The notes beneath the pieces were generated by a model. That model saw only the letters and a list, made by a program, of their open reading frames with translations. It did no database searches and was not told where the DNA came from. A program made the position numbers and the translations under genes. A stretch of 64,000 bases of DNA, taken from contig JAPPPQ010000048.1 of the NCBI GenBank assembly GCA_028817435.1, positions 679 to 64,678 on the forward strand. The letters run 5' to 3'. Source of the DNA: Deltaproteobacteria bacterium. Lineage in GTDB: Bacteria; Myxococcota_A; UBA9160; UBA6930. Below are positions 1 through 64,000 of this stretch, piece by piece (position 1 is the first letter of the stretch; each line of letters opens with the position of its first letter).

Positions 1-2112
1 CGGGCCGTGCAGTTGACGCTGATCGAGCAGCGCGGCGTCGAGATGGGCAGCGCGCAGACGGGGACGGTGGTCACCCTGGCGCCGGCCCGGGGCGGCATTT
101 TCGACCGCAACGGCGCAGAGCTGGCCGTGGCCATGCCCGCCCCATCTGTTTACGCCGTGCCCCGGGAGGTGGCGGATCCCGCCGCGGCGGCGCGGGCGCT
201 GGCCCCGGTGCTGGGGCGGGATGCGGCGCGGCTCGAAGCGCGGCTCTCGCAGGATTCTCCCTTCGTCTTTCTGGCGCGCTGGGCGGGGGAAGAGCGCGCC
301 CAGGCCGTCCGCCAGCTCGCCCTGCCCGGCGTGGGGGTGGTGCAGGAGCCGGGGCGCAGCTATCCGCTCGGCTCGCTGGCCGGCCGCCTGCTGGGCTTCG
401 CCAATGTGGATGGCGTGGGCGTGCGCGGCATTGAGCAGGCCGAAGACGCCTGGCTGCGCGGCGCGGCGCAGCGCGTCGCCCTGGAGCGCGATGCGCGCGG
501 GCGGCTGCTGGCCGACGCCGGGGTAGATCCGCGCAGCGCCGCCGGCGGCGATGTGGCGCTCACCCTGGACGCCACCCTGCAGGCCGATGTGGAGCACGCC
601 CTGGAAGAGACGCTGCGCGAGACCGGCGCGCGCGGCGGACTGGCCCTGGTGATGGACCCGCGCAGCGGCGATTTGCTCGCCCTGGCCGAAGCGCCCGCGG
701 TAAATCCGGGCAACTTCCGCCGCACCGCCTACGGCGAGACCCGCTCTCCCGCCTTTCTGGACGCCTTCGAGCCCGGCTCGGTGCTGAAGCCGCTGGTGGT
801 GGCGGCGGCGCTGGAGCGCGGCGTGCTGGGCGAGCGCGAGCTGATTGACTGCGAACAGGGCGCATGGGAAATCCCCGGCAAGCGGCTGCAGGATATGAAG
901 CCCAACGGCCTGCTCGATGCGGCGGGCATTTTGCGCGTATCCAGCAATGTGGGCGTGGCGAAAATTGCCCTGCGCCTTTCGCCCGGCGAGCACAACGCCG
1001 CGCTGCGCGCCTTCGGCCTGGGCCGGGCGACGGGCAGCGGCTTCCCCGACGAATCCGCGGGCCTGTTGCGCGCCGCCGCGCGCTGGCAGCCGCTGGACCA
1101 GGCCACCATCGCCTTCGGACAGGGCGTGAATGTGACGGCCCTGCAACTCGCCGCGGCGGGGGGCGTCTTTGCCAATGGCGGCGTGCTGCGCACGCCCCGG
1201 CTGCTGAGCGCGCGCCGCCGCCCCGACGGCGACGGCAGCTGGCGGGCGGAACCCGCAGGCCCCGCCCGCCGGGTGCTGCGCCCGGAAGTAGCCGGGGCCG
1301 TGCTGCAAATGCTCGAAAGCGTGGTGAGCGAAGACGGCACCGGGCTGCGCGCCTCGCTGGAAGGCGTGCGCGTGGCGGGCAAGACGGGCACCGCGCAAAA
1401 GTTTGACCGGCGGCTCGGCCGCTATGCAGATACGCGGCTGCTCGGCTGGTTTCTGGGCATCGCCCCCGTCGAAGCGCCGCGCATGGTGGGCGTGGTGATG
1501 CTCGACGAGCCCCGCGGCCGCAAGCGCGGCGGCAGCGCCACCGCCGCACCCCTGTTCGCCCAGGTAGCAGAGGCCGCCCTGGCCCGGGAGGGCCTCGTCG
1601 CCGCGCCGCGCTTCGGCCTGCCGCAACTGGCGCGCGCCGGCAGCGCCCCGCCCGCCCACCTTGCCCGCCGCAACTCCGGCGGCAACGCAACCGGCGCAGA
1701 CAGCGCAAACGGCGCGCGCAAAGCGGCGGGCGCAAACGGCGCAACGAAAGCGCGCAGCGCAAAAACGCGCAGCACCCGCGCCAGGGCGGCGCGGACGGCG
1801 CAAAACGCGCAACCCGCAGCGCAGCGCCAGGCAGCGCGCGGCGCAGATGCAACCGATGCAGCTGGCGCAAACAGCGCCCGCGCAAAAGCGCCGGTGCCGG
1901 TGGTGGCGCGGCTGGGGGACCGGGTGCTGTTGCCCGATCTGCGGGGACTTACCCGAGAGCAGGTGCAGCGGCTGGCGCGGGGAGAAGCCCTCGCCGTGGA
2001 TTTGCAGGGGCGGGGACGCGTAGTGGCGCAACACCCCGCGCCGGGAACCATCTTCCGGCCGGGACAGGCGCGGCTCACCGTGCAGCTCGCGCCGGGGCGG
2101 CGGGGCGGCTGA
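1..2112 (+). CDS. ftsI: Peptidoglycan D,D-transpeptidase FtsI (PBP3). The 5' end lies outside the window. The C-terminus carries a low-complexity linker plus a PASTA-like domain.
   Basis: The frame is open from nt 1 (listed ORF 7..2112). Penicillin-binding motifs GSVLKP (SxxK), RVSSNVG (SxN) and GKTGTAQK (KTG) are present. It is the first gene of a canonical dcw order. The stop TGA overlaps the murE ATG by 1 nt. Confidence 0.88.
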   Translation, partial: RAVQLTLIEQRGVEMGSAQTGTVVTLAPARGGIFDRNGAELAVAMPAPSVYAVPREVADPAAAARALAPVLGRDAARLEARLSQDSPFVFLARWAGEERAQAVRQLALPGVGVVQEPGRSYPLGSLAGRLLGFANVDGVGVRGIEQAEDAWLRGAAQRVALERDARGRLLADAGVDPRSAAGGDVALTLDATLQADVEHALEETLRETGARGGLALVMDPRSGDLLALAEAPAVNPGNFRRTAYGETRSPAFLDAFEPGSVLKPLVVAAALERGVLGERELIDCEQGAWEIPGKRLQDMKPNGLLDAAGILRVSSNVGVAKIALRLSPGEHNAALRAFGLGRATGSGFPDESAGLLRAAARWQPLDQATIAFGQGVNVTALQLAAAGGVFANGGVLRTPRLLSARRRPDGDGSWRAEPAGPARRVLRPEVAGAVLQMLESVVSEDGTGLRASLEGVRVAGKTGTAQKFDRRLGRYADTRLLGWFLGIAPVEAPRMVGVVMLDEPRGRKRGGSATAAPLFAQVAEAALAREGLVAAPRFGLPQLARAGSAPPAHLARRNSGGNATGADSANGARKAAGANGATKARSAKTRSTRARAARTAQNAQPAAQRQAARGADATDAAGANSARAKAPVPVVARLGDRVLLPDLRGLTREQVQRLARGEALAVDLQGRGRVVAQHPAPGTIFRPGQARLTVQLAPGRRGG

Positions 2113-3638
2113 TGCAGCTCTCGCAGCTCACCGAGGGGCTCGGCGCGCGCCCCACCCTGCCGGGGGCCGATCCGCTGATCCGCGGCATCACCTACGACTC
2201 GCGCTGCGTCGCGCCCGGCGATTTGTTCGTGGCGCTGCGCGGTGCGCAGGCCGACGGCCACGACTACCTGCGGCAGGCGGCCTCTCTGGGCGCGGTGGCG
2301 CTGCTGGTGGAGCGGGCCCCGGCAGATCCCTCCCTGCCCCCCGCCGCGGTGGTGGCCGATACCCGGCGCGCGCTGGCGCCGCTGGCGGTGCGCTTCTTCG
2401 GCGCGCCCGGCGAAGAGCTCACCCTGGTGGGGGTGACCGGCACCAACGGCAAGACCAGCACCACCTTTCTGATCGAGTCCATGTTGCGCGCCGCCGGCAT
2501 TCCCGCCGGGCTGATCGGCACCGTCGAGGTGCGCGGCCCTGGGCTGCGCCGCCGCGCGCGCAACACCACGCCGGAGAGTCTCGACCTGCAGCGCAGCCTG
2601 CGCGCCCTGCACACCAAGGGCGCGCGCACCGTGGCGATGGAAGTCTCCTCTCACGGACTGGCGCTGGGCCGGGTGGCCGGCTGCCGCTTTGCGGTGGGCG
2701 CCATTACCAACCTGAGCCAGGACCACCTGGATTTCCACGACGGCATGGAGGATTACGCCGAGGCCAAGGCGCTGCTGTTCCGCGAGCACCTGGCGCCGTC
2801 GGGGGCGGCGGTGATCAATGTGGACGACCCGCAGGCCCGGCGCTTTCTCGACGCCGCGGCCCAGGGCGGCGCGCAGCTGCTGCGCGTCAGCCGCGACCCC
2901 GCCGCGCAAGCAGAAGTGCGCGTCCTGGAGGCGCAGAGCTGCATTGCGGGAACGCGGGCCCGGCTGGCCGCGCCCTGCGGCGAACTCTCGCTGGCGCTGC
3001 CGCTGCCCGGCGATTTCAACCTGGAAAACCTGGCGGTGGCGGTGGGCGTGGCTGCGGCGCTGGGCCTGCCCCGCGAAGCCATCGAACAGGGCGCGTCGCA
3101 GTGCCCGCAGGTGCCGGGCCGGGTGGAGCGCATTGGCGCAGAGCTGCCCGAGGCCCCCACCGTGCTGGTGGATTACGCCCACACCCCCGACGCCCTGGTG
3201 AATCTGCTGCGCGCGCTGCGCCCGCTGTGCAAGGGGCGGCTCTTCACCGTGTTCGGCTGCGGCGGCGACCGCGACCGCGGCAAGCGCCCGCTGATGGCCG
3301 AGGCCGTCGCGCGCTTCAGCGATCTCGCCATCGCCACCAGCGACAATCCGCGCACGGAGAATCCGCAGCGCATCCTCGACGACATCGCGGCCGGACTCGG
3401 CGCGCTGCGGCGCATGGCGCCGGAGCAAATTGAAGCCGGCCAATTTCGCGGGCAGTCCGCCTGGTGCGCTTTGGTGGACCGCCGCGCCGCCATTGCCCTC
3501 GCCATTCGCAGCGCCGAAGCCGCAGACACCGTGGTAATTGCCGGCAAGGGCCACGAGGATTACCAGGTAGTCGGCGGCGAAATGCGGCCCTTTGACGACC
3601 GCCGCGAAGCGCTGCGCGCGCTGCAGGAGCGGGGATGA
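2112..3638 (+). CDS. murE: UDP-N-acetylmuramoyl-L-alanyl-D-glutamate--2,6-diaminopimelate ligase
   Basis: Mur ligase P-loop VTGTNGKTST, MurE-type DNPRTENP motif, and position after ftsI. Confidence 0.9.
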   Translation: MQLSQLTEGLGARPTLPGADPLIRGITYDSRCVAPGDLFVALRGAQADGHDYLRQAASLGAVALLVERAPADPSLPPAAVVADTRRALAPLAVRFFGAPGEELTLVGVTGTNGKTSTTFLIESMLRAAGIPAGLIGTVEVRGPGLRRRARNTTPESLDLQRSLRALHTKGARTVAMEVSSHGLALGRVAGCRFAVGAITNLSQDHLDFHDGMEDYAEAKALLFREHLAPSGAAVINVDDPQARRFLDAAAQGGAQLLRVSRDPAAQAEVRVLEAQSCIAGTRARLAAPCGELSLALPLPGDFNLENLAVAVGVAAALGLPREAIEQGASQCPQVPGRVERIGAELPEAPTVLVDYAHTPDALVNLLRALRPLCKGRLFTVFGCGGDRDRGKRPLMAEAVARFSDLAIATSDNPRTENPQRILDDIAAGLGALRRMAPEQIEAGQFRGQSAWCALVDRRAAIALAIRSAEAADTVVIAGKGHEDYQVVGGEMRPFDDRREALRALQERG

Positions 3639-5068
3639 GCGCGGCTTTTCGCGCGGAGACGGCGGCGCACTGGTGCGGCGGCGCGCTGTTGCGCGGCGAT
3701 GCCGCTGCGCAGTTCGAGGGCGTCGAGACCGACACCCGGCGGCCCCTGGCGGGCAAGCTCTTCGTGGCGATTCGCGGCCCCCGCCACGACGCCCACGCTT
3801 TCCTGGACGCCGCGCTGGCGGGAGGCGCAGCGGGATTGCTGGTGCAGCGCGGCGCCACCGTGCCGGCGCAGGCCCGGGTTCCCGTCATCGCCGCCGCCGA
3901 CACCACCGCCGCACTGGGCGCGCTGGCAAAGGGGCACCGCGCCGAATTCAATGGCCCGGTGGTGGCCATTACCGGCAGCAACGGCAAGACCTCCACCAAG
4001 GAGATGTGCGCCGCCATTCTCTCCCGCTGCGGCCCGGCGCTGAAGACTCCCGGCAATTTGAACAACGCCTACGGCCTGCCGCTGAGCCTGCTGGCCCGGG
4101 AGACCCGGCACCGCGCGCTGGTGGTGGAGATCGGCATGAACCAGCGCGGCGAAATCGCGCAGCTCGCCGAAATCGCCGCGCCCACTGTGGGAGTCATTAC
4201 CAATGTGGGCAGCGCCCACATCGGCCAGCTCGGCAGTCTGGAAGAGATCGCCCTGGAAAAGGGCGACCTGGTAGCCGGGCTGCCCGAAACGGCCAGCGCC
4301 GTGCTGAACGCCGGCAATGCCCGCGCCGCCGCGCAGGCCGAACGCTGCCGGGCGCGGGTGCTGCGCTTCGGCCTGGATTCCGCCGCGCCGCCGCTCAGCG
4401 TCTGCGCCCGCAAGGTGAACGCCTGCGCCGGGCGCTTCTCCTTCGAGATGCAGATTGGGGCGGAGCTTCGCGCCGCGCGGGAAGCGGCGCATACGGGCGG
4501 CTGGCTGCCGGTTTCGGTGACGGGCCTGGCGGCCGAGGCGGTGGAAAACGCGCTGGCGGCCGCCACCGCGGCGCTGGCGGCCGGCGCTGCGCCCGAACAG
4601 GTGCAGCAGGGGCTGGCAGATTACGCCCCGCCCGCCGGGCGCATGTCGCCGCTGGCGCTGCCGGGCGGCGCTCACTGCATTGACGACAGCTACAACGCCA
4701 ACCCGCAATCCACCGCCGCGGCGCTGCGCGCGCTGGCCCGGGTGAAAGAGGACGGCCGCGGCATCTTCGTGCTGGGCGATATGGGCGAGCTGGGCGATTG
4801 CACCGCCGCCGCCCATCGCAGCGCGGGCGAGCTGGCCGCCGCGCTGAAACTCGACGGCTTCTTCGCGCTGGGGCGCTTTGCCGAAATGGCCGCAGCCGCG
4901 GCCCGCGCCGCCGGCATGGCGGCGGCGCGGGCCTGCGAAAGCCACGCCGAAGCGGCGATGCGCGCGTCCCGGGAGCTTTCGGCCGGAGACTGGGTGCTGG
5001 TGAAGGGCTCCCGCGCCATGAACATGGAGCGCGTGGTCGAGGCGCTGCGCCAGGGGGAGGCGGGCTGA
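3635..5068 (+). CDS. murF: UDP-N-acetylmuramoyl-tripeptide--D-alanyl-D-alanine ligase
   Basis: ITGSNGKTSTKEM P-loop, IDDSYNANP motif, and a 4-nt overlap with the murE stop. Confidence 0.9.
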   Translation: MSAAFRAETAAHWCGGALLRGDAAAQFEGVETDTRRPLAGKLFVAIRGPRHDAHAFLDAALAGGAAGLLVQRGATVPAQARVPVIAAADTTAALGALAKGHRAEFNGPVVAITGSNGKTSTKEMCAAILSRCGPALKTPGNLNNAYGLPLSLLARETRHRALVVEIGMNQRGEIAQLAEIAAPTVGVITNVGSAHIGQLGSLEEIALEKGDLVAGLPETASAVLNAGNARAAAQAERCRARVLRFGLDSAAPPLSVCARKVNACAGRFSFEMQIGAELRAAREAAHTGGWLPVSVTGLAAEAVENALAAATAALAAGAAPEQVQQGLADYAPPAGRMSPLALPGGAHCIDDSYNANPQSTAAALRALARVKEDGRGIFVLGDMGELGDCTAAAHRSAGELAAALKLDGFFALGRFAEMAAAAARAAGMAAARACESHAEAAMRASRELSAGDWVLVKGSRAMNMERVVEALRQGEAG

Positions 5069-6138
5069 TGCTCTACCACCTGCTGGTGCCCTTCGCCGAG
5101 ACCTTCGGCGCATTCAATGTGTTCCGCTACATCACCTTCCGCACCGCGGCGGCGGCGCTTACCGCGCTGTTTTTGAGCTTCCTGCTGGGGCCCTGGCTGA
5201 TCCGCAGGCTGGCGGCGCTGGGCGGGCAACCGCTGCGCGAAATCGGCCCGGACCACGACCACAAGCGCGGCACCCCCACCATGGGCGGGCTGTTGATTCT
5301 GCTCTCGCTGCTGGTCTCGGTGCTGCTCTGGGCCGATTTGGGCAGCCGCGCGCTGTGGACGGTGCTGGGGGTGACACTGGGCTACGGCCTGCTCGGCTTC
5401 GCCGACGATTACCGCAAGGTGCGCGAGGGCAGCAGCGCGGGAATCAGCGCCCGCGGCAAGCTGTTCTGGCAGTGCCTGCTGGCCCTGGCGGCGGCGCTGC
5501 TCATTTACACCGATCCCGGCTTCGACGGCGAACTGCAGGTGCCCTTCTTCAAGGAATTCACGCCGCAGCTCGGCCTGCTGTATGTGCCGCTGGCGGTGCT
5601 GGTCATCGTCGCGGCGAGCAACGCCGTGAATCTCACCGACGGACTCGACGGACTCGCCATCGGCCCGGTGATGATTGCGGCGGGGACCTTTCTGTTGCTC
5701 GGCTACGCCGCCGGCCATGTGGTGATTGCCGATTACCTGGCGGTGAAGAGCGTCCCCGGCAGCGGGCAACTCGCCATCTTCTGCGGCGCGCTGATCGGCG
5801 GCGGACTCGGCTTTTTGTGGTTCAACAGCTATCCCGCGCAACTCTTCATGGGCGATGTGGGCGCGCTGGCCCTGGGCGGCGCGCTGGGCACCATGGCGGT
5901 GGTCATCCGCCAGGAAATTCTGCTGGCCGTAATTGGCGGCGTCTTCGTCATTGAGACGCTCTCGGTCATGCTGCAGGTGGCCTCTTTCCGCCTTACCGGC
6001 AAGCGCCTGTTTTTGATGGCGCCTTTGCACCACCACTTCGAAAAGCTCGGCTGGGCGGAGCAGAAAATTGTGGTGCGCTTCTGGATTGTCTCCATCGTGC
6101 TCGCCCTGGCGGCGCTCTCGTCGCTGAAGTTGCGCTGA
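5068..6138 (+). CDS. mraY: Phospho-N-acetylmuramoyl-pentapeptide transferase
   Basis: The ATG at 5068 overlaps the murF TGA. The product is a polytopic membrane protein with the MraY signature SNAVNLTDGLDGLAIG. The upstream part of listed ORF 4798..6138 lies inside murF. Confidence 0.9.
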   Translation: MLYHLLVPFAETFGAFNVFRYITFRTAAAALTALFLSFLLGPWLIRRLAALGGQPLREIGPDHDHKRGTPTMGGLLILLSLLVSVLLWADLGSRALWTVLGVTLGYGLLGFADDYRKVREGSSAGISARGKLFWQCLLALAAALLIYTDPGFDGELQVPFFKEFTPQLGLLYVPLAVLVIVAASNAVNLTDGLDGLAIGPVMIAAGTFLLLGYAAGHVVIADYLAVKSVPGSGQLAIFCGALIGGGLGFLWFNSYPAQLFMGDVGALALGGALGTMAVVIRQEILLAVIGGVFVIETLSVMLQVASFRLTGKRLFLMAPLHHHFEKLGWAEQKIVVRFWIVSIVLALAALSSLKLR

Positions 6139-7451
6139 TGCTGGAACTGGCCGGAAGGAAGGTGCTGGTAATCGGCCTCGGCGTCTCGGGAAAGAGCGCC
6201 GCCGCCTTCTGCGCCGCGCGCGGCGCGCAGGTGCTGGCCTGCGACGAGCGCGCGGATGTCTGCGCCGAAGGGCTGCCGCCCGAAGTCGAGCTGCGGCGCG
6301 GCGCGCTGCCCGATCCCGCCGCCTTCGATCTGGTGGTGCCCAGCCCCGGCGTCCCCCCCGCGCGCTACGCCGCCCGCGCCCGCCGCGTCTGGGGAGATGT
6401 GGAGCTGGCCTTCCGCGCCCTGCCCGTCCCCGTGGCGGCGGTGACCGGCACCAACGGCAAGAGCACCACGGTGCGCCTGGCCGAGTCCATGCTGCGCGCC
6501 GCCGGGCTGCGCGCCCGGGCCGCCGGCAATCTGGGCGAGCCGGCGCTCTCGCTGGTGGGCGAGCCGCTGGATGTGGCGCTGCTGGAAGTCTCCTCTTTCC
6601 AGCTCGAGACCGTCGAGGCATTTCGCCCCCGGGTGGGCGCGCTGCTGAATTGCCGGGCCGACCACCTGGATCGCCACGGCAGCTTCGCCGCCTATCGCGC
6701 GGCCAAGTTGCGGCTCTTCGCCCGCCAGCAGCCGGAGGATTTCGCCATCGTCGGCGGCGACGACCCGCAATTGCTGGCCGAAGTGCGGCGCGCGGGCCGG
6801 GGCCGCCTGCTGCAGTTTCGCACCGGCGGCCCGGTGCGGCGCGGCGCAAGCCTGGACGGCGGCGCGCTGCTGCTGCAGCTGGCGGATGCGCCGCTGCGGC
6901 TCGCGCCGGGAGATTTGCCGCTGCCGCCGGGGCCGCTGCTCGGCAATGTGCTGGCGGCGCTGCTCATCGCCGCGGCGCTGGGGGCCGAGCCCGGCAAGGC
7001 GCTCTCTGCTCTGGCCGATGCGCGCCCCCTGCCCCACCGCCTGGAAGAGGTGGCGCTGCGGGACGGCGTCCGCTGGGTGGACGACTCCAAAGCCACGAAT
7101 CCGGCGGCGGCGGCGGCGGCGCTGGCCGCGCAGCACGGGCCGGTCATCTGGATTGCCGGCGGCCGCGACAAAGGCGTGGGCTTCGGCGAATTGCGGGCGG
7201 CGCCACTGAGCGGCGTCCGCGCGCTGCTGGCCATTGGCGAGGCCGGGGCCGAGCTGGCGCGCACGCTGGGCGACCGCATCGCCACCGAGACTCCGGGCTG
7301 CCTGGAAGCCGCCGTCTCCCGCGCCCGGGCGCTGGCCCGGCCCGGCGATGTGGTGCTGCTTTCGCCGGCCTGCGCCAGCTTCGACCAGTTCGCCAGCTTC
7401 GAAGAGCGCGGCGCGCGCTTCCGCAGACTCGCGCAAGAGGCGCGGTCATGA
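6138..7451 (+). CDS. murD: UDP-N-acetylmuramoylalanine--D-glutamate ligase
   Basis: VTGTNGKSTTV P-loop, VDDSKATNP motif, and an N-terminal Rossmann-like VIGLGVSGKS. Confidence 0.9.
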   Translation: MLELAGRKVLVIGLGVSGKSAAAFCAARGAQVLACDERADVCAEGLPPEVELRRGALPDPAAFDLVVPSPGVPPARYAARARRVWGDVELAFRALPVPVAAVTGTNGKSTTVRLAESMLRAAGLRARAAGNLGEPALSLVGEPLDVALLEVSSFQLETVEAFRPRVGALLNCRADHLDRHGSFAAYRAAKLRLFARQQPEDFAIVGGDDPQLLAEVRRAGRGRLLQFRTGGPVRRGASLDGGALLLQLADAPLRLAPGDLPLPPGPLLGNVLAALLIAAALGAEPGKALSALADARPLPHRLEEVALRDGVRWVDDSKATNPAAAAAALAAQHGPVIWIAGGRDKGVGFGELRAAPLSGVRALLAIGEAGAELARTLGDRIATETPGCLEAAVSRARALARPGDVVLLSPACASFDQFASFEERGARFRRLAQEARS

Positions 7452-8677
7452 GAATCGCGCAGCGATTCGGTATGGGAAACGCCGCGCAGCGATTCGGTGT
7501 CGGAAAGGCCGCGCAGCGGGCCGCGCAGCGCGCCGGGGCGCTGGCCGCCGGCAGGCCGGATGCGCAGGGGCGGGCGGAATGGCCGCTGGCGCTGGTTTCG
7601 GCGGTGGTGGCGCTGGCGGCCTGCGGCGCCATTGCGGTGTTCAGCGCCACGGCACCCTTCGACCTCTCGCGCGCCGTGCCGCCCCACTTCACCCGGCAAT
7701 TGCTGGCGCTGCCGCTGGGCGCTGCGGTGGCCTGGGCGGTCTCGCGCCTGCCGCTGCCGCTGTGGCGGCGGGCGGCCCTGCCGCTCTGGGGAGTGGGCGT
7801 GGCCGCCCTGGCCTTCACACTGCTCTTCGGGGTCAGTGCGGGGGGGGCGCGGCGTTGGCTCTCTCTGGGCGGACTGGGTTTTCAGCCCGCCGAAGCCGCC
7901 CGGCTCACCACCCTGCTGGCCATTGCCTGGCTGCTCTCCCGGCCGCAAACGGGGCGCAGCGGCCTGAGCGGGCGGCAGGTGCTGCAGGCACTGGGGCTGG
8001 CGGTGCTGCCCGCGGCGCTCTGCGTGCTGCAGCCCGATTTCGGCGGCGCTGTGATTTTGTGCCTGTTGGCCGGGGTGCTGGTCTTCGTAGCCGGGGCGAG
8101 TCTGCGCCATTTGGCCGCGCCGCTGGCCGTCGGCATTGCGGGATTGGTGGCATACAGCGCCATGCAGCCCTACGCAGCCCGGCGCTGGGTGGGTTTTCTG
8201 GATCCCTGGGCACGGGCTACCACCGAGGGGTTCCAGCTCGTGCAATCCTTCGTAGCTTTCGGGCGCGGCGGCTGGGCGGGCGTGGGGCTGGGCAACGGCC
8301 GGCAAAAGCTCTTCTACCTGCCCGAGGCCCACAACGATTTCATCCTCTCGGTAATTGCCGAAGAGACCGGGCTGCTGGGGGTGCTGGTGGTGCTGGGCGC
8401 TTTCGCCCTGCTTTCGGCGGCGGGACTGGGCATTGCGCAGGGCGCGCGGGACCGCTTCGCCCGGCTGGCCGCCACGGGCGCGACGGGGCTGCTCGCCATT
8501 CCCGGCGCGCTGAACGCCGCCGTGGCCATGGGCTGCCTGCCCACCAAGGGGCTGCCCCTGCCCTTCGTCTCTTACGGGCGCAGCTCGCTGCTGATCTGCT
8601 GCGCGGCGGTGGGCCTGTTGCTGGCCGTGGCGCGGGATTCCCGGGCGGGCGGGCGGCGCTGGCGGGGGGCGTTGTGA
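7448..8677 (+). CDS. ftsW: SEDS-family peptidoglycan glycosyltransferase / lipid II flippase FtsW
   Basis: The ATG at 7448 overlaps the murD stop (ATGA). The product has multiple TM segments and the SEDS motif LPEAHNDFILSVIAEETGLLG. The listed ORF 6650..8677 starts inside murD. Confidence 0.85.
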   Translation: MRIAQRFGMGNAAQRFGVGKAAQRAAQRAGALAAGRPDAQGRAEWPLALVSAVVALAACGAIAVFSATAPFDLSRAVPPHFTRQLLALPLGAAVAWAVSRLPLPLWRRAALPLWGVGVAALAFTLLFGVSAGGARRWLSLGGLGFQPAEAARLTTLLAIAWLLSRPQTGRSGLSGRQVLQALGLAVLPAALCVLQPDFGGAVILCLLAGVLVFVAGASLRHLAAPLAVGIAGLVAYSAMQPYAARRWVGFLDPWARATTEGFQLVQSFVAFGRGGWAGVGLGNGRQKLFYLPEAHNDFILSVIAEETGLLGVLVVLGAFALLSAAGLGIAQGARDRFARLAATGATGLLAIPGALNAAVAMGCLPTKGLPLPFVSYGRSSLLICCAAVGLLLAVARDSRAGGRRWRGAL

Positions 8678-11220
8678 CGGCGCAAGGCGCTTTCGTCATC
8701 GCCGGGGGGGGCACCGGCGGCCATGTGATGCCGGCTCTGGCGCTGGGCGAGGCGCTGCGCGACTCTGGAGAGCGCGTGCTCTTCGTGGGGGCACGGCGCG
8801 GCATTGAGCGCCGCCTGGTCCCCGAGGCGGGCTTCGAGCTGACCACCTACGGCGTGCGGCCCTTTCTGGGGCGCGGCCCCATTGCCCGGCTGGCCGCCCT
8901 GCTGGCCCTGGGCATCGCCACATTGCGGGCGCTGCGGCTGCTGCGCCGCCGGCGGGCTGTGCTGGTCATTGCCGTGGGCGGCTACGCCTCGGCCCCGGCG
9001 GCGCTGGCCGGGGCGCTGCTGCGCCTGCCCGTGGCGCTGGTGAACACCGACGCCCAGCCCGGCAGCGCCAACCGCTGGCTGGCGCGGCTGGCAAAGCGCG
9101 TCTTCGTGGGTTTCGAGGCAGCGGCGGCGGCCTTTCCGCACCCGGAGGCCGTGCGGGTGACCGGCGTGCCGCTGCGCGCCGCCTTCACCGCAAAGCTGGG
9201 CGCGGCCGAGCCCCCCCGCTGCGGGGCAAAGGGCGAGCGGCTGCGGCTCTTCGCCTTTGGCGGCAGCCAGGGCGCGGCGCAGCTCAACCGCGCCCTGTTG
9301 CGCGCCCTGCCCCGGCTTTCGCCGCAGCGGCTCTCGGTGGTGCATCAGACCGGGGCGGCCAGCCAGGAAGAGGCCCAGCGCGCCTGGCAGGCGGCGGGCT
9401 TCGACGCCCGGGTGGTGGCCTTTGAGGACGATATGCCGGCCCGGCTGCGCTGGGCCGATTTGGTGGTGTGCCGGGCCGGGGCGATGAGCGTGGCCGAGCT
9501 GGCCCTGGCGGGCCGGGCCGCATTGCTGGCGCCGCTCTCTCATGTGGGCGGCGGCGAGCAGCGCGGCAACGCCCGGGAGCTGGAGGCCGCCGGGGCGGCC
9601 CAGGTGCTGGACGCCCGGGAGCTGCCCCCCGGCACCGATTTCGACAGCGCCTTCGCCGAAACCCTGGTGACGCTGCTGGGCGATCCCGAGGCGCTGCGCG
9701 AGATGGGCCGCCGCGCCGCCCTGCGCGCCCGGCCCGATGCCGCGGCGCAAATCGCAGCCGACTGCCGGGCGCTGGCGCGGGGCGCGCGGCCCGCATCCGC
9801 CGCCGCGCCGCCGCCGGAGCGCCTGCGGCGGGTGCACTTCGTCGGCGCGGGGGGCAGCGGCATGAGCGGCCTGGCCGAGCTGCTCATTGCCCGGGGCGCG
9901 CGGGTGAGCGGCTCGGACCTGCGGGAAGAGCGCAATGTGGCGCGGCTGCGGGGCCTGGGCGCGGCCATTCACACCGGCCACTCCGACAGCCACCTGGGCG
10001 AGGCCGATGCCGTGGTGTTTTCCTCGGCCATCAGCGCGGGCAACCCGGAGCTGGCCGCCGCCCGGCGGCGCGGCATTCCCGTGCTGCACCGCAGCGAATT
10101 GCTGGCCGCGCTGATGGAAGCGCAGCAGGGCGCGGCCATTGCCGGCAGCCACGGCAAGACCACCACCAGCGCCCTTACCGCCCACATCGCCGCGGCCTGC
10201 GGACTCGATCCCAGCGTGGTGATCGGCGGGCGCGTGCGGGGCGCGGCGGGGGCGCGGCTGGGGGGCGGCGCATGGCTCATCGCCGAGGCCGATGAGAGCG
10301 ACGGCTCCTTTTTGCGCCTCGCGCCCCGGCTCGCCGCCATTACCAACATGGAGGCCGAGCACCTGGACCACTACGGCAGCGCCGAGGCGCTGGGCCGGGC
10401 CTTCGCCGATTTCGCCAATCGCGTGCCCGAAGAGGGCTGCGCGGTGCTGGGCGTAGGCGATCCCGGCGTCCGCCAGCTGCTGCCGCAAATCGCCCGCCGC
10501 CGGGTCACTTACGCCCTGGACGATTCCAACGGCGCGGGCGCGGCCACCGAAGCCGCGGCCGGCGCGGACTGGCTGGCCTGCGGACTGGTGCGGGAGGGCG
10601 CGGGGGTGCGCTTCCGCGTGCTGCGGCACGGCGAGACGCTGGGCGAGGTGCAATTGCCGCTGCCGGGGGCGCACAACGCCGCCAACGCGCTGGCGGCCCT
10701 GGCGCTGGCGGCGGAGATGGGCGTGGAATTCCCGCAGGCCGCGGCGGCGCTGCGGGGCTTCCCCGGCGTAGAGCGGCGCTTTGAGGAAAAGGGCGTCCGC
10801 GCCGGCGTCCGCGTGGTGGACGACTACGGCCACCATCCCAGCGAGCTTCGCGCCACCTTGTCTGCGGCGCGGGATTCCCATGCGGGCCGCCTGGTCGCCG
10901 TCTTTCAGCCCCACCGCTACACGCGCACCCGCGACCTGTTTGCAGAGTTTGCGGCCTGCTTCGATGCCGCGGATCTGCTGGTGCTGACGCCGGTCTACGG
11001 CGCGGGAGAGGCGCCGCTGCCCGGCGCGGGGGCGGCGCAACTGGCCGCCGCCATTCGCGCCCGCGGCCAGAGCCAGGTGCGCCTGGCCGGCTGCCTCGCC
11101 GAGGTGGCGCCCGCCCTTGCGCCGGAACTGCGCGCGGGCGATCTGGTGCTCACCCTGGGCGCGGGCAATGTCGGCCGCGTGGGGCCCGAGTTGCTGGCGG
11201 CGCTGGAGCAGCGCGGATGA
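8674..11220 (+). CDS. murG-murC: MurG (lipid II GlcNAc transferase) and MurC (UDP-MurNAc--L-alanine ligase) in one continuous frame. This is an apparent MurG-MurC fusion of 848 aa.
   Basis: The GTG at 8674 overlaps the ftsW stop (GTGA). MurG G-loop IAGGGTGGHVMPALAL. After a ~12-aa Ala/Pro linker come the MurC motifs VHFVGAGGSGMSGLAELL, IAGSHGKTTT and DDYGHHPSE. There is no in-frame stop between 8674 and 11220. A possible internal GTG lies at 9832, with GGAG 12 nt upstream. Confidence 0.8.
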   Translation: MTAQGAFVIAGGGTGGHVMPALALGEALRDSGERVLFVGARRGIERRLVPEAGFELTTYGVRPFLGRGPIARLAALLALGIATLRALRLLRRRRAVLVIAVGGYASAPAALAGALLRLPVALVNTDAQPGSANRWLARLAKRVFVGFEAAAAAFPHPEAVRVTGVPLRAAFTAKLGAAEPPRCGAKGERLRLFAFGGSQGAAQLNRALLRALPRLSPQRLSVVHQTGAASQEEAQRAWQAAGFDARVVAFEDDMPARLRWADLVVCRAGAMSVAELALAGRAALLAPLSHVGGGEQRGNARELEAAGAAQVLDARELPPGTDFDSAFAETLVTLLGDPEALREMGRRAALRARPDAAAQIAADCRALARGARPASAAAPPPERLRRVHFVGAGGSGMSGLAELLIARGARVSGSDLREERNVARLRGLGAAIHTGHSDSHLGEADAVVFSSAISAGNPELAAARRRGIPVLHRSELLAALMEAQQGAAIAGSHGKTTTSALTAHIAAACGLDPSVVIGGRVRGAAGARLGGGAWLIAEADESDGSFLRLAPRLAAITNMEAEHLDHYGSAEALGRAFADFANRVPEEGCAVLGVGDPGVRQLLPQIARRRVTYALDDSNGAGAATEAAAGADWLACGLVREGAGVRFRVLRHGETLGEVQLPLPGAHNAANALAALALAAEMGVEFPQAAAALRGFPGVERRFEEKGVRAGVRVVDDYGHHPSELRATLSAARDSHAGRLVAVFQPHRYTRTRDLFAEFAACFDAADLLVLTPVYGAGEAPLPGAGAAQLAAAIRARGQSQVRLAGCLAEVAPALAPELRAGDLVLTLGAGNVGRVGPELLAALEQRG

Positions 11221-12134
11221 TCGCCGAAGCCCTGCAGGCAGAGCTCGGCGAAGTGCTGCCCGGCGCGGTGTGCTTCGATGTGCCGGGGCGGCGGCTCACC
11301 TCGCTGCGCATCGGCGGCCCCGCCGATGCCCTGGCCGCGCCGCCGGACCGCGCGGCGCTGGCGCGGCTGTTGCGCTTTTGCGCCCGCCGCGGCCTGCGCC
11401 GCCGGGCCGTGGGCCGGGGCTTCAACACCATCATCCGCGACGAGGGCGTGGACGGCGTGCTGATCGCGCTCTCGAAGCTGCGGCGCATTGCAGAGCGCCC
11501 CGGCGGGCTGTTGCGGGTCGAGGCCGGCGTCTCTCACGCCAGCCTGAGCCACTTCTGCCGCGAGCGCGGACTCGCCGGGCTGGAGTTCGGCGCGGGCATT
11601 CCCGGAAGCATCGGCGGCTGGATCGCCATGAACGCCGGCATTCCCGGCCGCGAGGTGAAGGATGTGGTGCGCGAACTGGAAGTGATGAGCCCGGGCGGGC
11701 GGCGTCTGCGGCGCATTGGCGCAGAGCGGTTGCGCTTCCGCTACCGCGGACTCGCCGGCCTTGCGCCGGGCTCGCTGGTGGTATCGGCGCTGCTGGCCGT
11801 GCGCCCCGCCGGCAAGCAGGAGGTTCGCGCCGAAACCGCCCGCCTGCTGGCGCAGCGCGCGGCGTCGCAGCCGCTGGATCAGCCCTCCTGCGGCTCCATC
11901 TTCAAGAACCCGCAGCGCGGCAGCGCCGGGCGGCTCATCGAGGCCGCCGGACTCAAGGGCGCGCGGCGCGGCGGTGCGCGCATTTCGGAGCGCCACGCCA
12001 ACTTCATCGTCAACGAGGGCGGCGCAAGCGCCGCCGATGTGCTGGCGCTGATCGGCCAGGCCCGGGCGCAGGTGCGGCTGCGCACCGGCGTGCAGCTCGA
12101 GCCCGAGGTGTGCATTTGGGGGCGGGAGTCATGA
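11217..12134 (+). CDS. murB: UDP-N-acetylenolpyruvoylglucosamine reductase
   Basis: FAD-binding type N-terminus (SLRIGGPAD), SCGSIFKNP motif, and a 4-nt overlap with the murC stop. Confidence 0.88.
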   Translation: MIAEALQAELGEVLPGAVCFDVPGRRLTSLRIGGPADALAAPPDRAALARLLRFCARRGLRRRAVGRGFNTIIRDEGVDGVLIALSKLRRIAERPGGLLRVEAGVSHASLSHFCRERGLAGLEFGAGIPGSIGGWIAMNAGIPGREVKDVVRELEVMSPGGRRLRRIGAERLRFRYRGLAGLAPGSLVVSALLAVRPAGKQEVRAETARLLAQRAASQPLDQPSCGSIFKNPQRGSAGRLIEAAGLKGARRGGARISERHANFIVNEGGASAADVLALIGQARAQVRLRTGVQLEPEVCIWGRES

Positions 12135-12967
12135 GGCGCAGGCGGCGGCGGACGGGCCGGCTGCGCCGGACGCTGTTTTTCGGCGCGGCGCTGGCGCTGG
12201 GCCTGTTGGCGGGGGCGCGCTACGGCGCGCAGCTCGCCAGGGGCGGCGCGGTTTCGAGCCTCGCCATCAGCGGCAACGGGCCGCTGCCGGCGGAGGAGCT
12301 GGCCGCCCTTTCGCAGGTGCGGGCGGGCACCCCCTGGCGCGAGCTGGATTTGGAGGCCGTGGGGCGCTCGGTGGCGCGCCACCCTTGGGTGCGCGAGGCC
12401 CGGGCCGTGGCGCTGCCCGCCGGCCGCCTGCTCATTGAGGTGACGCTGCGCGAGGCCCGGGCCGTGGCGCAGCTCGCCGACGGCCGCCGCTTTGTGGACG
12501 AAAACGGCGAGCCATTCGCCGAAGCCGCGGGCGATTCCGCCGCGCCGCAGATTTTGGGGGCCGAGGCCCTGGCCGGCGAGGCCGGCCGCCCGCTGCTGCG
12601 CCGGGGACTGCGGCTGCTGGATGCGGCGCAGCGCCACGGCCTGCCCCGCCCCGAAGCCGTCGAGCCCGAAACCCCCGCCATGCTCTTCGAGCGGCGGGGG
12701 CGCGCGCTGCGCGTGCTCATTGGCGGCAAGCTGGAAGAGCGGCTGCCGCTGCTGGCGCGGCTCTTCGATTCCAGGCTGCCGGAACTCGCCCGCGCCCGGG
12801 AGGCCGATCTGCGCTTCGGCGACCCGCTGATTCTGCGCGAGCTCGATGAGTTCGGCGAGCTTCCGCCGGGGGAATTCGCCCCGGAGCAATTCGGCGAAAC
12901 CGGCGGCGCCGGCGACTCGTGGCAGCAATGGGACGGGCGCGGCGCACGGCGCGAGGAGGAGGAGTGA
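12131..12967 (+). CDS. ftsQ: Cell division protein FtsQ (Arg-rich N-terminus, single TM, POTRA-like region, acidic tail)
   Basis: The ATG at 12131 overlaps the murB stop. N-terminus MRRRRRRTGRLRR followed by TM segment LFFGAALALGLLAG. It sits between murB and ftsA. The identification rests mainly on context. Confidence 0.7.
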   Translation: MRRRRRRTGRLRRTLFFGAALALGLLAGARYGAQLARGGAVSSLAISGNGPLPAEELAALSQVRAGTPWRELDLEAVGRSVARHPWVREARAVALPAGRLLIEVTLREARAVAQLADGRRFVDENGEPFAEAAGDSAAPQILGAEALAGEAGRPLLRRGLRLLDAAQRHGLPRPEAVEPETPAMLFERRGRALRVLIGGKLEERLPLLARLFDSRLPELARAREADLRFGDPLILRELDEFGELPPGEFAPEQFGETGGAGDSWQQWDGRGARREEEE

Positions 12968-12969
12968 GC

Positions 12970-14205
12970 ATGTCCCGCAGTGCGGAGCCGCTGGTCGGCC
13001 TCGACATCGGAACCACGAAGATCTGCGTGGTGGTGGCCGAGCCCACCGAGCGCGGCGTGGAGGTGACCGGCATCGGCACGCATCCCTCGAAGGGGCTGCG
13101 CAAGGGCGTGGTGGTGGACATTGAGAGCACCGTGGATTCCATCAAGCACGCCGTCGAAGAGGCGGAGCTGATGGCCGATTGCGAGATCACCTCGGTGTTC
13201 GCCGGCATTGCCGGCGGGCACATCGGCGGCATGAATTCCCACGGCGTGGTGGCGGTGAAGGAGGGCGAGGTCACCGAGAACGATCTGCGCCGGGTGATTG
13301 ACGCGGCAAAGGCCGTGGCGATTCCCATGGACCGCGAGGTGATCCATGTGATTCCCCAGGAGTTCGTGGTGGACGAGCAGAGCGGCATCCGGGAGCCCCT
13401 CGGAATGCACGGCGTCCGCCTGGAAGCCCGCATTCACATCGTCACCGCGGCGGTGGCCAGCGCGCAGAACATCGTGAAGTGCGCCAACAAGGCGGGGCTC
13501 AATGTGGCGGACATCGTGCTCGAGCCGCTGGCCTCGGCAGAGGCGGTGCTGGCCGGCGACGAGCGCGACCTCGGCGTCTGCCTGGTGGACATTGGCGGCG
13601 GCACCACCGACATCGCCGTCTTCGCAAACGGCTCCATCGCCCATACCTCGGTGCTGGGGCTGGGCGGCGCCCATGTGACCAATGACATCGCCATTGGCCT
13701 GCGCACGCCCTTCGAGGAAGCCGAGCGCATCAAGAAGCGCTTCGGCGTCGCCTCGCCGCGCTATTTGAAGAGCGACGACGCCATCACCGTGCCGAGCCTG
13801 GGCGGGCGGCGGCCCCGCGAGGTGTCGCGCAAGACTCTCTGCGAGGTCATTGAGCCGCGCTGCGAAGAGATTCTCTCGCTGGCGCGGGATGAGATTGCGC
13901 GGCGCGGGCTGCACGAGCGCATTCCCTCCGGCGTGGTGCTCACCGGCGGCTGCTCGGCGCTCTGCGGCATTGAAGAGCTGGCGGAGGAGATTTTCGAAGC
14001 GCCGGTGCGGCAGGGCATGCCCCACCGCGTGGGCGGATTGCAGGATGTGTTGAAGAGCCCCATGTATGCCACCGGCGCGGGGCTGGTGCTGCACGGCCGC
14101 GGGCAGGTGCGCCGCGGGACTTCGCGCTTCCGCATCCGCGACGAATCGATCTTCCGGCGCGTGCGGCAGCGCATGCGCGACTGGTTCTACGGAGAGTTCG
14201 CGTGA
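12970..14205 (+). CDS. ftsA: Cell division protein FtsA (actin-like ATPase)
   Basis: ATG at 12970. Motifs VGLDIGTTKICVVV and VDIGGGTTDIAVF. The start of listed ORF 12919 lies inside ftsQ. Confidence 0.9.
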   Translation: MSRSAEPLVGLDIGTTKICVVVAEPTERGVEVTGIGTHPSKGLRKGVVVDIESTVDSIKHAVEEAELMADCEITSVFAGIAGGHIGGMNSHGVVAVKEGEVTENDLRRVIDAAKAVAIPMDREVIHVIPQEFVVDEQSGIREPLGMHGVRLEARIHIVTAAVASAQNIVKCANKAGLNVADIVLEPLASAEAVLAGDERDLGVCLVDIGGGTTDIAVFANGSIAHTSVLGLGGAHVTNDIAIGLRTPFEEAERIKKRFGVASPRYLKSDDAITVPSLGGRRPREVSRKTLCEVIEPRCEEILSLARDEIARRGLHERIPSGVVLTGGCSALCGIEELAEEIFEAPVRQGMPHRVGGLQDVLKSPMYATGAGLVLHGRGQVRRGTSRFRIRDESIFRRVRQRMRDWFYGEFA

Positions 14206-14273
14206 AGCCGGCGGCGCATGCGCCGTTGACAGAAACCATAAAGTTGCCAAAACAACCCAGGGGGGTGAGAAAA

Positions 14274-15605
14274 ATGGCGAAGCACGACGAGACGCAGACC
14301 ACATCGGCAGGCGCAGCGCCCGGCACGCCGCTGCTGGAAGTGGGACCCGAGGGCGCGGACGAGTTGCTCGATTTCGAGAGCGCCGGAATGCAGGCGCGCA
14401 TCCGCGTGATTGGCGTGGGCGGCGCAGGCGGCAACGCGCTGGACACGATGATCCGCGCGGGGCTGCAGGGCGTGGAGTTCATTTGCGCCAACACCGACGC
14501 CCAGGCCCTGGAGCACAAGCTCGCGCCCACCAAGGTGCAGCTCGGCGCGGCGCTGACGCGCGGGCTGGGCTGCGGCGCCAACCCCGAAAAGGGCCGCGCC
14601 GCGGCGCTGGAAGACCGCGACAAGCTGCGCGACCTGTTGATGGGCTCGGACATGGTCTTCGTGACCGCCGGCCTCGGCGGCGGCACCGGCACCGGCGCAG
14701 CCCCGGTGGTGGCCGAAGTGGCCCGGGAAATCGGCGCGCTCACCGTCGCCGTGGTGTCCCGGCCCTTCGATTTCGAGGGCAAAAAGCGCCGCCGCCACGC
14801 CGAGAGCGGACTCGAAGAGCTGCAGGATGCGGCGGACACGCTGATCGCCATCCCCAATCAGCAACTCGTGGACCTCTCCGGCCGCGACACCACTTTGGCG
14901 GACGCCTTCAAGCTCGCCGACGAGGTGCTGCTGAACGCGGTGAAGGGCATTTCCGATGTGATCACCGAGCACGGGCTGGTGAATGTGGACTTTGCCGATG
15001 TGCGCACGGTGATGAACGAGATGGGCACCGCGCTGATGGGCGCAGGCATCGGCGTCGGCGAAAACCGCGCGCGGGATGCGGCCCACGCCGCGGTCTCGAG
15101 CCCGCTGCTGAAGGACATTTCCATGGACGGCGCGCGCGGCGTGCTCATCAATGTCACCGGCGGCCCGGATATGACGCTCTTCGAGGTGAACGAGGCCGCC
15201 ACCCAGGTGGAGCAGGCCGCCCACGAGGACGCCAACATCATCTTCGGCGCGGTGATAGACGAGCAGACGCCGGCAGGCGAGCTGCATGTGACGGTAATCG
15301 CCACCGGGCTGGGCGCGGCGCAGGCGCGGCGCAGCGCCCGGCGCGAGCGGGAGGCCCGGGAGGCCGAAGCCGCAGCAAAGAGCGCGGCCGAGGCCGCGGA
15401 CACCGCGGAGGAATCCGCCGCACACGACGAGACCCACGCCGAGTTGCAGGCCGGCGAAGCGCCCTTCGAATCGCCCTTCGAGGAGGACGATCTCGATGTG
15501 CCCACCTTCCTGCGCAGGGGCAAGCGCATCAGCGATATGCAAGCCGAGGCCCCCACCGAGGCCCGCACGGCGGAAGCGCCGCTGCGCCGCCAGTCGAACG
15601 GCTGA
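14274..15605 (+). CDS. ftsZ: Cell division GTPase FtsZ
   Basis: The ATG at 14274 is preceded by GGGGGTGAGA. Motifs VIGVGGAGGNA and the tubulin signature GLGGGTGTGAAPV. The C-terminal peptide DDLDVPTFLRR is followed by a ~25-aa tail. Confidence 0.92.
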   Translation: MAKHDETQTTSAGAAPGTPLLEVGPEGADELLDFESAGMQARIRVIGVGGAGGNALDTMIRAGLQGVEFICANTDAQALEHKLAPTKVQLGAALTRGLGCGANPEKGRAAALEDRDKLRDLLMGSDMVFVTAGLGGGTGTGAAPVVAEVAREIGALTVAVVSRPFDFEGKKRRRHAESGLEELQDAADTLIAIPNQQLVDLSGRDTTLADAFKLADEVLLNAVKGISDVITEHGLVNVDFADVRTVMNEMGTALMGAGIGVGENRARDAAHAAVSSPLLKDISMDGARGVLINVTGGPDMTLFEVNEAATQVEQAAHEDANIIFGAVIDEQTPAGELHVTVIATGLGAAQARRSARREREAREAEAAAKSAAEAADTAEESAAHDETHAELQAGEAPFESPFEEDDLDVPTFLRRGKRISDMQAEAPTEARTAEAPLRRQSNG

Positions 15606-15617
15606 GCGGAGGCAACC

Positions 15618-16439
15618 ATGGCCGGCGAGATCGTCGAGCTCGAGCGCCGGGGCGCAATCGCCCTGCTGACGCTGAACGATCCCGCGCGGCTGAATGCGAT
15701 GACCGAGGCCATGGGCCGCGGCCTTACGGCTGCGGTTGCCGAGCTGCGCGGCAGCGACTCGCTGCGCGCCGTGGTGCTGAGCGGCGCGGGGCGCGCCTTT
15801 TCTGCCGGCGGCGATTTGAAAATGCTCGCGCGCATGGGCGAAACCGGCCGCAGCGAAAGCGGCGAAGCGCGGCGCGAAAGCCGCGAAGCGAACCGCGCGG
15901 CCATGTCGCGCTTTTACCGCCTGTTCCTGTGCATCCGCGAATTGCCGCAGCCCTGCATCGCCGCGCTGAACGGCCACGCCATCGGAGCCGGCTGCTGCGT
16001 GGCGCTGGCCTGCGACCTGCGCATTGCGGCGCGGGAGGCGAAGCTCGGACTCAACTTCACGCGGCTCGGCATTCACCCGGGCATGGGCGCCACCTGGATG
16101 CTGCCGCGCCTGATCGGCCCCGCCCGCGCCGCCGAACTGCTCTACACCGGCCGCCTGATTTCCGGCGCAGAGGCCGAGCGCATGGGCCTGGTGAGCCGCG
16201 CCCTGCCCCGGGACGAAGTGCTGGAAAGCGCCCTGGCGCTGGCGGAAGAAATCGCCGCGTGCGCGCCGCTGGCCGTGCGCGGCGTCAAGCGCTCGCTGGC
16301 CGCCTCGGAACAATCGAGCCTCGACGAGCAACTCGATGCCGAAGCGCGGGAGCAATCGCTCTGTTATGAGAGCGCCGACCTCGCCGAGGGCCTGCGCGCC
16401 ATCCGGGAAAAGCGCGCGCCCAGCTTCAGCGGCCGCTAA
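15618..16439 (+). CDS. Enoyl-CoA hydratase/isomerase (crotonase) family protein
   Basis: GGAGG lies 6 nt upstream of the ATG. Crotonase motifs AFSAGGDLK and ALNGHAIGAGCCVALACDLRIA. Confidence 0.8.
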   Translation: MAGEIVELERRGAIALLTLNDPARLNAMTEAMGRGLTAAVAELRGSDSLRAVVLSGAGRAFSAGGDLKMLARMGETGRSESGEARRESREANRAAMSRFYRLFLCIRELPQPCIAALNGHAIGAGCCVALACDLRIAAREAKLGLNFTRLGIHPGMGATWMLPRLIGPARAAELLYTGRLISGAEAERMGLVSRALPRDEVLESALALAEEIAACAPLAVRGVKRSLAASEQSSLDEQLDAEAREQSLCYESADLAEGLRAIREKRAPSFSGR

Positions 16440-17404
16440 TCCTCTTCGCCGAAGCCGTGCGCCGATTCGATGATGAAGACGGGGCGTCCCTTCACCTCGT
16501 GAAACACCCGGCCAATGTATTCCCCGAGCACCCCCAGCGTGATGAGCTGCACGCCGCCCAGAAACAAAATCGCCACCATCAGCGATTCGTAGCCCGGCAC
16601 ATCTCCGCCCAGCAGAAGCTTGCGCAGCACCAGAAAGGCCGCGTAGCAAAAGGCGCTTCCCGAAATCAGCAGCCCCACATAGCTCCACATTCGCAGCGGC
16701 AAAGTGCTGAACGCCGTAATGGCGTCCAGCGCCAAATTCCAGAGCTGCCAGTAGCGATACTTCGTCGCGCCCTTCTCGCGCGCCGGGCGCTGGTAGGCAA
16801 TCTGCGCGGACGGATACCCCACATAGCTGAACAGCGAGCGCATGAAGCGCTGTTTCTCGGGCAATGCATTCACCGCATTGACCACGCGCCGCGACATCAG
16901 CCGAAAATATCCCAGATTCTGAACCGGCACATCGGCCAGGCGGTTGTAGAAGCGCCAGAACAGCTTCGAGGTGAGGCGCTTCACAAAGCCCTCATTGGAG
17001 CGGCCCGCGCGCACGCAGTGCACAATGTCAAAGCCCTCGCGCCACTTCTCGACCAACTGCGGAATCAGCTCCGGCGGATCCTGCAGGTCGCCATCCATGA
17101 CAATTACCGCCTGCCCGCGGCACAGCGAGAGCCCGGCGCAGAGCGCGGGCTGCTGCCCGAAGTTGCGCGACAGATTCACCACCTTGATGCGCGGGTCGCG
17201 CCCGTGGTATTCGAGCAACCGCGCAAGCGTGTCGTCCCGGCTGCCGTCGTTCACGCAGACAATCTCGTAATCGCCAAGCCCGCCCAGCGCCGCCTCGCAG
17301 CGCGAGAAGAATTCGCCCAGCACCTGCGCCTCGTCGAACATCGGCACAACCAGCGACAGCAAAACGCCGGATTCCCCGCTCTCGCTCTCTCCCCACTGAT
17401 GCAT
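16436..17404 (-). CDS. Family-2 glycosyltransferase, polyprenyl-phosphate sugar synthase type (GtrB/ArnC/DPM1-like)
   Basis: Motifs SLVVPMFDE, VNDGSRDDT and DGDLQDPPE (DXD), plus two C-terminal TM helices. The stop overlaps the convergent crotonase stop (CTAA). Confidence 0.8.
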   Translation of the reverse strand: MHQWGESESGESGVLLSLVVPMFDEAQVLGEFFSRCEAALGGLGDYEIVCVNDGSRDDTLARLLEYHGRDPRIKVVNLSRNFGQQPALCAGLSLCRGQAVIVMDGDLQDPPELIPQLVEKWREGFDIVHCVRAGRSNEGFVKRLTSKLFWRFYNRLADVPVQNLGYFRLMSRRVVNAVNALPEKQRFMRSLFSYVGYPSAQIAYQRPAREKGATKYRYWQLWNLALDAITAFSTLPLRMWSYVGLLISGSAFCYAAFLVLRKLLLGGDVPGYESLMVAILFLGGVQLITLGVLGEYIGRVFHEVKGRPVFIIESAHGFGEED

Positions 17405-17406
17405 GG

Positions 17407-18927
17407 CTACTCCTCCACCAAATAGCCCTTCGGCGTCATGCGCAAGCGCACGGCGCCTTCGGGAATCCCCTCCACGCCAAAAGCTCCGGGCCAGTGGTGA
17501 TGCACGGTGACTCGGCCGACCAGGTTGAGCCCATCAACATCGCGCATAGGCTTGTATTTGTTGGGCATAAATCCATTGAATAACACATGCCATGTCCAGT
17601 TATTCTGCGCAACAATGGCGAATTTTGCCTGATCGTCTCCAGAGCGCCGGTCATGCACGCGCACGATAGAGGCCAGGCTGGTATGGGCAGCGCGCTGCAT
17701 GACGCCATTCCTGTAATTGCTCCACTGAATATGCGCGCTGTGTGCGGCCAGCACCGCGAAGACTGCGCAAGCCACCGCACGCACCCAGGCGCGCTCTCCC
17801 ATGCGAAATACATAGGCAAACATCACAGCAACGGCAAACGCCGCGCCATAGGCATAATTCGCATAAGTGCAACAGTGAATCAGCACCGGAGAGATGAAGA
17901 CATAGTAATAACCGGAATAAGCGAGAGCCCAGCGCCACTTGCGGCGAGCCAGCAGCAATCCCACCGGCAGCAAGGCCAAAAGACCAGCCAGCCACAATTG
18001 AAATTGCGAAGAAGCGGCGATAACATCGTAGAGCTCATAATTATTCCACACCCCGGGCCACAACCAATAGTGCAGCATATGGGGGAAAACATTCACCAGT
18101 GTGGGCGGAGAGATGTATGGATTGTCAAAGAGCATATTCTGCAGCCGGATTGCGAGATAGATTCCCACAATGGCGCTGCTGACGAGCAGCGACCAGATCC
18201 AGCCGCGCCACGGCTTCACCAACAGGCACAGCCCCGCAATGAAGGCGGGAAATGGAATCATCGCTTCCTTTGACATCAACCCCAACACCAGGCACAGCGC
18301 AATCCCCGCCTGCCGCAGAATTTCCGGGCGGGAGAGTTTCCACCAGTCCACCCCTGGCTGCCGCAGTGCGGCGTTGCGGTCGGAGAGCAGTATGTGCGCG
18401 GCAATGAGGGCGAAAGTCAGGTAGAGCTTGTCTGCGGTGGTGGCAAGCCCCCAGCCGACGACGAACGCCGAGGACGGAAAGACATTGAATGCGAGAAAGC
18501 TCCACAGCGCCGCGCGCTTTTGCCCGGAAATGCGCATCACCAGGTAATAGATCAGCAAGCCGTTCAGAACGCTCTGCAGTGTGCTGCACAAATGATACAG
18601 AACGGGTTTCTCGAAAAAGAAAAAAGACAGCGCATACCAAATCTTGAAGGTCAGCGGCCGATAGTGCACTTTGGAGAAATCAAACCAGCCGACTGCGCCA
18701 ACCGCATCGCCCAGGCTGTGGCCAGCGACACGGACGAGGTGACGGGAGATATCGTCTTTGCCGAAATACCCCGGCACTGCAATGTTGATGAGGTTGAGCG
18801 CCACGCCGAGCAACAGCAGAAACACCAACGAGTATCCCACGCCTCCGGCCCATGCGAGCCTGCGCCGCCGGAAATCCGTCCAGCGGCGGGCAAGAGTCAC
18901 TTCGATGGGTTCGAGCTTCGGATGCAA
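17407..18927 (-). CDS. Polytopic membrane protein, putative GT-C-fold glycosyltransferase (ArnT/PMT-like), paralogue 1
   Basis: About 12 hydrophobic segments, acidic GKDD in the first extracytoplasmic loop, and a ~100-aa soluble C-terminal domain. The start is set at TTG 18927, aligned with MEAKLEPIEV of paralogue 2 (here LHPKLEPIEV). The longer listed ORF (to 19086) would overlap the upstream gene. The gene lies 2 nt from the GT2 gene. Confidence 0.6.
   Translation of the reverse strand: MHPKLEPIEVTLARRWTDFRRRRLAWAGGVGYSLVFLLLLGVALNLINIAVPGYFGKDDISRHLVRVAGHSLGDAVGAVGWFDFSKVHYRPLTFKIWYALSFFFFEKPVLYHLCSTLQSVLNGLLIYYLVMRISGQKRAALWSFLAFNVFPSSAFVVGWGLATTADKLYLTFALIAAHILLSDRNAALRQPGVDWWKLSRPEILRQAGIALCLVLGLMSKEAMIPFPAFIAGLCLLVKPWRGWIWSLLVSSAIVGIYLAIRLQNMLFDNPYISPPTLVNVFPHMLHYWLWPGVWNNYELYDVIAASSQFQLWLAGLLALLPVGLLLARRKWRWALAYSGYYYVFISPVLIHCCTYANYAYGAAFAVAVMFAYVFRMGERAWVRAVACAVFAVLAAHSAHIQWSNYRNGVMQRAAHTSLASIVRVHDRRSGDDQAKFAIVAQNNWTWHVLFNGFMPNKYKPMRDVDGLNLVGRVTVHHHWPGAFGVEGIPEGAVRLRMTPKGYLVEE
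18187..18642. repeat. 456-bp block that reads as identical to 19707..20162 (core of the GT-C paralogue pair, copy 1)
   Basis: Base-by-base visual comparison of the two intervals at an offset of 1520 bp. The flanking gene sequence shows roughly 80-90% identity. Confidence 0.85.
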
Positions 18928-18929
18928 AG

Positions 18930-20480
18930 CTACTCCTCCACCACATAGCCTTCCGGCGTAATGCGCAAGCGCACGGGGCCTTCGGGAATCTCGTGAAAGG
19001 GGCCGGGCCAAGGTTGGTGCACGGTGACTCTGCCGAACAGATTGAGGCCATCCACATCCATCATGCCCTGGTAACTGGGCGGCCAAAATCCATTATAGAG
19101 CACATGCCATGTCCAATCGTCCTTCGCAACAATGGCGAATTGAGTCTGCTCGTTTCCAGCGCGGCGGTCATGCACGCGCACGATAGCGGCCAGACTGCTC
19201 CGGGCAGCGCGCTGCATAACGCCATTTTTGTAATTGCTCCACTGAATATGCGCACTGTGCGCGGCCAGCACCGCGAAGACTGCGCAAGCCACAGCGCGCA
19301 CCCAAGCGCGCTCTCCCCGCCGAAACACATAGGCAAACATCACCGCAACGGAAAATGCCGCGCCGTAAAGGAGATTTACATAGGTGCAACAGTGAATCAG
19401 CACCGGAGAGACGAAGACATAGTAATAGCCGAGATAGGCAAGAGCCCAGCGCCACTTGCGGCGAGCCAGCAACAACGCCACCGGCAGCGAAGCCAGAAGA
19501 GCGGCCCACCACAAGTTCAATTGCGAAGAAACGGCGATAACATCCTGGAGCTGGTAATTACTCCACACTGCGGGCCACAACCAATAGTGCAGCATATGGG
19601 AGAGAACATTTGCCAGTGAAGGAGGTTCAGGGCCGTATGGATTGTCAAAGAGCATATCCTGCAGCCGGATTGCGAGATAGATTCCCACAATGGCGCTGCT
19701 GGCAAGCAGCGACCAGATCCAGCCGCGCCACGGCTTCACCAACAGGCACAGCCCCGCAATGAAGGCGGGAAATGGAATCATCGCTTCCTTTGACATCAAC
19801 CCCAACACCAGGCACAGCGCAATCCCCGCCTGCCGCAGAATTTCCGGGCGGGAGAGTTTCCACCAGTCCACCCCTGGCTGCCGCAGTGCGGCGTTGCGGT
19901 CGGAGAGCAGTATGTGCGCGGCAATGAGGGCGAAAGTCAGGTAGAGCTTGTCTGCGGTGGTGGCAAGCCCCCAGCCGACGACGAACGCCGAGGACGGAAA
20001 GACATTGAATGCGAGAAAGCTCCACAGCGCCGCGCGCTTTTGCCCGGAAATGCGCATCACCAGGTAATAGATCAGCAAGCCGTTCAGAACGCTCTGCAGT
20101 GTGCTGCACAAATGATACAGAACGGGTTTCTCGAAAAAGAAAAAAGACAGCGCATACCAAATTTTGAAGCTCAGCGGCCGATAGTGCACTTTGGAAAAGT
20201 CAAGCCAGCCGACTGCGCCAACCGCATCGCCCAGGCTGCGGCCAGCGATATGGACGAGGTGATGGGAGATATCGTCTTTGCCGAAATACCCCGGCACCGC
20301 AATGTTGATGAGGTTGAGCGCCACGCCGAGCACCAGCAGAAACCACAGCGAGTGCCCCGCTGCGCCTTGCTCTCCCTTCGCACGGGCGAGAAAGCGCCCG
20401 GCCCCTGCGAACAGGCGCCGCCGGAATTCGGCCCAGCGGCGGGCAAGCGCCACTTCGATGGGCTCGAGCTTCGCTTCCAT
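18930..20480 (-). CDS. Polytopic membrane protein, putative GT-C-fold glycosyltransferase (ArnT/PMT-like), paralogue 2
   Basis: ATG at 20480 with AAGGA upstream. It can be aligned along its full length to paralogue 1, and the central ~190 aa are identical. Confidence 0.6.
   Translation of the reverse strand: MEAKLEPIEVALARRWAEFRRRLFAGAGRFLARAKGEQGAAGHSLWFLLVLGVALNLINIAVPGYFGKDDISHHLVHIAGRSLGDAVGAVGWLDFSKVHYRPLSFKIWYALSFFFFEKPVLYHLCSTLQSVLNGLLIYYLVMRISGQKRAALWSFLAFNVFPSSAFVVGWGLATTADKLYLTFALIAAHILLSDRNAALRQPGVDWWKLSRPEILRQAGIALCLVLGLMSKEAMIPFPAFIAGLCLLVKPWRGWIWSLLASSAIVGIYLAIRLQDMLFDNPYGPEPPSLANVLSHMLHYWLWPAVWSNYQLQDVIAVSSQLNLWWAALLASLPVALLLARRKWRWALAYLGYYYVFVSPVLIHCCTYVNLLYGAAFSVAVMFAYVFRRGERAWVRAVACAVFAVLAAHSAHIQWSNYKNGVMQRAARSSLAAIVRVHDRRAGNEQTQFAIVAKDDWTWHVLYNGFWPPSYQGMMDVDGLNLFGRVTVHQPWPGPFHEIPEGPVRLRITPEGYVVEE
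19707..20162. repeat. 456-bp block that reads as identical to 18187..18642 (copy 2)
   Basis: Same comparison as for copy 1. The alternative-frame ORFs 18125..18640 and 19645..20160 in the track are near-identical. Confidence 0.85.
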
Positions 20481-20490
20481 TTCGTCCTTT

Positions 20491-21534
20491 CTACCGCGGC
20501 GATTGCGGATAGACCGTGGACACGAGGTCGTCCTGCGCGAGGGGCCAATCCAGTTCTGGTTCCGAGATTTTGCGCGCAAGGCAACCGGTGGTGAGATAGC
20601 TCAGACCTCTGAATAGCCCCCTGAGATGCCCCCGGAATTTTGTTTGCAGCAACGGCGTCATGACGGTGGGATCTGCGTGGGTGGCGCCGAGCAATTCGAA
20701 GCCGGTGTGGCGGTTGAAGAGTGCCGCCCAAGCCCACTTCGAGAAGCGGAAAAAATCGTGTGGAAGCTCGTGCAAAGGCCAGCTTGGATGCGTGTGGATG
20801 AATACCAGGCCGCCCACGCGCAACACCCGGGCAATTTCCACGGCGGCTTTCCATGGCATCAGCAGGTGCTCAAAGGTCGCAGCGCTGAAGACAAAATCCA
20901 CCGGCTCGGGGATCAACTTGGAGAGCCGATGGGCGTCGCCCACCAGATTCACGCCCTCGCCCGGATGGTAATCCAGGCCGATGTATATTGCGTCGGCAGG
21001 AGGCACATTGCGCTTTCCCATCACGCGCGCCAACGATGAACCTCTCGATCCGATCTCCAGAATGCGCGGCGCAGTGCTCTCGAGAATTGCCTGGCGGAAG
21101 CGCTTTGACAGCGCCCTGTGCTCCGCGTTGCCCGCGCGAAGATGGGTCTTGGCGGGATCTTCCAGCAGCTCTTCTGCGCCATCGGCCCGCAAGCGCAGGG
21201 ACAGCCGGAGATAGCAGTCGTCGTCCTCTCCGCCCCAAAGGTTGACGCATTCCCCCCCCTGGGAGGGAGGGAGAGGCAGCAGCGCGCGGATGCAGAAACC
21301 CCAGCGGCTCGGCGCTTCGCCGTCCGGCTCCAGCCGCTCCGGCACAGCGCGCCGCATGACCTCAATCAAATCCGGGCGATACACCGCAACCAATTGCTGC
21401 CCCGATAGCGGCGCGCCGTCGAAAAGCAGCTCCGCCTGCGCGTCCGGCGCGGTCATTCCCGAACACCAGCCGTCGCAGATCACCACGCCTTCCATCACGA
21501 TGAAGCGATCCACGCCGAACAGCAAATCAGGCAA
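20491..21534 (-). CDS. Class I SAM-dependent methyltransferase with a ~150-aa N-terminal domain of unknown function
   Basis: TTG start with GGAGGA 4 nt upstream. Motif I-like ILEIGSRGSS, IGLDYHPG, and a Methyltransf_11-like VDFVFSAATFEHL...LRVGGLVFI. Confidence 0.65.
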   Translation of the reverse strand: MPDLLFGVDRFIVMEGVVICDGWCSGMTAPDAQAELLFDGAPLSGQQLVAVYRPDLIEVMRRAVPERLEPDGEAPSRWGFCIRALLPLPPSQGGECVNLWGGEDDDCYLRLSLRLRADGAEELLEDPAKTHLRAGNAEHRALSKRFRQAILESTAPRILEIGSRGSSLARVMGKRNVPPADAIYIGLDYHPGEGVNLVGDAHRLSKLIPEPVDFVFSAATFEHLLMPWKAAVEIARVLRVGGLVFIHTHPSWPLHELPHDFFRFSKWAWAALFNRHTGFELLGATHADPTVMTPLLQTKFRGHLRGLFRGLSYLTTGCLARKISEPELDWPLAQDDLVSTVYPQSPR

Positions 21535-21570
21535 AGGCTCCTCCAGGCCGCGCAGCGTAGCTGGGGCGAG

Positions 21571-22002
21571 TCAGGCTTCGCAGGGGGCGAGGATCTCCGA
21601 GGCGTTGAAGAAGTAGGCGATTTCGGCGCGGGCGGTTTCGGGGCCGTCGGAGCCGTGCACGGCGTTCTGCTCGATGTCTGTGCCGAAATCGCCGCGGATG
21701 GTGCCGGGCGGGGCCTGGGTGGAATCTGTCGGCCCCATCAGCGCGCGGTTTTTGGCGATGGCCTCCGCGCCCTGCAGCACGCTCACCACCACCGGGCCAG
21801 AGCACATGAATTTGACCAGGTCGCCGTAGAAGGGGCGCTCTCGGTGCACCGCGTAGAAGCCCCGCGCCAGCTCTTCGCTCATGCGCAGCTTCTTCAGCGC
21901 GATGATCGAAAGCCCCGCGGACTCGAAGCGCTGCAAAATCTCACCGGTGGCGCCCCGCCGCACCGCGTCGGGCTTCACAATGGAAAGTGTGCGTTCAAGC
22001 AT
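21571..22002 (-). CDS. ndk: Nucleoside-diphosphate kinase
   Basis: ATG at 22002 ([14 protein letters not shown]) and active-site region NAVHGSD. The product is 143 aa. The listed ORF extends upstream artificially. Confidence 0.92.
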
Positions 22003-22030
22003 TTCCCCAGCATAACAGACTTGCAACCGC

Positions 22031-23017
22031 CTACACGCGGACGACGATTTTGCCGAAGTGCAGGCTCTGCGCCATGGCCTCGTGGGCCTCTGCCACCTGC
22101 GGCAGGGGCAGCACGCGGTCCAGCACCGGGCGAATGCCGCCAGCTTCAAGCGCCGCGCCGAAGCGGCGCAAAAATCCCGCGGCCAGCTCGGCCTTGCGCG
22201 CACTGCTCAGGGCGCGCAGGGTGGAGCCGATGAGCTGCAGGCGGCGGGAGAGCAGCCGCCCCAAATTAATCTGCGCCTTGGCCCCGCCCATCAGGCCAAT
22301 CAGCACCAAGCGCCCGCCGCTGCGCAGCGCGGCCAGGTTCTGCTCCAGATAGGCGGCGCCAATGTGGTCCAGCACCACATCCACGCCGCGCCCTTGGGTG
22401 GCGCCGCGCACCGCTTCGGCAAAACCGCCCTGCCCCAGCTCGCGGTAATTGAGCGCCAGCGCCGCGCCCAGTTCCAGGCAGCGCGCGCACTTCGGATCCG
22501 AGCCCGCCGTGGTAAGCGCCTTTGCGCCCGCGGCCCGGGCCAGTTGAATGGCCGCGGTGCCGACGCCGCTGCCGCCGCCGTGCACCAGCAGCGCGCCGCG
22601 CTCCGGCAGCCGCGCCAGCACAAACACATTCAGAAACACGGTGAGAAAAACCTCCGGCACCGCAGCCGCCTCTTCCAGCGAGAGCCGCGCGGGCACGGGC
22701 AGCGCCGAGCCGGCATCTACCACGGCCTCGGCCGCGTAGCCGCCGCCGGGCAGCAGCGCCATGACGCGCTGGCCCGGCGACCAGCCCGACACCTGCGCGC
22801 CCACCTCGGCCACCGTGCCCGCGCATTCCAGCCCCAGCAGTTCCGGCGCGCCCGGCGGCGGCGGATACAGGCCGCGCCGCTGCATCAGGTCGGCCCGGTT
22901 CACGCCGAAGGCCGCCACGCGAATGCGCAGATCGCCCGGCCCGCAGAGCGGCGCGGGCGCTTCGCCCACCACGAGGCGGGATTCCGGCCCCGGGTTTTCG
23001 ACGAGCACCGCGCGCAC
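22031..23017 (-). CDS. qor: NADPH:quinone oxidoreductase (zeta-crystallin type MDR)
   Basis: GTG start. Motifs [23 protein letters not shown] and the nucleotide-binding [17 protein letters not shown]. Confidence 0.8.
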
Positions 23018-23057
23018 CCCCGCAGCCTAGCAGGCGGCGGCTGCTACCCTGCCCGCG

Positions 23058-23470
23058 CCGGAGGTGGACGGAGGATCGCCGGCGGGCAATCACCGCCCGC
23101 GGGAGGAAAGTCCGGGCTCCACAGGGCGGGGAGGTCGCTAACGGCGACCCGGGGCGACCCGAGGGAAAGTGCCGCAGAAACCACACCGCCGATGGCCCCG
23201 GACGGGGCACAGGCAAGGGTGAAATCGTGGGGTAAGAGCCCACGCGCGACAGCCGGGCGACCGGCGGCGGGGCAAACCCCTCCCGGAGCAAGCTCGAATA
23301 GGGATGCCGCCTGGGGTGGCCCGCCCCAGCGCCCGCCGCAAGGCGCGGCCCGGCTTCCGGGTGAGAGTGCTGGAGCCCGTCAGCAATGGCGGGCCTAGAT
23401 GAATGATCCTCGCCGGCGCAAGCGCAAGCGAACGCCGGAACAGGACCCGGCTTACAGTCCACCTCCGGCT
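23058..23470 (+). ncRNA. rnpB: RNase P RNA, bacterial type A
   Basis: Universally conserved GGAGGAAAGTCCGGGCTCCACAGGGC (23102-23127) and 3' P4 strand ACAGGACCCGGCTTAC (23440-23455). A perfect 12-bp P1 helix pairs CCGGAGGTGGAC (23058-23069) with GTCCACCTCCGG (23457-23468). GGTAAGAGCCCAC and other type-A blocks are present. Confidence 0.92.
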
Positions 23471-23477
23471 TTCGGCT

Positions 23478-24590
23478 TCAGCCCTTCAAGGGCAAAATTT
23501 CCCGCTCATGACAGCGCAGTTGCGCGCGGCGGGCAGAGTCGTAGCCGCGCCACTTGGCGGCGGGCAGCGCGCTGCCGGAAACTTCGGCAAAGCCGTTGCG
23601 CGCGAAGAAGGCGCTTACCCGCGCAGAGGTGGTGCAGGCAAAAATGCGGGCGTAGCCCCGCGCCCGCGCCTCTTGACAGGCGAAGCGCAGCAGGTGCATG
23701 CCGACACCTTCGCCCAGAAAGCGCGTCAGGGTGTAGAGCGCGGCCACTTCGCCGCTGCGCCCGTCGCCGCCGTCCAGCAGCGCGCCAAAACCCGCCAGCG
23801 CGCCCCCGCCCCGGGCGGCGTCCAGCGCAATGAACGCGCCGAAGCCGCTGGCCAGCAGCGCATCTACCTGCTCCGGCGTGCGCGGCGCCAGGTAGCCCTC
23901 CCGCACGCCCCGGGCGATCAAATCCGCCGCCGCCGCGTAATCATCCACGCCCAGGCGGCGCACCTGCATGAAGCGCTCCCGGGTAAACAGCGTCCCCGAG
24001 CCCGCGTAGCTGAACAACTCCTCGGCCAACCCCGCCGGGCTGCACACATTCACCGCCACCTCGCCCTGCGACAGCACCCCGGCAATCTCATGCCAAATGA
24101 CCTGCCGCAGCAGCGAATCGCCGCTCAGCACATCTGCGGCGAGCAGCACGCGCAGCTCTGCCAAATCCACGAAAGAGAGCCGCGCGCCGTCCGGGCTGCG
24201 CAGCCCGCCGCCGCCGTCGAGCCACACCAGCTTGAAGACGCCGAGTTGCAGCGCCAGCGCCGCGGCCTGGGCGGCGAAGTCTTCGGCATTGCCCCCGGCG
24301 CAGTGAATGCCCACGCGGGGGCTCTGCTGCAATGCGCGCCACACCGCCCCGGCCAGCCGGGGCGCTTGCGCTTGCAGCAGCGGCGCGGCGGAGAGCGCCG
24401 CCAACTGCGCTTCCTCCCGGGCCATCGCCAGCACCCGCGCGCCGCCCGCCGCCAGCGCGGCCAGCGGCTCGGCAACCCCCGCCAGCGCATCCGCCTCCGC
24501 CTGCCACGGCAGCACCAGCGCCAGGGTGCGCCCGCGAAACTCCCGCAGGTAGAAGGCGCGCTCCGAGAACTCCTCCACTCGCCCAGCCAT
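23478..24590 (-). CDS. Amino-acid N-acetyltransferase, ArgA-like (short kinase-like N-domain plus C-terminal GNAT)
   Basis: N-terminus FYLREFRGRTLALVLP resembles the ArgA/ArgB start. C-terminal GNAT-like EVAALYTLTRFLGEGVGMHLL...FARNGF. Start is ATG 24590, or possibly GTG 24596. Confidence 0.6.
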   Translation of the reverse strand: MAGRVEEFSERAFYLREFRGRTLALVLPWQAEADALAGVAEPLAALAAGGARVLAMAREEAQLAALSAAPLLQAQAPRLAGAVWRALQQSPRVGIHCAGGNAEDFAAQAAALALQLGVFKLVWLDGGGGLRSPDGARLSFVDLAELRVLLAADVLSGDSLLRQVIWHEIAGVLSQGEVAVNVCSPAGLAEELFSYAGSGTLFTRERFMQVRRLGVDDYAAAADLIARGVREGYLAPRTPEQVDALLASGFGAFIALDAARGGGALAGFGALLDGGDGRSGEVAALYTLTRFLGEGVGMHLLRFACQEARARGYARIFACTTSARVSAFFARNGFAEVSGSALPAAKWRGYDSARRAQLRCHEREILPLKG

Positions 24591-24684
24591 GCGCACCAGC
24601 TTACCCGCCCTTCACGCCGGCGAGCGGAAGCGAGAGATAAAGCGCGATACTCTTTCTCAGCCGACGCGGCAAAAGGAGGCGAGC

Positions 24685-25569
24685 ATGAGCGAGCAATCTG
24701 TTCTCTACGGGAAGCGGGACGGGATCGCGACGATTACGCTGAACCGGCCCGAGAAGGCCAACACCTTGCGCAGCGAGGTCACCCAGGGGATTGATCGCTG
24801 CCTGGAAGAGGCGAACCGGGACCCGGAGGTGAAGGTGATCGTCCTGGAGGGGGCGGGCGACAACTTCTGCGGCGGCTTCGATTTCTCCGGCGGACTGGAG
24901 CACTACGACGCGATCCGCGAACAGACCTATGACCCGGGGATGGACGCCCACTGGGTGGCGAACCGCTACACGAGCTACATCACGGCCTTCATGGGCCTGT
25001 GGCGCGGGCTCAAGCCGACCATCGCCAAGGTGCACGGCTACTGCGTGGGCGGCGGCTCCGAGCTGGCGCTCTGCGCCGATCTCGTCATCGCCTCGGAGGA
25101 CGCGCGCTTCGGCACGCCTTACTCGCGGGTCTGGGGCTGCCATCTCACCGGAATGTGGGTTCACCGGCTCGGCCTGGCGAAGGCGAAATACTACGCGCTC
25201 ACGGGCGAGTGGATCAGCGGGAAGGAAGCGGCCGAGATCGAGCTCATCAATTTCTCCTGCCCGCTGGAAGAGCTCGACCGCCGCGTGCAGGAGCTGGCCG
25301 GAAAGCTGGCGGGGATTCCGCTCACGCAGCTCGTCTCGATGAAGCTGATCGTGAATCAGGCATACGACAACATGGGCCTCCAGAGCACCCAGACCCTCGG
25401 CCCCATTCTCGACGGAATTATGCGCAACACGCCGGAGGGCCGCGAGTTCGTGCGCGCCGCGGCTGCCGAAGGCGTCCGGGGCGCCATTGAAAAGCGGGAC
25501 GGCCCCTTCGCAGATTACAGCCAAGCGCCGCCCGGACAGCAGCCGAGAAAGCGCAGCCAGCTCGGGTAA
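24685..25569 (+). CDS. Enoyl-CoA hydratase/isomerase (crotonase) family protein
   Basis: AAGGAGG lies 6 nt upstream of ATG 24685. Motifs ITLNRPEKANTL, FCGGFDF and KVHGYCVGGGSELALCADLVIA. Confidence 0.8.
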   Translation: MSEQSVLYGKRDGIATITLNRPEKANTLRSEVTQGIDRCLEEANRDPEVKVIVLEGAGDNFCGGFDFSGGLEHYDAIREQTYDPGMDAHWVANRYTSYITAFMGLWRGLKPTIAKVHGYCVGGGSELALCADLVIASEDARFGTPYSRVWGCHLTGMWVHRLGLAKAKYYALTGEWISGKEAAEIELINFSCPLEELDRRVQELAGKLAGIPLTQLVSMKLIVNQAYDNMGLQSTQTLGPILDGIMRNTPEGREFVRAAAAEGVRGAIEKRDGPFADYSQAPPGQQPRKRSQLG

Positions 25570-25617
25570 CCGCTTCCGGGCGGGGAACAAGCCGGCGCGG
25601 CTGCTAGGCTGCGGGCC

Positions 25618-27405
25618 ATGGGGGCCGACGGCTGGATCACCCTCGCCATTCTGGCAGCCGTGGTCGCGGCCCTGGCGCGGGAACTCGCTGCGCCGGATCT
25701 GGTAGTGCTGGCCGGGCTCGGCGCGCTCACCCTTCCCATCCCCGGCCTGCCCGGCCCCATCCTCAGCCCCGAAGAAGCCTTTGCGGGCTTTGCCAATCCG
25801 GCCCTGGCCGCCATTGGCGCGCTGTTCATCGTCTCTGCCGGGCTGCGCGAAACCGGGCTGATTGAGAGCGCCGCGCTGCGGCTCTTCGGCAATGCAGCAG
25901 GGGAGCGCAGGGCGCTGCTGCGCATGGGGCCGCCGCTGGCCGCCATATCGGCCTTCCTGAACAACGCCCCCACCGTGGCGCTGATGACTCCCGTGGTGCA
26001 GGACTGGGCCCGGCGCAGCGGGCGCTCTGCCAGCCGCTTTTTGCTGCCACTCTCTTACGCCACCGTGCTGGGCTCGGTGCTCACCGTCACCGGCACCAGC
26101 GTCAACCTCATGGTCTCCGGCCTCATGCAGCGCGGCGGCATGGGCGAGATGGGCTTTTTCGAGCTGTTGCCCGTGGGAATTTGCGTGGCCGCCCTGGGCC
26201 TGGCCTATCTGGTGCTGGTGGCGCCGCGCCTGCTGCCCGCCCGGCGCGATTCTGCCGAGAAGCTGGGCGAGCGGCGGCGCGAATACACCGCCGCCATGCG
26301 CGTGGGCGCAGATTGCCGGCTGGCCGGGCAGCAGGTGGAGCAGGCGGGGCTGCGGCAACTGCCCGGCCTGTTTCTGGTGGAGATTGACCGGGACGGACAG
26401 ACCATCACCCCCGTCGCGCCGGAGCAGCGCATTGAGGCGGGAGATCGGCTGGTCTTCGCCGGGGTGGTCGCCACCATCGCCGATTTGCAGCGCATTCCCG
26501 GCCTGCTGCCGGATTCCGGCGATTCCGGGGACGAGGCCCGCGCGCCGGGGCGGCGGCTCATGGAAGCGGTGGTTTCGAGCTCTTCGCCGCTGGTGGGGCG
26601 CAGCATCCGCGACGCCAACTTCCGCAGCAGCCACGGCGCGGCGGTGGTGGCGGTGCACCGCAACGGCGTGCGCGTGAGCGGCAAGATCGGCGAGATTGTG
26701 CTGCGCCCCGGCGACACCCTGCTGTTGCAAACGGCCCAAAGCTTCCTGCGCAGCCACCGCAACAGCCCGGATTTCTACCTGGTGAGCGAGCTCGACGGCG
26801 GGCGTCCCCCGCGCACCGAAAAGGGCTGGCTGGCCCTCGGCATTCTGGCCGCCATGGTGCTGGCCGCCGCAACCGGGCGGCTGCCGCTGGCCGTCGCCGC
26901 CAGCCTGGCCGCCGCCGCGCTGCTGCTGGTGCGCTGCCTGGATGTGGCCGATGCGCGGCAGGCCGTCGCCTGGCCCATTTTGCTGGTAATCGGCGCGAGC
27001 TTCGGCCTGGCGCTGGCCATGCAAAAGACCGGCGCAGCGCAATTTCTGGCCGGGGCGCTGGTGGCCGCCGCCGGCAGCTTCGGCCCGCTGGCCCTGCTGG
27101 CCGCCGTCTATGCCGCCACCCTGCTGCTCTCCGAGCTGCTGCATCACAACGCCGCCGCGGCCATTATGACTCCCATTGCCCTGGCCGCCGCCCAGGCCGG
27201 CGGCGCAGAGCCCCGCAGCTTCGTGCTCTGCGTCGCCGTGGCCGCTACCTGCGCCTTCGCCAATCCCACCACCTACCAGGCGCATCTCATCGTCTATGGC
27301 CCCGGCGGCTACCGCTTCGCAGACTTTCTGCGCGTGGGGCTGCCCCTGGACCTGCTCTGCGCCGCCACCGCCCTGTGCGCCGCCCCTCTCATTTGGGGGC
27401 TGTAA
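25618..27405 (+). CDS. SLC13/DASS-type anion permease with two central TrkA-C (RCK_C) domains
   Basis: Hydrophobic N- and C-terminal halves with FLNNAPTVALMTP and HHNAAAAIMTPIAL motifs. Two central soluble repeats are present (LAGQQVEQAGLRQ...IEAGDRLVF and LVGRSIRDANFR...LRPGDTLLL). Confidence 0.75.
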   Translation: MGADGWITLAILAAVVAALARELAAPDLVVLAGLGALTLPIPGLPGPILSPEEAFAGFANPALAAIGALFIVSAGLRETGLIESAALRLFGNAAGERRALLRMGPPLAAISAFLNNAPTVALMTPVVQDWARRSGRSASRFLLPLSYATVLGSVLTVTGTSVNLMVSGLMQRGGMGEMGFFELLPVGICVAALGLAYLVLVAPRLLPARRDSAEKLGERRREYTAAMRVGADCRLAGQQVEQAGLRQLPGLFLVEIDRDGQTITPVAPEQRIEAGDRLVFAGVVATIADLQRIPGLLPDSGDSGDEARAPGRRLMEAVVSSSSPLVGRSIRDANFRSSHGAAVVAVHRNGVRVSGKIGEIVLRPGDTLLLQTAQSFLRSHRNSPDFYLVSELDGGRPPRTEKGWLALGILAAMVLAAATGRLPLAVAASLAAAALLLVRCLDVADARQAVAWPILLVIGASFGLALAMQKTGAAQFLAGALVAAAGSFGPLALLAAVYAATLLLSELLHHNAAAAIMTPIALAAAQAGGAEPRSFVLCVAVAATCAFANPTTYQAHLIVYGPGGYRFADFLRVGLPLDLLCAATALCAAPLIWGL

Positions 27406-27450
27406 GGCGGGGCGGGCGGAGGGGCTGGCGGGCGCTAGCATGGGGGCGGG

Positions 27451-28446
27451 ATGGGGGATCGCGCAGGGGAAATCCGCGTTGCGCTCGAAGCCGTGCGCGC
27501 TGCCTGCCGGGCGTGCCGGGCCGTGCAGCAGCGGCTGGCGGGGGCGGCCCTTGAGAAGGCGGACCGCAGCCCGGTCACCGTGGCCGACTTCGCCGCCCAG
27601 GCCATCATTTGCCAGCGGCTGGGGGCGGCCTTTCCCGGCGACGCCGTGGTGGGCGAGGAGGGCTCGGCGGCCCTGCGCGGCAACGGCGCGGCGCAGGCGC
27701 TGATTGCGCAGGTGGCGGCCTTTGCCGGGGCGGAAGCGCCCGGCGCGGATGCGGCCAGCGTCCTCGACTGGATTGACCGGGGCGGCGCAGACGGCGGCAG
27801 CGAGCGCTACTGGGCCCTGGACCCCGTGGATGGCACCAAGGGCTTCCTGCGCGGCGAGCAGTTCGCCGTGGCGCTGGCCCTGGTCGAGGCGGGCGAGGTG
27901 GTGCTCGGCGTCCTCGGCTGCCCGAGCCTGCCGCAGGATGCGGGCGAAGGCGCAGATTCAGCGGCGGCGGGCGCGAGCGCGCTGTTTTCGGCGCTGCGCG
28001 GCGGGGGGGCGCGGGTGCACAGGCTCTGGGATGCGGCAGATGCGGCGGGGCGGGCCATTGCGGTGGCGCAGACCGGCGATCCGGCGCAGGCGCGCTTTTG
28101 CGAATCCGTGGAAGCCGCCCACTCGGACCAGGAAGAGGCGGCGCGCATTGCCGCGCGGCTCGGCATTCGCCGGCCGCCGCTGCGCATGGACAGCCAGTGC
28201 AAATACGCCGCAGTGGCCCGGGGCGACGCCGAGATTTACCTGCGCATGCCGACGAGCAGCGCCTACCGCGAGAAAATCTGGGATCACGCCGCGGGGGCGC
28301 TGTTGGTGGAAGAGGCCGGCGGGCGCGTCACCGACGCCCGGGGCCGCCGCCTTGATTTTCGCCAGGGCCGCCACCTGCAGCAGAACCACGGCGTGGTCGC
28401 CACCTGCGGCGCGCTGCACGAACAGGTGCTGAAAGCAATCTGCTAG
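27451..28446 (+). CDS. 3'(2'),5'-bisphosphate nucleotidase (HAL2/SAL1-type, inositol monophosphatase superfamily)
   Basis: Motifs [22 protein letters not shown] and [15 protein letters not shown]. Confidence 0.8.
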
Positions 28447-28457
28447 CGTATGCGCCC

Positions 28458-29861
28458 ATGCCGGGGCAGAGCCTGTTCGAGAAGATCTGGAAGGCCCACA
28501 CGGTGCGCGAGCTGCCGGGTGGGCAGACGCAACTGTTCATCGGCATGCATCTGATTCACGAGGTCACCAGCCCGCAGGCATTCGCCATGCTGCGCGAAAT
28601 GAAGCTGCCGCTGCGCTTTCCCGAACGCACCTTCGCCACCATTGACCACATCGTCCCGACGGATTCCCAGCGGCGGCCCTTTGCCGATTCTCTCGCCGAG
28701 GAAATGACGCAGGCCCTCGAAGCCAACTGCGCCGAGCACGGCATCGCCTTCTTCGACGCGGCGAGCCGCCGCCAGGGCATCGTCCATGTGATCGGCCCCG
28801 AACTGGGACTCACCCAGCCGGGCATGACCATCGCCTGCGGCGACAGCCACACCGCCACCCACGGCGCGCTGGGCGCCATTGCCTTCGGCATCGGCACCAG
28901 CCAGGTGCGCGATGTGCTGGCCACGCAGTGCCTCGCCATGGCCCGCCCGAAACTGCGCCGCATTGAAATTGACGGCAAGCTCGGCGGCGGCGTCTATGCC
29001 AAGGATGTGATTCTCCATGTGATCCGGCGCCTCGGCGTGAAGGGCGGCGTCGGCTTCGCCTACGAATATGCCGGCCCGGTCATCGAGGCCATGTCCATGG
29101 AAGAGCGCCTCACCGTCTGCAATATGTCCATTGAGGGCGGCGCGCGGGCCGGTTATGTGAACCCCGACGAGACCACCTTTGCCTATTTGCGCGGGCGGCC
29201 CTTTGCGCCCGAGGGCGAATCTTTTGAGCGCGCAGCAAAGTGGTGGCGCAGCCAGGCCAGCGATGCAGACGCCGCCTACGACGACTGCAAAACCTTCGAC
29301 GGCGCAGAAATCTCTCCCACCGTCACCTGGGGGCTGAACCCGGGGCAGGCCTGCGGGGTGGATGAAGCCCTGCCGAGGCTGCAGGATTTGCCCGATTCCG
29401 AGCGCGCCGGATTCAGCGAGGCTATTTCTTTCATGGGCTTCCGCGCGGGCGAGCCGCTGGCCGGCACGAAGATTGACGCCGCCTTCATCGGCTCGTGCAC
29501 AAACGGGCGCATTTCCGATTTGCGCGACGCAGCCCGGGTGGCGCGCAGCGGCCGCGTGGCCCCCGGCGTGCGCGCACTGGTGGTGCCGGGCTCGCAAGAG
29601 GTGGCGCGCGCGGCGCGCAGCGAGGGATTGGACCGCGCGTTCAGCGAGGCGGGCTTCGAGTTCCGGGAGCCCGGCTGCTCCATGTGCCTGGCGATGAATC
29701 CCGACAAGCTGCGCGGGCGCGAAATCTGCGCTTCCAGCAGCAACCGCAACTTCAAGGGCCGCCAGGGTTCGCCCACCGGCCGCACGCTGCTCATGTCTCC
29801 CGCCATGGTGGCGGCCGCCGCGCTGCGCGGCGAGGTAGTGGATGTGAGGGAGCTTTTGTAA
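28458..29861 (+). CDS. leuC: 3-isopropylmalate dehydratase large subunit
   Basis: Motifs [32 protein letters not shown] and CSMCLAMN. Confidence 0.92.
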
Positions 29862-29864
29862 GCC

Positions 29865-30464
29865 ATGGCCGAATCCATCCGCCGCATTGAGGGAAGCGCC
29901 TGCGTGTTGCGCGGCAACGACACGGATACCGACCGCATTTTGCCCGCGCGCTATCTGCGCTGCACCACCTTCGACGGGCTCGGCGAGCACGCCTTTGCCG
30001 ACGACCGCGCCGAAGCCAATGGCGCGCACCCCCTGGATCAGCAGCGCTTTGCCAATGCCGCCATTCTCATCGTCGGGCGCAACTTCGGCTGCGGCTCTTC
30101 CCGGGAGCACGCGCCGCAATCGCTCATGCGCCGGGGCTTCCGCGCCTTCGTGGGCGAATCCTTCGCCGAAATCTTCGCCGGCAACTGCACCGCGCTGGGG
30201 CTGCCCTGCGCCACTCTGGAAGCCGCGCAACTCGAGCAGCTCATGCAATCCGTCGAGGCGCAGCCCGGCCAAAAGCTCGCGCTGGACCTGGAACGCCGCC
30301 GGCTTCACTGCGCACTGGGCGAGCTCTCCACCGATTTTCAAGAGTCCGCGCGCAGCGCCCTCACCGGCGGAAGCTGGAACGCCACCGCCGTGCTGCTCGA
30401 AGCCGGGGCCGCCATTGAGAAAACCGCCCGCGCCCTGCCCTACACCGCGCGCTCCTCCGGCTGA
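29865..30464 (+). CDS. leuD: 3-isopropylmalate dehydratase small subunit
   Basis: Motifs DTDRILPARYL and GRNFGCGSSREHAP. It starts 3 nt after leuC. Confidence 0.9.
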   Translation: MAESIRRIEGSACVLRGNDTDTDRILPARYLRCTTFDGLGEHAFADDRAEANGAHPLDQQRFANAAILIVGRNFGCGSSREHAPQSLMRRGFRAFVGESFAEIFAGNCTALGLPCATLEAAQLEQLMQSVEAQPGQKLALDLERRRLHCALGELSTDFQESARSALTGGSWNATAVLLEAGAAIEKTARALPYTARSSG

Positions 30465-30478
30465 TTGCTTCGCCCGGC

Positions 30479-31444
30479 TCAGCCGGTCGGCAAATCCTTC
30501 GCCCAGCTTCGGTTCGCCTCATACCACTCGGCGGTGCGGCGAATGCCCTCTTCGAGGCCGACTTCGGGGGACCAGTCCAGCAGGCTGCGGGCGCGATCAA
30601 TGCAGGCGGCGGTGCGCTGCGGATCTGCGGGGTGCGGCGGCCGGGTTTCAATCTCTGCGCGGCGGCCGGTGTGGCGCTCCACCAGGGCGATGAGCTCGCG
30701 CAATTTGTGGGGAGAATCGCCGCCGAGATTCACCACCGCGTAGCCCAGGGGGCGCAGCGCGGAGACAGTGCCGCGCGCGACATCGTCCACATAGGTGAAA
30801 TCCCGGGACATACTGCCGTCGCCGAACACCATAATGGGGCGGCCTTCGCGGATGCCCTGCACAAAGCGGAACACGGCCATATCCGGGCGGCCCGAAGGAC
30901 CATAGACGGTGAAATAGCGCAGCACCGTCACATCGAGTCCGTGCAGCGCGTGCCAGGTGTGGGCGAAGTGTTCGGCTGCGCCCTTCGAGGCCGCGTAGGG
31001 CGAGAGGGGGTGGATGGCCTGCTCTTCGCGGAAGGGCGCTTCGCCCCGGCCGTAGAGACTGGAGGTGGAGGCCAGCACGAACTTGCCGATGCCGCGCTCG
31101 CTGCACAACTCCAGCAGGTTCAGATTGCCCGCCACATTGGCGCGCAAAAAGCGCCAGGGGTCGGCGACGCTGGCGCGCACCCCCGCCTGCGCCGCCAGGT
31201 TGATCACCGCGTCGAAGGATTCGCCGGGCACGGCGGCGCGCAGCGCGGCGCGCTCCGCCACATCCACCTCGGCGAAGCGAAAACCCGCTGCGCCGCGCAG
31301 CCCGGCGAGGCGGCGCAGCTTGATCTCCCGGTTGAAGTCGTTGAGATCGTCGAGGCCGAAAACCTCGTCTCCACGCGCGAGCAACTGCTGCGCCGTGCGC
31401 AGCGCGATGAAACCCGCTGCGCCCGCGAGCACAATGCGCGCCAT
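30479..31444 (-). CDS. NAD-dependent nucleotide-sugar epimerase/dehydratase (SDR family, UDP-glucuronate 4-epimerase-like)
   Basis: ATG at 31444. Rossmann motif LAGAAGFIA and catalytic PYAASKGAAE (YxxxK). Confidence 0.75.
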   Translation of the reverse strand: MARIVLAGAAGFIALRTAQQLLARGDEVFGLDDLNDFNREIKLRRLAGLRGAAGFRFAEVDVAERAALRAAVPGESFDAVINLAAQAGVRASVADPWRFLRANVAGNLNLLELCSERGIGKFVLASTSSLYGRGEAPFREEQAIHPLSPYAASKGAAEHFAHTWHALHGLDVTVLRYFTVYGPSGRPDMAVFRFVQGIREGRPIMVFGDGSMSRDFTYVDDVARGTVSALRPLGYAVVNLGGDSPHKLRELIALVERHTGRRAEIETRPPHPADPQRTAACIDRARSLLDWSPEVGLEEGIRRTAEWYEANRSWAKDLPTG

Positions 31445-31500
31445 CTGGACCTCCCCGCAACAGCTTAGCAGCGCGGAGCAATTTCGATACACTGCGGAGC

Positions 31501-32358
31501 ATGAAGCGATCCCGGCTCGCAGTAGCCGCGGGGTTTTGCGGCGGGCTCGGCCTGTTTCTGGCGGCGGCGGGGCCGCTGCTGATTTGGGCGGGGGCCATCT
31601 CGCCCATCTTCGGCTTCAGCCGCTTTTATCTGCTGGGCATGCTGTTGGGGGTGGCCGCCCTGCCCTTGGCGCTGGGCGCGCTGCACACCACCCGACGCGC
31701 GGCCGCGCGGGGCGGCCGGCAACTCGCCTGGCTCGGCTGCGGCGCGGGCGCAGTGCTGCTGGCCCTGCTGCTCCACGGCATGGCGGCGGCCCGCGGCGTG
31801 CCCCCCATCAACGACATCACCACCAACCCCGCAGATCCGCCCGCTCTTTCCGCCGCCGCCACAAAAGGAGCGGGCGCGCCGGCCTATCCCGCCGCCTTCG
31901 CCGCAAAGCAGCGCAGCGCCTATCCCGATCTCGCGCCGCTGCAGAGCGCGCTGTCCGCAGATCGCGCTCTGGTGCGCGCCGAAGCCGCCGCCCGCAAGCT
32001 GGGCTGGCAAGGCGTGCGCGTGCTGCGCGCAGAGGGCGGCGGCGCGCTGCACGCGCGCGAAGTGAGCGCGGTGTTCCGCTTCGTGGACGATGTGGCGGTG
32101 CGCGTGCGCCCCCGGAATGGCGGCGCGCAAGTAGATCTGCGCTCGCGCTCCCGGGTGGGCCGCTCCGATCTCGGCGCAAACGCCGCGCGCATCCGCGCCT
32201 TCACGCGCGAATTTCAATCCTCGCAGGGCTCGGGAGATTCGCGGGAAGCGCGGTTGGCGGAATTTTCGGCAGACCAGCGGATGGCCTCGCCGGCCTCGGC
32301 GCGCTCGGCCTCCAGAAATTTTGCGACGGCGCGGGACAAACGCGGATCGCGCAGGTAG
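31501..32358 (+). CDS. DUF1499-family membrane-associated protein
   Basis: N-terminal TM segments. The C-terminal block VDLRSRSRVGRSDLGANAARIRAF fits the DUF1499 pattern. The last ~48 aa are low-complexity and are encoded antisense to the next gene. Confidence 0.55.
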   Translation: MKRSRLAVAAGFCGGLGLFLAAAGPLLIWAGAISPIFGFSRFYLLGMLLGVAALPLALGALHTTRRAAARGGRQLAWLGCGAGAVLLALLLHGMAAARGVPPINDITTNPADPPALSAAATKGAGAPAYPAAFAAKQRSAYPDLAPLQSALSADRALVRAEAAARKLGWQGVRVLRAEGGGALHAREVSAVFRFVDDVAVRVRPRNGGAQVDLRSRSRVGRSDLGANAARIRAFTREFQSSQGSGDSREARLAEFSADQRMASPASARSASRNFATARDKRGSRR

Positions 32359-33392
32359 TGGTAGCTCCAGGTCGGTGCGGCATCGAAGCCGCGCCATTTT
32401 TTGTAATGGCCGCCTGCGCCGGGTTCAAAGCGCGCCAGCCCGCGCTCAATGCAGTGCTCAATGCCGGCGTAGTAGCAGACATTGAAATGCAGGTGGCGCA
32501 GCTCCCGGAAAGCTCCCCAGTAGCGCCCGTAGAGCACCTCCCCCTTTTGCAGGTTGAAGGTGCCCGCCAGCAGTTCGCCGCCGCAGCGCGCCACAATAAA
32601 GCAGAGCCGGTGGCGGAAGCGCTGCGCCAACAACTCGAAAAACTCGCGGTTCAAATACTGGCGGCCCCAGGGATTGCCGTGAATGGTCGCGAGATAAATG
32701 CGGAACATCGGCTCAAAAAGCTCGGCGGGAATCTCATCGCCCGCAAGCCGCTCAATGACAACGCCCTGCTCTGCCAGCGCGCGGCGCTCGCGGCGCACCT
32801 GATTGCGGCGCTTGCTGCGCAGACTGCCGAGATATTCCTCAAAACTCGCAAAGCCGCGGTTTTGCCAGTGATACTGCAGCCCCAGCCGGGGCAGATAGCC
32901 CGCGCCACCGAGCGCCGCGCCCTCATCGGGCCGGCAAAAATTCACATGCACGCCGGAAAGCTCGTGCTCGGTGCAGAGATTGCGCAGCGCCGCGGCCAGC
33001 AGGCGGGCCCGCCGCGCGCGCTCGGCCGCCGCGGCCTGCCCGGTGAGAAAGCGCGCGCCGCTGACCGGCGTGAAGGGCACCCCCACCAGCAGCTTCGGGT
33101 AGTAGGCAATGCCCGCGCGCTGCGCCGCGTCGGCCCAGCCCCAGTCAAAGACAAACTCGCCCTCGCTGTGCCCCTTCAGATACAGCGGGCAGGCGGCGAT
33201 CAGCTCTCCCGCTTCGCGCAACAGCAGCGGGCGCGGCGCCCAGCCCGTCTGCTCGCCGACGCAGCCCGCCTCTTCCAGCGAGGCCAGCCACTCCCATTCC
33301 AGAAAGGGAGATTCGCCGGCCACCAGCGCGTTCCACTGCTCGCGCGGAATCTCGCCCACACCGCCGCGCAGCTCCAGTTCCAGCTCGGCCAT
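32214..33392 (-). CDS. DUF482 / FemAB-like GNAT-fold protein
   Basis: ATG at 33392 (MAELELELRG). Blocks EWEWLASLEEAG, CPLYLKGHSEGEFVFDWGWA, YYPKLLVGVPFTP and FEPGAGGHYK are typical of this family. Confidence 0.65.
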   Translation of the reverse strand: MAELELELRGGVGEIPREQWNALVAGESPFLEWEWLASLEEAGCVGEQTGWAPRPLLLREAGELIAACPLYLKGHSEGEFVFDWGWADAAQRAGIAYYPKLLVGVPFTPVSGARFLTGQAAAAERARRARLLAAALRNLCTEHELSGVHVNFCRPDEGAALGGAGYLPRLGLQYHWQNRGFASFEEYLGSLRSKRRNQVRRERRALAEQGVVIERLAGDEIPAELFEPMFRIYLATIHGNPWGRQYLNREFFELLAQRFRHRLCFIVARCGGELLAGTFNLQKGEVLYGRYWGAFRELRHLHFNVCYYAGIEHCIERGLARFEPGAGGHYKKWRGFDAAPTWSYHYLRDPRLSRAVAKFLEAERAEAGEAIRWSAENSANRASRESPEPCED

Positions 33393-33466
33393 CCCGCCCA
33401 GTGTAGCCCGGCGGCGCCTGCGGGGCAGAGTTGCCCCGCCCCCGGGGCTTGCATATTCTCCCACAC

Positions 33467-33808
33467 ATGGCGGCGGGCGGCGCAGGCGCGCCGGGAGAGC
33501 GGCGCAAGTGGCGGGGGCGGGAAGCCGTCGCCGAGAAGACCCGCAAGCGGGTGGCGCAGCCCCCCCGCTTCAAGGTGCTGCTGTTCAACGACGACTACAC
33601 GCCCATGACCTTCGTGGTGAGCCTGCTGGAGAGCCTGTTCGAGAAGAGTCCGGTGGAATCGAATGCGCTGATGCTGAAGATTCACCGCAGCGGCTCCGGC
33701 GTGGCCGGCATCTATACGCTGGAGATTGCCGAGACCAAAGTGGCGTCGGTGCACCGGCTGGCCGAGAGCAACGGCTTTCCGCTGCGCGCGGGAGTGGAGG
33801 AGACTTGA
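33467..33808 (+). CDS. clpS: ATP-dependent Clp protease adaptor ClpS
   Basis: Core FKVLLFNDDYTPMTFVVSLLE. The ATG at 33467 gives a normal-length N-terminal extension. Confidence 0.88.
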   Translation: MAAGGAGAPGERRKWRGREAVAEKTRKRVAQPPRFKVLLFNDDYTPMTFVVSLLESLFEKSPVESNALMLKIHRSGSGVAGIYTLEIAETKVASVHRLAESNGFPLRAGVEET

Positions 33809-36078
33809 GCCGCATCAACCGCGAACTGCAGATGACCATTGAGGCATCGCTGCGCGAGGCGGTGGCGCGCCGCCACAGCCACCTGACCGTCGAGCATCTG
33901 CTCTACGCCCTGGCCCACGATGACGCCGGCGCCGATGTGCTGCGCAGCGTGGGGGTGGACATCGCCTGGCTGCGCGCCGAATTGGAGCGCTTCTTCGAGG
34001 AGCATGTGAAGCGCAGCGGCGGCGAAACCGGCGAGGACGCCGAAGACGAGACCGGCGGCCCGGCGCAGACCCTGGCCTTTCACCGCGTCATCAAGGCCGC
34101 CCTGCACAACGCGGCCGGCGCAGAAAAGGAAGAGGTGGAAGCGGGCGACCTGCTCAGCGCCATTTTGGGCGAGCCCGATTCCCACGCCGTCGAGTTGCTG
34201 CGCGCGCAGGATGTCTCGCGCCTCGATGTGACGAAGTTCGTCTCCCACGGCATCCGCAAGCCGCTCTCCGGCCGGGCCGGCGCGGGCGCTGGAAGCGGCG
34301 CAGCGCTGGAAGAGGAAGGCGCGCCCGACGATCCGCTGGCCGCCTTCGCCACCGAGTTGACCGAGCGCGCGGCGCAGGGGCATTTGGATCCGCTGGTGGG
34401 GCGCGAGAGCGAACTCGACCGCGCGGTGCACATTCTGGCGCGGCGGCGCAAGAACAACCCCATCTTCGTCGGAGAAAGCGGCGTGGGCAAGACCGCGCTG
34501 GCCGAGGGGCTGGCCCAGCGCATCTGCGCTGAGCGCGTGCCCGAGAATCTGCAGGGCGCGGAGATCTTCGCGCTGGATCTCGGCGCGCTGCTGGCCGGCA
34601 CCCGCTACCGGGGCGATTTCGAGGAGCGCTTCAAGGCGCTGGTGGCCGCGTTGCGCGAGCGCGACAACCCCGTCCTGTTCATTGACGAGATTCACATGGT
34701 GCTCGGCGCGGGCGCGGCGCAGGGCGCCACGGTGGACGCCTCGAATATGCTGAAGCCGCTGCTGCAATCGGGAGAGCTGCGCTGCATGGGCTCCACCACC
34801 TATCGGGAATACCGCCACTTCGAGCGCGACCGCGCGCTGGCGCGGCGCTTTCAGCGCATAGAGGTGCGCGAGCCCAGCGCGCGGGAGGCCACCCGCATTG
34901 TGGAGGGCCTTGCGCCGCGCTACGAGGAGCACCACGGCGTCCACTACACAAAGCCCGCCCTGCGCGCCGCCGTCGAGCTTTCGGCGCGTCACCTGAACGA
35001 CCGCTTCCTGCCCGACAAGGCCATTGATGTGATGGACGAAGCCGGCGCAGCGGTGCGCCTGCGCCCCGGCGCATCCAAGCGCCGCACGGTGAGCGCCCGC
35101 GATATTGAATTGCTGATTGCGCGCATGACCGGCACGCCGCTGGCCCGCGCCACCAGCAGCGAGCGCGTCCGCCTGGAAGCGCTGGAAGGCGATCTGCGCA
35201 GGGCGGTGTTCGGGCAGGACGCCGCCATCAGCACGGTGGTGAGCGCGGTGAAGCGCAGCCGCGCGGGCCTGGCCTCTCCCGACCGCCCCGTCGGCTGCTT
35301 CCTCTTCATGGGGCCCACCGGAGTGGGCAAGACCGAACTGGCGCGGCAACTCGCCAGCACCCTCGGCCTGCCCTTCCTGCGCTTCGATATGTCGGAGTAT
35401 ATGGAGAAGCACGCCGTGGCCCGGCTGATCGGCGCACCCCCCGGCTATGTGGGCTACGACGAGGGCGGGCAGCTGGTGGAGAGCATCCGCAAATCGCCCC
35501 ACGCCGTGCTGCTGCTGGACGAAATTGAGAAAGCGCACCGCGACATCTTCGACATTCTGCTGCAGGTGATGGATCGCGCCACGCTCACCGACAATCACGG
35601 GCGCGAGGCCGACTTTCGCCATGTGGCGCTGATCATGACCTCGAATGTGGGCGCGCGCGAAATGGAAAAGCCCGCCATCGGCTTCGCCGGCCAGCGCAAG
35701 AGCGGCAAGAGCGCCTTCGAGCGCATGTTCAGCCCCGAGTTCCGCAACCGCCTCGACGAGGTGGTGCAATTCAACCCGCTCAGCCCGGAGGTCATGGGCC
35801 GCGTGGTGGACAAGTTTCTGGACGAGGTGCGGGAGCAGTTGCGCGAAAAGAAGGTGAGCCTGCGCGTCTCTGCCGAAGCGCGGGCCTGGCTCGCCGAAAA
35901 GGGCTACGACCCCCACTTCGGCGCGCGCCCCCTCGGCCGCATCATCCAGCGCGAGCTCAAGGACTTGCTCTCCGACGCGCTGCTCTTCGGCCGCCTCGAA
36001 AAGGGCGGCGCCGCCCATGTGGACCTCACCCCCACCCGCAACGCCCTGCAACTCACCCCCGAACACCCCCCGCAGTAG
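33805..36078 (+). CDS. clpA: ATP-dependent Clp protease ATP-binding subunit ClpA
   Basis: The TTG start overlaps the clpS stop (TTGA). N-domain LTVEHLLYAL, Walker A motifs GESGVGKTA and GPTGVGKTE, and no ClpB-type long middle domain. Confidence 0.88.
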   Translation: MSRINRELQMTIEASLREAVARRHSHLTVEHLLYALAHDDAGADVLRSVGVDIAWLRAELERFFEEHVKRSGGETGEDAEDETGGPAQTLAFHRVIKAALHNAAGAEKEEVEAGDLLSAILGEPDSHAVELLRAQDVSRLDVTKFVSHGIRKPLSGRAGAGAGSGAALEEEGAPDDPLAAFATELTERAAQGHLDPLVGRESELDRAVHILARRRKNNPIFVGESGVGKTALAEGLAQRICAERVPENLQGAEIFALDLGALLAGTRYRGDFEERFKALVAALRERDNPVLFIDEIHMVLGAGAAQGATVDASNMLKPLLQSGELRCMGSTTYREYRHFERDRALARRFQRIEVREPSAREATRIVEGLAPRYEEHHGVHYTKPALRAAVELSARHLNDRFLPDKAIDVMDEAGAAVRLRPGASKRRTVSARDIELLIARMTGTPLARATSSERVRLEALEGDLRRAVFGQDAAISTVVSAVKRSRAGLASPDRPVGCFLFMGPTGVGKTELARQLASTLGLPFLRFDMSEYMEKHAVARLIGAPPGYVGYDEGGQLVESIRKSPHAVLLLDEIEKAHRDIFDILLQVMDRATLTDNHGREADFRHVALIMTSNVGAREMEKPAIGFAGQRKSGKSAFERMFSPEFRNRLDEVVQFNPLSPEVMGRVVDKFLDEVREQLREKKVSLRVSAEARAWLAEKGYDPHFGARPLGRIIQRELKDLLSDALLFGRLEKGGAAHVDLTPTRNALQLTPEHPPQ

Positions 36079-36217
36079 CGCCCAAAGCCCCTCTCCCTGC
36101 CCTTACCGAGGCTTCCCCCAGGGGGAAAAAAATTAGCCCCCTTTCCTCAAAAAGGGTTGACAATCCCCCCAGCGGAGCAACAATTCGCCCCGGATTGGGG
36201 ATTCCCGGTCGGCAACT

Positions 36218-36250
36218 GGCCTCGGCGGAACTGCCGGGGCCTTTTGTTAT
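36218..36250 (+). terminator. Candidate rho-independent terminator downstream of clpA
   Basis: GGCCTCGGC-ggaact-GCCGGGGCC forms a 9-bp stem with one G:U pair, followed by TTTTGTTAT. Confidence 0.5.
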
Positions 36251-36743
36251 TCGGGGAAGACTTTCAGCCCCCACCCCCACAATTTTCCGCTCGGATCTCT
36301 GTCGAATTTCGCCTTCAGCACCTCAAATGCCCGATTCCCCTGGGCGGGCTTCCACACCGACATCCCAACCGGGTGCGCAAACAAATCCGCCAATTGCAGC
36401 CCCGCAGAATTGCTCTTCTTGTCTGCAAAGACGAGTTCGAAGGGAAGCCGGGCATTTCTGTAATTGCCTCCACCGGCAACGCGCAAAAACTCCAACTCCA
36501 ACTCGCGATCTTCTCTCTTGCCCCGGCTCTCCACAACAATATGGGCAAGGCGCCGGTCCTGTCCCTTCTTTGCGAGAAAAGCGAACACCCGCTCCAGACC
36601 GTATTTCAGAGCAATGTGGTAAGGGTTGGCCGGAATATGCAAAACGCCAGCACGAATACCGGATAGCCGGGGTCAATTGAGCCGAGTCCGTGGTCCCCGC
36701 TCTCATCCACATACACGATGTAATCGCTGAATTCCCCGCTCAC
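36247..36743 (-). pseudogene. DUF3800-like gene interrupted by a frameshift near 36640-36650
   Basis: From GTG 36743 the frame reads VSGEFSDYIVYVDESGDHGLGSIDPGYPVFVLAFC and stops at 36606. The remaining 131 aa (36642..36247: ...IVVESRGKREDRELELEF...SNSAGLQLADLFAHP) are in another frame. This segment is AT-richer than its surroundings. Confidence 0.5.
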
Positions 36744-36762
36744 GAACGGGCAGCCTAGCGGA

Positions 36763-39700
36763 TCAGAAGGGGAGTTCGATGTTGAGGCGGAGTTGGTGGT
36801 TGGGGGTGGAGGCGTTTTCGGTGGCGCCTTCGAGGCGGATTTTGAGGCCGCGCGGGGATTGGAAGCGCAGGCCGGTGGCGTAGCGGCGCTGCGCGCCCAG
36901 AGAGAAGGCGGCGTAGGGGGTGAGCAGGCCGGGGCGGCCGAAGGGGTGCAGCGCTGCGCCGTAGGCGAGCTCGCCGGAGAGGCTGTGCTGTCCGGCAGCG
37001 TTCAGGCTGCTGCCGACCGGTGTGGAATGCGGGGTTGTGGCGGGCCAGCCGGATTGCAGGGCGGTCTGCGCCAGGGCGGATTGCAGGGCGAAGGTGAAGC
37101 CGCGGGCATCGGCGCCGCGGTCGTAGCCCATATCCAGAGAGAAGCGCACCTCTTCATGGCCGGTGTCGTTCACCTGGCTTGCGCCTTCCAGGCGCAAATC
37201 CAGGCCGCGCGAGGGCCAGGTGAGCACCACGCCGCCGCCCAGATCGAAGGCAATCTCGCGGCTGCGCGTTGCGTCCCGGATCACATCGTCGCCGCGGTCC
37301 ATATGCACCTCGGCGCTGGCAAAGGGGCGCAGGCGCAGATCGCCGCCCAGGGCAAGCAGGCTGCTGACTTCCGCCTCTCCTCCCAGACGCAGACTGCGCG
37401 TGCGCTGCTTCGGCAACGGCGTGCCGCCCACCGCCGTGCCCGTTGTAATGTCCGCAAAGCGCGTGCTTTCCAGTTCGCTGTGCACCCGCGTGGCCGAAAC
37501 GCGCAGCGCCAGATCCACAAAGGGGCCCAGCGGCACATTGCCGGAAGCGCCGCCCGAGGCCATCCACATACTGCTGCCGCCCTCGGCGCGGCGGAGAGTT
37601 TCAGCGCCCACTGTGTTTTCGCGCTCTTCAATGGTGGTATCGCCGGTTCCCCAGCCCAGCACCATCCAGGTCTGCAGCTCCGGCGTCAGCCACCAGCCAA
37701 AGTAGGGATGCACGCTCCACCGCTGGTTCTCAATGTTGCCGCGCATGGCCACATCGCTCGCGTCGCCGGCGGCGGCCGATTCGCTGAACTCGATATCGCC
37801 GCCGGAGTAGCCCAGCGCCACGCCCGCCATCAGGCTGTCGCCCAGCATGCTTTCCATGCCGAGGAAGCCCGCGTAGTTGTCGCCCTCGTAAGAAAGCGTG
37901 CGCTCGCCGCGCAACGGCGCGCCCTCCAACTGCGTGGCGCCGCCCGCGCCCCAGATCACAACTCCCGTAATGCCCGTCCAGTTCGGCGCAATCCCCTCGC
38001 TGCGGGCGTTGAAGCTGCTGCCGTTCAGCAGCTCCGCCAGGCTCGGAAGCTCGCTGCCCTGCCAGCGATTCGCGTGTTGCGAAAGCCCCGCGCCCAGTCC
38101 GCCGAATGCCGCCGCGCCGGACGCACCGGGAATGCCCGCGCCGCCACCAACTGCAGCGCCACCAACTGCAGCGCCGCCGAGTCCGCTGTCCGCACCACCG
38201 CGTCCCGCCGCGCCGTAGAGCGCGAGTCCAATTCCCTCCGCCGCTGCGCCGCCCGCGTCCTTTGCATCCTCGCGCGCGCCAGCCGCGCCGCCGCGCAGCA
38301 GTTCGCGGCCCGCCAGGCTGAGCGATCCCCAGGGCGGCGGGCCGGGCGAGCGCCCCATGCGCGCAGAGATCACATCGGTGGCGAGTTGTGCGCTGCTGCG
38401 GTCCAGCACGCCCAGCAGCGTGCGAAGGCGCGCGCCGCGGCGCTGCGCCAGTTCACTGCTCTGCCGCGCGGGAATGGTGAATTCGGCGGGCTGCGTATCC
38501 ACCGCAACCGCCATGTTCAGGTTGCCGCGCGCGCGCATCAGCGTCACCTGGAAGCGCTCCGGTTGATCCACCGGATCCGCCGCGTTGGAATCGCCATCCG
38601 CGCGGACGCGAATCCGGAAGCTGTGCGTGCTGCCGGGGACGGCGCCACTGGCAAACTCAAAGCTGCCACTCGGGAAGCTCATCAGCGCCGCGCCGTCTTC
38701 GCCGGCAAAATCCTCGCTCTCGGCCCGCAGCACACCGCTCACACTTACCTGCCAGGCCACCCGCAGGGCAGTATCCAGGCTTCGGCCGCCATTCAGCGTG
38801 GCGGTGAGAACGAGCGTGCTGCCCTCGAAAACCTGCCCGCCATTCGGCGTCAACTCCAGCGTCCAATCGGCAATTTGCGTGACGATGGGCGCGGGATCGG
38901 GACGCGGCACCATCGGGCTCTCCCCCGGCGGCAGCGGATCGCCATCCCGATCCACGGCCTCGGCGTCGTCCAGGTTCACCATCAATTCCACAATATCGTC
39001 GTCGGCGACATCCGCAGTCGCCGACATCGGCACGCGAATCTCGCCATCGGTCGCGCCGCTCTCCAGAGTAACATCGTCCTGCATCGAAGTGCCGGCGATG
39101 GTCCAGGTGTAGGACACCCGCACCCGCGTGGTGGAGACGATGGGAATGCAGCCTCCGGCCGAACTCGCCGAGTCGTCGGCGCAGCCGAAGCTCACGCGAT
39201 ACACCGCCTCGCCGCCATCCACCAGCGCCGAAGATTCCCGGACAATGCTCGCCATGATGGGATCGCTCGGCATAATTTCCGCCGATGCGCGGCGCGCCAC
39301 CACCTGCGTGGCGGGAATCCCGCCGCTGCCACCGCCCCCCGCCGTTTCGGGAACGGGGCCCAGTTCCAGGCGCAGACTCTCGCGGCCCTCGTTCAGCGGA
39401 TCTTGCAGAGTCGGAACTGTGACGCTCTGCGAATTGAGCGAGCCCGCCGGAAAGATCAGCGTGCCGGAGAGCGGCCCGCCTACTGCGCCGCTGCTCACCG
39501 AGGGCATGCCGATATCCGGATCGTCGGGATGCGCGCCGCCGTGATTGCGGCCAATCTCCCGGGCGAGTCCCGATTGCTGCGGGCCACTGGCGCTGCCCGG
39601 CACCAGAGTCCAGGGGACGCTGAATTCCTGCTCGGGCGCCATGCCCTCCAGCTCTACTTCAAAGACAATGTTCGCGCTCTCCTGAACGGGCGCGGGCGTA

Positions 39701-42700
39701 GCAACTGCCAGGGTGCGCAGCGCATTCACATTCACAATGTCCACGGCAGCCGAGCGGTTCGCCGCCGCGGCCAGCGCCACCGTGCCGCCGCCCGCCGCCG
39801 CGGTGGGCGCTTGCAAACTCAGCGTCAACTGCTCGTCCGTCGTGCCCTCGTCCAGATTGTCAAAGAGCGCCTGGATGCGGAGCTGCGCGCTGGTCTGTCC
39901 GGCGGCAATAACCAATTGCTGCGGGCCGAGCATGCCCGCGGCATTTGCCAAAACAGCATTGCCCGTGCGCGGAGAGCAGGAATCGCTCGCAGCGGGGAGG
40001 AAGCAGAAATCGGGAAGCGCATCCGTGTTGGGTTCACCGGCGGCGTTTTGCTGCGCTGCAATTTGCGCGCTCCACGGAATCATCACCGCAGCGGCGGAGC
40101 CCGCGCTTGCGCCGCTCAGCGTCACCGTAAACACGGCAATTTGCCCCTCGCGCAGCGAGGCGGGATTGGGCGCGGCAATGCCGACGGTGAGCGGATCGCT
40201 GGAGGCGAGCTGCAGCGCGGCGCTGGCCTGGCCCGGCGTGCGGGAAACCATCACCGGCCCCGCGCTGCCCGGCCGCTCGCTCGCCGGCCGCGGGGGCGCT
40301 TCATCCAGCAGCGCCAGCGTGAACATCTCCGCCGCTTCGTTCAGGTTGTCCGCCACTGCGCTGAGCGTAATGGTAATTTCGGTGGGGTTTGCGGTCTGCG
40401 CAATGGTGAGGGTGCCGCCCAGTGTTCCCGATACGCGCCCGGCGTTGGCGCTGAGGGAAAGATCTGCGGCCGTAACCGCCCCCGCAACCGCCCCGGTAAT
40501 GCGCCAGGGAAGGCTGACATCGGCGCTGAGCTCTGCGCCGCTCAGCGATACGCGCAACATCGCCGATTCTGCGCCGCCCGTGCCGCCCTCTACCAAATCG
40601 CCACTGCCAATGCGCGACAACACCGCCGTGAGCGGATCGCTGGGCATCAGCGTCACCGTGGCCGTGGCGGTTCCCACGGCGCTCTGGTGATTGCTGCCCC
40701 CGGTGGCACTGAGCAGGCGCAGCACCAGCGTCTCCGCGCCCTCGTTCAGCCCGTCGTTTGTGATGGGAATGGAAATTTGCGCGATCGTCCCTGCCGCTGC
40801 AATGGAGAGCATTCCACTGGCCCCGGTGTAGGGCGCGGTGTAATCCACCGCAGCGGCCGTGCTGCTGCTGTCAATCTGGTAGGTGATGGTAATGTTCCGG
40901 GTGCGCGGCGTTGCGTCCACCACCGACAGATTGAATATGGCGTTGGCGTCCGGCGCTTCCGCCACCTGTGCAGCCGCAGCGCTGATGTTGACGATGTGCG
41001 CAGCGGCGGCGTTGGCGGGGATCACCACCTGGGCCATGCCATTTGCACCGACGCGCGCCGCGCCCGCGCTCGTCGGAGTTCCGAGAGTCACGCGCAGCGT
41101 CTCGGCTGCTTCCGCCGTGCCGTCGGGCCGAATCTCCAGGGTGATGCGCCCCGTGGATGCGCCGGCCGCAATGCGCAGCATTCCCATGCAGGGCGCATTG
41201 GCGGCGCGGGGCGTGGTGTCGGTGTAATCGCTCACAGAAATGCCATTGCCGCCAATGGTGTAGGGAACGCAGAGCGCCGCACTGCTGACGGGATCCGCGC
41301 CGCCCGACGGAATGCTCACCTCGAAGACCGCGCTCTGCCCCTCGCGCACCTCAGTTCCCGAGATGCGCGCAATGCTCAGCACCAATGCATCTGCGGCGTC
41401 ATCGGTAATCATCGCCGTGGCGCGCTGCGCGGCCGCCGTGGCAATCCGCGTCACTGCGCCTGCTTCCGCGCCCGTTGAGAAGCTGCCATGGGTTTCGGGA
41501 AGCAGCGCAATGACGATGGACTCGGGCGCCTCGTTCCGCCTGTCGTTGTGAACCTCAATGGCGATGGTTCCACTGAGCTGCCCGGCGGCGATGCGCACCG
41601 AGAGCGGCGTGGGGGTGGTGAAGTCGCGGACGACATCGCCGGCAACGCCGCCCCGTGCAGTGCCGCCGGTCTGCGTCGAGGAATCCACTTCGAAGGGAAT
41701 CACAACCTCGCCCTCCGACCTGCCGGTGAGCAAAACGCTGAAATCCAGCGTCCGGGCCGCGCCCTGCGACATTGCGCCTTCTGTGAAAGCACCGGCGGGG
41801 CCGGTAATGCTGTAGGTGATCGGGTCGCTGGCGGAGATGGTCGCCGTGGCGGACGCCTGTGCCGTGCCGCGGATGCCGACGCCTCCCGTGCCTCCTCCCA
41901 TTGGATTTGAGAGCGTGAAGATGAGAGTCTCCGCGGCTTCATTCAACCCATCCGCGCGAATGGGGCAGCTCATAGGCTGCGTTCCCACAGCGGTGAACGA
42001 GAATGTCCCTGAGGTGCAGCCGTGGTCCGCGGTCTCCGAAGTGCCGCTCGCGCTCCAGTCCACGGTGACCGGCATTCCGTCTTCGGGAGCGGCGCCTTCC
42101 AGCTTCACATTGAATTGCGCCGCTTCGCCCTCTGCCACATTCGCAGTGCGCGCGGTGCTGTCTTGTGCGCCGATGGTGACGGAGAGGAAGCGCGTGAACG
42201 CCGCATTTGCGGGAATCGTCGCGCTGGCCTGGCTGGCGCCCAGAGAAACGGCGCCTGCGCCGCTGCCCGGAACCGGTGTTCCCAGCGTAACGGTGAAGGT
42301 CTCCGCGCCCTCTGCCAAACCGTCCTGCTGCAGCGGAATGCGGATCATCGCCGACACCGTGCCCGCGGCAATTGTAATCCTCTGTCCGCTGAGCCCGCCG
42401 CCCGCCGCGCCGCCTTCAATGTCGGGATTGGCGCCGGTGTTCGGGGCGTTGGTGGCGTCGGTGTTGGCCTGCGTGAAATCGGCCACGCTGTAGGGCAGCA
42501 TAATCGCAGCCTCGGAGCCCGCGATCGCGCCGCTCAGGGTCACCGCGAACACTGCATCGCTGCCCTCGCTCACCGAATCGGGAGCGGGAGCAGCGATGGA
42601 GATGGTGATGGGATCGCTGGCACTGATGGTGCTCGGGGGAATCCGCAACATCCCGGTATCCCTGTCGCACAACGCGGTGGCAATAGAGGCCGGCCCCACC

Positions 42701-45700
42701 GTCGTGGGAGCGTCGCACGCAATATTCAGACTCAGGCTCTCCGCCGCCTCGTTCAGGTTGTCCGCCACAGCGCGGATCTCAATTGCTCCCATGCTGCTGC
42801 CCACCGCAATTTCCAGAGTCCCGCCGAGGGTTCCCGCCACCAGCCCGGAGCCGGTCTCGCCGCGCACATCCGCTGCCTCAACACCGCCCAGCGTGTAGTC
42901 CATTGTGAAATTTGTGCTGAGGATGGCTGTGCTATCCATGGGCTGCAGGCGCACGCTGAAGGTCGCGGTTGCTCCCTCATTGAAGTTCGCGGTATCTCTC
43001 GTCACAAGAACCGCCAAGGCATCATTTTCATCAATGGTCGCCGTGGCACTGCGGTCGGCAGCATTTGCGGCCCGGCCGAGATTCCCGGCAGCCGCTCCCG
43101 TAATTGCGCGCAAAGTGAAAATGATGGTCTCATCGCCCTCATTCAGCGTATCCGCCGCAATAGGGAAAGTCACCGTCACGCTGTTATCGCCTTCGGGAAG
43201 AGAAACCTCCCCGCGCATGGTGGAGGCCGTGTATCCGGCGGGCGCGATGTAATCCGTGCCCGCCGCGCTGCCGCTGATGGTGTAGGCAATCGTGGCGGTT
43301 CCGCTGCGCGCGGCTGCGCTGCCCGAATCCTGCGTGACGCTCAGCGTGAACACAGCTTTGTCCGTAGAGGTGGTCCTCACCCGCGGCTCGGTCAGCACCC
43401 CGGATGGGACGCTCACCGAAACCGTATAGGCAAACTGCGCATTTGCAGGAATTGTGACCTCCTGATTGATGAGATGGGTGTCTGACGGCGTGCTCGTGGG
43501 ATCAGAGGTCCCTCCCAGGTGGACCACGCCTGCGCTGCTGGCCGCGGTGATTGTCACGCCCAGTCCTTCCGCCATCTCCTGTCTGCTGTCGGAGAGAATG
43601 GCGAGACGGATTGGCATCGTCTGGGCATTTGCGGGAATGGTGAGAGTGCCGCCGCTCGCCGTCTTCGTCGCCCCGACTGTATCATCCCGGTAATCGGCGG
43701 AGCTGGCGCGGCTGGTTCCCGAGCCCGCGATGGCGTAGGTAACCTGCACGGGGGCACTGCGCGTGATGACATCGGGCGTCGAATAAACGGTCACATTGAA
43801 GACCGCAGAATCTCCTTCCTTCACTGAGGATGGGACAATTACAAGACTGACACGGATCTCATCATTATCGGTAATCGTCGCCGTGGCGCTCTGCATTGCG
43901 GTGGTGGTGGTGCGGGTGACCTCTCCCGCCTCTGCGCCCAGAGTCGGAGTCATCCCCAAGGAGACGATGATCGTCTCGGCCGCCTCATTCACAGTGTCGT
44001 TGTGAATGGCGATTGACAGATTTTCGCTGGTAGCGCCCGCGGCCACGGTCACCGTCAGCGGCGAGGGGGTGGTGCAGTCGCGGGTCATATCGCTGGCGGC
44101 GGCGCACTGCGCCGTGCCGCTCAGCGTGAAGGGAATCGTCACAGCGCCCTCCGAGGCCCCGCTCAGCGCAAAGACAAAGGTGGCGTTGCCGCCGTTTTCC
44201 GCCACATTGCCGCCGCCCGAAATGCTGTAGGTAATGGCGTCGTCGTCGTTGATGGTCAGTTCCACCGCATCGCCAATATCGGTTTGGCTGTCCGGGGCGC
44301 TGAGGTTGATGCTGAAGTTCTCATTGGCCTCGTTCAGGTTGTCGCCGACAATGGTGATATCAAAGAAGGCCTGCGCCGTGCTGCCCCCAGGGATGGTGAC
44401 GGTTCCCGTTGTGGCGGCGAAATCCCCCGCCTCGGTGGGGTTGGTGGCGCCGGGGGTGATGGTCCAGGTGACATCGGTGTTGCCGGAAAAGGCCACGCCC
44501 GCGCCAAATTCCACATAGAAGGTGCGCATGGTGTTCGAATTGCCCTCTGCATACGGCCCGGCCACGGCGGGGCGCAGCGTAAGCGTCCGCTCGTTGCTGC
44601 GGGTAATGACTTCGGCGGTGGCGCTCTGCTCGCCGGGCGTGTTGCTGCGGGCAATGACGCCGGCGGCCATGTAGCCGCTGGTGGCCAGCGTCACCGTCAA
44701 ATTTTCACTCTGCGTATCGGCGTCCTCGGCCAGAGAGATGCGGATGGTTCCGCTCGTGCTGCCGGCCGCAATCATGAGCCTGCCGCCGCCGGAATCGGTG
44801 TAATCGGCGGCCTGCACATTGCCCGGGCCGGTGTCAATGGCATAGGGAACCGTCACCTGCGACGCGCTGGCCTTCGACAAAGTAACGAGGAAGGTCGCCT
44901 CGCCGCCTTCTTCCACCTGGTGGCCCGCGGCGGTGGCGGCGGCATCCGTGCCGGATACGGCAATGCTGACGCTGATGGGGTCGCCGTCGGTGATCGGCAC
45001 ACTGACGGTGTTGCCGCTGCTGGTGTATTCCACGCCGCCGGCGCCAGCGCCGGTGAGACGCAGGCCGCTGGCACTGGCCGCCGCGCCGGTGACGCTGAGC
45101 GACTCGGTGGCTTCGTTCAGCATATCGTCGGTAATGTTCACGGTGATGGCGCCGGTGGTGCTGCCGTGGGCGATGGTGATGCTGTGGCCAGTGGCGGTGG
45201 TGGCCGGGGCGGGCGCAGGGGCGGTGATGTCGTAATCGCCGGCGGTGATGCCAGTGCCGCTGATGGTAAACGGCACCACAGTGCTGACGCCGCTGGCGCG
45301 GCCGCCGCCGGCCAAGGTGACGGTGAAATTCAGTGCGCCGCTGTCCTCGTTCACCGCGCCGCTGCCGCTGGCGCGGGTGATGGCCACGGTGACCGGGTCG
45401 TCGTCCGCAATGGTGGTGGATGCCGCCGCGCCGTAATCGGTGCCGCCATCGGTATTGGGATTGGCGATGCTCACCTGGACGGTGAAGGTTTCCCCGGCTT
45501 CGTTCAGATCGTCGCCGGCCGCGCGGATATTGAAATTTTTGGTGGAGTTGTTGCCGTCGCTGGTGGCGAAAGTCACCGATCCGCTGCGGTCGGTGGCGGC
45601 GACAAAGTCGGCGTCGGTGGTGCTGCCATGGGTCAGCGTCCAGGTGACGGTGGTGGAAGCCGCGGTGAAAGCCGTGCCGGTGAGGGTGACGGTGTATGCG

Positions 45701-48700
45701 CCGCTTGCGCCGTTGGTGGCATCATCGTTTTCGTTGATGGTGGCCGGGCCGGTGACGCTGAGGGTGCGGGCGGCCTCCACGAAGTTCACCGCTACCTGTG
45801 CGCTCTGATCGGCGGGCGTGCTGCTGCGCGCCACATTGCCCCCGCCGCTGGCGGCGGTGGGGCCTTCGTCCATGCTGGGGGTGGTGGCGTCGTCGCCGGC
45901 AAGGGTGACGGTCACAGTCTGGTCGTCGTCACCCGCGCCCAATGTCGCGCTGATCGGCATTTGCAGGGTAATTGTGCCGCTGGTCTGGCCGGCGGCAATG
46001 CGCAAACTGCCGCTGCCGCTATCTGTGGGCGTGTAGCTGCCGCTGGGGGTCACTGCATAGGGCACGGTGATTTCCGCCGCCGAGCCGGCGCTTGCGCCTG
46101 CCAGGGTGACGGTGAATTCGGCCGACTGGCCTTCGGCCACGGTGGACATGGTGCTTCTGGCGCGGGCAATGCTCACAGTAATGGGATCGCTTTCGGCAAT
46201 GGTGAAGGTTTGCGTGCCGCCGCTGGCCACGCTGGCCGCGCCGTGCGCGCCGCTGATGCCGGCGGCGGTGATGGCGACGGTGAAGGTCTCGGCGGATTCG
46301 TTCCGGTTGTCCGCGCCAATGCCCACGGTGATGCTGCCGGTAGCCACGCCGCCGGCAGCGGTGATGGTAATGCTGCCGCCGCTGGTATCGGTGAGATCTG
46401 CGCCCATGCCGCTGGGGGTGGCGTCTACATCGGTAGTGGCAGAGGTGTTGCCGAGGGTGTAAGCGACGGTCACATCGCGGCTGGGAATTGCGCCGAGGTC
46501 GACATTGAGCACGGCGTTGCCGCCCTCGCTGACGGCGGTGGTGGTGGTAACCCCGACGGCGATGGGATCGTCATCGCTGATGGTGGTGGATGCCGCCGCG
46601 CCGTAATCGGTGCCGCCGTCGGCGTCGGGGTCGGTAATGCTGACCTGGACGGTAAAGGCTTCCCCGGCTTCATTCAGGTTGTCGCCGGCCGCGCGGATAT
46701 TGAAGTTTTTTGCGGAGGTGTCGCCGTCGCTGCTGGAGAAAGTCACCGAGCCGCTGCGGTCGGAGGCGGCGACAAAGTCGGCGTCGGCGGTGCCGACATG
46801 AGTCAGCGTCCAGGTGACGGTGGTGGAAGCCGCGGTGAAAGCCATGCCGGTAAGGGTGACGGTGTATGCGCCGCTTGCGCCGTCGGTCGCATCATCGTTT
46901 TCGTTGATGGTGGCCGGGCCGGTGACGCTGAGGGTGCGGGCGGCCTCCACGAAGTTCACCGCTACCTGTGCGCTCTGATCGGCGGGCGTGCTGCTGCGCG
47001 CCACATTGCCCCCGCCGCTGGCGGCGGTGGGGCCTTCGTCCATGCTGGGGGTGGTGGCGTCGTCGACGGCAAGGGTGACGGTCACGGTCTGGTCATCGCT
47101 GGTGGCGCCCAATGTCGCGCTGAGCGGCATTTGCAGGGTAATTGTGCCGCTGGTCTGGCGGGCGCTGATGGTCAAACTGCCGCCGCCGCTATCCGTGGGC
47201 GCATAGCCCGTGCCGCTGATCGCCACCATATAAGGCACGGTGATGTCCGCCACCGAGCCGCCGCTTGCGCCGCTCAGGGTGACGGTGAAATTGGCGGACT
47301 GGCCTTCGTCAACGGTGGCCTGGGTGACGCTGGCCCGGGCAATGCTCACAGTGATGTCGTTGCCATCGGTAATGGTGAAGGTCTGCGGCGAGCCCGCCGC
47401 GCCGGCCGTGCCCGTGCTGCTCACCGTGCCGGCGTTGACCAGGAACACCTCCGGGGCTTCATTGATTGCATCCGCCACGGCGGCAATGTTGAAGCTGTGC
47501 GGCGCAGTATCTGTGGTGGCGATGGTGAAAGAGCCGCCGCCGCCATCCGTAATGTCCATGGCGGTATCGGCGTCCACCGTGCCGTTGTTGGCATCTGCGC
47601 CGAGGGTGTAGCGCAGCACCACAGCAGCGGTGGGCGTGCCGCCGCTCAGGGTGACGGTGACCACGGCGTTGCTGCCCTCTGCCACACTGCCGCCGCCGGA
47701 AAGCGTCGCCGTAATGGAGTCGTCATCTGCGATGGTGGTGGATGCCGCCGCGCCGTAATCGGTGCCGCCATCGGCGTCGGGGTCGGTAATGCTGATCTGG
47801 ACGGTAAAGGCTTCCCCGGCTTCGTTCAGGTTGTCGCCGGCCGCGCGGATATTGAAGTTTTTGGTGGAGTTGTTGCCGTCGCTGCTGGAGAAAGTCACCG
47901 AGCCGCTGCGGTCGGAGGCGGCGACAAAGTCGGCGTCGGCGGTGCCGACATGAGTCAGCGTCCAGGTGACGGTGGTGGAAGCCGCGGTGAAAGCCATGCC
48001 GGTAAGGGTGACGGTGTATGCGCCGCTTGCGCCGCCGGTCGCATCATCGTTTTCGTTGATGGTGGCCGGGCCGGTAACGCTGAGGGTGCGGGCGGCATCC
48101 ACGAAGTTCACCATCACTTCGGCGCTTTGCGCAGCTGGAACGCTGCTGCGCGCCACATTGCCCCCGCCGCTGGCGGCGGTGGGGCCTTCGTCGTTGTCCA
48201 TGGTGGCCGGTTCGTCGCCGGTAAGGGTGACAGTCACAGTCTGGTCGTCGTCGCCCGCGCCCAATGTCGCGCTGAGCGGCATTTGCAGGGTAATTGTGCC
48301 GCTGGTCTGGCCGGCGGCAATCCGCAAACTGCCGTTGCCGGCATCCGTGGGCGTATAACCCGTGCCGCTGGTCTCCACCTTATAGGGCACGGTGATTTCC
48401 GCCGCAGAGCCGCTGCTTGGGCCGGCGAGGGTGACGGTGAAGCGCGCCGGCTGGCCTTCATCCACCGTGGCCGGCTCGCCGCTGGCCTGGTCAATGCTCA
48501 CGCTGATGTCGTCGCCATCGGTAATGGTGAAGGTGCGCGGCGAACCCCTTGCGCTGGCCGTGCCCGCGCTGCTCACCGCATCAATGGTAACGAGGAACAC
48601 CTCCGGGGCTTCATTGAGCGCATCGTCCACGGCGGCAATATTGAAAGTGTGCGGCGGGGTGGTCAAATCTGCCAGGGCGATGGTAAAGGCGCCGTTGCCG

Positions 48701-51700
48701 CTGTCCGTCAGGTCGGTGGCGGCGTCGGCGTCCACCGTGCCGTTGTTGGCATCTGCGCCGAGGGTGTAGCTCAGCACCACGGCGGCGGTGGGCGTGCCGC
48801 CGCTCAGGGCGACGGTGATGGCGGCATTTGCGCCCTCTGCCACATTGCCGCCGCCGGAGACCGTCGCCACAATTTCATCTGCGGTGTCGTCCGTAATGGT
48901 GGTGGTCACCGGATCGCCCAGGGTCCAGGCGCCGCTCCGCGCGCTGATGGAAACGGTGAAAGTCTCTGTGCCCTCATTCAGCGCATCGCCCATGGCGGTA
49001 ATGCTGAAGGTCTCGCTCGAATCGCTGCCGCTGAAAGTCACGCTGCCCGCCGCGGCGCTCAGGTCGGCTGCTTCCGTGGGGTTCAGCGGATTATCCTGGG
49101 TGGAAACGGCGGGCGCTGCATTCCAGGTGATTTCAAGCATTGTGCCCGGCGGAAGGGACGGCCCCGTCCGGGTGATGGTGAACTGCGCCGCGCTGCCCTC
49201 GTTTACATTGCTCGGATCCACACCGCCCGGCCCCGAAAGCGCAAAGTTGCGGGTAACGGCCGTGCTCGAAGCAATGCGGGCGCTGGCGCTGCGGTTTGCG
49301 GGCGCAGCATCCAGCGAAACCGGGCCGGCATTCGCCCCCGGCGCGGGCGCAGACAAGTTCACGCTGAATTGCTCCGCCATCTCCGCCCGCCCGTCTTCCA
49401 CGGCGGTAATCACCAGGTCGGCCGTGGTCATTCCGGCCGCAATGCTTCCCATGCCTGCAATGCCGCCCGCCATGGTGGCCGTTGCGCCGGGTGCGCTCAG
49501 GTCCGGATTGGCCGCATTGTTCGCCGGGCCGGTGTTCTGCTGCATATCCACCGCTGCGCTGAAATCAAAATTCACCGGCCCCTCGGAGGCAGCGCTCAGG
49601 GTGACGCGGAAAGTCGCCGCGCTTCCCTCGGTAATTTCCGTGCTCAGCATGGCCGGGCTGGTGCGGGCCATGCGCAGAGTTGCGGGATCGCTGGGGCGAA
49701 TCTCAACCGCAGCGCTGTCTTCCGCCAGGGCCGTGCCGCCGCTCCCTCCCCCCGATGCATTGCTGAGCCGCAGGGTAATGGACTCCGCTCCTTCGTTCAG
49801 CGCGTCGTCGGCGATCATGACGGCGCGGGTCTGCGCGGTCTGCCAGTTGGACGGCGTGAAGGTGAGCGTTCCCGAGGCCATATTGCCGCCGGTAACCATA
49901 TAGTCCGTGCTCTCCGCTCCGGTAATGGCGTAGTTGACGGTGACATTTGCGGTGGGCGCGGGCATTCCCGCTACTGCGCCCACGAGGGAGATGCGAAAGG
50001 TAACGGTATCTCCCTCATCCACCTGCACACCGTCGGCGCTGGTGTCTCGATCCGTCGTCGATTCCAACTGGACGGTGACGCTGCGCGGAGTGGCTGAGCT
50101 TCGCTGAATCGCGGCTTGCACAGAGACCGTGCCGCGCGTCACATCGCCGCCGCCCATGCTGACCGTCTCCCCGGTGACCGCCACATTGAAGAGCTCATTG
50201 AAATTTCCAAATTGAAGCTCCGGCAAGCCATCCACGGCCGGGGTAAGGGTGAATTGCCGGCTGACAGTGCCCGCCAGAATGGTGACCGTGCCGCGCGCGT
50301 TCAAGGGGCCATTCAAAGTGACGCCGCCTGCAGTGGTGAATTCAGGATTGGAATTGGTATGGCGTTCAGTGAAGCGATTTTGATTCCAGTGCGCCACCCT
50401 GTTCGTCGCCCAGTTCACCGAAATGTCCGCCGCGCTGGGAACGCTCAGTGTCACCCGGAAAATCGCCGCCTGCCCTTCCCGGATTCCCCCGGAGCTGAAA
50501 TCCCCACCGCCCCGAATCACGGCGAGATTCAGCGTTGCCGGATCACTCTTCGCAATTACCGCGCTGGCCGTCGCCGTGCCGAGGCTGGGCGCGAGGCCGC
50601 CACCGCCGCTGGGGGTCTGCAGGGTGAGCTGCAGCGTCTCCGCCGCCTCGTTCAGATTATCGCTGAGCGCGCGGATGGTAATGTCGCCCATGGCAACGCC
50701 GCTGCCGATATTGAGCGTCCCGCCGGAGGGCGACTCAATCTCGTAATCGGCGGCAGTAATTCCCATGCCGCTCACAGAAAAGGGCACGGACACCGCCGCC
50801 AACGACACACCGCCGGAAATGCTGACGCGGAACACCGCCGCGCCGGAATCATCCGCCGCGCCTTCCACCAGATCGCCGCTGTCCATGCGCGCAACGGAAA
50901 CGCTCAGCGGATCGCTGGCGCTGATGGTGGCCGTATCCGATCCCGATGCGCTCACCGCGCCGCCGCCCGCGCCGGCCGTGACCGAGTCGAGGGTGAGAGT
51001 CAGGGTTTCGGCCGCCTCGGGATCCGCATCATCCGTAATGCCGAGAGAAAGACTCACCTCTCCCGCCGGGTCGGCCTCTACCGCCGTGCGGGTAATGGTG
51101 AAAGTGCTGGAAAGCGAATTGTGGGCGTCAATATCTGCGGCGGCAATGCCCGTGCCGCTCAGCGTGTAGCTCAGGGTCAAATCGGCAGAGGGCACGCCGC
51201 CGGCAATGGTCAGGGTGAACACTGCATCGCTGCCTTCGGCCACGGCGGCATCCGGCCCTTCCACGCTGATGCTCAGATTATCGTTATCCGAGATGGTGAG
51301 CGCCGCGTTGGCCCGGGTTGCGGAGAACATTCCGCCGCCTGCGCCGGTGGTGGGCGCGCCGAGTTCAATGCGGACAATCTCGGCCGCCTCGCTCAGCGAA
51401 TCGCCGGCGATGGTGAGGGTGATGTCCTGCGACAGCACCGCGGCAGAATCCTGCGTGGCGGCGGCGAAGACGAGCGCCGAGGGGCTGATGCTGTAATCGT
51501 CCACCGCAGTGGCCGTGCTCGAAGAGGCCACCGATACCGGAATGCGCACCGCGCCGCCGGCACTGCCCGCGCTCGCGCCGCTCAGGGTCACGCTGAAGGT
51601 GATCGTTGCGCCGTTGGTCTCGGCGCTGCTCTGGTCTGCGCCAATGGCGTAGCTGATGGTATTGCTGGCTGTGATGTCCACCGAGGCGGTGGCCGTGGCA

Positions 51701-54700
51701 ATGCCGCTGTCTCCGGTGGCGCCGCGCAGCCGCAGGGAGAGGGTCTCCGCGCCCTCATTCAGGTTATCGGCGATAATCAGCACCTCGACGGTCTGCGCCG
51801 TTTGCCAATTGCCCGGCGTGAAAGTGAGCGGCGAGGTATCGCCGGTGCTGTAGTCGCCGCTCTCAACGCCGCGCAGCTCCCAGGCCACCGTGGCATTTGC
51901 AGTGGGCGCGGTGCCCGTCAAGTTGACGCTGAAGGTGACCGTATCTCCTTCATTCACCTGCACGCCGCCGGTGGCGTTGTCGCGGTCCATGGTGGCCGCG
52001 TCCACCGCTGCGGCGAAGCTGCGCGGCGACGCTGCGCTCATGGCAATCTGCACTTCGGCGCTCTGTTCGCCCACTGTGCTGCTGCGCTGCACCGTGCCGC
52101 CCCCCGGGCCGACGGCGGGGTTCTCAGCGAGAGTCACCCGCAGCACTTCCGCCATGCTCTCCGCCACGGCGTCCTGGGTAATCTCAATGCGGAGGGCGGC
52201 GCTGGTATCGCCCGCCGGAATCGTCAGGCTGCCGCCCGCGTCGTCAATGTAATCGCCGGCGGTTACATCGCCGCCGATGGTGTAGGAAACCGTCACCGGC
52301 GCGGCGGAGCCATCGGCGGCATCGTCCAGGCGAATGCTGAAGGTGACGATATCGCCCTCGCTCGCAGTGGCGCTGCCGCTCACAATGGAAACGCTGATGG
52401 CGTCGTTATCCGCCAGGCTGGCTGTGGCGGAAGCGTCCGCTTCCGCAACCGATACCGCAGCGCCAAAGGGGCGGATGGCAGAAATAGCGACGCGGAGGGT
52501 CTCCGCCGCCTCGTTCAAAGCGTCGTCCGCCGCCGTCAGCGTAAGATCTGCAAAGGCGGTGGTCATGCCTGTGACGGGGGGAATCTCGAGCACGCCGCCC
52601 GCGGGCGTGAAGGTGCAATCCACAGCCATGCCGCTGCCGCAGCCGGTGACGGCAAAATCCACCATGGCCGCAGCGCCCAGTTCTGCGCCGCTGATGGTAA
52701 TGCGGAACACGGCGGTGCCCGCCGCGCCCGCGCCGCCCTCTGCGAAACCGTCGCCGTCCTGCCGCGCAATGGCGGCCGTGCCGCTTTCATCATCGGTAAT
52801 GGAAACGCCGGCTTTTTCTCCCATGCCGGAGATGCGCCCGCCGCCGCCGCTCACCGCGCCGAGGGTAACTTCCAACTGCTCCGCCGCTTCCAGCAGCGAA
52901 TCGTCTGTGGCGCGGATTTGGATTTCGAGACTCGTTTGCGACGCGCTGAGGGTGAGGCTGCCGCCCGTTGCCTCTGCGCCGAGAGCGGGCTGCGCAATGT
53001 TGTAATCCCCCGCAGTAATTCCCGTGCCGCCCACGCCGAAGGGCACCGTGACATCTTCCACCGGCGTTGCGCCGCCCAGCGCCACCGTAAATGTGGCTGT
53101 TCCCCCCGCCTCGGCAATTGCGCCCGATTCTCCCGCTTTGCGGACAATGCCCACCGAAACCACATCATCATCGGTAATGGTCAGCGTGCCGCTGCGCTCG
53201 TTGGCGTCGGCATCCGCCCCCGCCAGCACAAAGAGCGGGTTGCCGGTGCCGGTAAGGCGCAGCACCAGGGTGCGGGAAGCCTGCGGCGTGGTGTTCTCCG
53301 TGGTTGTGACCGAAATGCCGTGGCTGCTGCTGGAGGTGACCGTCAATGCCAGCGGCGAAGTGAGGGCGCTGTAATCCGTGCCGGATGCAGCAGTGCCCGC
53401 AGGGAGTTCCTCGAAAGCCAGCATGAGCGCGCTGCTCGCCGGGCGCGTGCCGGTGAAGGTAAGTGGCAGCGCGGCCGTTTCGCCTTCTTCCACCTGCACA
53501 TCTCCCAAACTCACCGATACCGGATCGCTGACGGCAATGGAGCCCTGCGCGCTTTGGGCGCTACCGAGGGCGTAGGGTTCCGGATCGCTGGGATCTTGGG
53601 TAATTGCGCCCAGGGTAACGGTGTAAAACTCCTGCGGCTCGACGGCGCTGTCGTCGTAGATGGTAAGCGTGAAGGATTGACTGGCCGCGTTGGCGGCGAT
53701 GGTGACGCTGCCGGTGGGATAGCTGCTGCCGCCGCTGCCGAAATCCTCCGCTGCGGCGTCCTCGTCCATGGTATCCGGGGTGGCGGCCACGCTGTAAGCC
53801 ACCGTGACGGCCATGGGCGGCGCGGTGGTTATGCTGACCGTGAATTCGGCCGTGGCGCCCTCTGCGGTTCCCGCCGCCGATGCCTCGGCCGCAATGCTGA
53901 GGGTGGCCGGGGCGCGCACCTGCAGCGCAATGCGCTGCAGGCTCTGCAGACCGCCGGGGTCTTCGGCCGTCACCGTAATGTTCGCCGTGCCCGCCATGAG
54001 CGGCGTAATGGAGAGCGAACTGCCCATAATGCTCGCCGTTGCAACAGCGGTATCGGAGGATGCCGCGGTGTAGCTGAGCGTATCGCCGTCCGGATCGCTG
54101 AATGCGGTCGAAACATCCAGCGTGCGGACCGCGCCGCCGCCCACCAGCGCCGGGACGCTGATTGTGCCCTGCGCAACCGGCGGGCGGTTTCCGCCCATGC
54201 TCGCGCCGATGGTCCCCGTCGCCACGCTGCGCGTAATGTTGATTGCGCCGCCCTGCCAGGCTTCGGCGTCTTCGCCGCCCACCGCCGCAACGGATTGCAG
54301 GGTGACGCTGAATTGCTCGTTAGCGTCGGAGAGGGCGTCCATGAACAGGGGAATGCGCAGCACCGGATTGGCGGGCATGGCGGGGACGCTCAACCGGCCC
54401 GAGGGAAATGCCGAAGCCGCGCCATCGCCAAAATCGGCCGCAGTGGTCGTGCCGAGGCCCGCCACCGCCCAGTCCAGCAGCAGCGCGCCGCCGCGCTGCC
54501 CGCCGGTCATGGCAATGCTGAATTCGGCGAAATTGCCCTCTGCGGTGGGCGTGGCATCGGAAATGCTGATGGCGATGGGATCGTCATCCGTCAGCGTGGT
54601 GGTGGCCGAGGCGGGGACCGTGCCGGTTGCGCCGGCTGCGCCGGGCTCGACGGAAAGTGAAACGCTGAATTCTTCGGTGGCCTCGTTCAGCGCATCGTTC

Positions 54701-57057
54701 GTGGGCGTAATGGTAATGGTGTGCGGGCCGCTGTTGCTGGCGGGCCACATGATATTGCCGCTGACGGCCGTGAAATCCGCAGCCGAGGCGGGCGCTGCGC
54801 CGCTGCCGCCAATGGCCCAGTTCACCTGGGTCTCTGCGGCAAACTGCATTCCGGTGAGCGTCGCCATGTAGCTCAGCGCGCCGCCGTTTTCGGCGGCGCT
54901 GGTGGGGCCGGAGAGCGACAGCGTGCGCGTTGGCATATTGCCGCTGGCCGCAATGGTGAAGTAGGTGGGGGGATCGTCCCGAAAATTGGCGAGGACATCC
55001 GAGAAGGAAGTTGTGCGCAATGCGGTTGGGCCAGAGGCGCGCTCATCACTGGCGATCAGAACTGTTTCCGCTGCCTCCGTCGCAGCGTCTGCAACAACCT
55101 GAATTTGAACGGTGAAGGCAGTCTGCACATTTGCGGGAATGTGCACATTGAATCGCAGGCAGGGCCGATTTGTAGTGGAGATTGTACATCGGCCGGGCGC
55201 GACCCCGGAGACACGATCTCCACTGATGCGGATATCTGCGGCAGAGCTGATGGCGGCAGCGGCGCCCGAGACTGTTCGCGACAATTCGATATCTCCCGCC
55301 ATCCAAATTCCCACGGGAAGAAGGACTTCCCTGCGAGGTCCAGGGAGCATAGCGGCGACGCCGGGATCAAGGCTGGAAGGGGCGATGGTAAATTGCACCT
55401 CTACCGTCTCGCCCTCTTGCACCGTGGTGGTCCCCACATTTCCACTCCGGGAGGTAACCGTTTGATCGGCATTGACGATGCTGGTGGAGATATCCCAAGC
55501 ATCGTTCTGCCCAAGGGAAGAAAAATGACCTCCCGCCAGAATGCTGCCGGTGGCGCGGGATTTCAGCAGGCTGACGGTCCCCGGCATCGGGCTGCTGAGA
55601 ATGACATCATAGAATTCCTCGGCAGACTCGAATCGGGATTGCGTGCCCTCACTATCATCAGAGAATTCAATTGTGATGGTCTTGATCCGCTCGCGCTGCG
55701 CGTGCCGGAAGGTGAGCGTGCCATCGTAGGAAGTCATCGTACCGACATTGATTCTGAAATCGGTGTAGAAGCCACGCACATCGCCGGTGGGCGCGCGCAC
55801 TTCCGCATTGGGGGTTCCCGGATTCTGATCCGGCCCGACCCTCCAATTCACCGTGACATCCTGCGCCGGCGGATTCAGCAGCGTGACCGTGAAAGTCGCA
55901 GTCTCGAACTCTTCCCGCCGCAGCGCATTCGTCGCATCTATGCGCAGCTGCGGCGTGAGCTGGAAATCGTTGAAGGCGATGGCGGCGCTGGCGCTGGCGG
56001 CGCTGATATCCGGCGCGGGACTCAGGCCGCTGATGCTGCTCACCGTCAGGATGATGGTCTCTGCGCTCTCCTCCTCTATATCGTCGAGCAGCGCGAGCAC
56101 CACCTCTCCGCTGCTGCTGTCCGCCGCAATGGTCAGGCTGCCGCTCACCCCGTCCGCCGCAACGCTGCCGCCGCTGGTGACGCGGTAATCCATGCCCTGC
56201 GCGGCAGTGCCCGTGAGCGCCCAGTTGACCGTCGCCTCTTCCGTGCGCGTGCTGCCGCCAAATGTGATGCTGAAAGTGAGGGTGCCGCCCTCCGACACCT
56301 GCTGCGGCGTGGCCGAGACATCCAGCGTCACCTGCGCCCACCCCGGCGCGGCCCCCAGCATGAACGCCAGCACCACCCCGCCCAGCCGCAACGCCCCCGC
56401 ATGCACCCCGAGCCGCCCCAGCCGCGCCCGCAAGCCCTCTCCCCGCCGCGACCCAAGCCGCACGCCAGGAACTGCGATGGGGAGAGCGCCATGGAGCGCG
56501 GCGGAGGGCGCGCCGTTGGCCGCGGCGGGGCGAGCGCCGTTGATGGCGCCGTCGGCTGCGGCGGGGGGCGCGCCGTTGATGGTGCCGTTGGCCGCGGCGG
56601 GGCGAGCGCCGTTGGCCGCGCCATTGGCCGCGGCGGGAGGCGCGCCATTCACCGCGGCGGGGCGAGCGCCGTTGGCCGCGCCGTTGGCCGCGGCGGGAGG
56701 CGCGCCGTTGACCGGCGGCGGGGGCGGGTGCTCCGCTGCGGCGGCCGCGGGATCGGCGACCACATCGAAAAGCTCAATCTCAACCTCGCCGGGCGGCGGG
56801 GCGGCCGGCGCGGGGTCGGCGGCCGGGGCGTCCCCCGTGGGGAGAGACCAGGTGAAGGCGGGGCGGCAGGGGCGGCGGGGGCGCAGCTTCTCAAACAGGG
56901 CCAGGCCGGCGTCGCACAGCCAATTGAAGCGCGGGAAGCGCGGCTGCGGCGCAGCGGGCGCGGGAGAGCAATCCAGCAGGCCGGCGCGCAGAGGGCGCGC
57001 GGCGGACGGGGCGAAACCGCGCCCGCCGAACCCGGGCCCCGAGAAGCCCGCTCGCAT
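36763..57057 (-). CDS. Giant (~6,760 aa) surface protein. It has an N-terminal Pro/Ala-rich extension, a signal-peptide-like segment, dozens of Calx-beta-like repeats, one cadherin/Ig-like module, and a C-terminal autotransporter (type Va) beta-barrel.
   Basis: A single open frame with high third-position GC throughout. Repeated motifs include ALNEATEEFSVSLS, DDALNEAPEVFLVTI, GDNLNEAGEAFTVQISI and TLTDDDPIAISI. The C-terminus ends ...HQLRLNIELPF. The start is uncertain: the first ATG after the trpC-divergent intergenic region is at 57057, and an alternative GTG at 56463 lies directly before RLGSRRGEGLRARLGRLGVHAGALRLGGVVLAFMLGAAPGWA/QV. The listed ORF start at 58089 is antisense to trpC and was rejected. 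Confidence 0.85.
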   Translation of the reverse strand: MRAGFSGPGFGGRGFAPSAARPLRAGLLDCSPAPAAPQPRFPRFNWLCDAGLALFEKLRPRRPCRPAFTWSLPTGDAPAADPAPAAPPPGEVEIELFDVVADPAAAAAEHPPPPPVNGAPPAAANGAANGARPAAVNGAPPAAANGAANGARPAAANGTINGAPPAAADGAINGARPAAANGAPSAALHGALPIAVPGVRLGSRRGEGLRARLGRLGVHAGALRLGGVVLAFMLGAAPGWAQVTLDVSATPQQVSEGGTLTFSITFGGSTRTEEATVNWALTGTAAQGMDYRVTSGGSVAADGVSGSLTIAADSSSGEVVLALLDDIEEESAETIILTVSSISGLSPAPDISAASASAAIAFNDFQLTPQLRIDATNALRREEFETATFTVTLLNPPAQDVTVNWRVGPDQNPGTPNAEVRAPTGDVRGFYTDFRINVGTMTSYDGTLTFRHAQRERIKTITIEFSDDSEGTQSRFESAEEFYDVILSSPMPGTVSLLKSRATGSILAGGHFSSLGQNDAWDISTSIVNADQTVTSRSGNVGTTTVQEGETVEVQFTIAPSSLDPGVAAMLPGPRREVLLPVGIWMAGDIELSRTVSGAAAAISSAADIRISGDRVSGVAPGRCTISTTNRPCLRFNVHIPANVQTAFTVQIQVVADAATEAAETVLIASDERASGPTALRTTSFSDVLANFRDDPPTYFTIAASGNMPTRTLSLSGPTSAAENGGALSYMATLTGMQFAAETQVNWAIGGSGAAPASAADFTAVSGNIMWPASNSGPHTITITPTNDALNEATEEFSVSLSVEPGAAGATGTVPASATTTLTDDDPIAISISDATPTAEGNFAEFSIAMTGGQRGGALLLDWAVAGLGTTTAADFGDGAASAFPSGRLSVPAMPANPVLRIPLFMDALSDANEQFSVTLQSVAAVGGEDAEAWQGGAINITRSVATGTIGASMGGNRPPVAQGTISVPALVGGGAVRTLDVSTAFSDPDGDTLSYTAASSDTAVATASIMGSSLSITPLMAGTANITVTAEDPGGLQSLQRIALQVRAPATLSIAAEASAAGTAEGATAEFTVSITTAPPMAVTVAYSVAATPDTMDEDAAAEDFGSGGSSYPTGSVTIAANAASQSFTLTIYDDSAVEPQEFYTVTLGAITQDPSDPEPYALGSAQSAQGSIAVSDPVSVSLGDVQVEEGETAALPLTFTGTRPASSALMLAFEELPAGTAASGTDYSALTSPLALTVTSSSSHGISVTTTENTTPQASRTLVLRLTGTGNPLFVLAGADADANERSGTLTITDDDVVSVGIVRKAGESGAIAEAGGTATFTVALGGATPVEDVTVPFGVGGTGITAGDYNIAQPALGAEATGGSLTLSASQTSLEIQIRATDDSLLEAAEQLEVTLGAVSGGGGRISGMGEKAGVSITDDESGTAAIARQDGDGFAEGGAGAAGTAVFRITISGAELGAAAMVDFAVTGCGSGMAVDCTFTPAGGVLEIPPVTGMTTAFADLTLTAADDALNEAAETLRVAISAIRPFGAAVSVAEADASATASLADNDAISVSIVSGSATASEGDIVTFSIRLDDAADGSAAPVTVSYTIGGDVTAGDYIDDAGGSLTIPAGDTSAALRIEITQDAVAESMAEVLRVTLAENPAVGPGGGTVQRSSTVGEQSAEVQIAMSAASPRSFAAAVDAATMDRDNATGGVQVNEGDTVTFSVNLTGTAPTANATVAWELRGVESGDYSTGDTSPLTFTPGNWQTAQTVEVLIIADNLNEGAETLSLRLRGATGDSGIATATASVDITASNTISYAIGADQSSAETNGATITFSVTLSGASAGSAGGAVRIPVSVASSSTATAVDDYSISPSALVFAAATQDSAAVLSQDITLTIAGDSLSEAAEIVRIELGAPTTGAGGGMFSATRANAALTISDNDNLSISVEGPDAAVAEGSDAVFTLTIAGGVPSADLTLSYTLSGTGIAAADIDAHNSLSSTFTITRTAVEADPAGEVSLSLGITDDADPEAAETLTLTLDSVTAGAGGGAVSASGSDTATISASDPLSVSVARMDSGDLVEGAADDSGAAVFRVSISGGVSLAAVSVPFSVSGMGITAADYEIESPSGGTLNIGSGVAMGDITIRALSDNLNEAAETLQLTLQTPSGGGGLAPSLGTATASAVIAKSDPATLNLAVIRGGGDFSSGGIREGQAAIFRVTLSVPSAADISVNWATNRVAHWNQNRFTERHTNSNPEFTTAGGVTLNGPLNARGTVTILAGTVSRQFTLTPAVDGLPELQFGNFNELFNVAVTGETVSMGGGDVTRGTVSVQAAIQRSSATPRSVTVQLESTTDRDTSADGVQVDEGDTVTFRISLVGAVAGMPAPTANVTVNYAITGAESTDYMVTGGNMASGTLTFTPSNWQTAQTRAVMIADDALNEGAESITLRLSNASGGGSGGTALAEDSAAVEIRPSDPATLRMARTSPAMLSTEITEGSAATFRVTLSAASEGPVNFDFSAAVDMQQNTGPANNAANPDLSAPGATATMAGGIAGMGSIAAGMTTADLVITAVEDGRAEMAEQFSVNLSAPAPGANAGPVSLDAAPANRSASARIASSTAVTRNFALSGPGGVDPSNVNEGSAAQFTITRTGPSLPPGTMLEITWNAAPAVSTQDNPLNPTEAADLSAAAGSVTFSGSDSSETFSITAMGDALNEGTETFTVSISARSGAWTLGDPVTTTITDDTADEIVATVSGGGNVAEGANAAITVALSGGTPTAAVVLSYTLGADANNGTVDADAATDLTDSGNGAFTIALADLTTPPHTFNIAAVDDALNEAPEVFLVTIDAVSSAGTASARGSPRTFTITDGDDISVSIDQASGEPATVDEGQPARFTVTLAGPSSGSAAEITVPYKVETSGTGYTPTDAGNGSLRIAAGQTSGTITLQMPLSATLGAGDDDQTVTVTLTGDEPATMDNDEGPTAASGGGNVARSSVPAAQSAEVMVNFVDAARTLSVTGPATINENDDATGGASGAYTVTLTGMAFTAASTTVTWTLTHVGTADADFVAASDRSGSVTFSSSDGNNSTKNFNIRAAGDNLNEAGEAFTVQISITDPDADGGTDYGAAASTTIADDDSITATLSGGGSVAEGSNAVVTVTLSGGTPTAAVVLRYTLGADANNGTVDADTAMDITDGGGGSFTIATTDTAPHSFNIAAVADAINEAPEVFLVNAGTVSSTGTAGAAGSPQTFTITDGNDITVSIARASVTQATVDEGQSANFTVTLSGASGGSVADITVPYMVAISGTGYAPTDSGGGSLTISARQTSGTITLQMPLSATLGATSDDQTVTVTLAVDDATTPSMDEGPTAASGGGNVARSSTPADQSAQVAVNFVEAARTLSVTGPATINENDDATDGASGAYTVTLTGMAFTAASTTVTWTLTHVGTADADFVAASDRSGSVTFSSSDGDTSAKNFNIRAAGDNLNEAGEAFTVQVSITDPDADGGTDYGAAASTTISDDDPIAVGVTTTTAVSEGGNAVLNVDLGAIPSRDVTVAYTLGNTSATTDVDATPSGMGADLTDTSGGSITITAAGGVATGSITVGIGADNRNESAETFTVAITAAGISGAHGAASVASGGTQTFTIAESDPITVSIARARSTMSTVAEGQSAEFTVTLAGASAGSAAEITVPYAVTPSGSYTPTDSGSGSLRIAAGQTSGTITLQMPISATLGAGDDDQTVTVTLAGDDATTPSMDEGPTAASGGGNVARSSTPADQSAQVAVNFVEAARTLSVTGPATINENDDATNGASGAYTVTLTGTAFTAASTTVTWTLTHGSTTDADFVAATDRSGSVTFATSDGNNSTKNFNIRAAGDDLNEAGETFTVQVSIANPNTDGGTDYGAAASTTIADDDPVTVAITRASGSGAVNEDSGALNFTVTLAGGGRASGVSTVVPFTISGTGITAGDYDITAPAPAPATTATGHSITIAHGSTTGAITVNITDDMLNEATESLSVTGAAASASGLRLTGAGAGGVEYTSSGNTVSVPITDGDPISVSIAVSGTDAAATAAGHQVEEGGEATFLVTLSKASASQVTVPYAIDTGPGNVQAADYTDSGGGRLMIAAGSTSGTIRISLAEDADTQSENLTVTLATSGYMAAGVIARSNTPGEQSATAEVITRSNERTLTLRPAVAGPYAEGNSNTMRTFYVEFGAGVAFSGNTDVTWTITPGATNPTEAGDFAATTGTVTIPGGSTAQAFFDITIVGDNLNEANENFSINLSAPDSQTDIGDAVELTINDDDAITYSISGGGNVAENGGNATFVFALSGASEGAVTIPFTLSGTAQCAAASDMTRDCTTPSPLTVTVAAGATSENLSIAIHNDTVNEAAETIIVSLGMTPTLGAEAGEVTRTTTTAMQSATATITDNDEIRVSLVIVPSSVKEGDSAVFNVTVYSTPDVITRSAPVQVTYAIAGSGTSRASSADYRDDTVGATKTASGGTLTIPANAQTMPIRLAILSDSRQEMAEGLGVTITAASSAGVVHLGGTSDPTSTPSDTHLINQEVTIPANAQFAYTVSVSVPSGVLTEPRVRTTSTDKAVFTLSVTQDSGSAAARSGTATIAYTISGSAAGTDYIAPAGYTASTMRGEVSLPEGDNSVTVTFPIAADTLNEGDETIIFTLRAITGAAAGNLGRAANAADRSATATIDENDALAVLVTRDTANFNEGATATFSVRLQPMDSTAILSTNFTMDYTLGGVEAADVRGETGSGLVAGTLGGTLEIAVGSSMGAIEIRAVADNLNEAAESLSLNIACDAPTTVGPASIATALCDRDTGMLRIPPSTISASDPITISIAAPAPDSVSEGSDAVFAVTLSGAIAGSEAAIMLPYSVADFTQANTDATNAPNTGANPDIEGGAAGGGLSGQRITIAAGTVSAMIRIPLQQDGLAEGAETFTVTLGTPVPGSGAGAVSLGASQASATIPANAAFTRFLSVTIGAQDSTARTANVAEGEAAQFNVKLEGAAPEDGMPVTVDWSASGTSETADHGCTSGTFSFTAVGTQPMSCPIRADGLNEAAETLIFTLSNPMGGGTGGVGIRGTAQASATATISASDPITYSITGPAGAFTEGAMSQGAARTLDFSVLLTGRSEGEVVIPFEVDSSTQTGGTARGGVAGDVVRDFTTPTPLSVRIAAGQLSGTIAIEVHNDRRNEAPESIVIALLPETHGSFSTGAEAGAVTRIATAAAQRATAMITDDAADALVLSIARISGTEVREGQSAVFEVSIPSGGADPVSSAALCVPYTIGGNGISVSDYTDTTPRAANAPCMGMLRIAAGASTGRITLEIRPDGTAEAAETLRVTLGTPTSAGAARVGANGMAQVVIPANAAAAHIVNISAAAAQVAEAPDANAIFNLSVVDATPRTRNITITYQIDSSSTAAAVDYTAPYTGASGMLSIAAAGTIAQISIPITNDGLNEGAETLVLRLLSATGGSNHQSAVGTATATVTLMPSDPLTAVLSRIGSGDLVEGGTGGAESAMLRVSLSGAELSADVSLPWRITGAVAGAVTAADLSLSANAGRVSGTLGGTLTIAQTANPTEITITLSAVADNLNEAAEMFTLALLDEAPPRPASERPGSAGPVMVSRTPGQASAALQLASSDPLTVGIAAPNPASLREGQIAVFTVTLSGASAGSAAAVMIPWSAQIAAQQNAAGEPNTDALPDFCFLPAASDSCSPRTGNAVLANAAGMLGPQQLVIAAGQTSAQLRIQALFDNLDEGTTDEQLTLSLQAPTAAAGGGTVALAAAANRSAAVDIVNVNALRTLAVATPAPVQESANIVFEVELEGMAPEQEFSVPWTLVPGSASGPQQSGLAREIGRNHGGAHPDDPDIGMPSVSSGAVGGPLSGTLIFPAGSLNSQSVTVPTLQDPLNEGRESLRLELGPVPETAGGGGSGGIPATQVVARRASAEIMPSDPIMASIVRESSALVDGGEAVYRVSFGCADDSASSAGGCIPIVSTTRVRVSYTWTIAGTSMQDDVTLESGATDGEIRVPMSATADVADDDIVELMVNLDDAEAVDRDGDPLPPGESPMVPRPDPAPIVTQIADWTLELTPNGGQVFEGSTLVLTATLNGGRSLDTALRVAWQVSVSGVLRAESEDFAGEDGAALMSFPSGSFEFASGAVPGSTHSFRIRVRADGDSNAADPVDQPERFQVTLMRARGNLNMAVAVDTQPAEFTIPARQSSELAQRRGARLRTLLGVLDRSSAQLATDVISARMGRSPGPPPWGSLSLAGRELLRGGAAGAREDAKDAGGAAAEGIGLALYGAAGRGGADSGLGGAAVGGAAVGGGAGIPGASGAAAFGGLGAGLSQHANRWQGSELPSLAELLNGSSFNARSEGIAPNWTGITGVVIWGAGGATQLEGAPLRGERTLSYEGDNYAGFLGMESMLGDSLMAGVALGYSGGDIEFSESAAAGDASDVAMRGNIENQRWSVHPYFGWWLTPELQTWMVLGWGTGDTTIEERENTVGAETLRRAEGGSSMWMASGGASGNVPLGPFVDLALRVSATRVHSELESTRFADITTGTAVGGTPLPKQRTRSLRLGGEAEVSSLLALGGDLRLRPFASAEVHMDRGDDVIRDATRSREIAFDLGGGVVLTWPSRGLDLRLEGASQVNDTGHEEVRFSLDMGYDRGADARGFTFALQSALAQTALQSGWPATTPHSTPVGSSLNAAGQHSLSGELAYGAALHPFGRPGLLTPYAAFSLGAQRRYATGLRFQSPRGLKIRLEGATENASTPNHQLRLNIELPF
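36766..37962 (-). other. Autotransporter-type beta-barrel translocator domain of the giant protein
   Basis: VVIWGAGGATQLEG...YAGFLGMESMLGDSLMAGVALGYSGG...WSVHPYFGWWLTPELQTWMVLGWGTGD. The region shows alternating hydrophobic strands and a terminal aromatic residue (Phe). Confidence 0.7.
45400..48900. repeat. Three tandem ~1.15-1.17 kb coding super-repeats (about 385 aa, roughly four Calx-beta modules each) inside the giant gene
   Basis: The marker string atcatcgttttcgttgatgg recurs at 45721, 46891 and 48043 (spacing 1170 and 1152 bp). Protein blocks ARTLSVTGPATINENDDAT...NFNIRAAGDNLNEAGEAFTVQ occur three times, nearly identically. Confidence 0.85.
53917..54185 (-). other. Single cadherin-like / bacterial Ig-like module embedded in the Calx-beta array
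   Basis: PVAQGTISVPALVGGGAVRTLDVSTAFSDPDGDTLSYTAASSDTAVATASIMGSSLSITPLMAGTANITVTAEDPGGLQSLQRIALQV. Confidence 0.5.
56500..56716. repeat. 60-bp tandem repeat (two near-perfect units plus one or two diverged units) encoding an N-G-A-P-rich 20-aa repeat
   Basis: Units 56593-56652 and 56653-56712 differ at only a few bases. On the minus strand the in-frame translation is VNGAPPAAANGAANGARPAA x2, followed by variants. Confidence 0.85.
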
Positions 57058-57312
57058 GAGAACAGGGCTCTTCACTTGCCAGCTCAGCCAGTAACGCGCT
57101 CCGCGCTGGCGGCGCGGGGCGCGGCCTCCCCTATCCGTCCTAATGGCCAATGGCCAGGTTCCTCGAATGGGGGAAGCTTTCAGTTCAGCGGGCCGAAACC
57201 TGCCCAACTTTTTCCCGCCGCGCAACCCCCAGGGAAATTTTCCCGTCCCCCAGGGGACGCCCTGACAGCCTGGGGCAAAAGAAACGCTACTCTCCGGGAA
57301 AAAGGAGGCGCC
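57058..57312. promoter_or_regulatory. Divergent intergenic region between the giant gene and trpC. It presumably holds both promoters.
   Basis: This is the only clearly non-coding, AT-richer stretch here. It contains CCCCCAGGG motifs at 57226 and 57248, and AAAGGAGG 5 nt before the trpC ATG. No -35/-10 pair could be assigned with confidence. Confidence 0.4.
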
Positions 57313-58104
57313 ATGCTGTTGGAAATGGCCGCAAACCGGGGCAAGGAGTTCCGGCTGGGCCGGGGAAACCGGGGCCAGGGCGACGCCCCCGCCCCCCAAT
57401 CCCGGGGGTTCGAGGAAAGGCTGCGGCGGCAGGCGGCCCCCGGCATTATCGCAGAGCTGAAGAGCCGCTCCCCGAGCCAAGGCGCAATCCGGGCGGATCT
57501 CGACCCCGCCGGGCTGGCCCGCAGGCTCGAGTCTTCCGGCGCGGCCGCCCTGTCTGTCATTACGGACGCAAAGTATTTCGGTGGCAGCCTGGAATGGCTG
57601 AGCGCCGCCCGGGAAGCCTGCAGCCTCCCCGTGTTGCGCAAGGATTTCATCGTTGACCCGCACCAGATTGACGAGGCCAAAGCGGCGGGCTCGGACGCAG
57701 TTTTGCTGATTGCGCGGCTTCACCAGGAGCCCGGCACACCGCCGCTGGAAGAGCTGCACCGCAGGGCGCGGGAACTGGAAATGGAAGCCCTGGTGGAAGT
57801 GCGCACCGAACGGGAAATGGCCGAGGCCGCCCGCATCGGGGCTACTTTGATCGGCGTGAACGCGAGAAATCTGGAAGATGTGCGGCAGGCCCCGGATTTG
57901 TCCATATTCGAGCGGCTCGCTCCGCTGGCCCCCCCGGAGGCCCTGCTGGTTGCAGCCAGCGGCCTCCGCTCCGGAGCGGATATTCACCGCATGGCCCGCG
58001 CCGGGGCCGGCGCATTTTTGATTGGCGGGGAAATTATGCAGGCGCGGGAACCGGGCCTGCGGCTCGCCGAACTGATTGCGGAAACGCAAGCGCTTTGCTG
58101 CTGA
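57313..58104 (+). CDS. trpC: Indole-3-glycerol phosphate synthase
   Basis: RBS AAAGGAGG. Motifs IIAELKSRSPSQG, LRKDFIVDPHQIDEAKAAGSDAVLLI and IGVNARNL. Confidence 0.88.
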   Translation: MLLEMAANRGKEFRLGRGNRGQGDAPAPQSRGFEERLRRQAAPGIIAELKSRSPSQGAIRADLDPAGLARRLESSGAAALSVITDAKYFGGSLEWLSAAREACSLPVLRKDFIVDPHQIDEAKAAGSDAVLLIARLHQEPGTPPLEELHRRARELEMEALVEVRTEREMAEAARIGATLIGVNARNLEDVRQAPDLSIFERLAPLAPPEALLVAASGLRSGADIHRMARAGAGAFLIGGEIMQAREPGLRLAELIAETQALCC

Positions 58105-59420
58105 AACCGCCCCGGGGCACGCGGGACTTTTACCCGGAAGATTTGCGCCTGCGGGAATGGCTGTTCGGGCGCTTCCGCGGGGTTTCGCTGCGCTTCGGCT
58201 TCGAGGAGGTGGATGCGCCCGTGGTCGAGACGGCGGAACTGTGCGAGCGCAAGGCGGGGGAGGAGATTGCCGGGCAGGTCTTTTCGATTCTCCCGCCGGG
58301 GCAGCGCGAGGGCCGGGAGCGCTTGGTGCTGCGGCCGGAGTTTACGCCCTCGCTGGCGCGCATGATCTATGCGCGGCGGGGGCAACTGCGGCTGCCGCTG
58401 CGCTGGTTTGCGCTGCCGCAGTGCTGGCGCTACGAGCGGCCGGGCCGGGGACGCCGCCGCGAGCACTATCAGTGGAATATGGATATTTGGGGCGAGCCGG
58501 ATGTGACCGCAGAGGCGGAACTGCTGGCCGCCATTTTCGCCGCGCTGGATGACTTCGGCCTGCCGCCCGGTGCGGTGCGCATGCGCATCAACCACCGCGG
58601 CCTGCTGGACGAAATGCTGCGCGAGCGCTTTTTGCGGGAGCGGCCCGAGGCATTCAAGCCGCTTTGCATTGTGATTGACAAGCTGGAGAAGATTGGACGC
58701 GAAGCGGTGGAAGAGCAGCTTTGCGACCCCGCCGGGCCGCTGGGAGAAGCGAGGCTTTCGCAGCCGGATGCGCAGGAGGTGACCGCCATGCTGGAACTGC
58801 GCGGCATTGAAGAGGTGGCGCGCAGTCTGGGCAAGCGGGCGGAAAATTCTGCCGCGATTGCCGAGCTGCGCCGCCTGTGGGAACTGCTGGACAGCACCGG
58901 GCTGGCCGGGCGGGTGGAATTTGACGGCTCGGTGGTGCGCGGGCTGGCCTACTACACCGGGGTGGTCTTCGAGGCCAGCGATGCCGCGGGGCGCTTCCGG
59001 GCCATTTGCGGCGGCGGGCGCTACGACGGGATGCTGAGCGAGCTGGACCCCGGCGCGGGCAAGGCGGGCGCGAAAGGATTGCCCGCGGTGGGCTTCGGCT
59101 TCGGCGATGCGGTGATTGTGGAACTGCTGCGGGCGGAAAATCTGCTGCCGAGCGCCGCGCGGCGGCTGGATGCGGTGGTGTATCCCATGGGAGAGACAGA
59201 GCGCCCCGCCGCCATGCGCCTGGCGGCGGCATTGCGCGCCCAGGGGCGGGCGGTGGAACTGCTGCTGGGCACGCCGAAGGCCCGGCGCGCCTTTGCCGAC
59301 GCCGACCGGGCCGGGGCGGCGCGGGTGTATTTGATCGGCCCGGACGAGCTGGCCCGCAAGGCCGTGCGCGTAAAGGAACTGGCCAGCGGCGCAGAGCACG
59401 AGGAGCCGCTGCCGGGCTGA
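58095..59420 (+). CDS. hisS: Histidine--tRNA ligase
   Basis: TTG start with a 10-nt overlap with trpC. Motifs KPPRGTRDFYPED, RYERPGRGRRREHYQWN (motif 2 region), GGGRYDGM, and a C-terminal anticodon-binding domain. Confidence 0.9.
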   Translation: MLLKPPRGTRDFYPEDLRLREWLFGRFRGVSLRFGFEEVDAPVVETAELCERKAGEEIAGQVFSILPPGQREGRERLVLRPEFTPSLARMIYARRGQLRLPLRWFALPQCWRYERPGRGRRREHYQWNMDIWGEPDVTAEAELLAAIFAALDDFGLPPGAVRMRINHRGLLDEMLRERFLRERPEAFKPLCIVIDKLEKIGREAVEEQLCDPAGPLGEARLSQPDAQEVTAMLELRGIEEVARSLGKRAENSAAIAELRRLWELLDSTGLAGRVEFDGSVVRGLAYYTGVVFEASDAAGRFRAICGGGRYDGMLSELDPGAGKAGAKGLPAVGFGFGDAVIVELLRAENLLPSAARRLDAVVYPMGETERPAAMRLAAALRAQGRAVELLLGTPKARRAFADADRAGAARVYLIGPDELARKAVRVKELASGAEHEEPLPG

Positions 59421-59451
59421 GCGCGGCGCGGCGCGGGGTTTGCCGCAACGC

Positions 59452-59537
59452 GCGGCGCGGGGGTAGACTGCGCCCATGGGCGGGTGGAGCGCGCGCGAGA
59501 GCCTCGAGCTCTACCAGGTGGCGAGTTGGGGGCGCGG
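59452..59537 (+). repeat. Direct repeat copy 1: the speA upstream ~24 nt (imperfect) plus the first 62 nt of speA (perfect), ending in a truncated 25-codon reading frame
   Basis: 59476-59537 is identical to 61303-61364 (ATGGGCGGGTGGAGCGCGCGCGAGAGCCTCGAGCTCTACCAGGTGGCGAGTTGGGGGCGCGG). The sequences diverge immediately afterwards (TAAGCAGG versus CTACTTCG). Confidence 0.9.
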
Positions 59538-59675
59538 TAAGCAGGGGGGCTAAACTGAGCAACCGGCCGGGCTGTGTAGAAAGCACCCCCGCCAGACCGA
59601 GCAGCGGGCCACCTCCCCTGCCCCCGGCCCGGCCAGAACGAACGACGCCTTCACTTCACAGAAAGGAACCCGACC

Positions 59676-59933
59676 ATGGATTTCGCAGCCACTTGGCAAG
59701 GACGGGGCGGGACCGATTTCCGCGGGCTCATCCAAGCCGGAGCAGAAGCCGAGCCCCAAGTCATCCTGTACCTGACCGATGGCTTCGGCACCCTCCCACA
59801 GGAGGTCCCGAACGTGCCCATCGTCTGGGTGCTGAACCGCCAGTGCTGGACCGGAACCGACGGGACGCTCTACGACTACAACTGCAAGGAACTCCGCCGC
59901 TTCGGGGAAATCACCTCGATGCAAGACCCGTAA
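59676..59933 (+). pseudogene. 85-codon ORF resembling only the C-terminal half of a VWA-like (DUF2201-type) domain. It is probably a gene remnant.
   Basis: GRGGTDFRGLI...VILYLTDGFGTLPQEVPNVPIVWVL matches the distal GGGTDF / TDG / P-x-WVL blocks. The MIDAS DxSGS part is absent. AAAGGA lies 9 nt upstream of the ATG. Confidence 0.4.
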
Positions 59934-60054
59934 ATCCAGACCATCAGCTGCTAGACAACCTTCATTGCAACACCTGTCATCGGACTCTCGCGTATGCACC
60001 TCGGAGTCCCCCGCGGCTTCGAAATCTCCGGGCTGGCCTTCTACGCGCTCGGCC

Positions 60055-60172
60055 ACCGACGCCGATCGGGCTAGGGCGACGCGGGTGTATTTGATTGGCC
60101 CGGAGGAACTGGCCCGCAAGGCGGTGCGGGTAAAGGAGCTGGCAGGCGGCGTAGAGCACGAGGGGCCGCTGG
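60055..60172 (+). pseudogene. Diverged duplicate (~88% identity by eye) of the last ~118 nt of hisS
   Basis: It aligns without gaps to 59295-59412. It translates to DADRARATRVYLIGPEELARKAVRVKELAGGVEHEGPL versus the native DADRAGAARVYLIGPDELARKAVRVKELASGAEHEEPL. The stop codon is not conserved. Confidence 0.8.
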
Positions 60173-60284
60173 GCGGTTTGCAGGGTGGCAGGAGCGTGGT
60201 ATGGTGGCTGGGGGGGGCCGAGAGGGCTGAGTCCAGCGAGGGCCGCAGAGGGCGGCGTGCGGGGCCTCAGGCCGGGAAACCCGC

Positions 60285-60308
60285 GCACACCAGCCCCGCT
60301 TGGTGTGC
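60285..60308. promoter_or_regulatory. Inverted repeat (8-bp arms, 8-nt spacer) 47 nt upstream of the small ORF. It is a candidate operator or stem-loop.
   Basis: GCACACCA-gccccgct-TGGTGTGC. Confidence 0.25.
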
Positions 60309-60355
60309 TGCCCCAGTGGTGCCGGGAAAGCATGGCGCCTCAAGGAGCAACGAAA

Positions 60356-60553
60356 ATGGAAAACAAGGAGAACGCTCCCCTCTGGCACCACCACGGAAAC
60401 GCATCGCCCAACGTGATCCCGGTGGCGGCAGAGCAACTGGCGAGAGGGGAAGACGTCGTGTACGGAGACGGGCGAGGAAACGTCTACCGGAAGACGCCGA
60501 GCGGCGACGTGCGAGTGATCAGGAAGGAAAAGCAGAACGCAATCCCGGCCTGA
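60356..60553 (+). CDS. 65-aa hypothetical protein, candidate antitoxin partner of the downstream kinase
   Basis: AAGGAG lies 8 nt upstream of the ATG. The ORF stops 7 nt before the next ATG. No family was recognised (MENKENAPLWHHHGNASPNV...). Confidence 0.45.
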   Translation: MENKENAPLWHHHGNASPNVIPVAAEQLARGEDVVYGDGRGNVYRKTPSGDVRVIRKEKQNAIPA

Positions 60554-60560
60554 GGATCCC

Positions 60561-61238
60561 ATGAGCACCGAACCGCCCGTGATGATCGCTGTGACCGGAG
60601 CCAACGGGGTCGGGAAAAGCACCCTCGCCGAGAAAATCTCCAAAGAGCGGGGAATGAAATTCATTTGCCCCGACGTGCCACAGGGCGAAAGCCGACATGA
60701 GGAAACGCTGGCTCTCGCAGCACAGCACATCGCCCGGCGGGAAAGCTATGCCCACGACGACGTCTTCCGCAAGACAAAGGTAGAGCAATCCATCCTCAAG
60801 GCCAAAGAGGCAGGATACTGGATTGAGGCGCATATCGTGCTGGTTAGCGGACCGGGAACATCCATTGAACGGGTAAGCATACGAGGAGAAAAGGGCGGCC
60901 ACCTGCATAGCGAGGAATACATCCGGAAGCACTACAGAGAGGCCCTGAGATATGGAAGGCGCATCGCCAGAGAGATTGCAGACGAAGTCCACGTCTACAA
61001 CAACGAAGGACAGGATATCCGGAAGGTCATGATCTCCCGCGACAACCACCTGGAAATCATCGAGAGCGTCCCGCCGTGGATCGAGTCCATCAGGGACGCC
61101 ATAGAGAAAGGAATCCAGCAGCGGAAAAACAGAGAACTCGTAGCGGCAAGGGAACACCGGAAGGCCATGGCGTCCCACAGGCGAAGCCAAGCGGTCCAGA
61201 GCCCCCAGAGGACCCGAGACGACGGGCGAGAACTCTGA
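60561..61238 (+). CDS. Zeta-toxin-like P-loop kinase (COG4185/AAA_33-type)
   Basis: GAGGA lies 4 nt upstream. N-terminal Walker A VMIAVTGANGVGKSTLAEKI. The size (225 aa) and all-alpha/beta pattern resemble zeta/PezT-like kinases. The gene is AT-richer than the flanks. Confidence 0.6.
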   Translation: MSTEPPVMIAVTGANGVGKSTLAEKISKERGMKFICPDVPQGESRHEETLALAAQHIARRESYAHDDVFRKTKVEQSILKAKEAGYWIEAHIVLVSGPGTSIERVSIRGEKGGHLHSEEYIRKHYREALRYGRRIAREIADEVHVYNNEGQDIRKVMISRDNHLEIIESVPPWIESIRDAIEKGIQQRKNRELVAAREHRKAMASHRRSQAVQSPQRTRDDGREL

Positions 61239-61277
61239 AATTTCTCCGACGTCGGCCAAGTCAGAGCGGCGCGCCGC

Positions 61278-61364
61278 TTGCGGCGGGGCTAGACTTTCGC
61301 CCATGGGCGGGTGGAGCGCGCGCGAGAGCCTCGAGCTCTACCAGGTGGCGAGTTGGGGGCGCGG
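61278..61364 (+). repeat. Direct repeat copy 2 (the intact speA start)
   Basis: See copy 1. The perfect part is 61303-61364. Confidence 0.9.
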
Positions 61365-63240
61365 CTACTTCGACATTGACGCAGCCGGGCGGGCGCTGGT
61401 GCGCAAGGCGGCGGGCAGCGAAGACCATGTGGCGCTGCCCGCGCTGATTGCCGATATGCGGGAGCGCGGGCTGCGCACTCCGCTGCTGCTGCGCTTTCCC
61501 GATGTGCTGGCCGGCCGCGTGCAGCGCCTGGCCGAGGCGTTTCGCCAGGCCATGCGCGAATACGAGTATCGCGGCGCGTTTCGCGGCGTGTATCCCATCA
61601 AGGTGAACCAGCAGCGGCAGGTGGTGGAAGAGGTGGTCTCTTGCGGCGCGGCCTTCGGCATTGGCCTGGAAGCCGGCAGCAAGCCGGAACTGCTGATTGC
61701 GCTGGCGCTGCTGGATACGCCCGAGGCGCTGATTATCTGCAACGGCTACAAAGATCTCGCCTACATTGAAACCGCGCTGCTGGCGCAGCGGCTGGGCCGC
61801 ACGCCGGTAATTGTAATTGACCGCATTCAGGAACTGGGCCTGGTGATGAAGGCGGCGGCAGAGCTGGGCATTCGCCCCCACCTGGGCGTGCGCGCGCGGC
61901 TCGCCAGCCGGGGCGCGGGCAAGTGGATCGAGAGCACCGGGGACAAATCCAAGTTTGGCCTGAGCGCGGCGGAAATTGTCGAGGCGGTGGACCAACTGCG
62001 CCGCGAGAATATGCTGGATTGCCTGGAGCTTTTGCATTTTCATATTGGCTCGCAGATTACGAACATTGGCGCGCACAAGGATGCGCTGCGCGAGGCGACG
62101 CGCATTTTTGCCGGCCTGCACGCGCTGGGCGCGCGCCCCCGCATTTTGGATGTGGGCGGCGGGCTGGGCGTGGATTACGACGGCTCGCAGGCCGATTTCC
62201 ACTCTTCTAAAAACTACGGCGTGCAGGAATATGCCAACGGCGTGGTGGCGGCCATTCAAGAGGTTTGCGACGACGCCGGCATTGCGCACCCCGATGTGGT
62301 GACCGAGGCCGGGCGCTGGATGGCGGCGCACCACTCGCTGCTGGTCTTCGATGTGCTGGGCGTGAACGAGGTGCGTCCGGTGCGCGCGCCCAGGCGTCCG
62401 CCCGCGAATTCTCCCCGCGTGCTGAGCGAGTTGTGGGAGGTGTGGGAGAGCATTGCGCAGCCGGGCGGGCGCGGGCGGCGCAGCCGCGCCCGGGCCAATC
62501 AGCTTCTGGAATCGCACCACGACGCCCTGGAACTGAAGGAGAACGCCGGCACGCTCTTCAACATGGGGCAGCTTGATCTGCGCGACCGCGCGCGGGTGGA
62601 GCGCCTGTTCTGGGCCTGCTGCGATGCGATTCAGCGCGCGGCCCGCGCGCTGCCCGATGCGCCGGAGGAACTGCAAGAGCTGGAGCGCGGTTTGGCCGAT
62701 ACCTACTATGTGAATCTGTCGGTGTTTCAGAGCGCGCCGGACCACTGGGCGGTGAAGCAGCTGTTCCCCATCATGCCCATTGAGCGTTTGGACGAAGAGC
62801 CCACCCGGCGCGGCGTGATTGCCGACCTGACATGCGACAGCGACGGCCGCATTGACCAATTCATTGATCAGCACGATGTGAAGAATGTGCTGGAATTGCA
62901 CGCCCCCGACGGCCGCCCCCAGCACCTGGCGATGTTTCTGGTGGGCGCTTACCAGGAGATTTTGGGCGATTTGCACAATCTGTTCGGCGACACCGACGCG
63001 GTGCATGTGCGCATTTGCGGCCCCGGCGATTACGAGGTGGAGAAGGTGGTGGCCGGCGAAGACATCCGCGATGTGCTCGACTATGTGCAGTTTGAGGAAT
63101 CCGCGCTGCGCGAAAAGGTGCGGCGGCTCTCGGAGAACGCGCGGCGGCGGGGGGACATCAGCCTTTCGGAAGCCACGCGGCTGCGCCGCCGCTACGAACA
63201 GGGACTGGCCGAATACACCTATCTGCTGCCGGAATCCTGA
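61303..63240 (+). CDS. speA: Biosynthetic arginine decarboxylase
   Basis: N-terminus YQVASWGRGYFDI, YPIKVNQQRQVVEEV (PLP-Lys region) and LHFHIGSQI. The 645-aa length is typical of SpeA. Confidence 0.9.
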   Translation: MGGWSARESLELYQVASWGRGYFDIDAAGRALVRKAAGSEDHVALPALIADMRERGLRTPLLLRFPDVLAGRVQRLAEAFRQAMREYEYRGAFRGVYPIKVNQQRQVVEEVVSCGAAFGIGLEAGSKPELLIALALLDTPEALIICNGYKDLAYIETALLAQRLGRTPVIVIDRIQELGLVMKAAAELGIRPHLGVRARLASRGAGKWIESTGDKSKFGLSAAEIVEAVDQLRRENMLDCLELLHFHIGSQITNIGAHKDALREATRIFAGLHALGARPRILDVGGGLGVDYDGSQADFHSSKNYGVQEYANGVVAAIQEVCDDAGIAHPDVVTEAGRWMAAHHSLLVFDVLGVNEVRPVRAPRRPPANSPRVLSELWEVWESIAQPGGRGRRSRARANQLLESHHDALELKENAGTLFNMGQLDLRDRARVERLFWACCDAIQRAARALPDAPEELQELERGLADTYYVNLSVFQSAPDHWAVKQLFPIMPIERLDEEPTRRGVIADLTCDSDGRIDQFIDQHDVKNVLELHAPDGRPQHLAMFLVGAYQEILGDLHNLFGDTDAVHVRICGPGDYEVEKVVAGEDIRDVLDYVQFEESALREKVRRLSENARRRGDISLSEATRLRRRYEQGLAEYTYLLPES

Positions 63241-63247
63241 GCGCTCC

Positions 63248-64000
63248 GTGCGCGTTATTTCCTGGAATGTGAACGGCCTGCGCGCCTGCCAGCGGCGCGG
63301 CGCTTTTCTGGATTGGCTCGAAAGCAGCGGCGCGTTTGTGGCGGGGGTGCAAGAGGTGCGCGCGCGCAGCCGCGATTTGCCGCCCGAGCTGGCCGCGCCG
63401 CCGGGCTGGCACACCGCCTTTTGCGAGGCAGAGCGCGCCGGTTACAGCGGCGTGGGACTCTACGCGCGGCGCGCGCCGGACCGCATCGAAACGGCGCTGG
63501 CCGCGCCCGCCCTGGACCGCGAAGGCCGCCTGCAGCTCGCGCACTTTGGCCGCCTGGTGGTGGCGAATGTGTATTTTCCCAACGGCAAGGGCACGGCGCG
63601 CGACAACAGCCGCGTGCCCTACAAACTGCGCTTCTATCGCGCGCTTTTTGCGCGGCTGCGCGCGCTGCGCAGCCAGGGCCGCCGCCTGCTGGTCATGGGC
63701 GATTTCAACACCGCGCACCGCGAAGTGGACCTGGCCCGCCCCCGCGAAAACCGCGGCATCAGCGGCTTTTTGCCGGTGGAGCGCGCAGAGCTGGATCGCT
63801 GGCTGGCGGCGGGCTTTGCCGACACCTTCCGGCGCTTCGAGAGCGGCCCCGGCCATTACTCCTGGTGGAGCCAGCGCAGCGGCGCGCGCGAGCGCAATGT
63901 GGGCTGGCGCATTGACTATGTGCTGGCGTCGCGGGCCGCGCTGCGCTTCGTGCGCGGCGCTTTTATTTCGCAGCAGGTGCGAGGCTCGGACCACGCGCCC
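63248..64000 (+). CDS. xthA: Exodeoxyribonuclease III, 3' end outside the window (not listed in the ORF track)
   Basis: From GTG 63248 the frame is open to the window edge: VRVISWNVNGLRAC...GYSGVGLY...VANVYFPNG...MGDFNTAH...WRIDYVL...GSDHAP (the EEP nuclease motif set). Confidence 0.85.
   Translation, partial: MRVISWNVNGLRACQRRGAFLDWLESSGAFVAGVQEVRARSRDLPPELAAPPGWHTAFCEAERAGYSGVGLYARRAPDRIETALAAPALDREGRLQLAHFGRLVVANVYFPNGKGTARDNSRVPYKLRFYRALFARLRALRSQGRRLLVMGDFNTAHREVDLARPRENRGISGFLPVERAELDRWLAAGFADTFRRFESGPGHYSWWSQRSGARERNVGWRIDYVLASRAALRFVRGAFISQQVRGSDHAP

Follow-up and report, generated by a model that had tools for sequence, protein, structure and literature searches.

A single minus-strand gene, located in a 64,000-nucleotide stretch of DNA (hereafter the window), encodes a giant acidic protein that is probably a cell-surface fibre acting as an adhesin and exporting itself via a C-terminal barrel of the autotransporter family with 18 predicted strands. 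We infer the export route, the surface location, the binding of Ca2+ and the adhesive function. The source of the window is an uncultured high-GC MAG, labelled 'Deltaproteobacteria bacterium' by NCBI, which is probably marine and host-associated. A sponge origin is a guess made from the sample label 'ROBB21-1'.

The minus-strand frame is open throughout 36763-58089 and comprises 7,108 codons if counted from TTG 58089. The single uninterrupted frame of about 6,760 codons reported in the preliminary description was borne out, as 6,764 codons follow from ATG 57057. This ATG, which is also the start picked by gene callers, was given there as the beginning of the gene (36763-57057). The probable start is instead TTG 56433, since the first module comes right after the signal peptide that begins at this codon. 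The segment ending in ...RLGGVVLAFMLGAAPGWA, before QV, resembles a signal peptide and module 1 starts directly after it, at ORF residue 581. Furthermore, the sequence GGAGAG is located 5 nt upstream of TTG 56433, and a module likewise follows a short N-terminal signal peptide in the homologs P0006 and P0205. With ATG 57057 the signal peptide would become internal, and this start was rejected. TTG 58089 was rejected as well, because it is antisense to trpC. TrpC (IGPS, 227 bits, Pfam) is encoded on the plus strand at 57313-58104, and the 5' end of the giant frame is thus antisense read-through. A promoter scan upstream of the giant gene revealed nothing above chance. Read from TTG 56433, the precursor would likely have 6,556 aa and the mature protein 6,523 aa, with a mass of 650.7 kDa and a pI of 4.08. 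Both an N-terminal Sec signal peptide (...VVLAFMLGAAPGWA, before QV) and a C-terminal aromatic beta-signal (...LNIELPF) are present as read by eye. The features of the gene are compiled in Table 1.

Table 1 Features of the giant gene and its upstream region. Positions are those of the window; the feature order follows the protein from its N-terminus.
Feature	Position	Strand	Description
12/24/36-nt tandem repeat	56479..56726		Closely precedes the likely start; a start at ATG 57057 would place it within the ORF
Giant-protein CDS	36763..56433	-	~19.7 kb; 6,556 codons + stop from the probable start TTG 56433, based on open frame, GGAGAG, signal peptide and homolog starts
Putative Sec signal peptide	56335..56433	-	MRARLGRLGVHAGALRLGGVVLAFMLGAAPGWA, cleavage before QV; read by eye: basic n-region, hydrophobic core, GWA-Q cleavage motif
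Passenger	38497..56334	-	Tandem array of 44 Calx-beta-like modules of 97-165 aa (median 121 aa), with one Big_9 domain inserted
Big_9 bacterial Ig-like domain, single	53932..54258	-	Between modules 5 and 6; PF17963, 32.4 bits (cut-off 23.6)
Three-copy super-repeat	45418..48903	-	384-390 aa (three modules) each; segment prone to mis-assembly
Conserved helix-like motif	38350..38469	-	SSELAQRRGARLRTLLGVLDRSSAQLATDVISARMG, after the last module; same motif in 14 homologs
Gly/Ala-rich low-complexity linker	38065..38349	-	Read from sequence; no Pfam match; length varies among homologs
C-terminal translocator/anchor	36766..38064	-	Short conserved segment ELPSLAELLNGSSF, then ~400-aa barrel with 18 predicted strands, ending ...LRLNIELPF

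The passenger was analysed with a self-built HMM, which tiles ORF residues 581-6531 with modules at a median period of 129 aa. The 44 modules put a number on the dozens of copies noticed previously, and their assignment to the Calx-beta type could be confirmed. Pfam Calx-beta (PF03160) scored 188.5 and 165.9 bits on two halves of the protein (cut-off 27), and the best match of the module profile among solved structures was NCX1 CBD1/CBD2 with an E-value of 1.6e-12. Taken singly, 18 of the 44 modules match Calx-beta (E <= 0.01) and six match LapA, while no other family recurs. Acidic residues are kept at E23 (37 of 44 modules), D58 (39), D89 (39), E93 (36) and E96 (39), and the junctions between modules are rich in D. 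In the alignment, the conserved positions correspond to the CBD1 segments ENCG, SDYEF and DDDIFEEDE, with the E, the D and the D..E..E of the modules falling on CBD1 acidic residues. By comparison with the CBD1 structure, E23, D58, D89, E93 and E96 are putative Ca2+ ligands. Judged by this conservation, the modules are probably Ca2+-binding. The NCX1 domains regulate a eukaryotic transporter from the cytoplasmic side, whereas the modules of the giant protein would be extracellular structural repeats. A Pfam search of the N-terminal tip and of the last modules detected no distinct ligand-binding domain.

The translation contains the C-terminal features described previously, namely the Gly/Ala linker, the sequence VVIWGAGG... 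and the ...NIELPF terminus. The proposed autotransporter-family barrel with a beta-signal was recovered by Pfam Autotransporter (PF03797) with 33.7 bits and an E-value of 4.3e-8 (cut-off 26), and the protein ends in ...ELPF. Structure prediction did not return the expected barrel of 12 strands enclosing a long helix. AlphaFold2, run on a 23-sequence alignment, predicted a barrel of 18 strands (pLDDT 87.0, pTM 0.77), which consists nearly entirely of strand, joins its strands alternately by short turns and by long, variable loops, and carries the C-terminus at a turn side. For the 31 residues preceding strand 1, only a five-residue helix and a short strand are predicted. The helix-like motif SSELAQRRGARLRTLLGVLDRSSAQLATDVISARMG (~35 aa) is located 127-396 residues upstream of the WG motif of the barrel in the 14 homologs. 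The strand number of 18 was derived from the DSSP string, the periodicity of hydrophobic residues and the Foldseek scores. Across the 23 homologs, hydrophobicity alternates in all 18 strands. Strands 14-17 resemble strands 8-11 of the same barrel (hhalign P 3.6e-5). Taken together, the barrel is predicted to belong to the autotransporter family but to be much wider than the classical type.

The architecture is not unique to the giant protein. An exhaustive HMM search with the barrel profile revealed 2,635 cluster representatives, and Calx-like modules were found in 70 of the best 150. The family was visible only by this search, as a word-indexed search was insensitive and returned three and then nine matches. 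The representatives with Calx-like modules include proteins of 4-5.7 kaa encoded on long-read-style contigs, and one contig of 2.88 Mb carries three paralogs. PF03797 is present in the homologs P0001-P0003, P0199-P0201 and P0204. The order of N-terminal passenger and C-terminal barrel is kept in every full-length relative examined, and the relatives end in F or W. Where relatives carry a name, it is 'hypothetical' or a generic one such as NCBI's 'autotransporter outer membrane beta-barrel domain-containing protein'. Scans of genome contigs with the homolog alignment and with the single barrel yielded no relative. By sequence, the giant protein is a member of a large uncharacterised family, in which Calx-beta or cadherin-like passengers are combined with the same barrel type. 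The literature search found no description of a Calx-beta-on-autotransporter architecture, of giant Ig-like passengers of this kind or of a wider autotransporter barrel, which agrees with the earlier remark that no characterised example was known.

The giant gene is flanked by genes for ClpS/ClpA and a DUF3800 protein on one side and for TrpC/HisS on the other. Type I or two-partner secretion genes were found neither beside it nor beside homolog P0010, which is flanked by housekeeping genes, and genes for ABC transporters, membrane-fusion proteins or TolC are absent from the window. The proposed single-gene layout was thus upheld for the window and for P0010. An Rfam scan of the whole window detected RNase P RNA only.

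Among known systems, the giant protein shares with type Va autotransporters (NalP, EspP, BrkA, EstA; PF03797) an N-terminal signal peptide and passenger, a C-terminal barrel of the same family, an aromatic beta-signal and the lack of a partner gene. However, the type Va barrel has 12 strands and, adjoining strand 1, a long helix in its pore, whereas the barrel of the giant protein is predicted to have 18 strands and no such helix, its conserved helix being placed upstream behind a variable linker. In type Va the passenger is a beta-helix, in contrast to the 44 Calx-beta modules observed here. Unlike type Va barrels, the barrel gave no sequence match in PDB, where neither the single sequence nor the 23-sequence profile had a meaningful match even at E 10, or in NCBIfam, where scans of the C- and N-terminus were negative including the autotransporter models. 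Inverse autotransporters (type Ve), such as intimin and invasin, display a chain of Ig-like domains on a type V barrel, and beta-sandwich arrays are thus exportable (PMC7718877). Type Ve proteins have the barrel at the N-terminus and the passenger at the C-terminus, whereas the giant protein has the reverse order with the barrel in its last ~400 residues. Furthermore, type Ve barrels have 12 strands, and their passengers consist of Big_1/Big_2 domains, in much shorter arrays in the characterised proteins, instead of Calx-beta modules. Features of type Vb (TpsB with POTRA, TPS domain) had no Pfam match in the giant protein or its neighbours. Our model would place the giant protein within type V secretion, differing from known members by a barrel predicted to be wider than 12 strands.

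The giant protein is unlikely to be an ordinary type Va autotransporter whose 12-strand barrel is enlarged by long loops on the extracellular side or by extensions. In that case, the 18 strands would be produced artificially by AlphaFold, and the unusual part would be limited to the type of passenger. Such a reading is in line with the Pfam match itself, with motifs of strands 1-5 that fit the classical pattern (WG.GG..., Y.GD...G.D, LAG.ALG.S.GD, HPY..W) and with Foldseek identities that are higher for EstA, NalP and BrkA (14-17%) than for TonB-dependent receptors (8-12%). However, PF03797 aligns from position 15 to 206 of 255 on 209 barrel residues, which leaves 172 barrel residues for the ~49 remaining profile positions of classical barrels. 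The model is confident and shows mostly strand with tight turns, and lipid-facing alternation is strongest in strands 13-18. In addition, Foldseek TM-scores against the 12-strand barrels of NalP, BrkA, EspP and EstA were poor (0.30-0.35 on query, 0.50-0.56 on target), while 22-strand barrels fitted better (0.48-0.50 on query). The modules of the passenger also invite comparison with LapA, SiiE, MpIBP and BapP, large acidic type I adhesins that function in surface adhesion or biofilm formation and have Calx-beta/Big extender modules stiffened by Ca2+ (PMC12153261, PMC7616799). Arrays of Calx-beta and Big_9 are typical of such proteins (PMC12153261), and six modules match Pfam LapA. Nevertheless, it is extremely improbable that the giant protein is itself an RTX/Bap-like adhesin secreted by a type I system, as LapA, SiiE and BapP are, and we rejected this reading, which is contradicted by the C-terminal barrel. 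Type I adhesins have a C-terminal RTX/T1SS signal, N-terminal retention modules and adjacent ABC/MFP/TolC genes, whereas the giant protein has a putative Sec signal peptide, a C-terminus that matches no RTX or other Pfam family besides the barrel, and none of these genes nearby. The barrel could also serve only as an outer-membrane anchor or pore, with the Calx array exported by another machine or remaining periplasmic and thus no self-export. The distance of the conserved helix from the barrel, the long and variable linker and the absence of a predicted long pore-spanning helix beside strand 1 would fit such an anchor, and a single barrel that exports 6,000 aa has no known precedent. Partner secretion genes are, however, missing at both loci inspected, and the combination of N-terminal signal peptide, C-terminal barrel and Pfam homology, together with a domain order conserved among the full-length relatives, fits autotransport. 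We therefore regard an anchor without self-export as improbable.

The size or continuity of the ORF could also be an assembly artefact, arising in the middle of the gene from repeats that were collapsed or expanded or from a chimeric join. Over 24175-45439 (L006) and 56653-59500 (L005), the window is matched at 100% identity by independent contigs, which confirm both ends of the gene from other runs. The segment 45440-56652 has zero coverage by independent contigs. The frame, described previously as uninterrupted, is open in the window and confirmed at both ends, while its middle from 45.4 to 56.6 kb is without independent support. An artefact would be compatible with the position of the contig ends: L006 ends at 45439 in the region of the three-copy 1.16-kb super-repeat, where DNA copies are 76-96% identical and spaced 1152-1173 nt, protein copies are 67-80% identical and exact repeats reach 177 nt at most, and the short-read contig L005 ends at 56653 within the tandem repeat upstream of the likely start. 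It would also be compatible with the JGI metagenome contigs, in which the middle segment had no ortholog and only Big_9-level similarity (<=49% identity over ~100 residues), and with a word-indexed search of the protein collection, which returned nothing more than 39% identical to the barrel. On the other hand, the frame stays open and the modules tile unbroken through this region with a third-position GC of 0.72-0.83 (45.4-56.6 kb), and homologs of 4.9-5.8 kaa are known on contigs of 0.5-2.9 Mb. An assembly artefact consequently has little probability in our view.

For a self-exporting fibre, the following sequence of events may be proposed. The Sec signal peptide would bring the 6,556-aa precursor to the periplasm. 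BAM would then insert the C-terminal barrel, an autotransporter homolog according to Pfam, into the outer membrane via its terminal ...ELPF beta-signal, and the barrel would anchor the protein. The passenger could be threaded out from the C- to the N-terminus, and the 44 modules and the Big_9 domain would fold outside. Their folding and the presumed binding of Ca2+ at the acidic sites, which are observed to be conserved, may give directionality to export and stiffen the stalk. Based on the module count and known domain size, the stalk would be ~0.2 um long, and it would be joined to the barrel by the conserved helix and the variable Gly/Ala linker. The barrel of ~400 aa with its 18 predicted amphipathic strands may owe its size to a duplicated double hairpin, and a wider pore could ease the export of Ig-like modules. 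The likely role of such a fibre would be Ca2+-dependent attachment to the host or to other cells.

It may further be speculated, although we consider this more doubtful than probable, that the giant protein and its >1,000 metagenomic relatives constitute a subclass of type V secretion that has so far gone unrecognised. Its barrel, derived from that of autotransporters, would have reached 18 strands through duplicated hairpins, and the wider pore would be what allows the self-export of Ig-like arrays (Calx-beta or cadherin-type) of up to ~6,500 aa. If the bacteria live as symbionts of animals, possibly of sponges, the fibre might bind or imitate the Calx-beta-based aggregation factors of the host.

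How type V systems export large or folded passengers is an open question, which has been framed almost wholly on 12-strand barrels and beta-helical passengers. The populous and unstudied clade described here is a natural test case, as its barrel, of the autotransporter family, exceeds the classical one in length by half, has 18 predicted strands and consistently carries arrays of Ig-like, presumably Ca2+-binding repeats, which reach ~650 kDa in the giant protein. It lets one ask whether pore size varies with the type of passenger and whether export is driven by Ca2+ binding and by folding outside the cell. Giant Ca2+-dependent adhesins, which have so far been tied to type I secretion, would gain a further route of anchoring. 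For the uncultured, probably host-associated marine bacteria that encode it, the giant protein is a candidate attachment factor among proteins to which databases give 'hypothetical' or generic barrel names.

The minus strand of the window (G+C about 70%) holds a frame that is open from 58089 down to a stop at 36763-36765, corresponding to 7,108 codons counted from the TTG at 58089, the origin of the ORF residue numbers used here. The giant uninterrupted frame noted in the preliminary description is therefore confirmed (6,764 codons from ATG 57057), whereas the start proposed there, ATG 57057, gives way to a later one. A gene caller also picked this ATG on L005, a Logan contig from outside the window's assembly that is identical to the window. 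Since TrpC is encoded on the plus strand in the extreme 5' part of the frame, this part is, judged by sequence, not coding for the giant gene; TrpC overlaps the start of HisS, an arrangement also annotated on L005. The first repeat module begins at ORF residue 581 and is directly preceded by an apparent Sec signal peptide, RARLGRLGVHAGALRLGGVVLAFMLGAAPGWA followed by QV. Because of this position, the adjoining signal peptide, a GGAGAG motif 5 nt upstream of TTG 56433 and the N-termini of the homologs P0006 and P0205, in which a module directly follows a short signal peptide, the giant gene likely spans 36763-56433 on the minus strand with TTG 56433 as start codon. A start at ATG 57057 would bury the signal peptide about 210 residues inside the protein, after a low-complexity (NGAxPAAA)n stretch, and is therefore a poor fit to Sec export. 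This stretch is the giant-gene-frame reading of an imperfect tandem repeat whose 12-nt unit occurs up to 17 times; the repeat may represent a variable 5' or regulatory region. From TTG 56433, the predicted precursor comprises 6,556 aa and the mature protein 6,523 aa (650.7 kDa, pI 4.08), with 707 Asp and Glu versus 264 Lys and Arg residues and only 0.3% Lys.

Third-position G+C is 0.72-0.83 throughout the frame, and modules detected with an HMM built on the protein's own repeats tile it without breaks. Two contigs derived from sequencing runs other than the window's are 100% identical to it, L006 (ERR5003482) over 24175-45439, including the last 2,891 codons of the giant gene, and L005 (ERR5002203) over 56653-59500. 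Both end at repeats, L006 at the edge of a super-repeat whose longest exact repeat is 177 nt and L005 inside the upstream tandem repeat. No independent contig coverage was found for 45440-56652, and a metagenome scan found no ortholog of the middle segment. On this sequence evidence the giant gene is real, while the copy number of the super-repeat, and hence the exact length, is provisional pending long reads.

Coordinates of features in the window and of related loci
Feature	Positions	Strand	Details
MurG (ORF residues 487-839) and MurC (867-1311) domains	7234-11220	+	dcw cluster; one uninterrupted frame
Lower-G+C region	16000-22000		58-63% versus ~70% elsewhere
Family-2 glycosyltransferase	16436-17404	-	
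Large ORFs	17407-19086, 18930-20579 (-)		no Pfam match
RNase P RNA	23060-23470	+	bacterial class A, 237 bits
DUF3800 gene	36247-36642	-	131 aa
Internal similarity in barrel	36766-37800	-	residues 215-335 and 355-433; hhalign
Three-copy super-repeat	45418-48903		1152-1173 nt; DNA copies 76-96%, protein copies 67-80% identical
Imperfect tandem repeat	56479-56726		12/24/36-nt periods; between trpC and likely giant-gene start
TrpC	57313-58104	+	Pfam IGPS, 227 bits
HisS	58095-59420		
82-nt direct repeat	59457-59537, 61283-61364		96% identical
AAA_18/zeta-toxin-like protein	60561-61238		hisS-speA interval
Family members, divergent paralogs	P0205; L007 (contig outside the window's assembly) 8001-22784		several per genome

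The assignment of the repeats to the Calx-beta type holds, with Pfam Calx-beta scores of 188.5 and 165.9 bits for the protein's two halves. The self-built HMM counts 44 modules of 97-165 aa with a median period of 129 aa over ORF residues 581-6531, and the single gap in the array, 109 residues long, is filled by a bacterial Ig domain of the Big_9 family (32.4 bits). Scanned singly, 18 of the 44 modules match Calx-beta and six match the LapA domain, and no competing family recurs among them. The best solved structures for the 44-module profile are CBD1 and CBD2, the Ca2+-binding domains of the Na+/Ca2+ exchanger (E 1.6e-12), and the conserved residues align on the CBD1 segments ENCG, SDYEF and DDDIFEEDE. 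Retention among the 44 modules is high for E23 (37), D58 (39), D89 (39), E93 (36) and E96 (39), and the junctions between modules are Asp-rich. The CBD1 residues aligned with these positions presumably coordinate Ca2+, and the modules would likewise bind Ca2+. A Pfam scan of the distal N-terminal tip revealed no distinct ligand-binding domain.

The last module is followed by a helix-like motif, SSELAQRRGARLRTLLGVLDRSSAQLATDVISARMG, a Gly/Ala-rich linker, the conserved ELPSLAELLNGSSF segment and about 400 residues ending in ...LRLNIELPF. The motif is kept in 14 relatives, in which 127-396 residues separate it from the barrel, and helix and linker could serve as a plug, spacer or oligomerisation element. 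Membership of the C-terminus in the autotransporter family is supported by Pfam PF03797 (33.7 bits, gathering score 26), the match being confined to profile positions 15-206 (of 255) and to 209 residues of the protein, with 172 residues lying beyond it. NCBIfam models did not match the C-terminus, nor did PDB sequences match the barrel, even with the family profile.

The interpretation in the preliminary description was largely right, with the probable exception of a classical 12-strand barrel. AlphaFold2 models from four sequences (pLDDT 70.8) and from a 23-sequence alignment (pLDDT 87.0, pTM 0.77) contain the same 18 strands with mostly tight turns. Long or variable loops (modelled-segment residues 199-219 and 335-358) lie on the side opposite the C-terminus, which is, in the models, the pattern expected of an outer-membrane barrel. 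Across 23 homologs, hydrophobic alternation is clean in strands 7-18 (e.g. 0.75 versus 0.13) and extends along part of the length of strands 1-6. A Foldseek search of the PDB gave no good structural match: TM-scores were 0.30-0.35 (query) and 0.50-0.56 (target) against the 12-strand barrels NalP, BrkA, EspP and EstA, and 0.48-0.50 (query) against 22-strand TonB-dependent receptors, whose sequence identity was lower than that of the autotransporter barrels. In profile-profile comparison, strands 14-17 matched strands 8-11 with a probability of 71.5% (P 3.6e-5; controls on other parts, P 0.03-0.15), which suggests that they are a diverged copy and that the barrel grew through duplication of a double hairpin. 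We read the barrel as autotransporter-derived and enlarged to a predicted 18 strands.

The topology is that of classical (type Va) autotransporters, whereas the predicted 18 strands depart from their 12, and the stalk resembles those of LapA, SiiE and BapP. The giant protein shows none of the features that define type I adhesins, type Ve or type Vb. Type Ve, with its reversed topology, is an example of type V export of Ig-like chains. A literature search found no description of Calx-beta passengers on autotransporter barrels and none of such barrels exceeding 12 strands; only one paper was close in theme, on BapP, a protein tied to type I secretion (PMC12153261).

The gene lies in a housekeeping chromosomal region (dcw cluster, FtsA/FtsZ, RNase P RNA, LeuCD, ClpS/ClpA, giant gene, TrpC, HisS, SpeA). 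Because type I, type II and two-partner secretion genes were not found within the 64-kb window, and the homolog P0010 is flanked by housekeeping genes too, the context fits a predicted self-contained, type V-like export. The DUF3800 gene lies directly downstream of the giant gene, before clpA, in a lower-GC spacer of 685 nt. Between hisS and speA, the 82-nt direct repeat flanks about 1.75 kb of lower-GC DNA with three small genes, including the zeta-toxin-like one, and this segment may be a small inserted element. The region 16000-22000 is possibly an acquired surface-glycan island, and the MurG/MurC frame represents either a fused gene or the kind of stop-free overlap that is typical in DNA of high G+C.

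The protein is not the only one of its kind. A word-indexed search returned only three partial relatives (38-39% identical), two of which, from Deltaproteobacteria MAGs, NCBI lists as [quoted passage not shown]. An exhaustive search of 1.84 billion cluster representatives with the barrel profile yielded 2,635 matches at E <= 1e-3, 1,308 at <= 1e-10 and 51 at <= 1e-30, the match being C-terminal and about 400 residues long in full-length relatives. Modules were detected with this protein's repeat HMM in 70 of the best 150 representatives. Large examples have 4,927 aa (33 modules), 5,189 aa (31), 5,753 aa (31) and 5,524 aa (33 on re-scan, 30 at first pass), and the window protein, with 44 modules, is the largest among the family proteins examined. 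Pfam confirmed Calx-beta in the homologs P0008, P0010 and P0011, and the passengers of other members include cadherin-like and Big_9 types. Three paralogs of 3,528-5,189 aa (P0010, P0016, P0021) share one 2.88-Mb contig. Judged by its locus tag (OXU53_00005) and accession (MDD9800929.1, against MDD9802798.1 for the LeuC of the window), P0205 probably belongs to the MAG from which the window comes; it has 4,419 aa and 22 modules, and its barrel is 38% identical. Members are also present in Gammaproteobacteria MAGs that have OXU locus tags and MDD98 accessions and probably belong to this submission too, a hint that the family has spread laterally within one habitat. Calx-beta is prominent in the literature on sponge aggregation factors. 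A contig 98.6% identical carries the sample label "ROBB21-1", which hints at a sponge-study origin, and enrichment of Calx-beta as a "eukaryotic-like" domain has been reported for sponge microbiomes (PMC9531527).

The domain order is signal peptide, 44 Calx-beta-like modules with one Big_9 domain, conserved helix, variable linker and autotransporter-family barrel with beta-signal. Sec would take the precursor to the periplasm, BAM would insert the barrel and the passenger would be threaded from C- to N-terminus, with extracellular folding and Ca2+ loading acting as ratchet and source of stiffness. The wider barrel would relax the steric problem raised in the preliminary description. Every named full-length member examined is annotated as "hypothetical protein", and the giant protein, which would form a surface fibre about 0.2 µm long for attachment, belongs to a large but unstudied family.

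Follow-up and report, generated by a model that had tools for sequence, protein, structure and literature searches.

How fragments of two neighbouring genes came to lie between the intact genes themselves is the question raised by the hisS-speA junction of the window, that is, the whole 64,000-nucleotide stretch of DNA analysed here. Both flanking genes are intact and lie on the + strand, as do all features described below: hisS (58095 to 59420; 441 amino acids; Pfam tRNA-synt_His and HGTP_anticodon) overlaps trpC upstream, and speA (61303 to 63240; 645 amino acids; Pfam Orn_Arg_deC_N, Arg_decarb_HB, and Arg_decarbox_C) follows a 1827-bp insert bracketed by a perfect 67-nt direct repeat. We read this insert as a nonautonomous islet of two cargo modules, here called X and Y, that occupies a recombination hotspot between hisS and speA and for which a Campbell-type single crossover in the 5′ segment of speA is the probable route of entry, and we give this reading as a whole roughly an even chance (∼0.5). 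As the occupant of an insertion hotspot, the islet is real but rather ordinary, and the kind of element is not new.

The order of parts described in an earlier note on this DNA (hisS, spacer, copy of the speA 5′ end, VWA fragment, hisS copy, kinase, speA) was reproduced in our analysis. The two copies of the direct repeat, B1 (59471 to 59537) and B2 (61298 to 61364), are identical at 67/67 nt and span speA from −5 to +62, so that the perfect 62-nt copy reported previously extends by the 5 nt before the ATG (59476 in B1 and 61303 in B2). B2 is the functional 5′ end of speA and B1 a nonfunctional copy, downstream of which divergence begins at TAAGCAGG, the joint with module X. The 3′ end of hisS is repeated as well: the resident repeat A (59296 to 59411), which ends in the core GCCGCTG (59405 to 59411), and the foreign copy A′ (60056 to 60171), which ends in the same core, align without gaps over 116 nt at 88% identity, the value estimated before, and the impression that the changes are mostly synonymous or conservative is borne out by 8 synonymous and 6 nonsynonymous nucleotide differences, all of them conservative in the protein. 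A 50-nt spacer, sp (59421 to 59470), separates hisS from B1, and the ∼50 nt immediately 5′ of B2 (61246 to 61297) align, with gaps, to the hisS stop and its spacer and consist of a degenerate hisS end followed by a spacer variant, sp′, of the type found in the sister species R and S introduced below. If B had diverged like A, a perfect match would be expected with a probability of 0.88^67 (∼2 × 10^-4), and a perfect 67-nt repeat next to an 88% repeat is far beyond chance. These unequal identities (88% for A/A′, ∼80% for sp/sp′, and 100% for B1/B2) lead us to reject a simple local tandem duplication. The G+C content is 62.9% in X and 60.0% in Y, compared to 69.7% in hisS and 66.8% in the genome.

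The islet is a variable trait within its species. Five conspecific contigs (L051 to L054 and L058) carry an empty site in which hisS and speA are 55 nt apart, joined by the same short spacer, with a single copy of repeat B and without exactly the 1827 bp of the insert; their SpeA is identical to that of the window, and their flanks agree with it at ∼99% nucleotide identity. The empty site of ∼55 nt that had been predicted for relatives is thus present in the species itself. In addition to the empty and the short, 1827-bp allele, two contigs (L043 and L042) harbor a long allele of 5.3 kb; kinase and SpeA look-ups retrieved no conspecific contig with module Y alone. The remaining concern of the earlier note, that the duplication is an assembly chimera, here of two strains co-occurring in a metagenome-assembled genome, could draw on the fact that the genome is a 67-contig bin and that contigs break inside the 67-nt repeat in some assemblies. 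However, the same order of parts recurs, as the note had anticipated for a genuine arrangement, in at least nine independent assemblies from ENA, NCBI, and Logan, which differ in their SNP haplotypes, come from different projects and assemblers, and include contigs of up to 269 kb. Since clean empty and long alleles also occur separately, we consider a chimera effectively refuted. Position −4 of speA is A in all five empty alleles and G in B1, B2, and the outgroups, which means that gain and loss are not frequent and leaves the sampled alleles silent on the direction of change.

The long allele explains the left half of the islet. Where the window has the remnant of module X (59538 to 60055), the long forms encode proteins of 616, 382, and 230 amino acids, the last with a DUF2201 domain. 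Relative to these, the 85-amino-acid open reading frame of the remnant (59676 to 59933; Pfam DUF2201, VWA-like) is a fusion that arose by a 3494-bp deletion at a 4-nt microhomology, TCGC (59683 to 59686). The long forms prove the VWA fragment of the window to be the scar of a ∼3.5-kb deletion, in line with the earlier suspicion that it was a piece of something larger. Complete, module X comprises three genes, a membrane/VWA-lipoprotein cassette of which a stump is left in the window strain. Neither recombinase nor defense families were matched by the X proteins in Pfam, PADLOC, or NCBIfam. In a diverged X copy (92%) from L065, the left end is joined to the speA fragment at the same point, in decayed form, and judging from this decayed version the joint is old.

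Module Y consists of a conserved 65-amino-acid open reading frame (60356 to 60553) followed by a 225-amino-acid P-loop kinase (60561 to 61238; Pfam Zeta_toxin and AAA_18), whose Zeta_toxin match scores 28.5 bits against a cutoff of 22.3. The AlphaFold2 model of the kinase (pLDDT 86) finds AvrRxo1, PezT, and zeta toxin as its top fold matches, at a weak TM score of ∼0.53 and a sequence identity of ∼15%. A small open reading frame of 59 to 66 amino acids lies directly 5′ of kinase homologues in three unrelated contexts, and the 65-amino-acid protein of the islet itself matches no family in Pfam, PADLOC, or NCBIfam. The pair thus resembles epsilon/zeta, PezAT, and AvrRxo1-ORF1/ORF2 in its P-loop kinase with a Zeta_toxin match above the cutoff, in the small gene immediately upstream, and in its conservation in mobile or defense contexts, and differs from them in the distance of the kinase (∼15% identity; TM score of ∼0.53) and in a 65-amino-acid partner without detectable family. 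Module Y is a probable toxin-antitoxin or addiction pair, which may have helped to stabilize the islet.

Comparison with relatives puts the islet into a broader context. In 26 of 27 relatives from the same family or order, hisS lies directly upstream of speA with a gap of 8 to 180 nt, which argues that the short junction is ancestral. In sister species R (L050 and L048), the native junction reads hisS, tail, Y, spacer, and speA and is collinear with the inner islet, where A′ is followed by a “tail” (60172 to 60222) that aligns with the sequence after the hisS core in R and S. This agrees with the earlier proposal that the inner segment of hisS copy, cassette, and spacer comes from the junction of a relative. 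In sister species S (L047 and L147), cargo modules are arranged in tandem, and a 3′ fragment of hisS, 20, 31, 66, or 256 nt long, bounds each of them. All eight hisS-side boundaries, from four lineages, are joined after GAGCCGCTG; on the speA side, the joint position is +62 for both the window and L065 and +18 for L064. The inner segment is itself a mosaic: identity to R is 79% in A′ and rises to 93% in the adjoining tail and cassette, with the break at the core GCCGCTG. Repeat A of the resident hisS is 91% identical to R, and speA is 92.6% identical to R and S, similar to the 93% of tail and Y. The spacer sp′ is nearly identical to those of R and S, unlike sp, and B1 and B2 alike match the resident sequence at the three sites that distinguish it from R and S.

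Searches for a source beyond these species returned little. A chimeric HisS query, limited to the last 44 residues, gave no significant match that would point to the donor hisS of A′, and 40 family or order genomes gave matches to the islet in the hisS end only. Two scans of metagenome DNA, one for A′ with wobble positions allowed and one for a 21-mer of the tail, yielded no match; since the tail is present in L047 and L050, the collection scanned evidently does not include these short contigs. Scans for promoters and terminators yielded nothing informative.

Which class of element the islet belongs to is constrained by what it carries. The earlier statement that the islet has no recombinase gene holds for the open reading frames of the short islet, the long islet, and the S-type modules seen, as judged by Pfam, PADLOC, and NCBIfam, and in this the islet does not fit an integrase-borne integrative element such as a genomic island, ICE, or prophage. 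A transposon or insertion sequence is rejected, as the islet ends are not linked by inverted repeats, no transposase family was matched, and the duplication measures 67 nt. An imperfect hairpin, CTGAGTCC...GGCCTCAG (60227 to 60270), occurs once in the assembly and is found next to the tail at two module boundaries, one of them in an S-type array, where the copy in L147 folds with a z score of −3.7; its confinement to this locus rejects a genome-wide REP-type repeat as its source. With respect to an integron, the islet shows this recurrence of the hairpin at two module boundaries, and no integrase was found among its open reading frames. What the islet does show is the configuration expected of a Campbell-type event, with direct repeats around the insert and a single copy in the empty allele.

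We propose that the hisS-speA junction is a genus-wide recombination hotspot, where X and Y would first have been joined as a tandem array at the hisS 3′ end of a close relative, with joints after GAGCCGCTG. A circle comprising X, the hisS-like fragment, tail, Y, sp′, and 62 nt from the start of speA may then have formed. A single exchange between this circle and the speA 5′ segment of a chromosome with the empty site (hisS–55 nt–speA), by host homologous recombination or a recombinase acting in trans, would have generated the 67-nt duplication and placed the intact speA downstream of new sequence. The circle, or a tandem joint, would read from sp′-B into TAAGCAGG, and the joint left by excision would read from sp-B into CTACTTCG. 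The earlier suggestion that a circle with a relative's junction integrated by one crossover in the speA 5′ end is thus upheld in part, by the empty site and the collinear sister junctions, and fails in its simple form at the inner mosaic and at the three resident-type sites, since B1 and B2 would not both be expected to match the resident sequence after a simple crossover with DNA from a relative. The incoming B must have been already identical or later corrected. The assembled sequences searched gave no circular form, no donor genome, and no recombinase, which also counts against our reading.

The same observations can be arranged differently. Module Y occurs in both sister species, and parsimony suggests a Y-bearing ancestor, which speaks against our reading. 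If the ancestor had Y after hisS, X could have brought along a captured junction that lacked Y, in an element that ran from A′ with its core through a stop, a spacer, and speA positions +1 to +62 into X and that integrated at GCCGCTG, and the empty alleles would stem from later deletion between B1 and B2. This scenario accounts for the similarity break exactly at the core (A and A′ differing in identity to R, and tail and Y matching R and S), for an identity of tail and Y about equal to that of speA, for the R/S-like sp′, for the repeated use of the hisS core in the S array, and for a B1/X joint that moves together with X. However, a foreign B1 that is 67/67 identical to B2 would need gene conversion, a conspecific Y-only allele was not found in the kinase and SpeA look-ups, the A at −4 in the empty alleles is unlike the deletion product of any sampled occupied allele, and all other genera as a rule have short junctions; we hold this scenario to be rather unlikely. 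The fixed position of the hisS-side joints looks site specific and, with attP-like internal boundaries of the sort that a single integrase family typically leaves by accretion and the hairpin recurring beside the tail, could instead point to a cis-mobilizable islet served by a tyrosine or serine recombinase that is encoded elsewhere, on a helper element, and takes the speA 5′ segment, the hisS core, or both as its att site. Against such a helper, no module seen carries a recombinase, the 2.8-Mb, 92%-complete assembly has no third copy of repeat A or B, and the two independent speA-side ends differ between the window and L064, so that the crossover is not fixed. We judge mobilization in trans unlikely.

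Entry by single crossover has well-known counterparts. In the Campbell model, a circle is integrated by a single crossover via a segment shared with the chromosome, as in lambda and suicide plasmids; as in our case, a target-identical segment is duplicated around the insert and present once in the empty allele. Compared to these examples, the islet contains no replicon or phage, its shared segment is just 67 nt, and its circle is postulated. The hisS-side joints resemble those of the arrays that ICEs, IMEs, and CIMEs form by accretion at the 3′ ends of housekeeping genes, such as fda in Streptococcus thermophilus/salivarius (PMC7563491), in that an essential gene has a tandem series of recombinase-less cargo modules at its 3′ end, each module is bounded by a gene-end copy, the joint position is fixed, and the array varies between strains. 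They differ in that no integrase-bearing partner was seen at the hisS-speA locus, in that the window insert is bracketed by 67 nt from the 5′ end of the other flanking gene, and in that the speA-side joints are not fixed. Tycheposons, which build hotspot islands in Prochlorococcus (bioRxiv 10.1101/2020.12.28.424599), resemble this locus in their successive integrations, partial target-gene copies, decayed remnants, and variable cargo and in their occurrence in marine bacteria that are uncultured or streamlined, yet they target tRNA genes, encode their own tyrosine recombinase, and have demonstrated circular forms, whereas we infer the circle of the islet.

The locus offers a clean natural case in an uncultured high-G+C lineage, with empty, short, and long alleles at one short site and arrays in sister species, and lends itself to studying the accumulation of small cargo (such as toxin-antitoxin pairs, restriction-modification genes, and nucleases) beside essential genes without a visible recombinase. 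We further speculate, as an unlikely extension, that modules with short ends of both genes move as circles by host homologous recombination, in a recombinase-free cassette exchange at hisS-speA; if so, strains and sister species would exchange modules and build defense and toxin-antitoxin arrays by address label, without a dedicated integrase. For annotation, the 85-amino-acid VWA open reading frame and the partial hisS and speA copies should be treated as scars and not as genes. The order-level relatives of the window strain are metagenome-assembled genomes labelled Binatia, Myxococcota, or delta-proteobacterium.

The hisS-speA junction is a hotspot with real, well-documented islet polymorphism. 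Exact-protein look-ups with the kinase, SpeA, and HisS in ENA, NCBI, Logan, and JGI recovered conspecific contigs that sort into three classes. The occupied short form, which is the arrangement of the window, is found in L038-L040, L044, L056, L057, L059, and L060, some of them 100% identical to the window and others ~99.2% identical with SNP haplotypes of their own. The empty class (L051-L054 and L058) has the order trpC-hisS-55 nt-speA, encodes a SpeA protein identical to the window's, and is ~99% identical to it in both flanks, missing exactly window positions 59538-61364 and retaining one copy of the speA 5' repeat (B); this is the short empty site that the earlier note had envisaged. The occupied long form (L043 and L042) has an additional 3494 bp at window positions 59683-59686, with genes for a multipass membrane protein (616 aa), a protein of 382 aa, and a DUF2201 lipoprotein (230 aa). 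Since the long forms carry this cassette (module X) intact, the 85-aa open reading frame (ORF) of the window is a fusion (MDFA joined to ATWQ...) created when the sequence between two TCGC tetranucleotides was deleted, confirming that the VWA fragment is what remains of a larger element. Empty and occupied alleles come from separate samples of the same projects, and the speA flank of empty L058 is nearly identical to that of occupied L040. At speA position -4 (59472), all five empty alleles have A, and G is found in every occupied allele, in both B copies, and in the sister species R and S; the empty alleles therefore form a single allele class and did not arise by recent deletion from the occupied alleles sampled. 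An assembly artifact is ruled out by the many occupied contigs with their own SNP haplotypes and by the distinct empty and long alleles. At spacer positions 59423 and 59438, the window haplotype is distinct from every other conspecific allele.

The layout of the islet is the one described in the earlier note, that is, hisS (58095-59420), spacer, speA copy, inner hisS copy, kinase, and speA, with the speA repeat measured at 67 nt; Pfam confirms both HisS and SpeA. A 50-nt spacer lies directly 3' of hisS and leads into B1 (59471-59537), which matches at every base B2 (61298-61364), the final 5 nt upstream of speA plus speA nucleotides 1-62; departure from the speA sequence after B1 occurs at TAAGCAGG. 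The inner copy A' (60056-60171) aligns without gaps, at 88% identity, to A, the 3'-terminal 116 nt of the hisS body (59296-59411), from which it differs by 8 synonymous and 6 conservative nonsynonymous nucleotides. The ~50 nt before B2 (sp', 61246-61297) resemble the hisS stop and spacer in a gapped alignment. Neither repeat has a third copy in the 2.8-Mb, 92%-complete assembly (67 contigs, 66.8% G+C), and the two parts of the islet have G+C contents of 62.9% and 60.0%. Pfam identifies in the 85-aa ORF a DUF2201 (VWA-like) C-terminal piece and places the 225-aa ORF, which a 65-aa ORF precedes, among P-loop kinases (Zeta_toxin/AAA_18). As noted earlier, no recombinase was found among the islet genes.

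Of 27 genomes representing other genera in the family and order, 26 have hisS immediately 5' of speA in the same orientation, 8 to 180 nt apart, and none contains any part of the islet. The short junction is therefore the deep ancestral state, and occupation is a trait of this genus. Beyond this order, the two genes are not adjacent. Contigs of sister lineages, ~92 to 93% identical in speA and the kinase pair, add three further junction states. In R (L050, L048, L049), the hisS body runs up to GAGCCGCTG and is followed by a tail (GAGCGGTTTGCAGGG...), the retained 65-aa gene, an internally deleted kinase, a clean hisS-end remnant (GCCGCTGCCGGGCTGA), the spacer, and speA, which looks like a single module Y (the 65-aa gene and kinase) inserted at the hisS core, GCCGCTG, with a short core repeat on the far side. 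S (L047, L147) carries an array: a GIY-YIG-like 134-aa gene; ~20 nt of hisS end with tail and hairpin; a 56-aa gene and a 225-aa gene whose end is the final 31 nt of hisS; a methyltransferase-like gene (NPPW motif), a 228-aa gene, and 256 nt of hisS with a diverged tail; and a 406-aa protein with an HNH-like N terminus, a 113-aa gene, and 66 nt of hisS with tail, then Y. L064 has the 134-aa gene of the S array, a 28-nt copy of the spacer plus speA +1 to +18, then Y, spacer, and speA. All hisS-side boundaries (8/8) join after GAGCCGCTG; on the speA side, the copies extend to +62 (window, L065) or +18 (L064). The islet belongs among known accreted, nonautonomous integrative modules marked by partial copies of flanking genes.

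Identity to the R hisS end is 91% for A and only 79% for A', and directly past the shared core, the tail and Y that follow A' match R and S at 93%, the level of speA (92.6%). A' and tail-Y therefore have separate histories and join at the core, as modules do at the boundaries inside the S array. The X proteins have a sole other relative in 5.8 billion sequences, L065 (92% nucleotide identity), whose left end has the same speA-fragment/X joint as the window, decayed by indels; the joint thus predates the 100% identity now shared by B1 and B2. B in this species differs from that of R or S at three sites, where B1 and B2 both have the resident bases. A chimeric HisS query and metagenome DNA scans found no donor lineage with a functional hisS ending in A'.

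We infer a circle carrying X, A', tail, Y, sp', and B, which would have undergone a single crossover with B of an empty hisS-speA junction; the islet has the structure expected of that one event, and we put the probability of this reading at about 0.5. It would account for the exact empty allele, for the lack of a Y-only allele in this species, for the short junctions elsewhere in the family, and for the long and short forms. The single-crossover model of the earlier note fits the structure, with its donor refined to a two-module array that would already have been assembled at the hisS core, an arrangement directly observed in S. By itself, however, a single crossover leaves the resident type of both B copies unexplained; mismatch correction during integration, conversion at a later time, or recurrent cycles within the species may have produced it.

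In the main rival, the ancestor would have borne Y, X would have entered at its hisS core together with a captured Y-less junction, and the empty alleles would have arisen by deletion between B1 and B2. This accounts for the mosaic break and for the close likeness of sp' to the R and S spacers, but it needs conversion of B1 and an unsampled Y-only ancestor and matches the -4 difference poorly, and we regard it as unlikely. The fixed hisS-side joint hints at a recombinase acting in trans, a reading that we regard as similarly improbable; the speA-side joints are not fixed, and searches turned up neither a recombinase gene nor a helper attP.

With regard to the cargo, the model of the 225-aa kinase (pLDDT 86) has as its top structural matches AvrRxo1-ORF1, PezT, and zeta toxin (TM ~0.53), followed by generic small kinases; by sequence alone it has no significant match in the PDB. 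ORFs of 59 to 66 aa also precede kinase homologues in L062, in a run of small phage-like ORFs, and in L063, with an AAA_15/21 ATPase on one side and a ResIII helicase on the other. The kinase and small ORF may reasonably be viewed as a putative toxin-antitoxin or defense pair stabilizing the islet. A paralogue of the X cassette lies outside the window on another contig of the same genome (C22, 226842-230220), with three genes (600, 285, and 215 aa, 28 to 33% identical) in the order of the long-form cassette and a 425-aa gene after them; X is therefore ordinary cell envelope cargo and not mobility machinery. The three genes make up a conserved operon.

Module boundaries in two lineages (window 60227-60270; L147 366-410) have a hairpin after the tail, CTGAG(G/T)CC...GGCCTCAG, whose inner stem is GCCGC...GCGGC. 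It is present once in the entire assembly, shuffled sequences fold far less well than its S-type copy (z = -3.7), and its role could be that of a terminator or of one arm of a recombination site. In the S array, the 225-aa ORF (L147 746-1423), of unassigned family, ends in ...HEEPLPG*, its C terminus supplied by the 31 terminal nt and stop codon of a hisS end that has been displaced. The 306-aa NPPW protein and 228-aa protein (L147 1505-3098) are likely a restriction-modification pair; the contig look-up lists no Pfam hit for either of them. In R, an N6/N4 methyltransferase and a Pab1-type restriction enzyme are paired just past DoxX (L048/L146 3876-5371), a spot held by a CoA-ligase gene in the window's species and forming a second variable site 3 kb downstream. 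For a giant Calx-beta adhesin gene, the N-terminal end together with the sequence upstream (window 52500-57260) is only 82 to 97% identical, with indels, to conspecific L051-L053 and L038-L039, and the neighboring trpC-hisS-speA stretch is ~99% identical among the same contigs.
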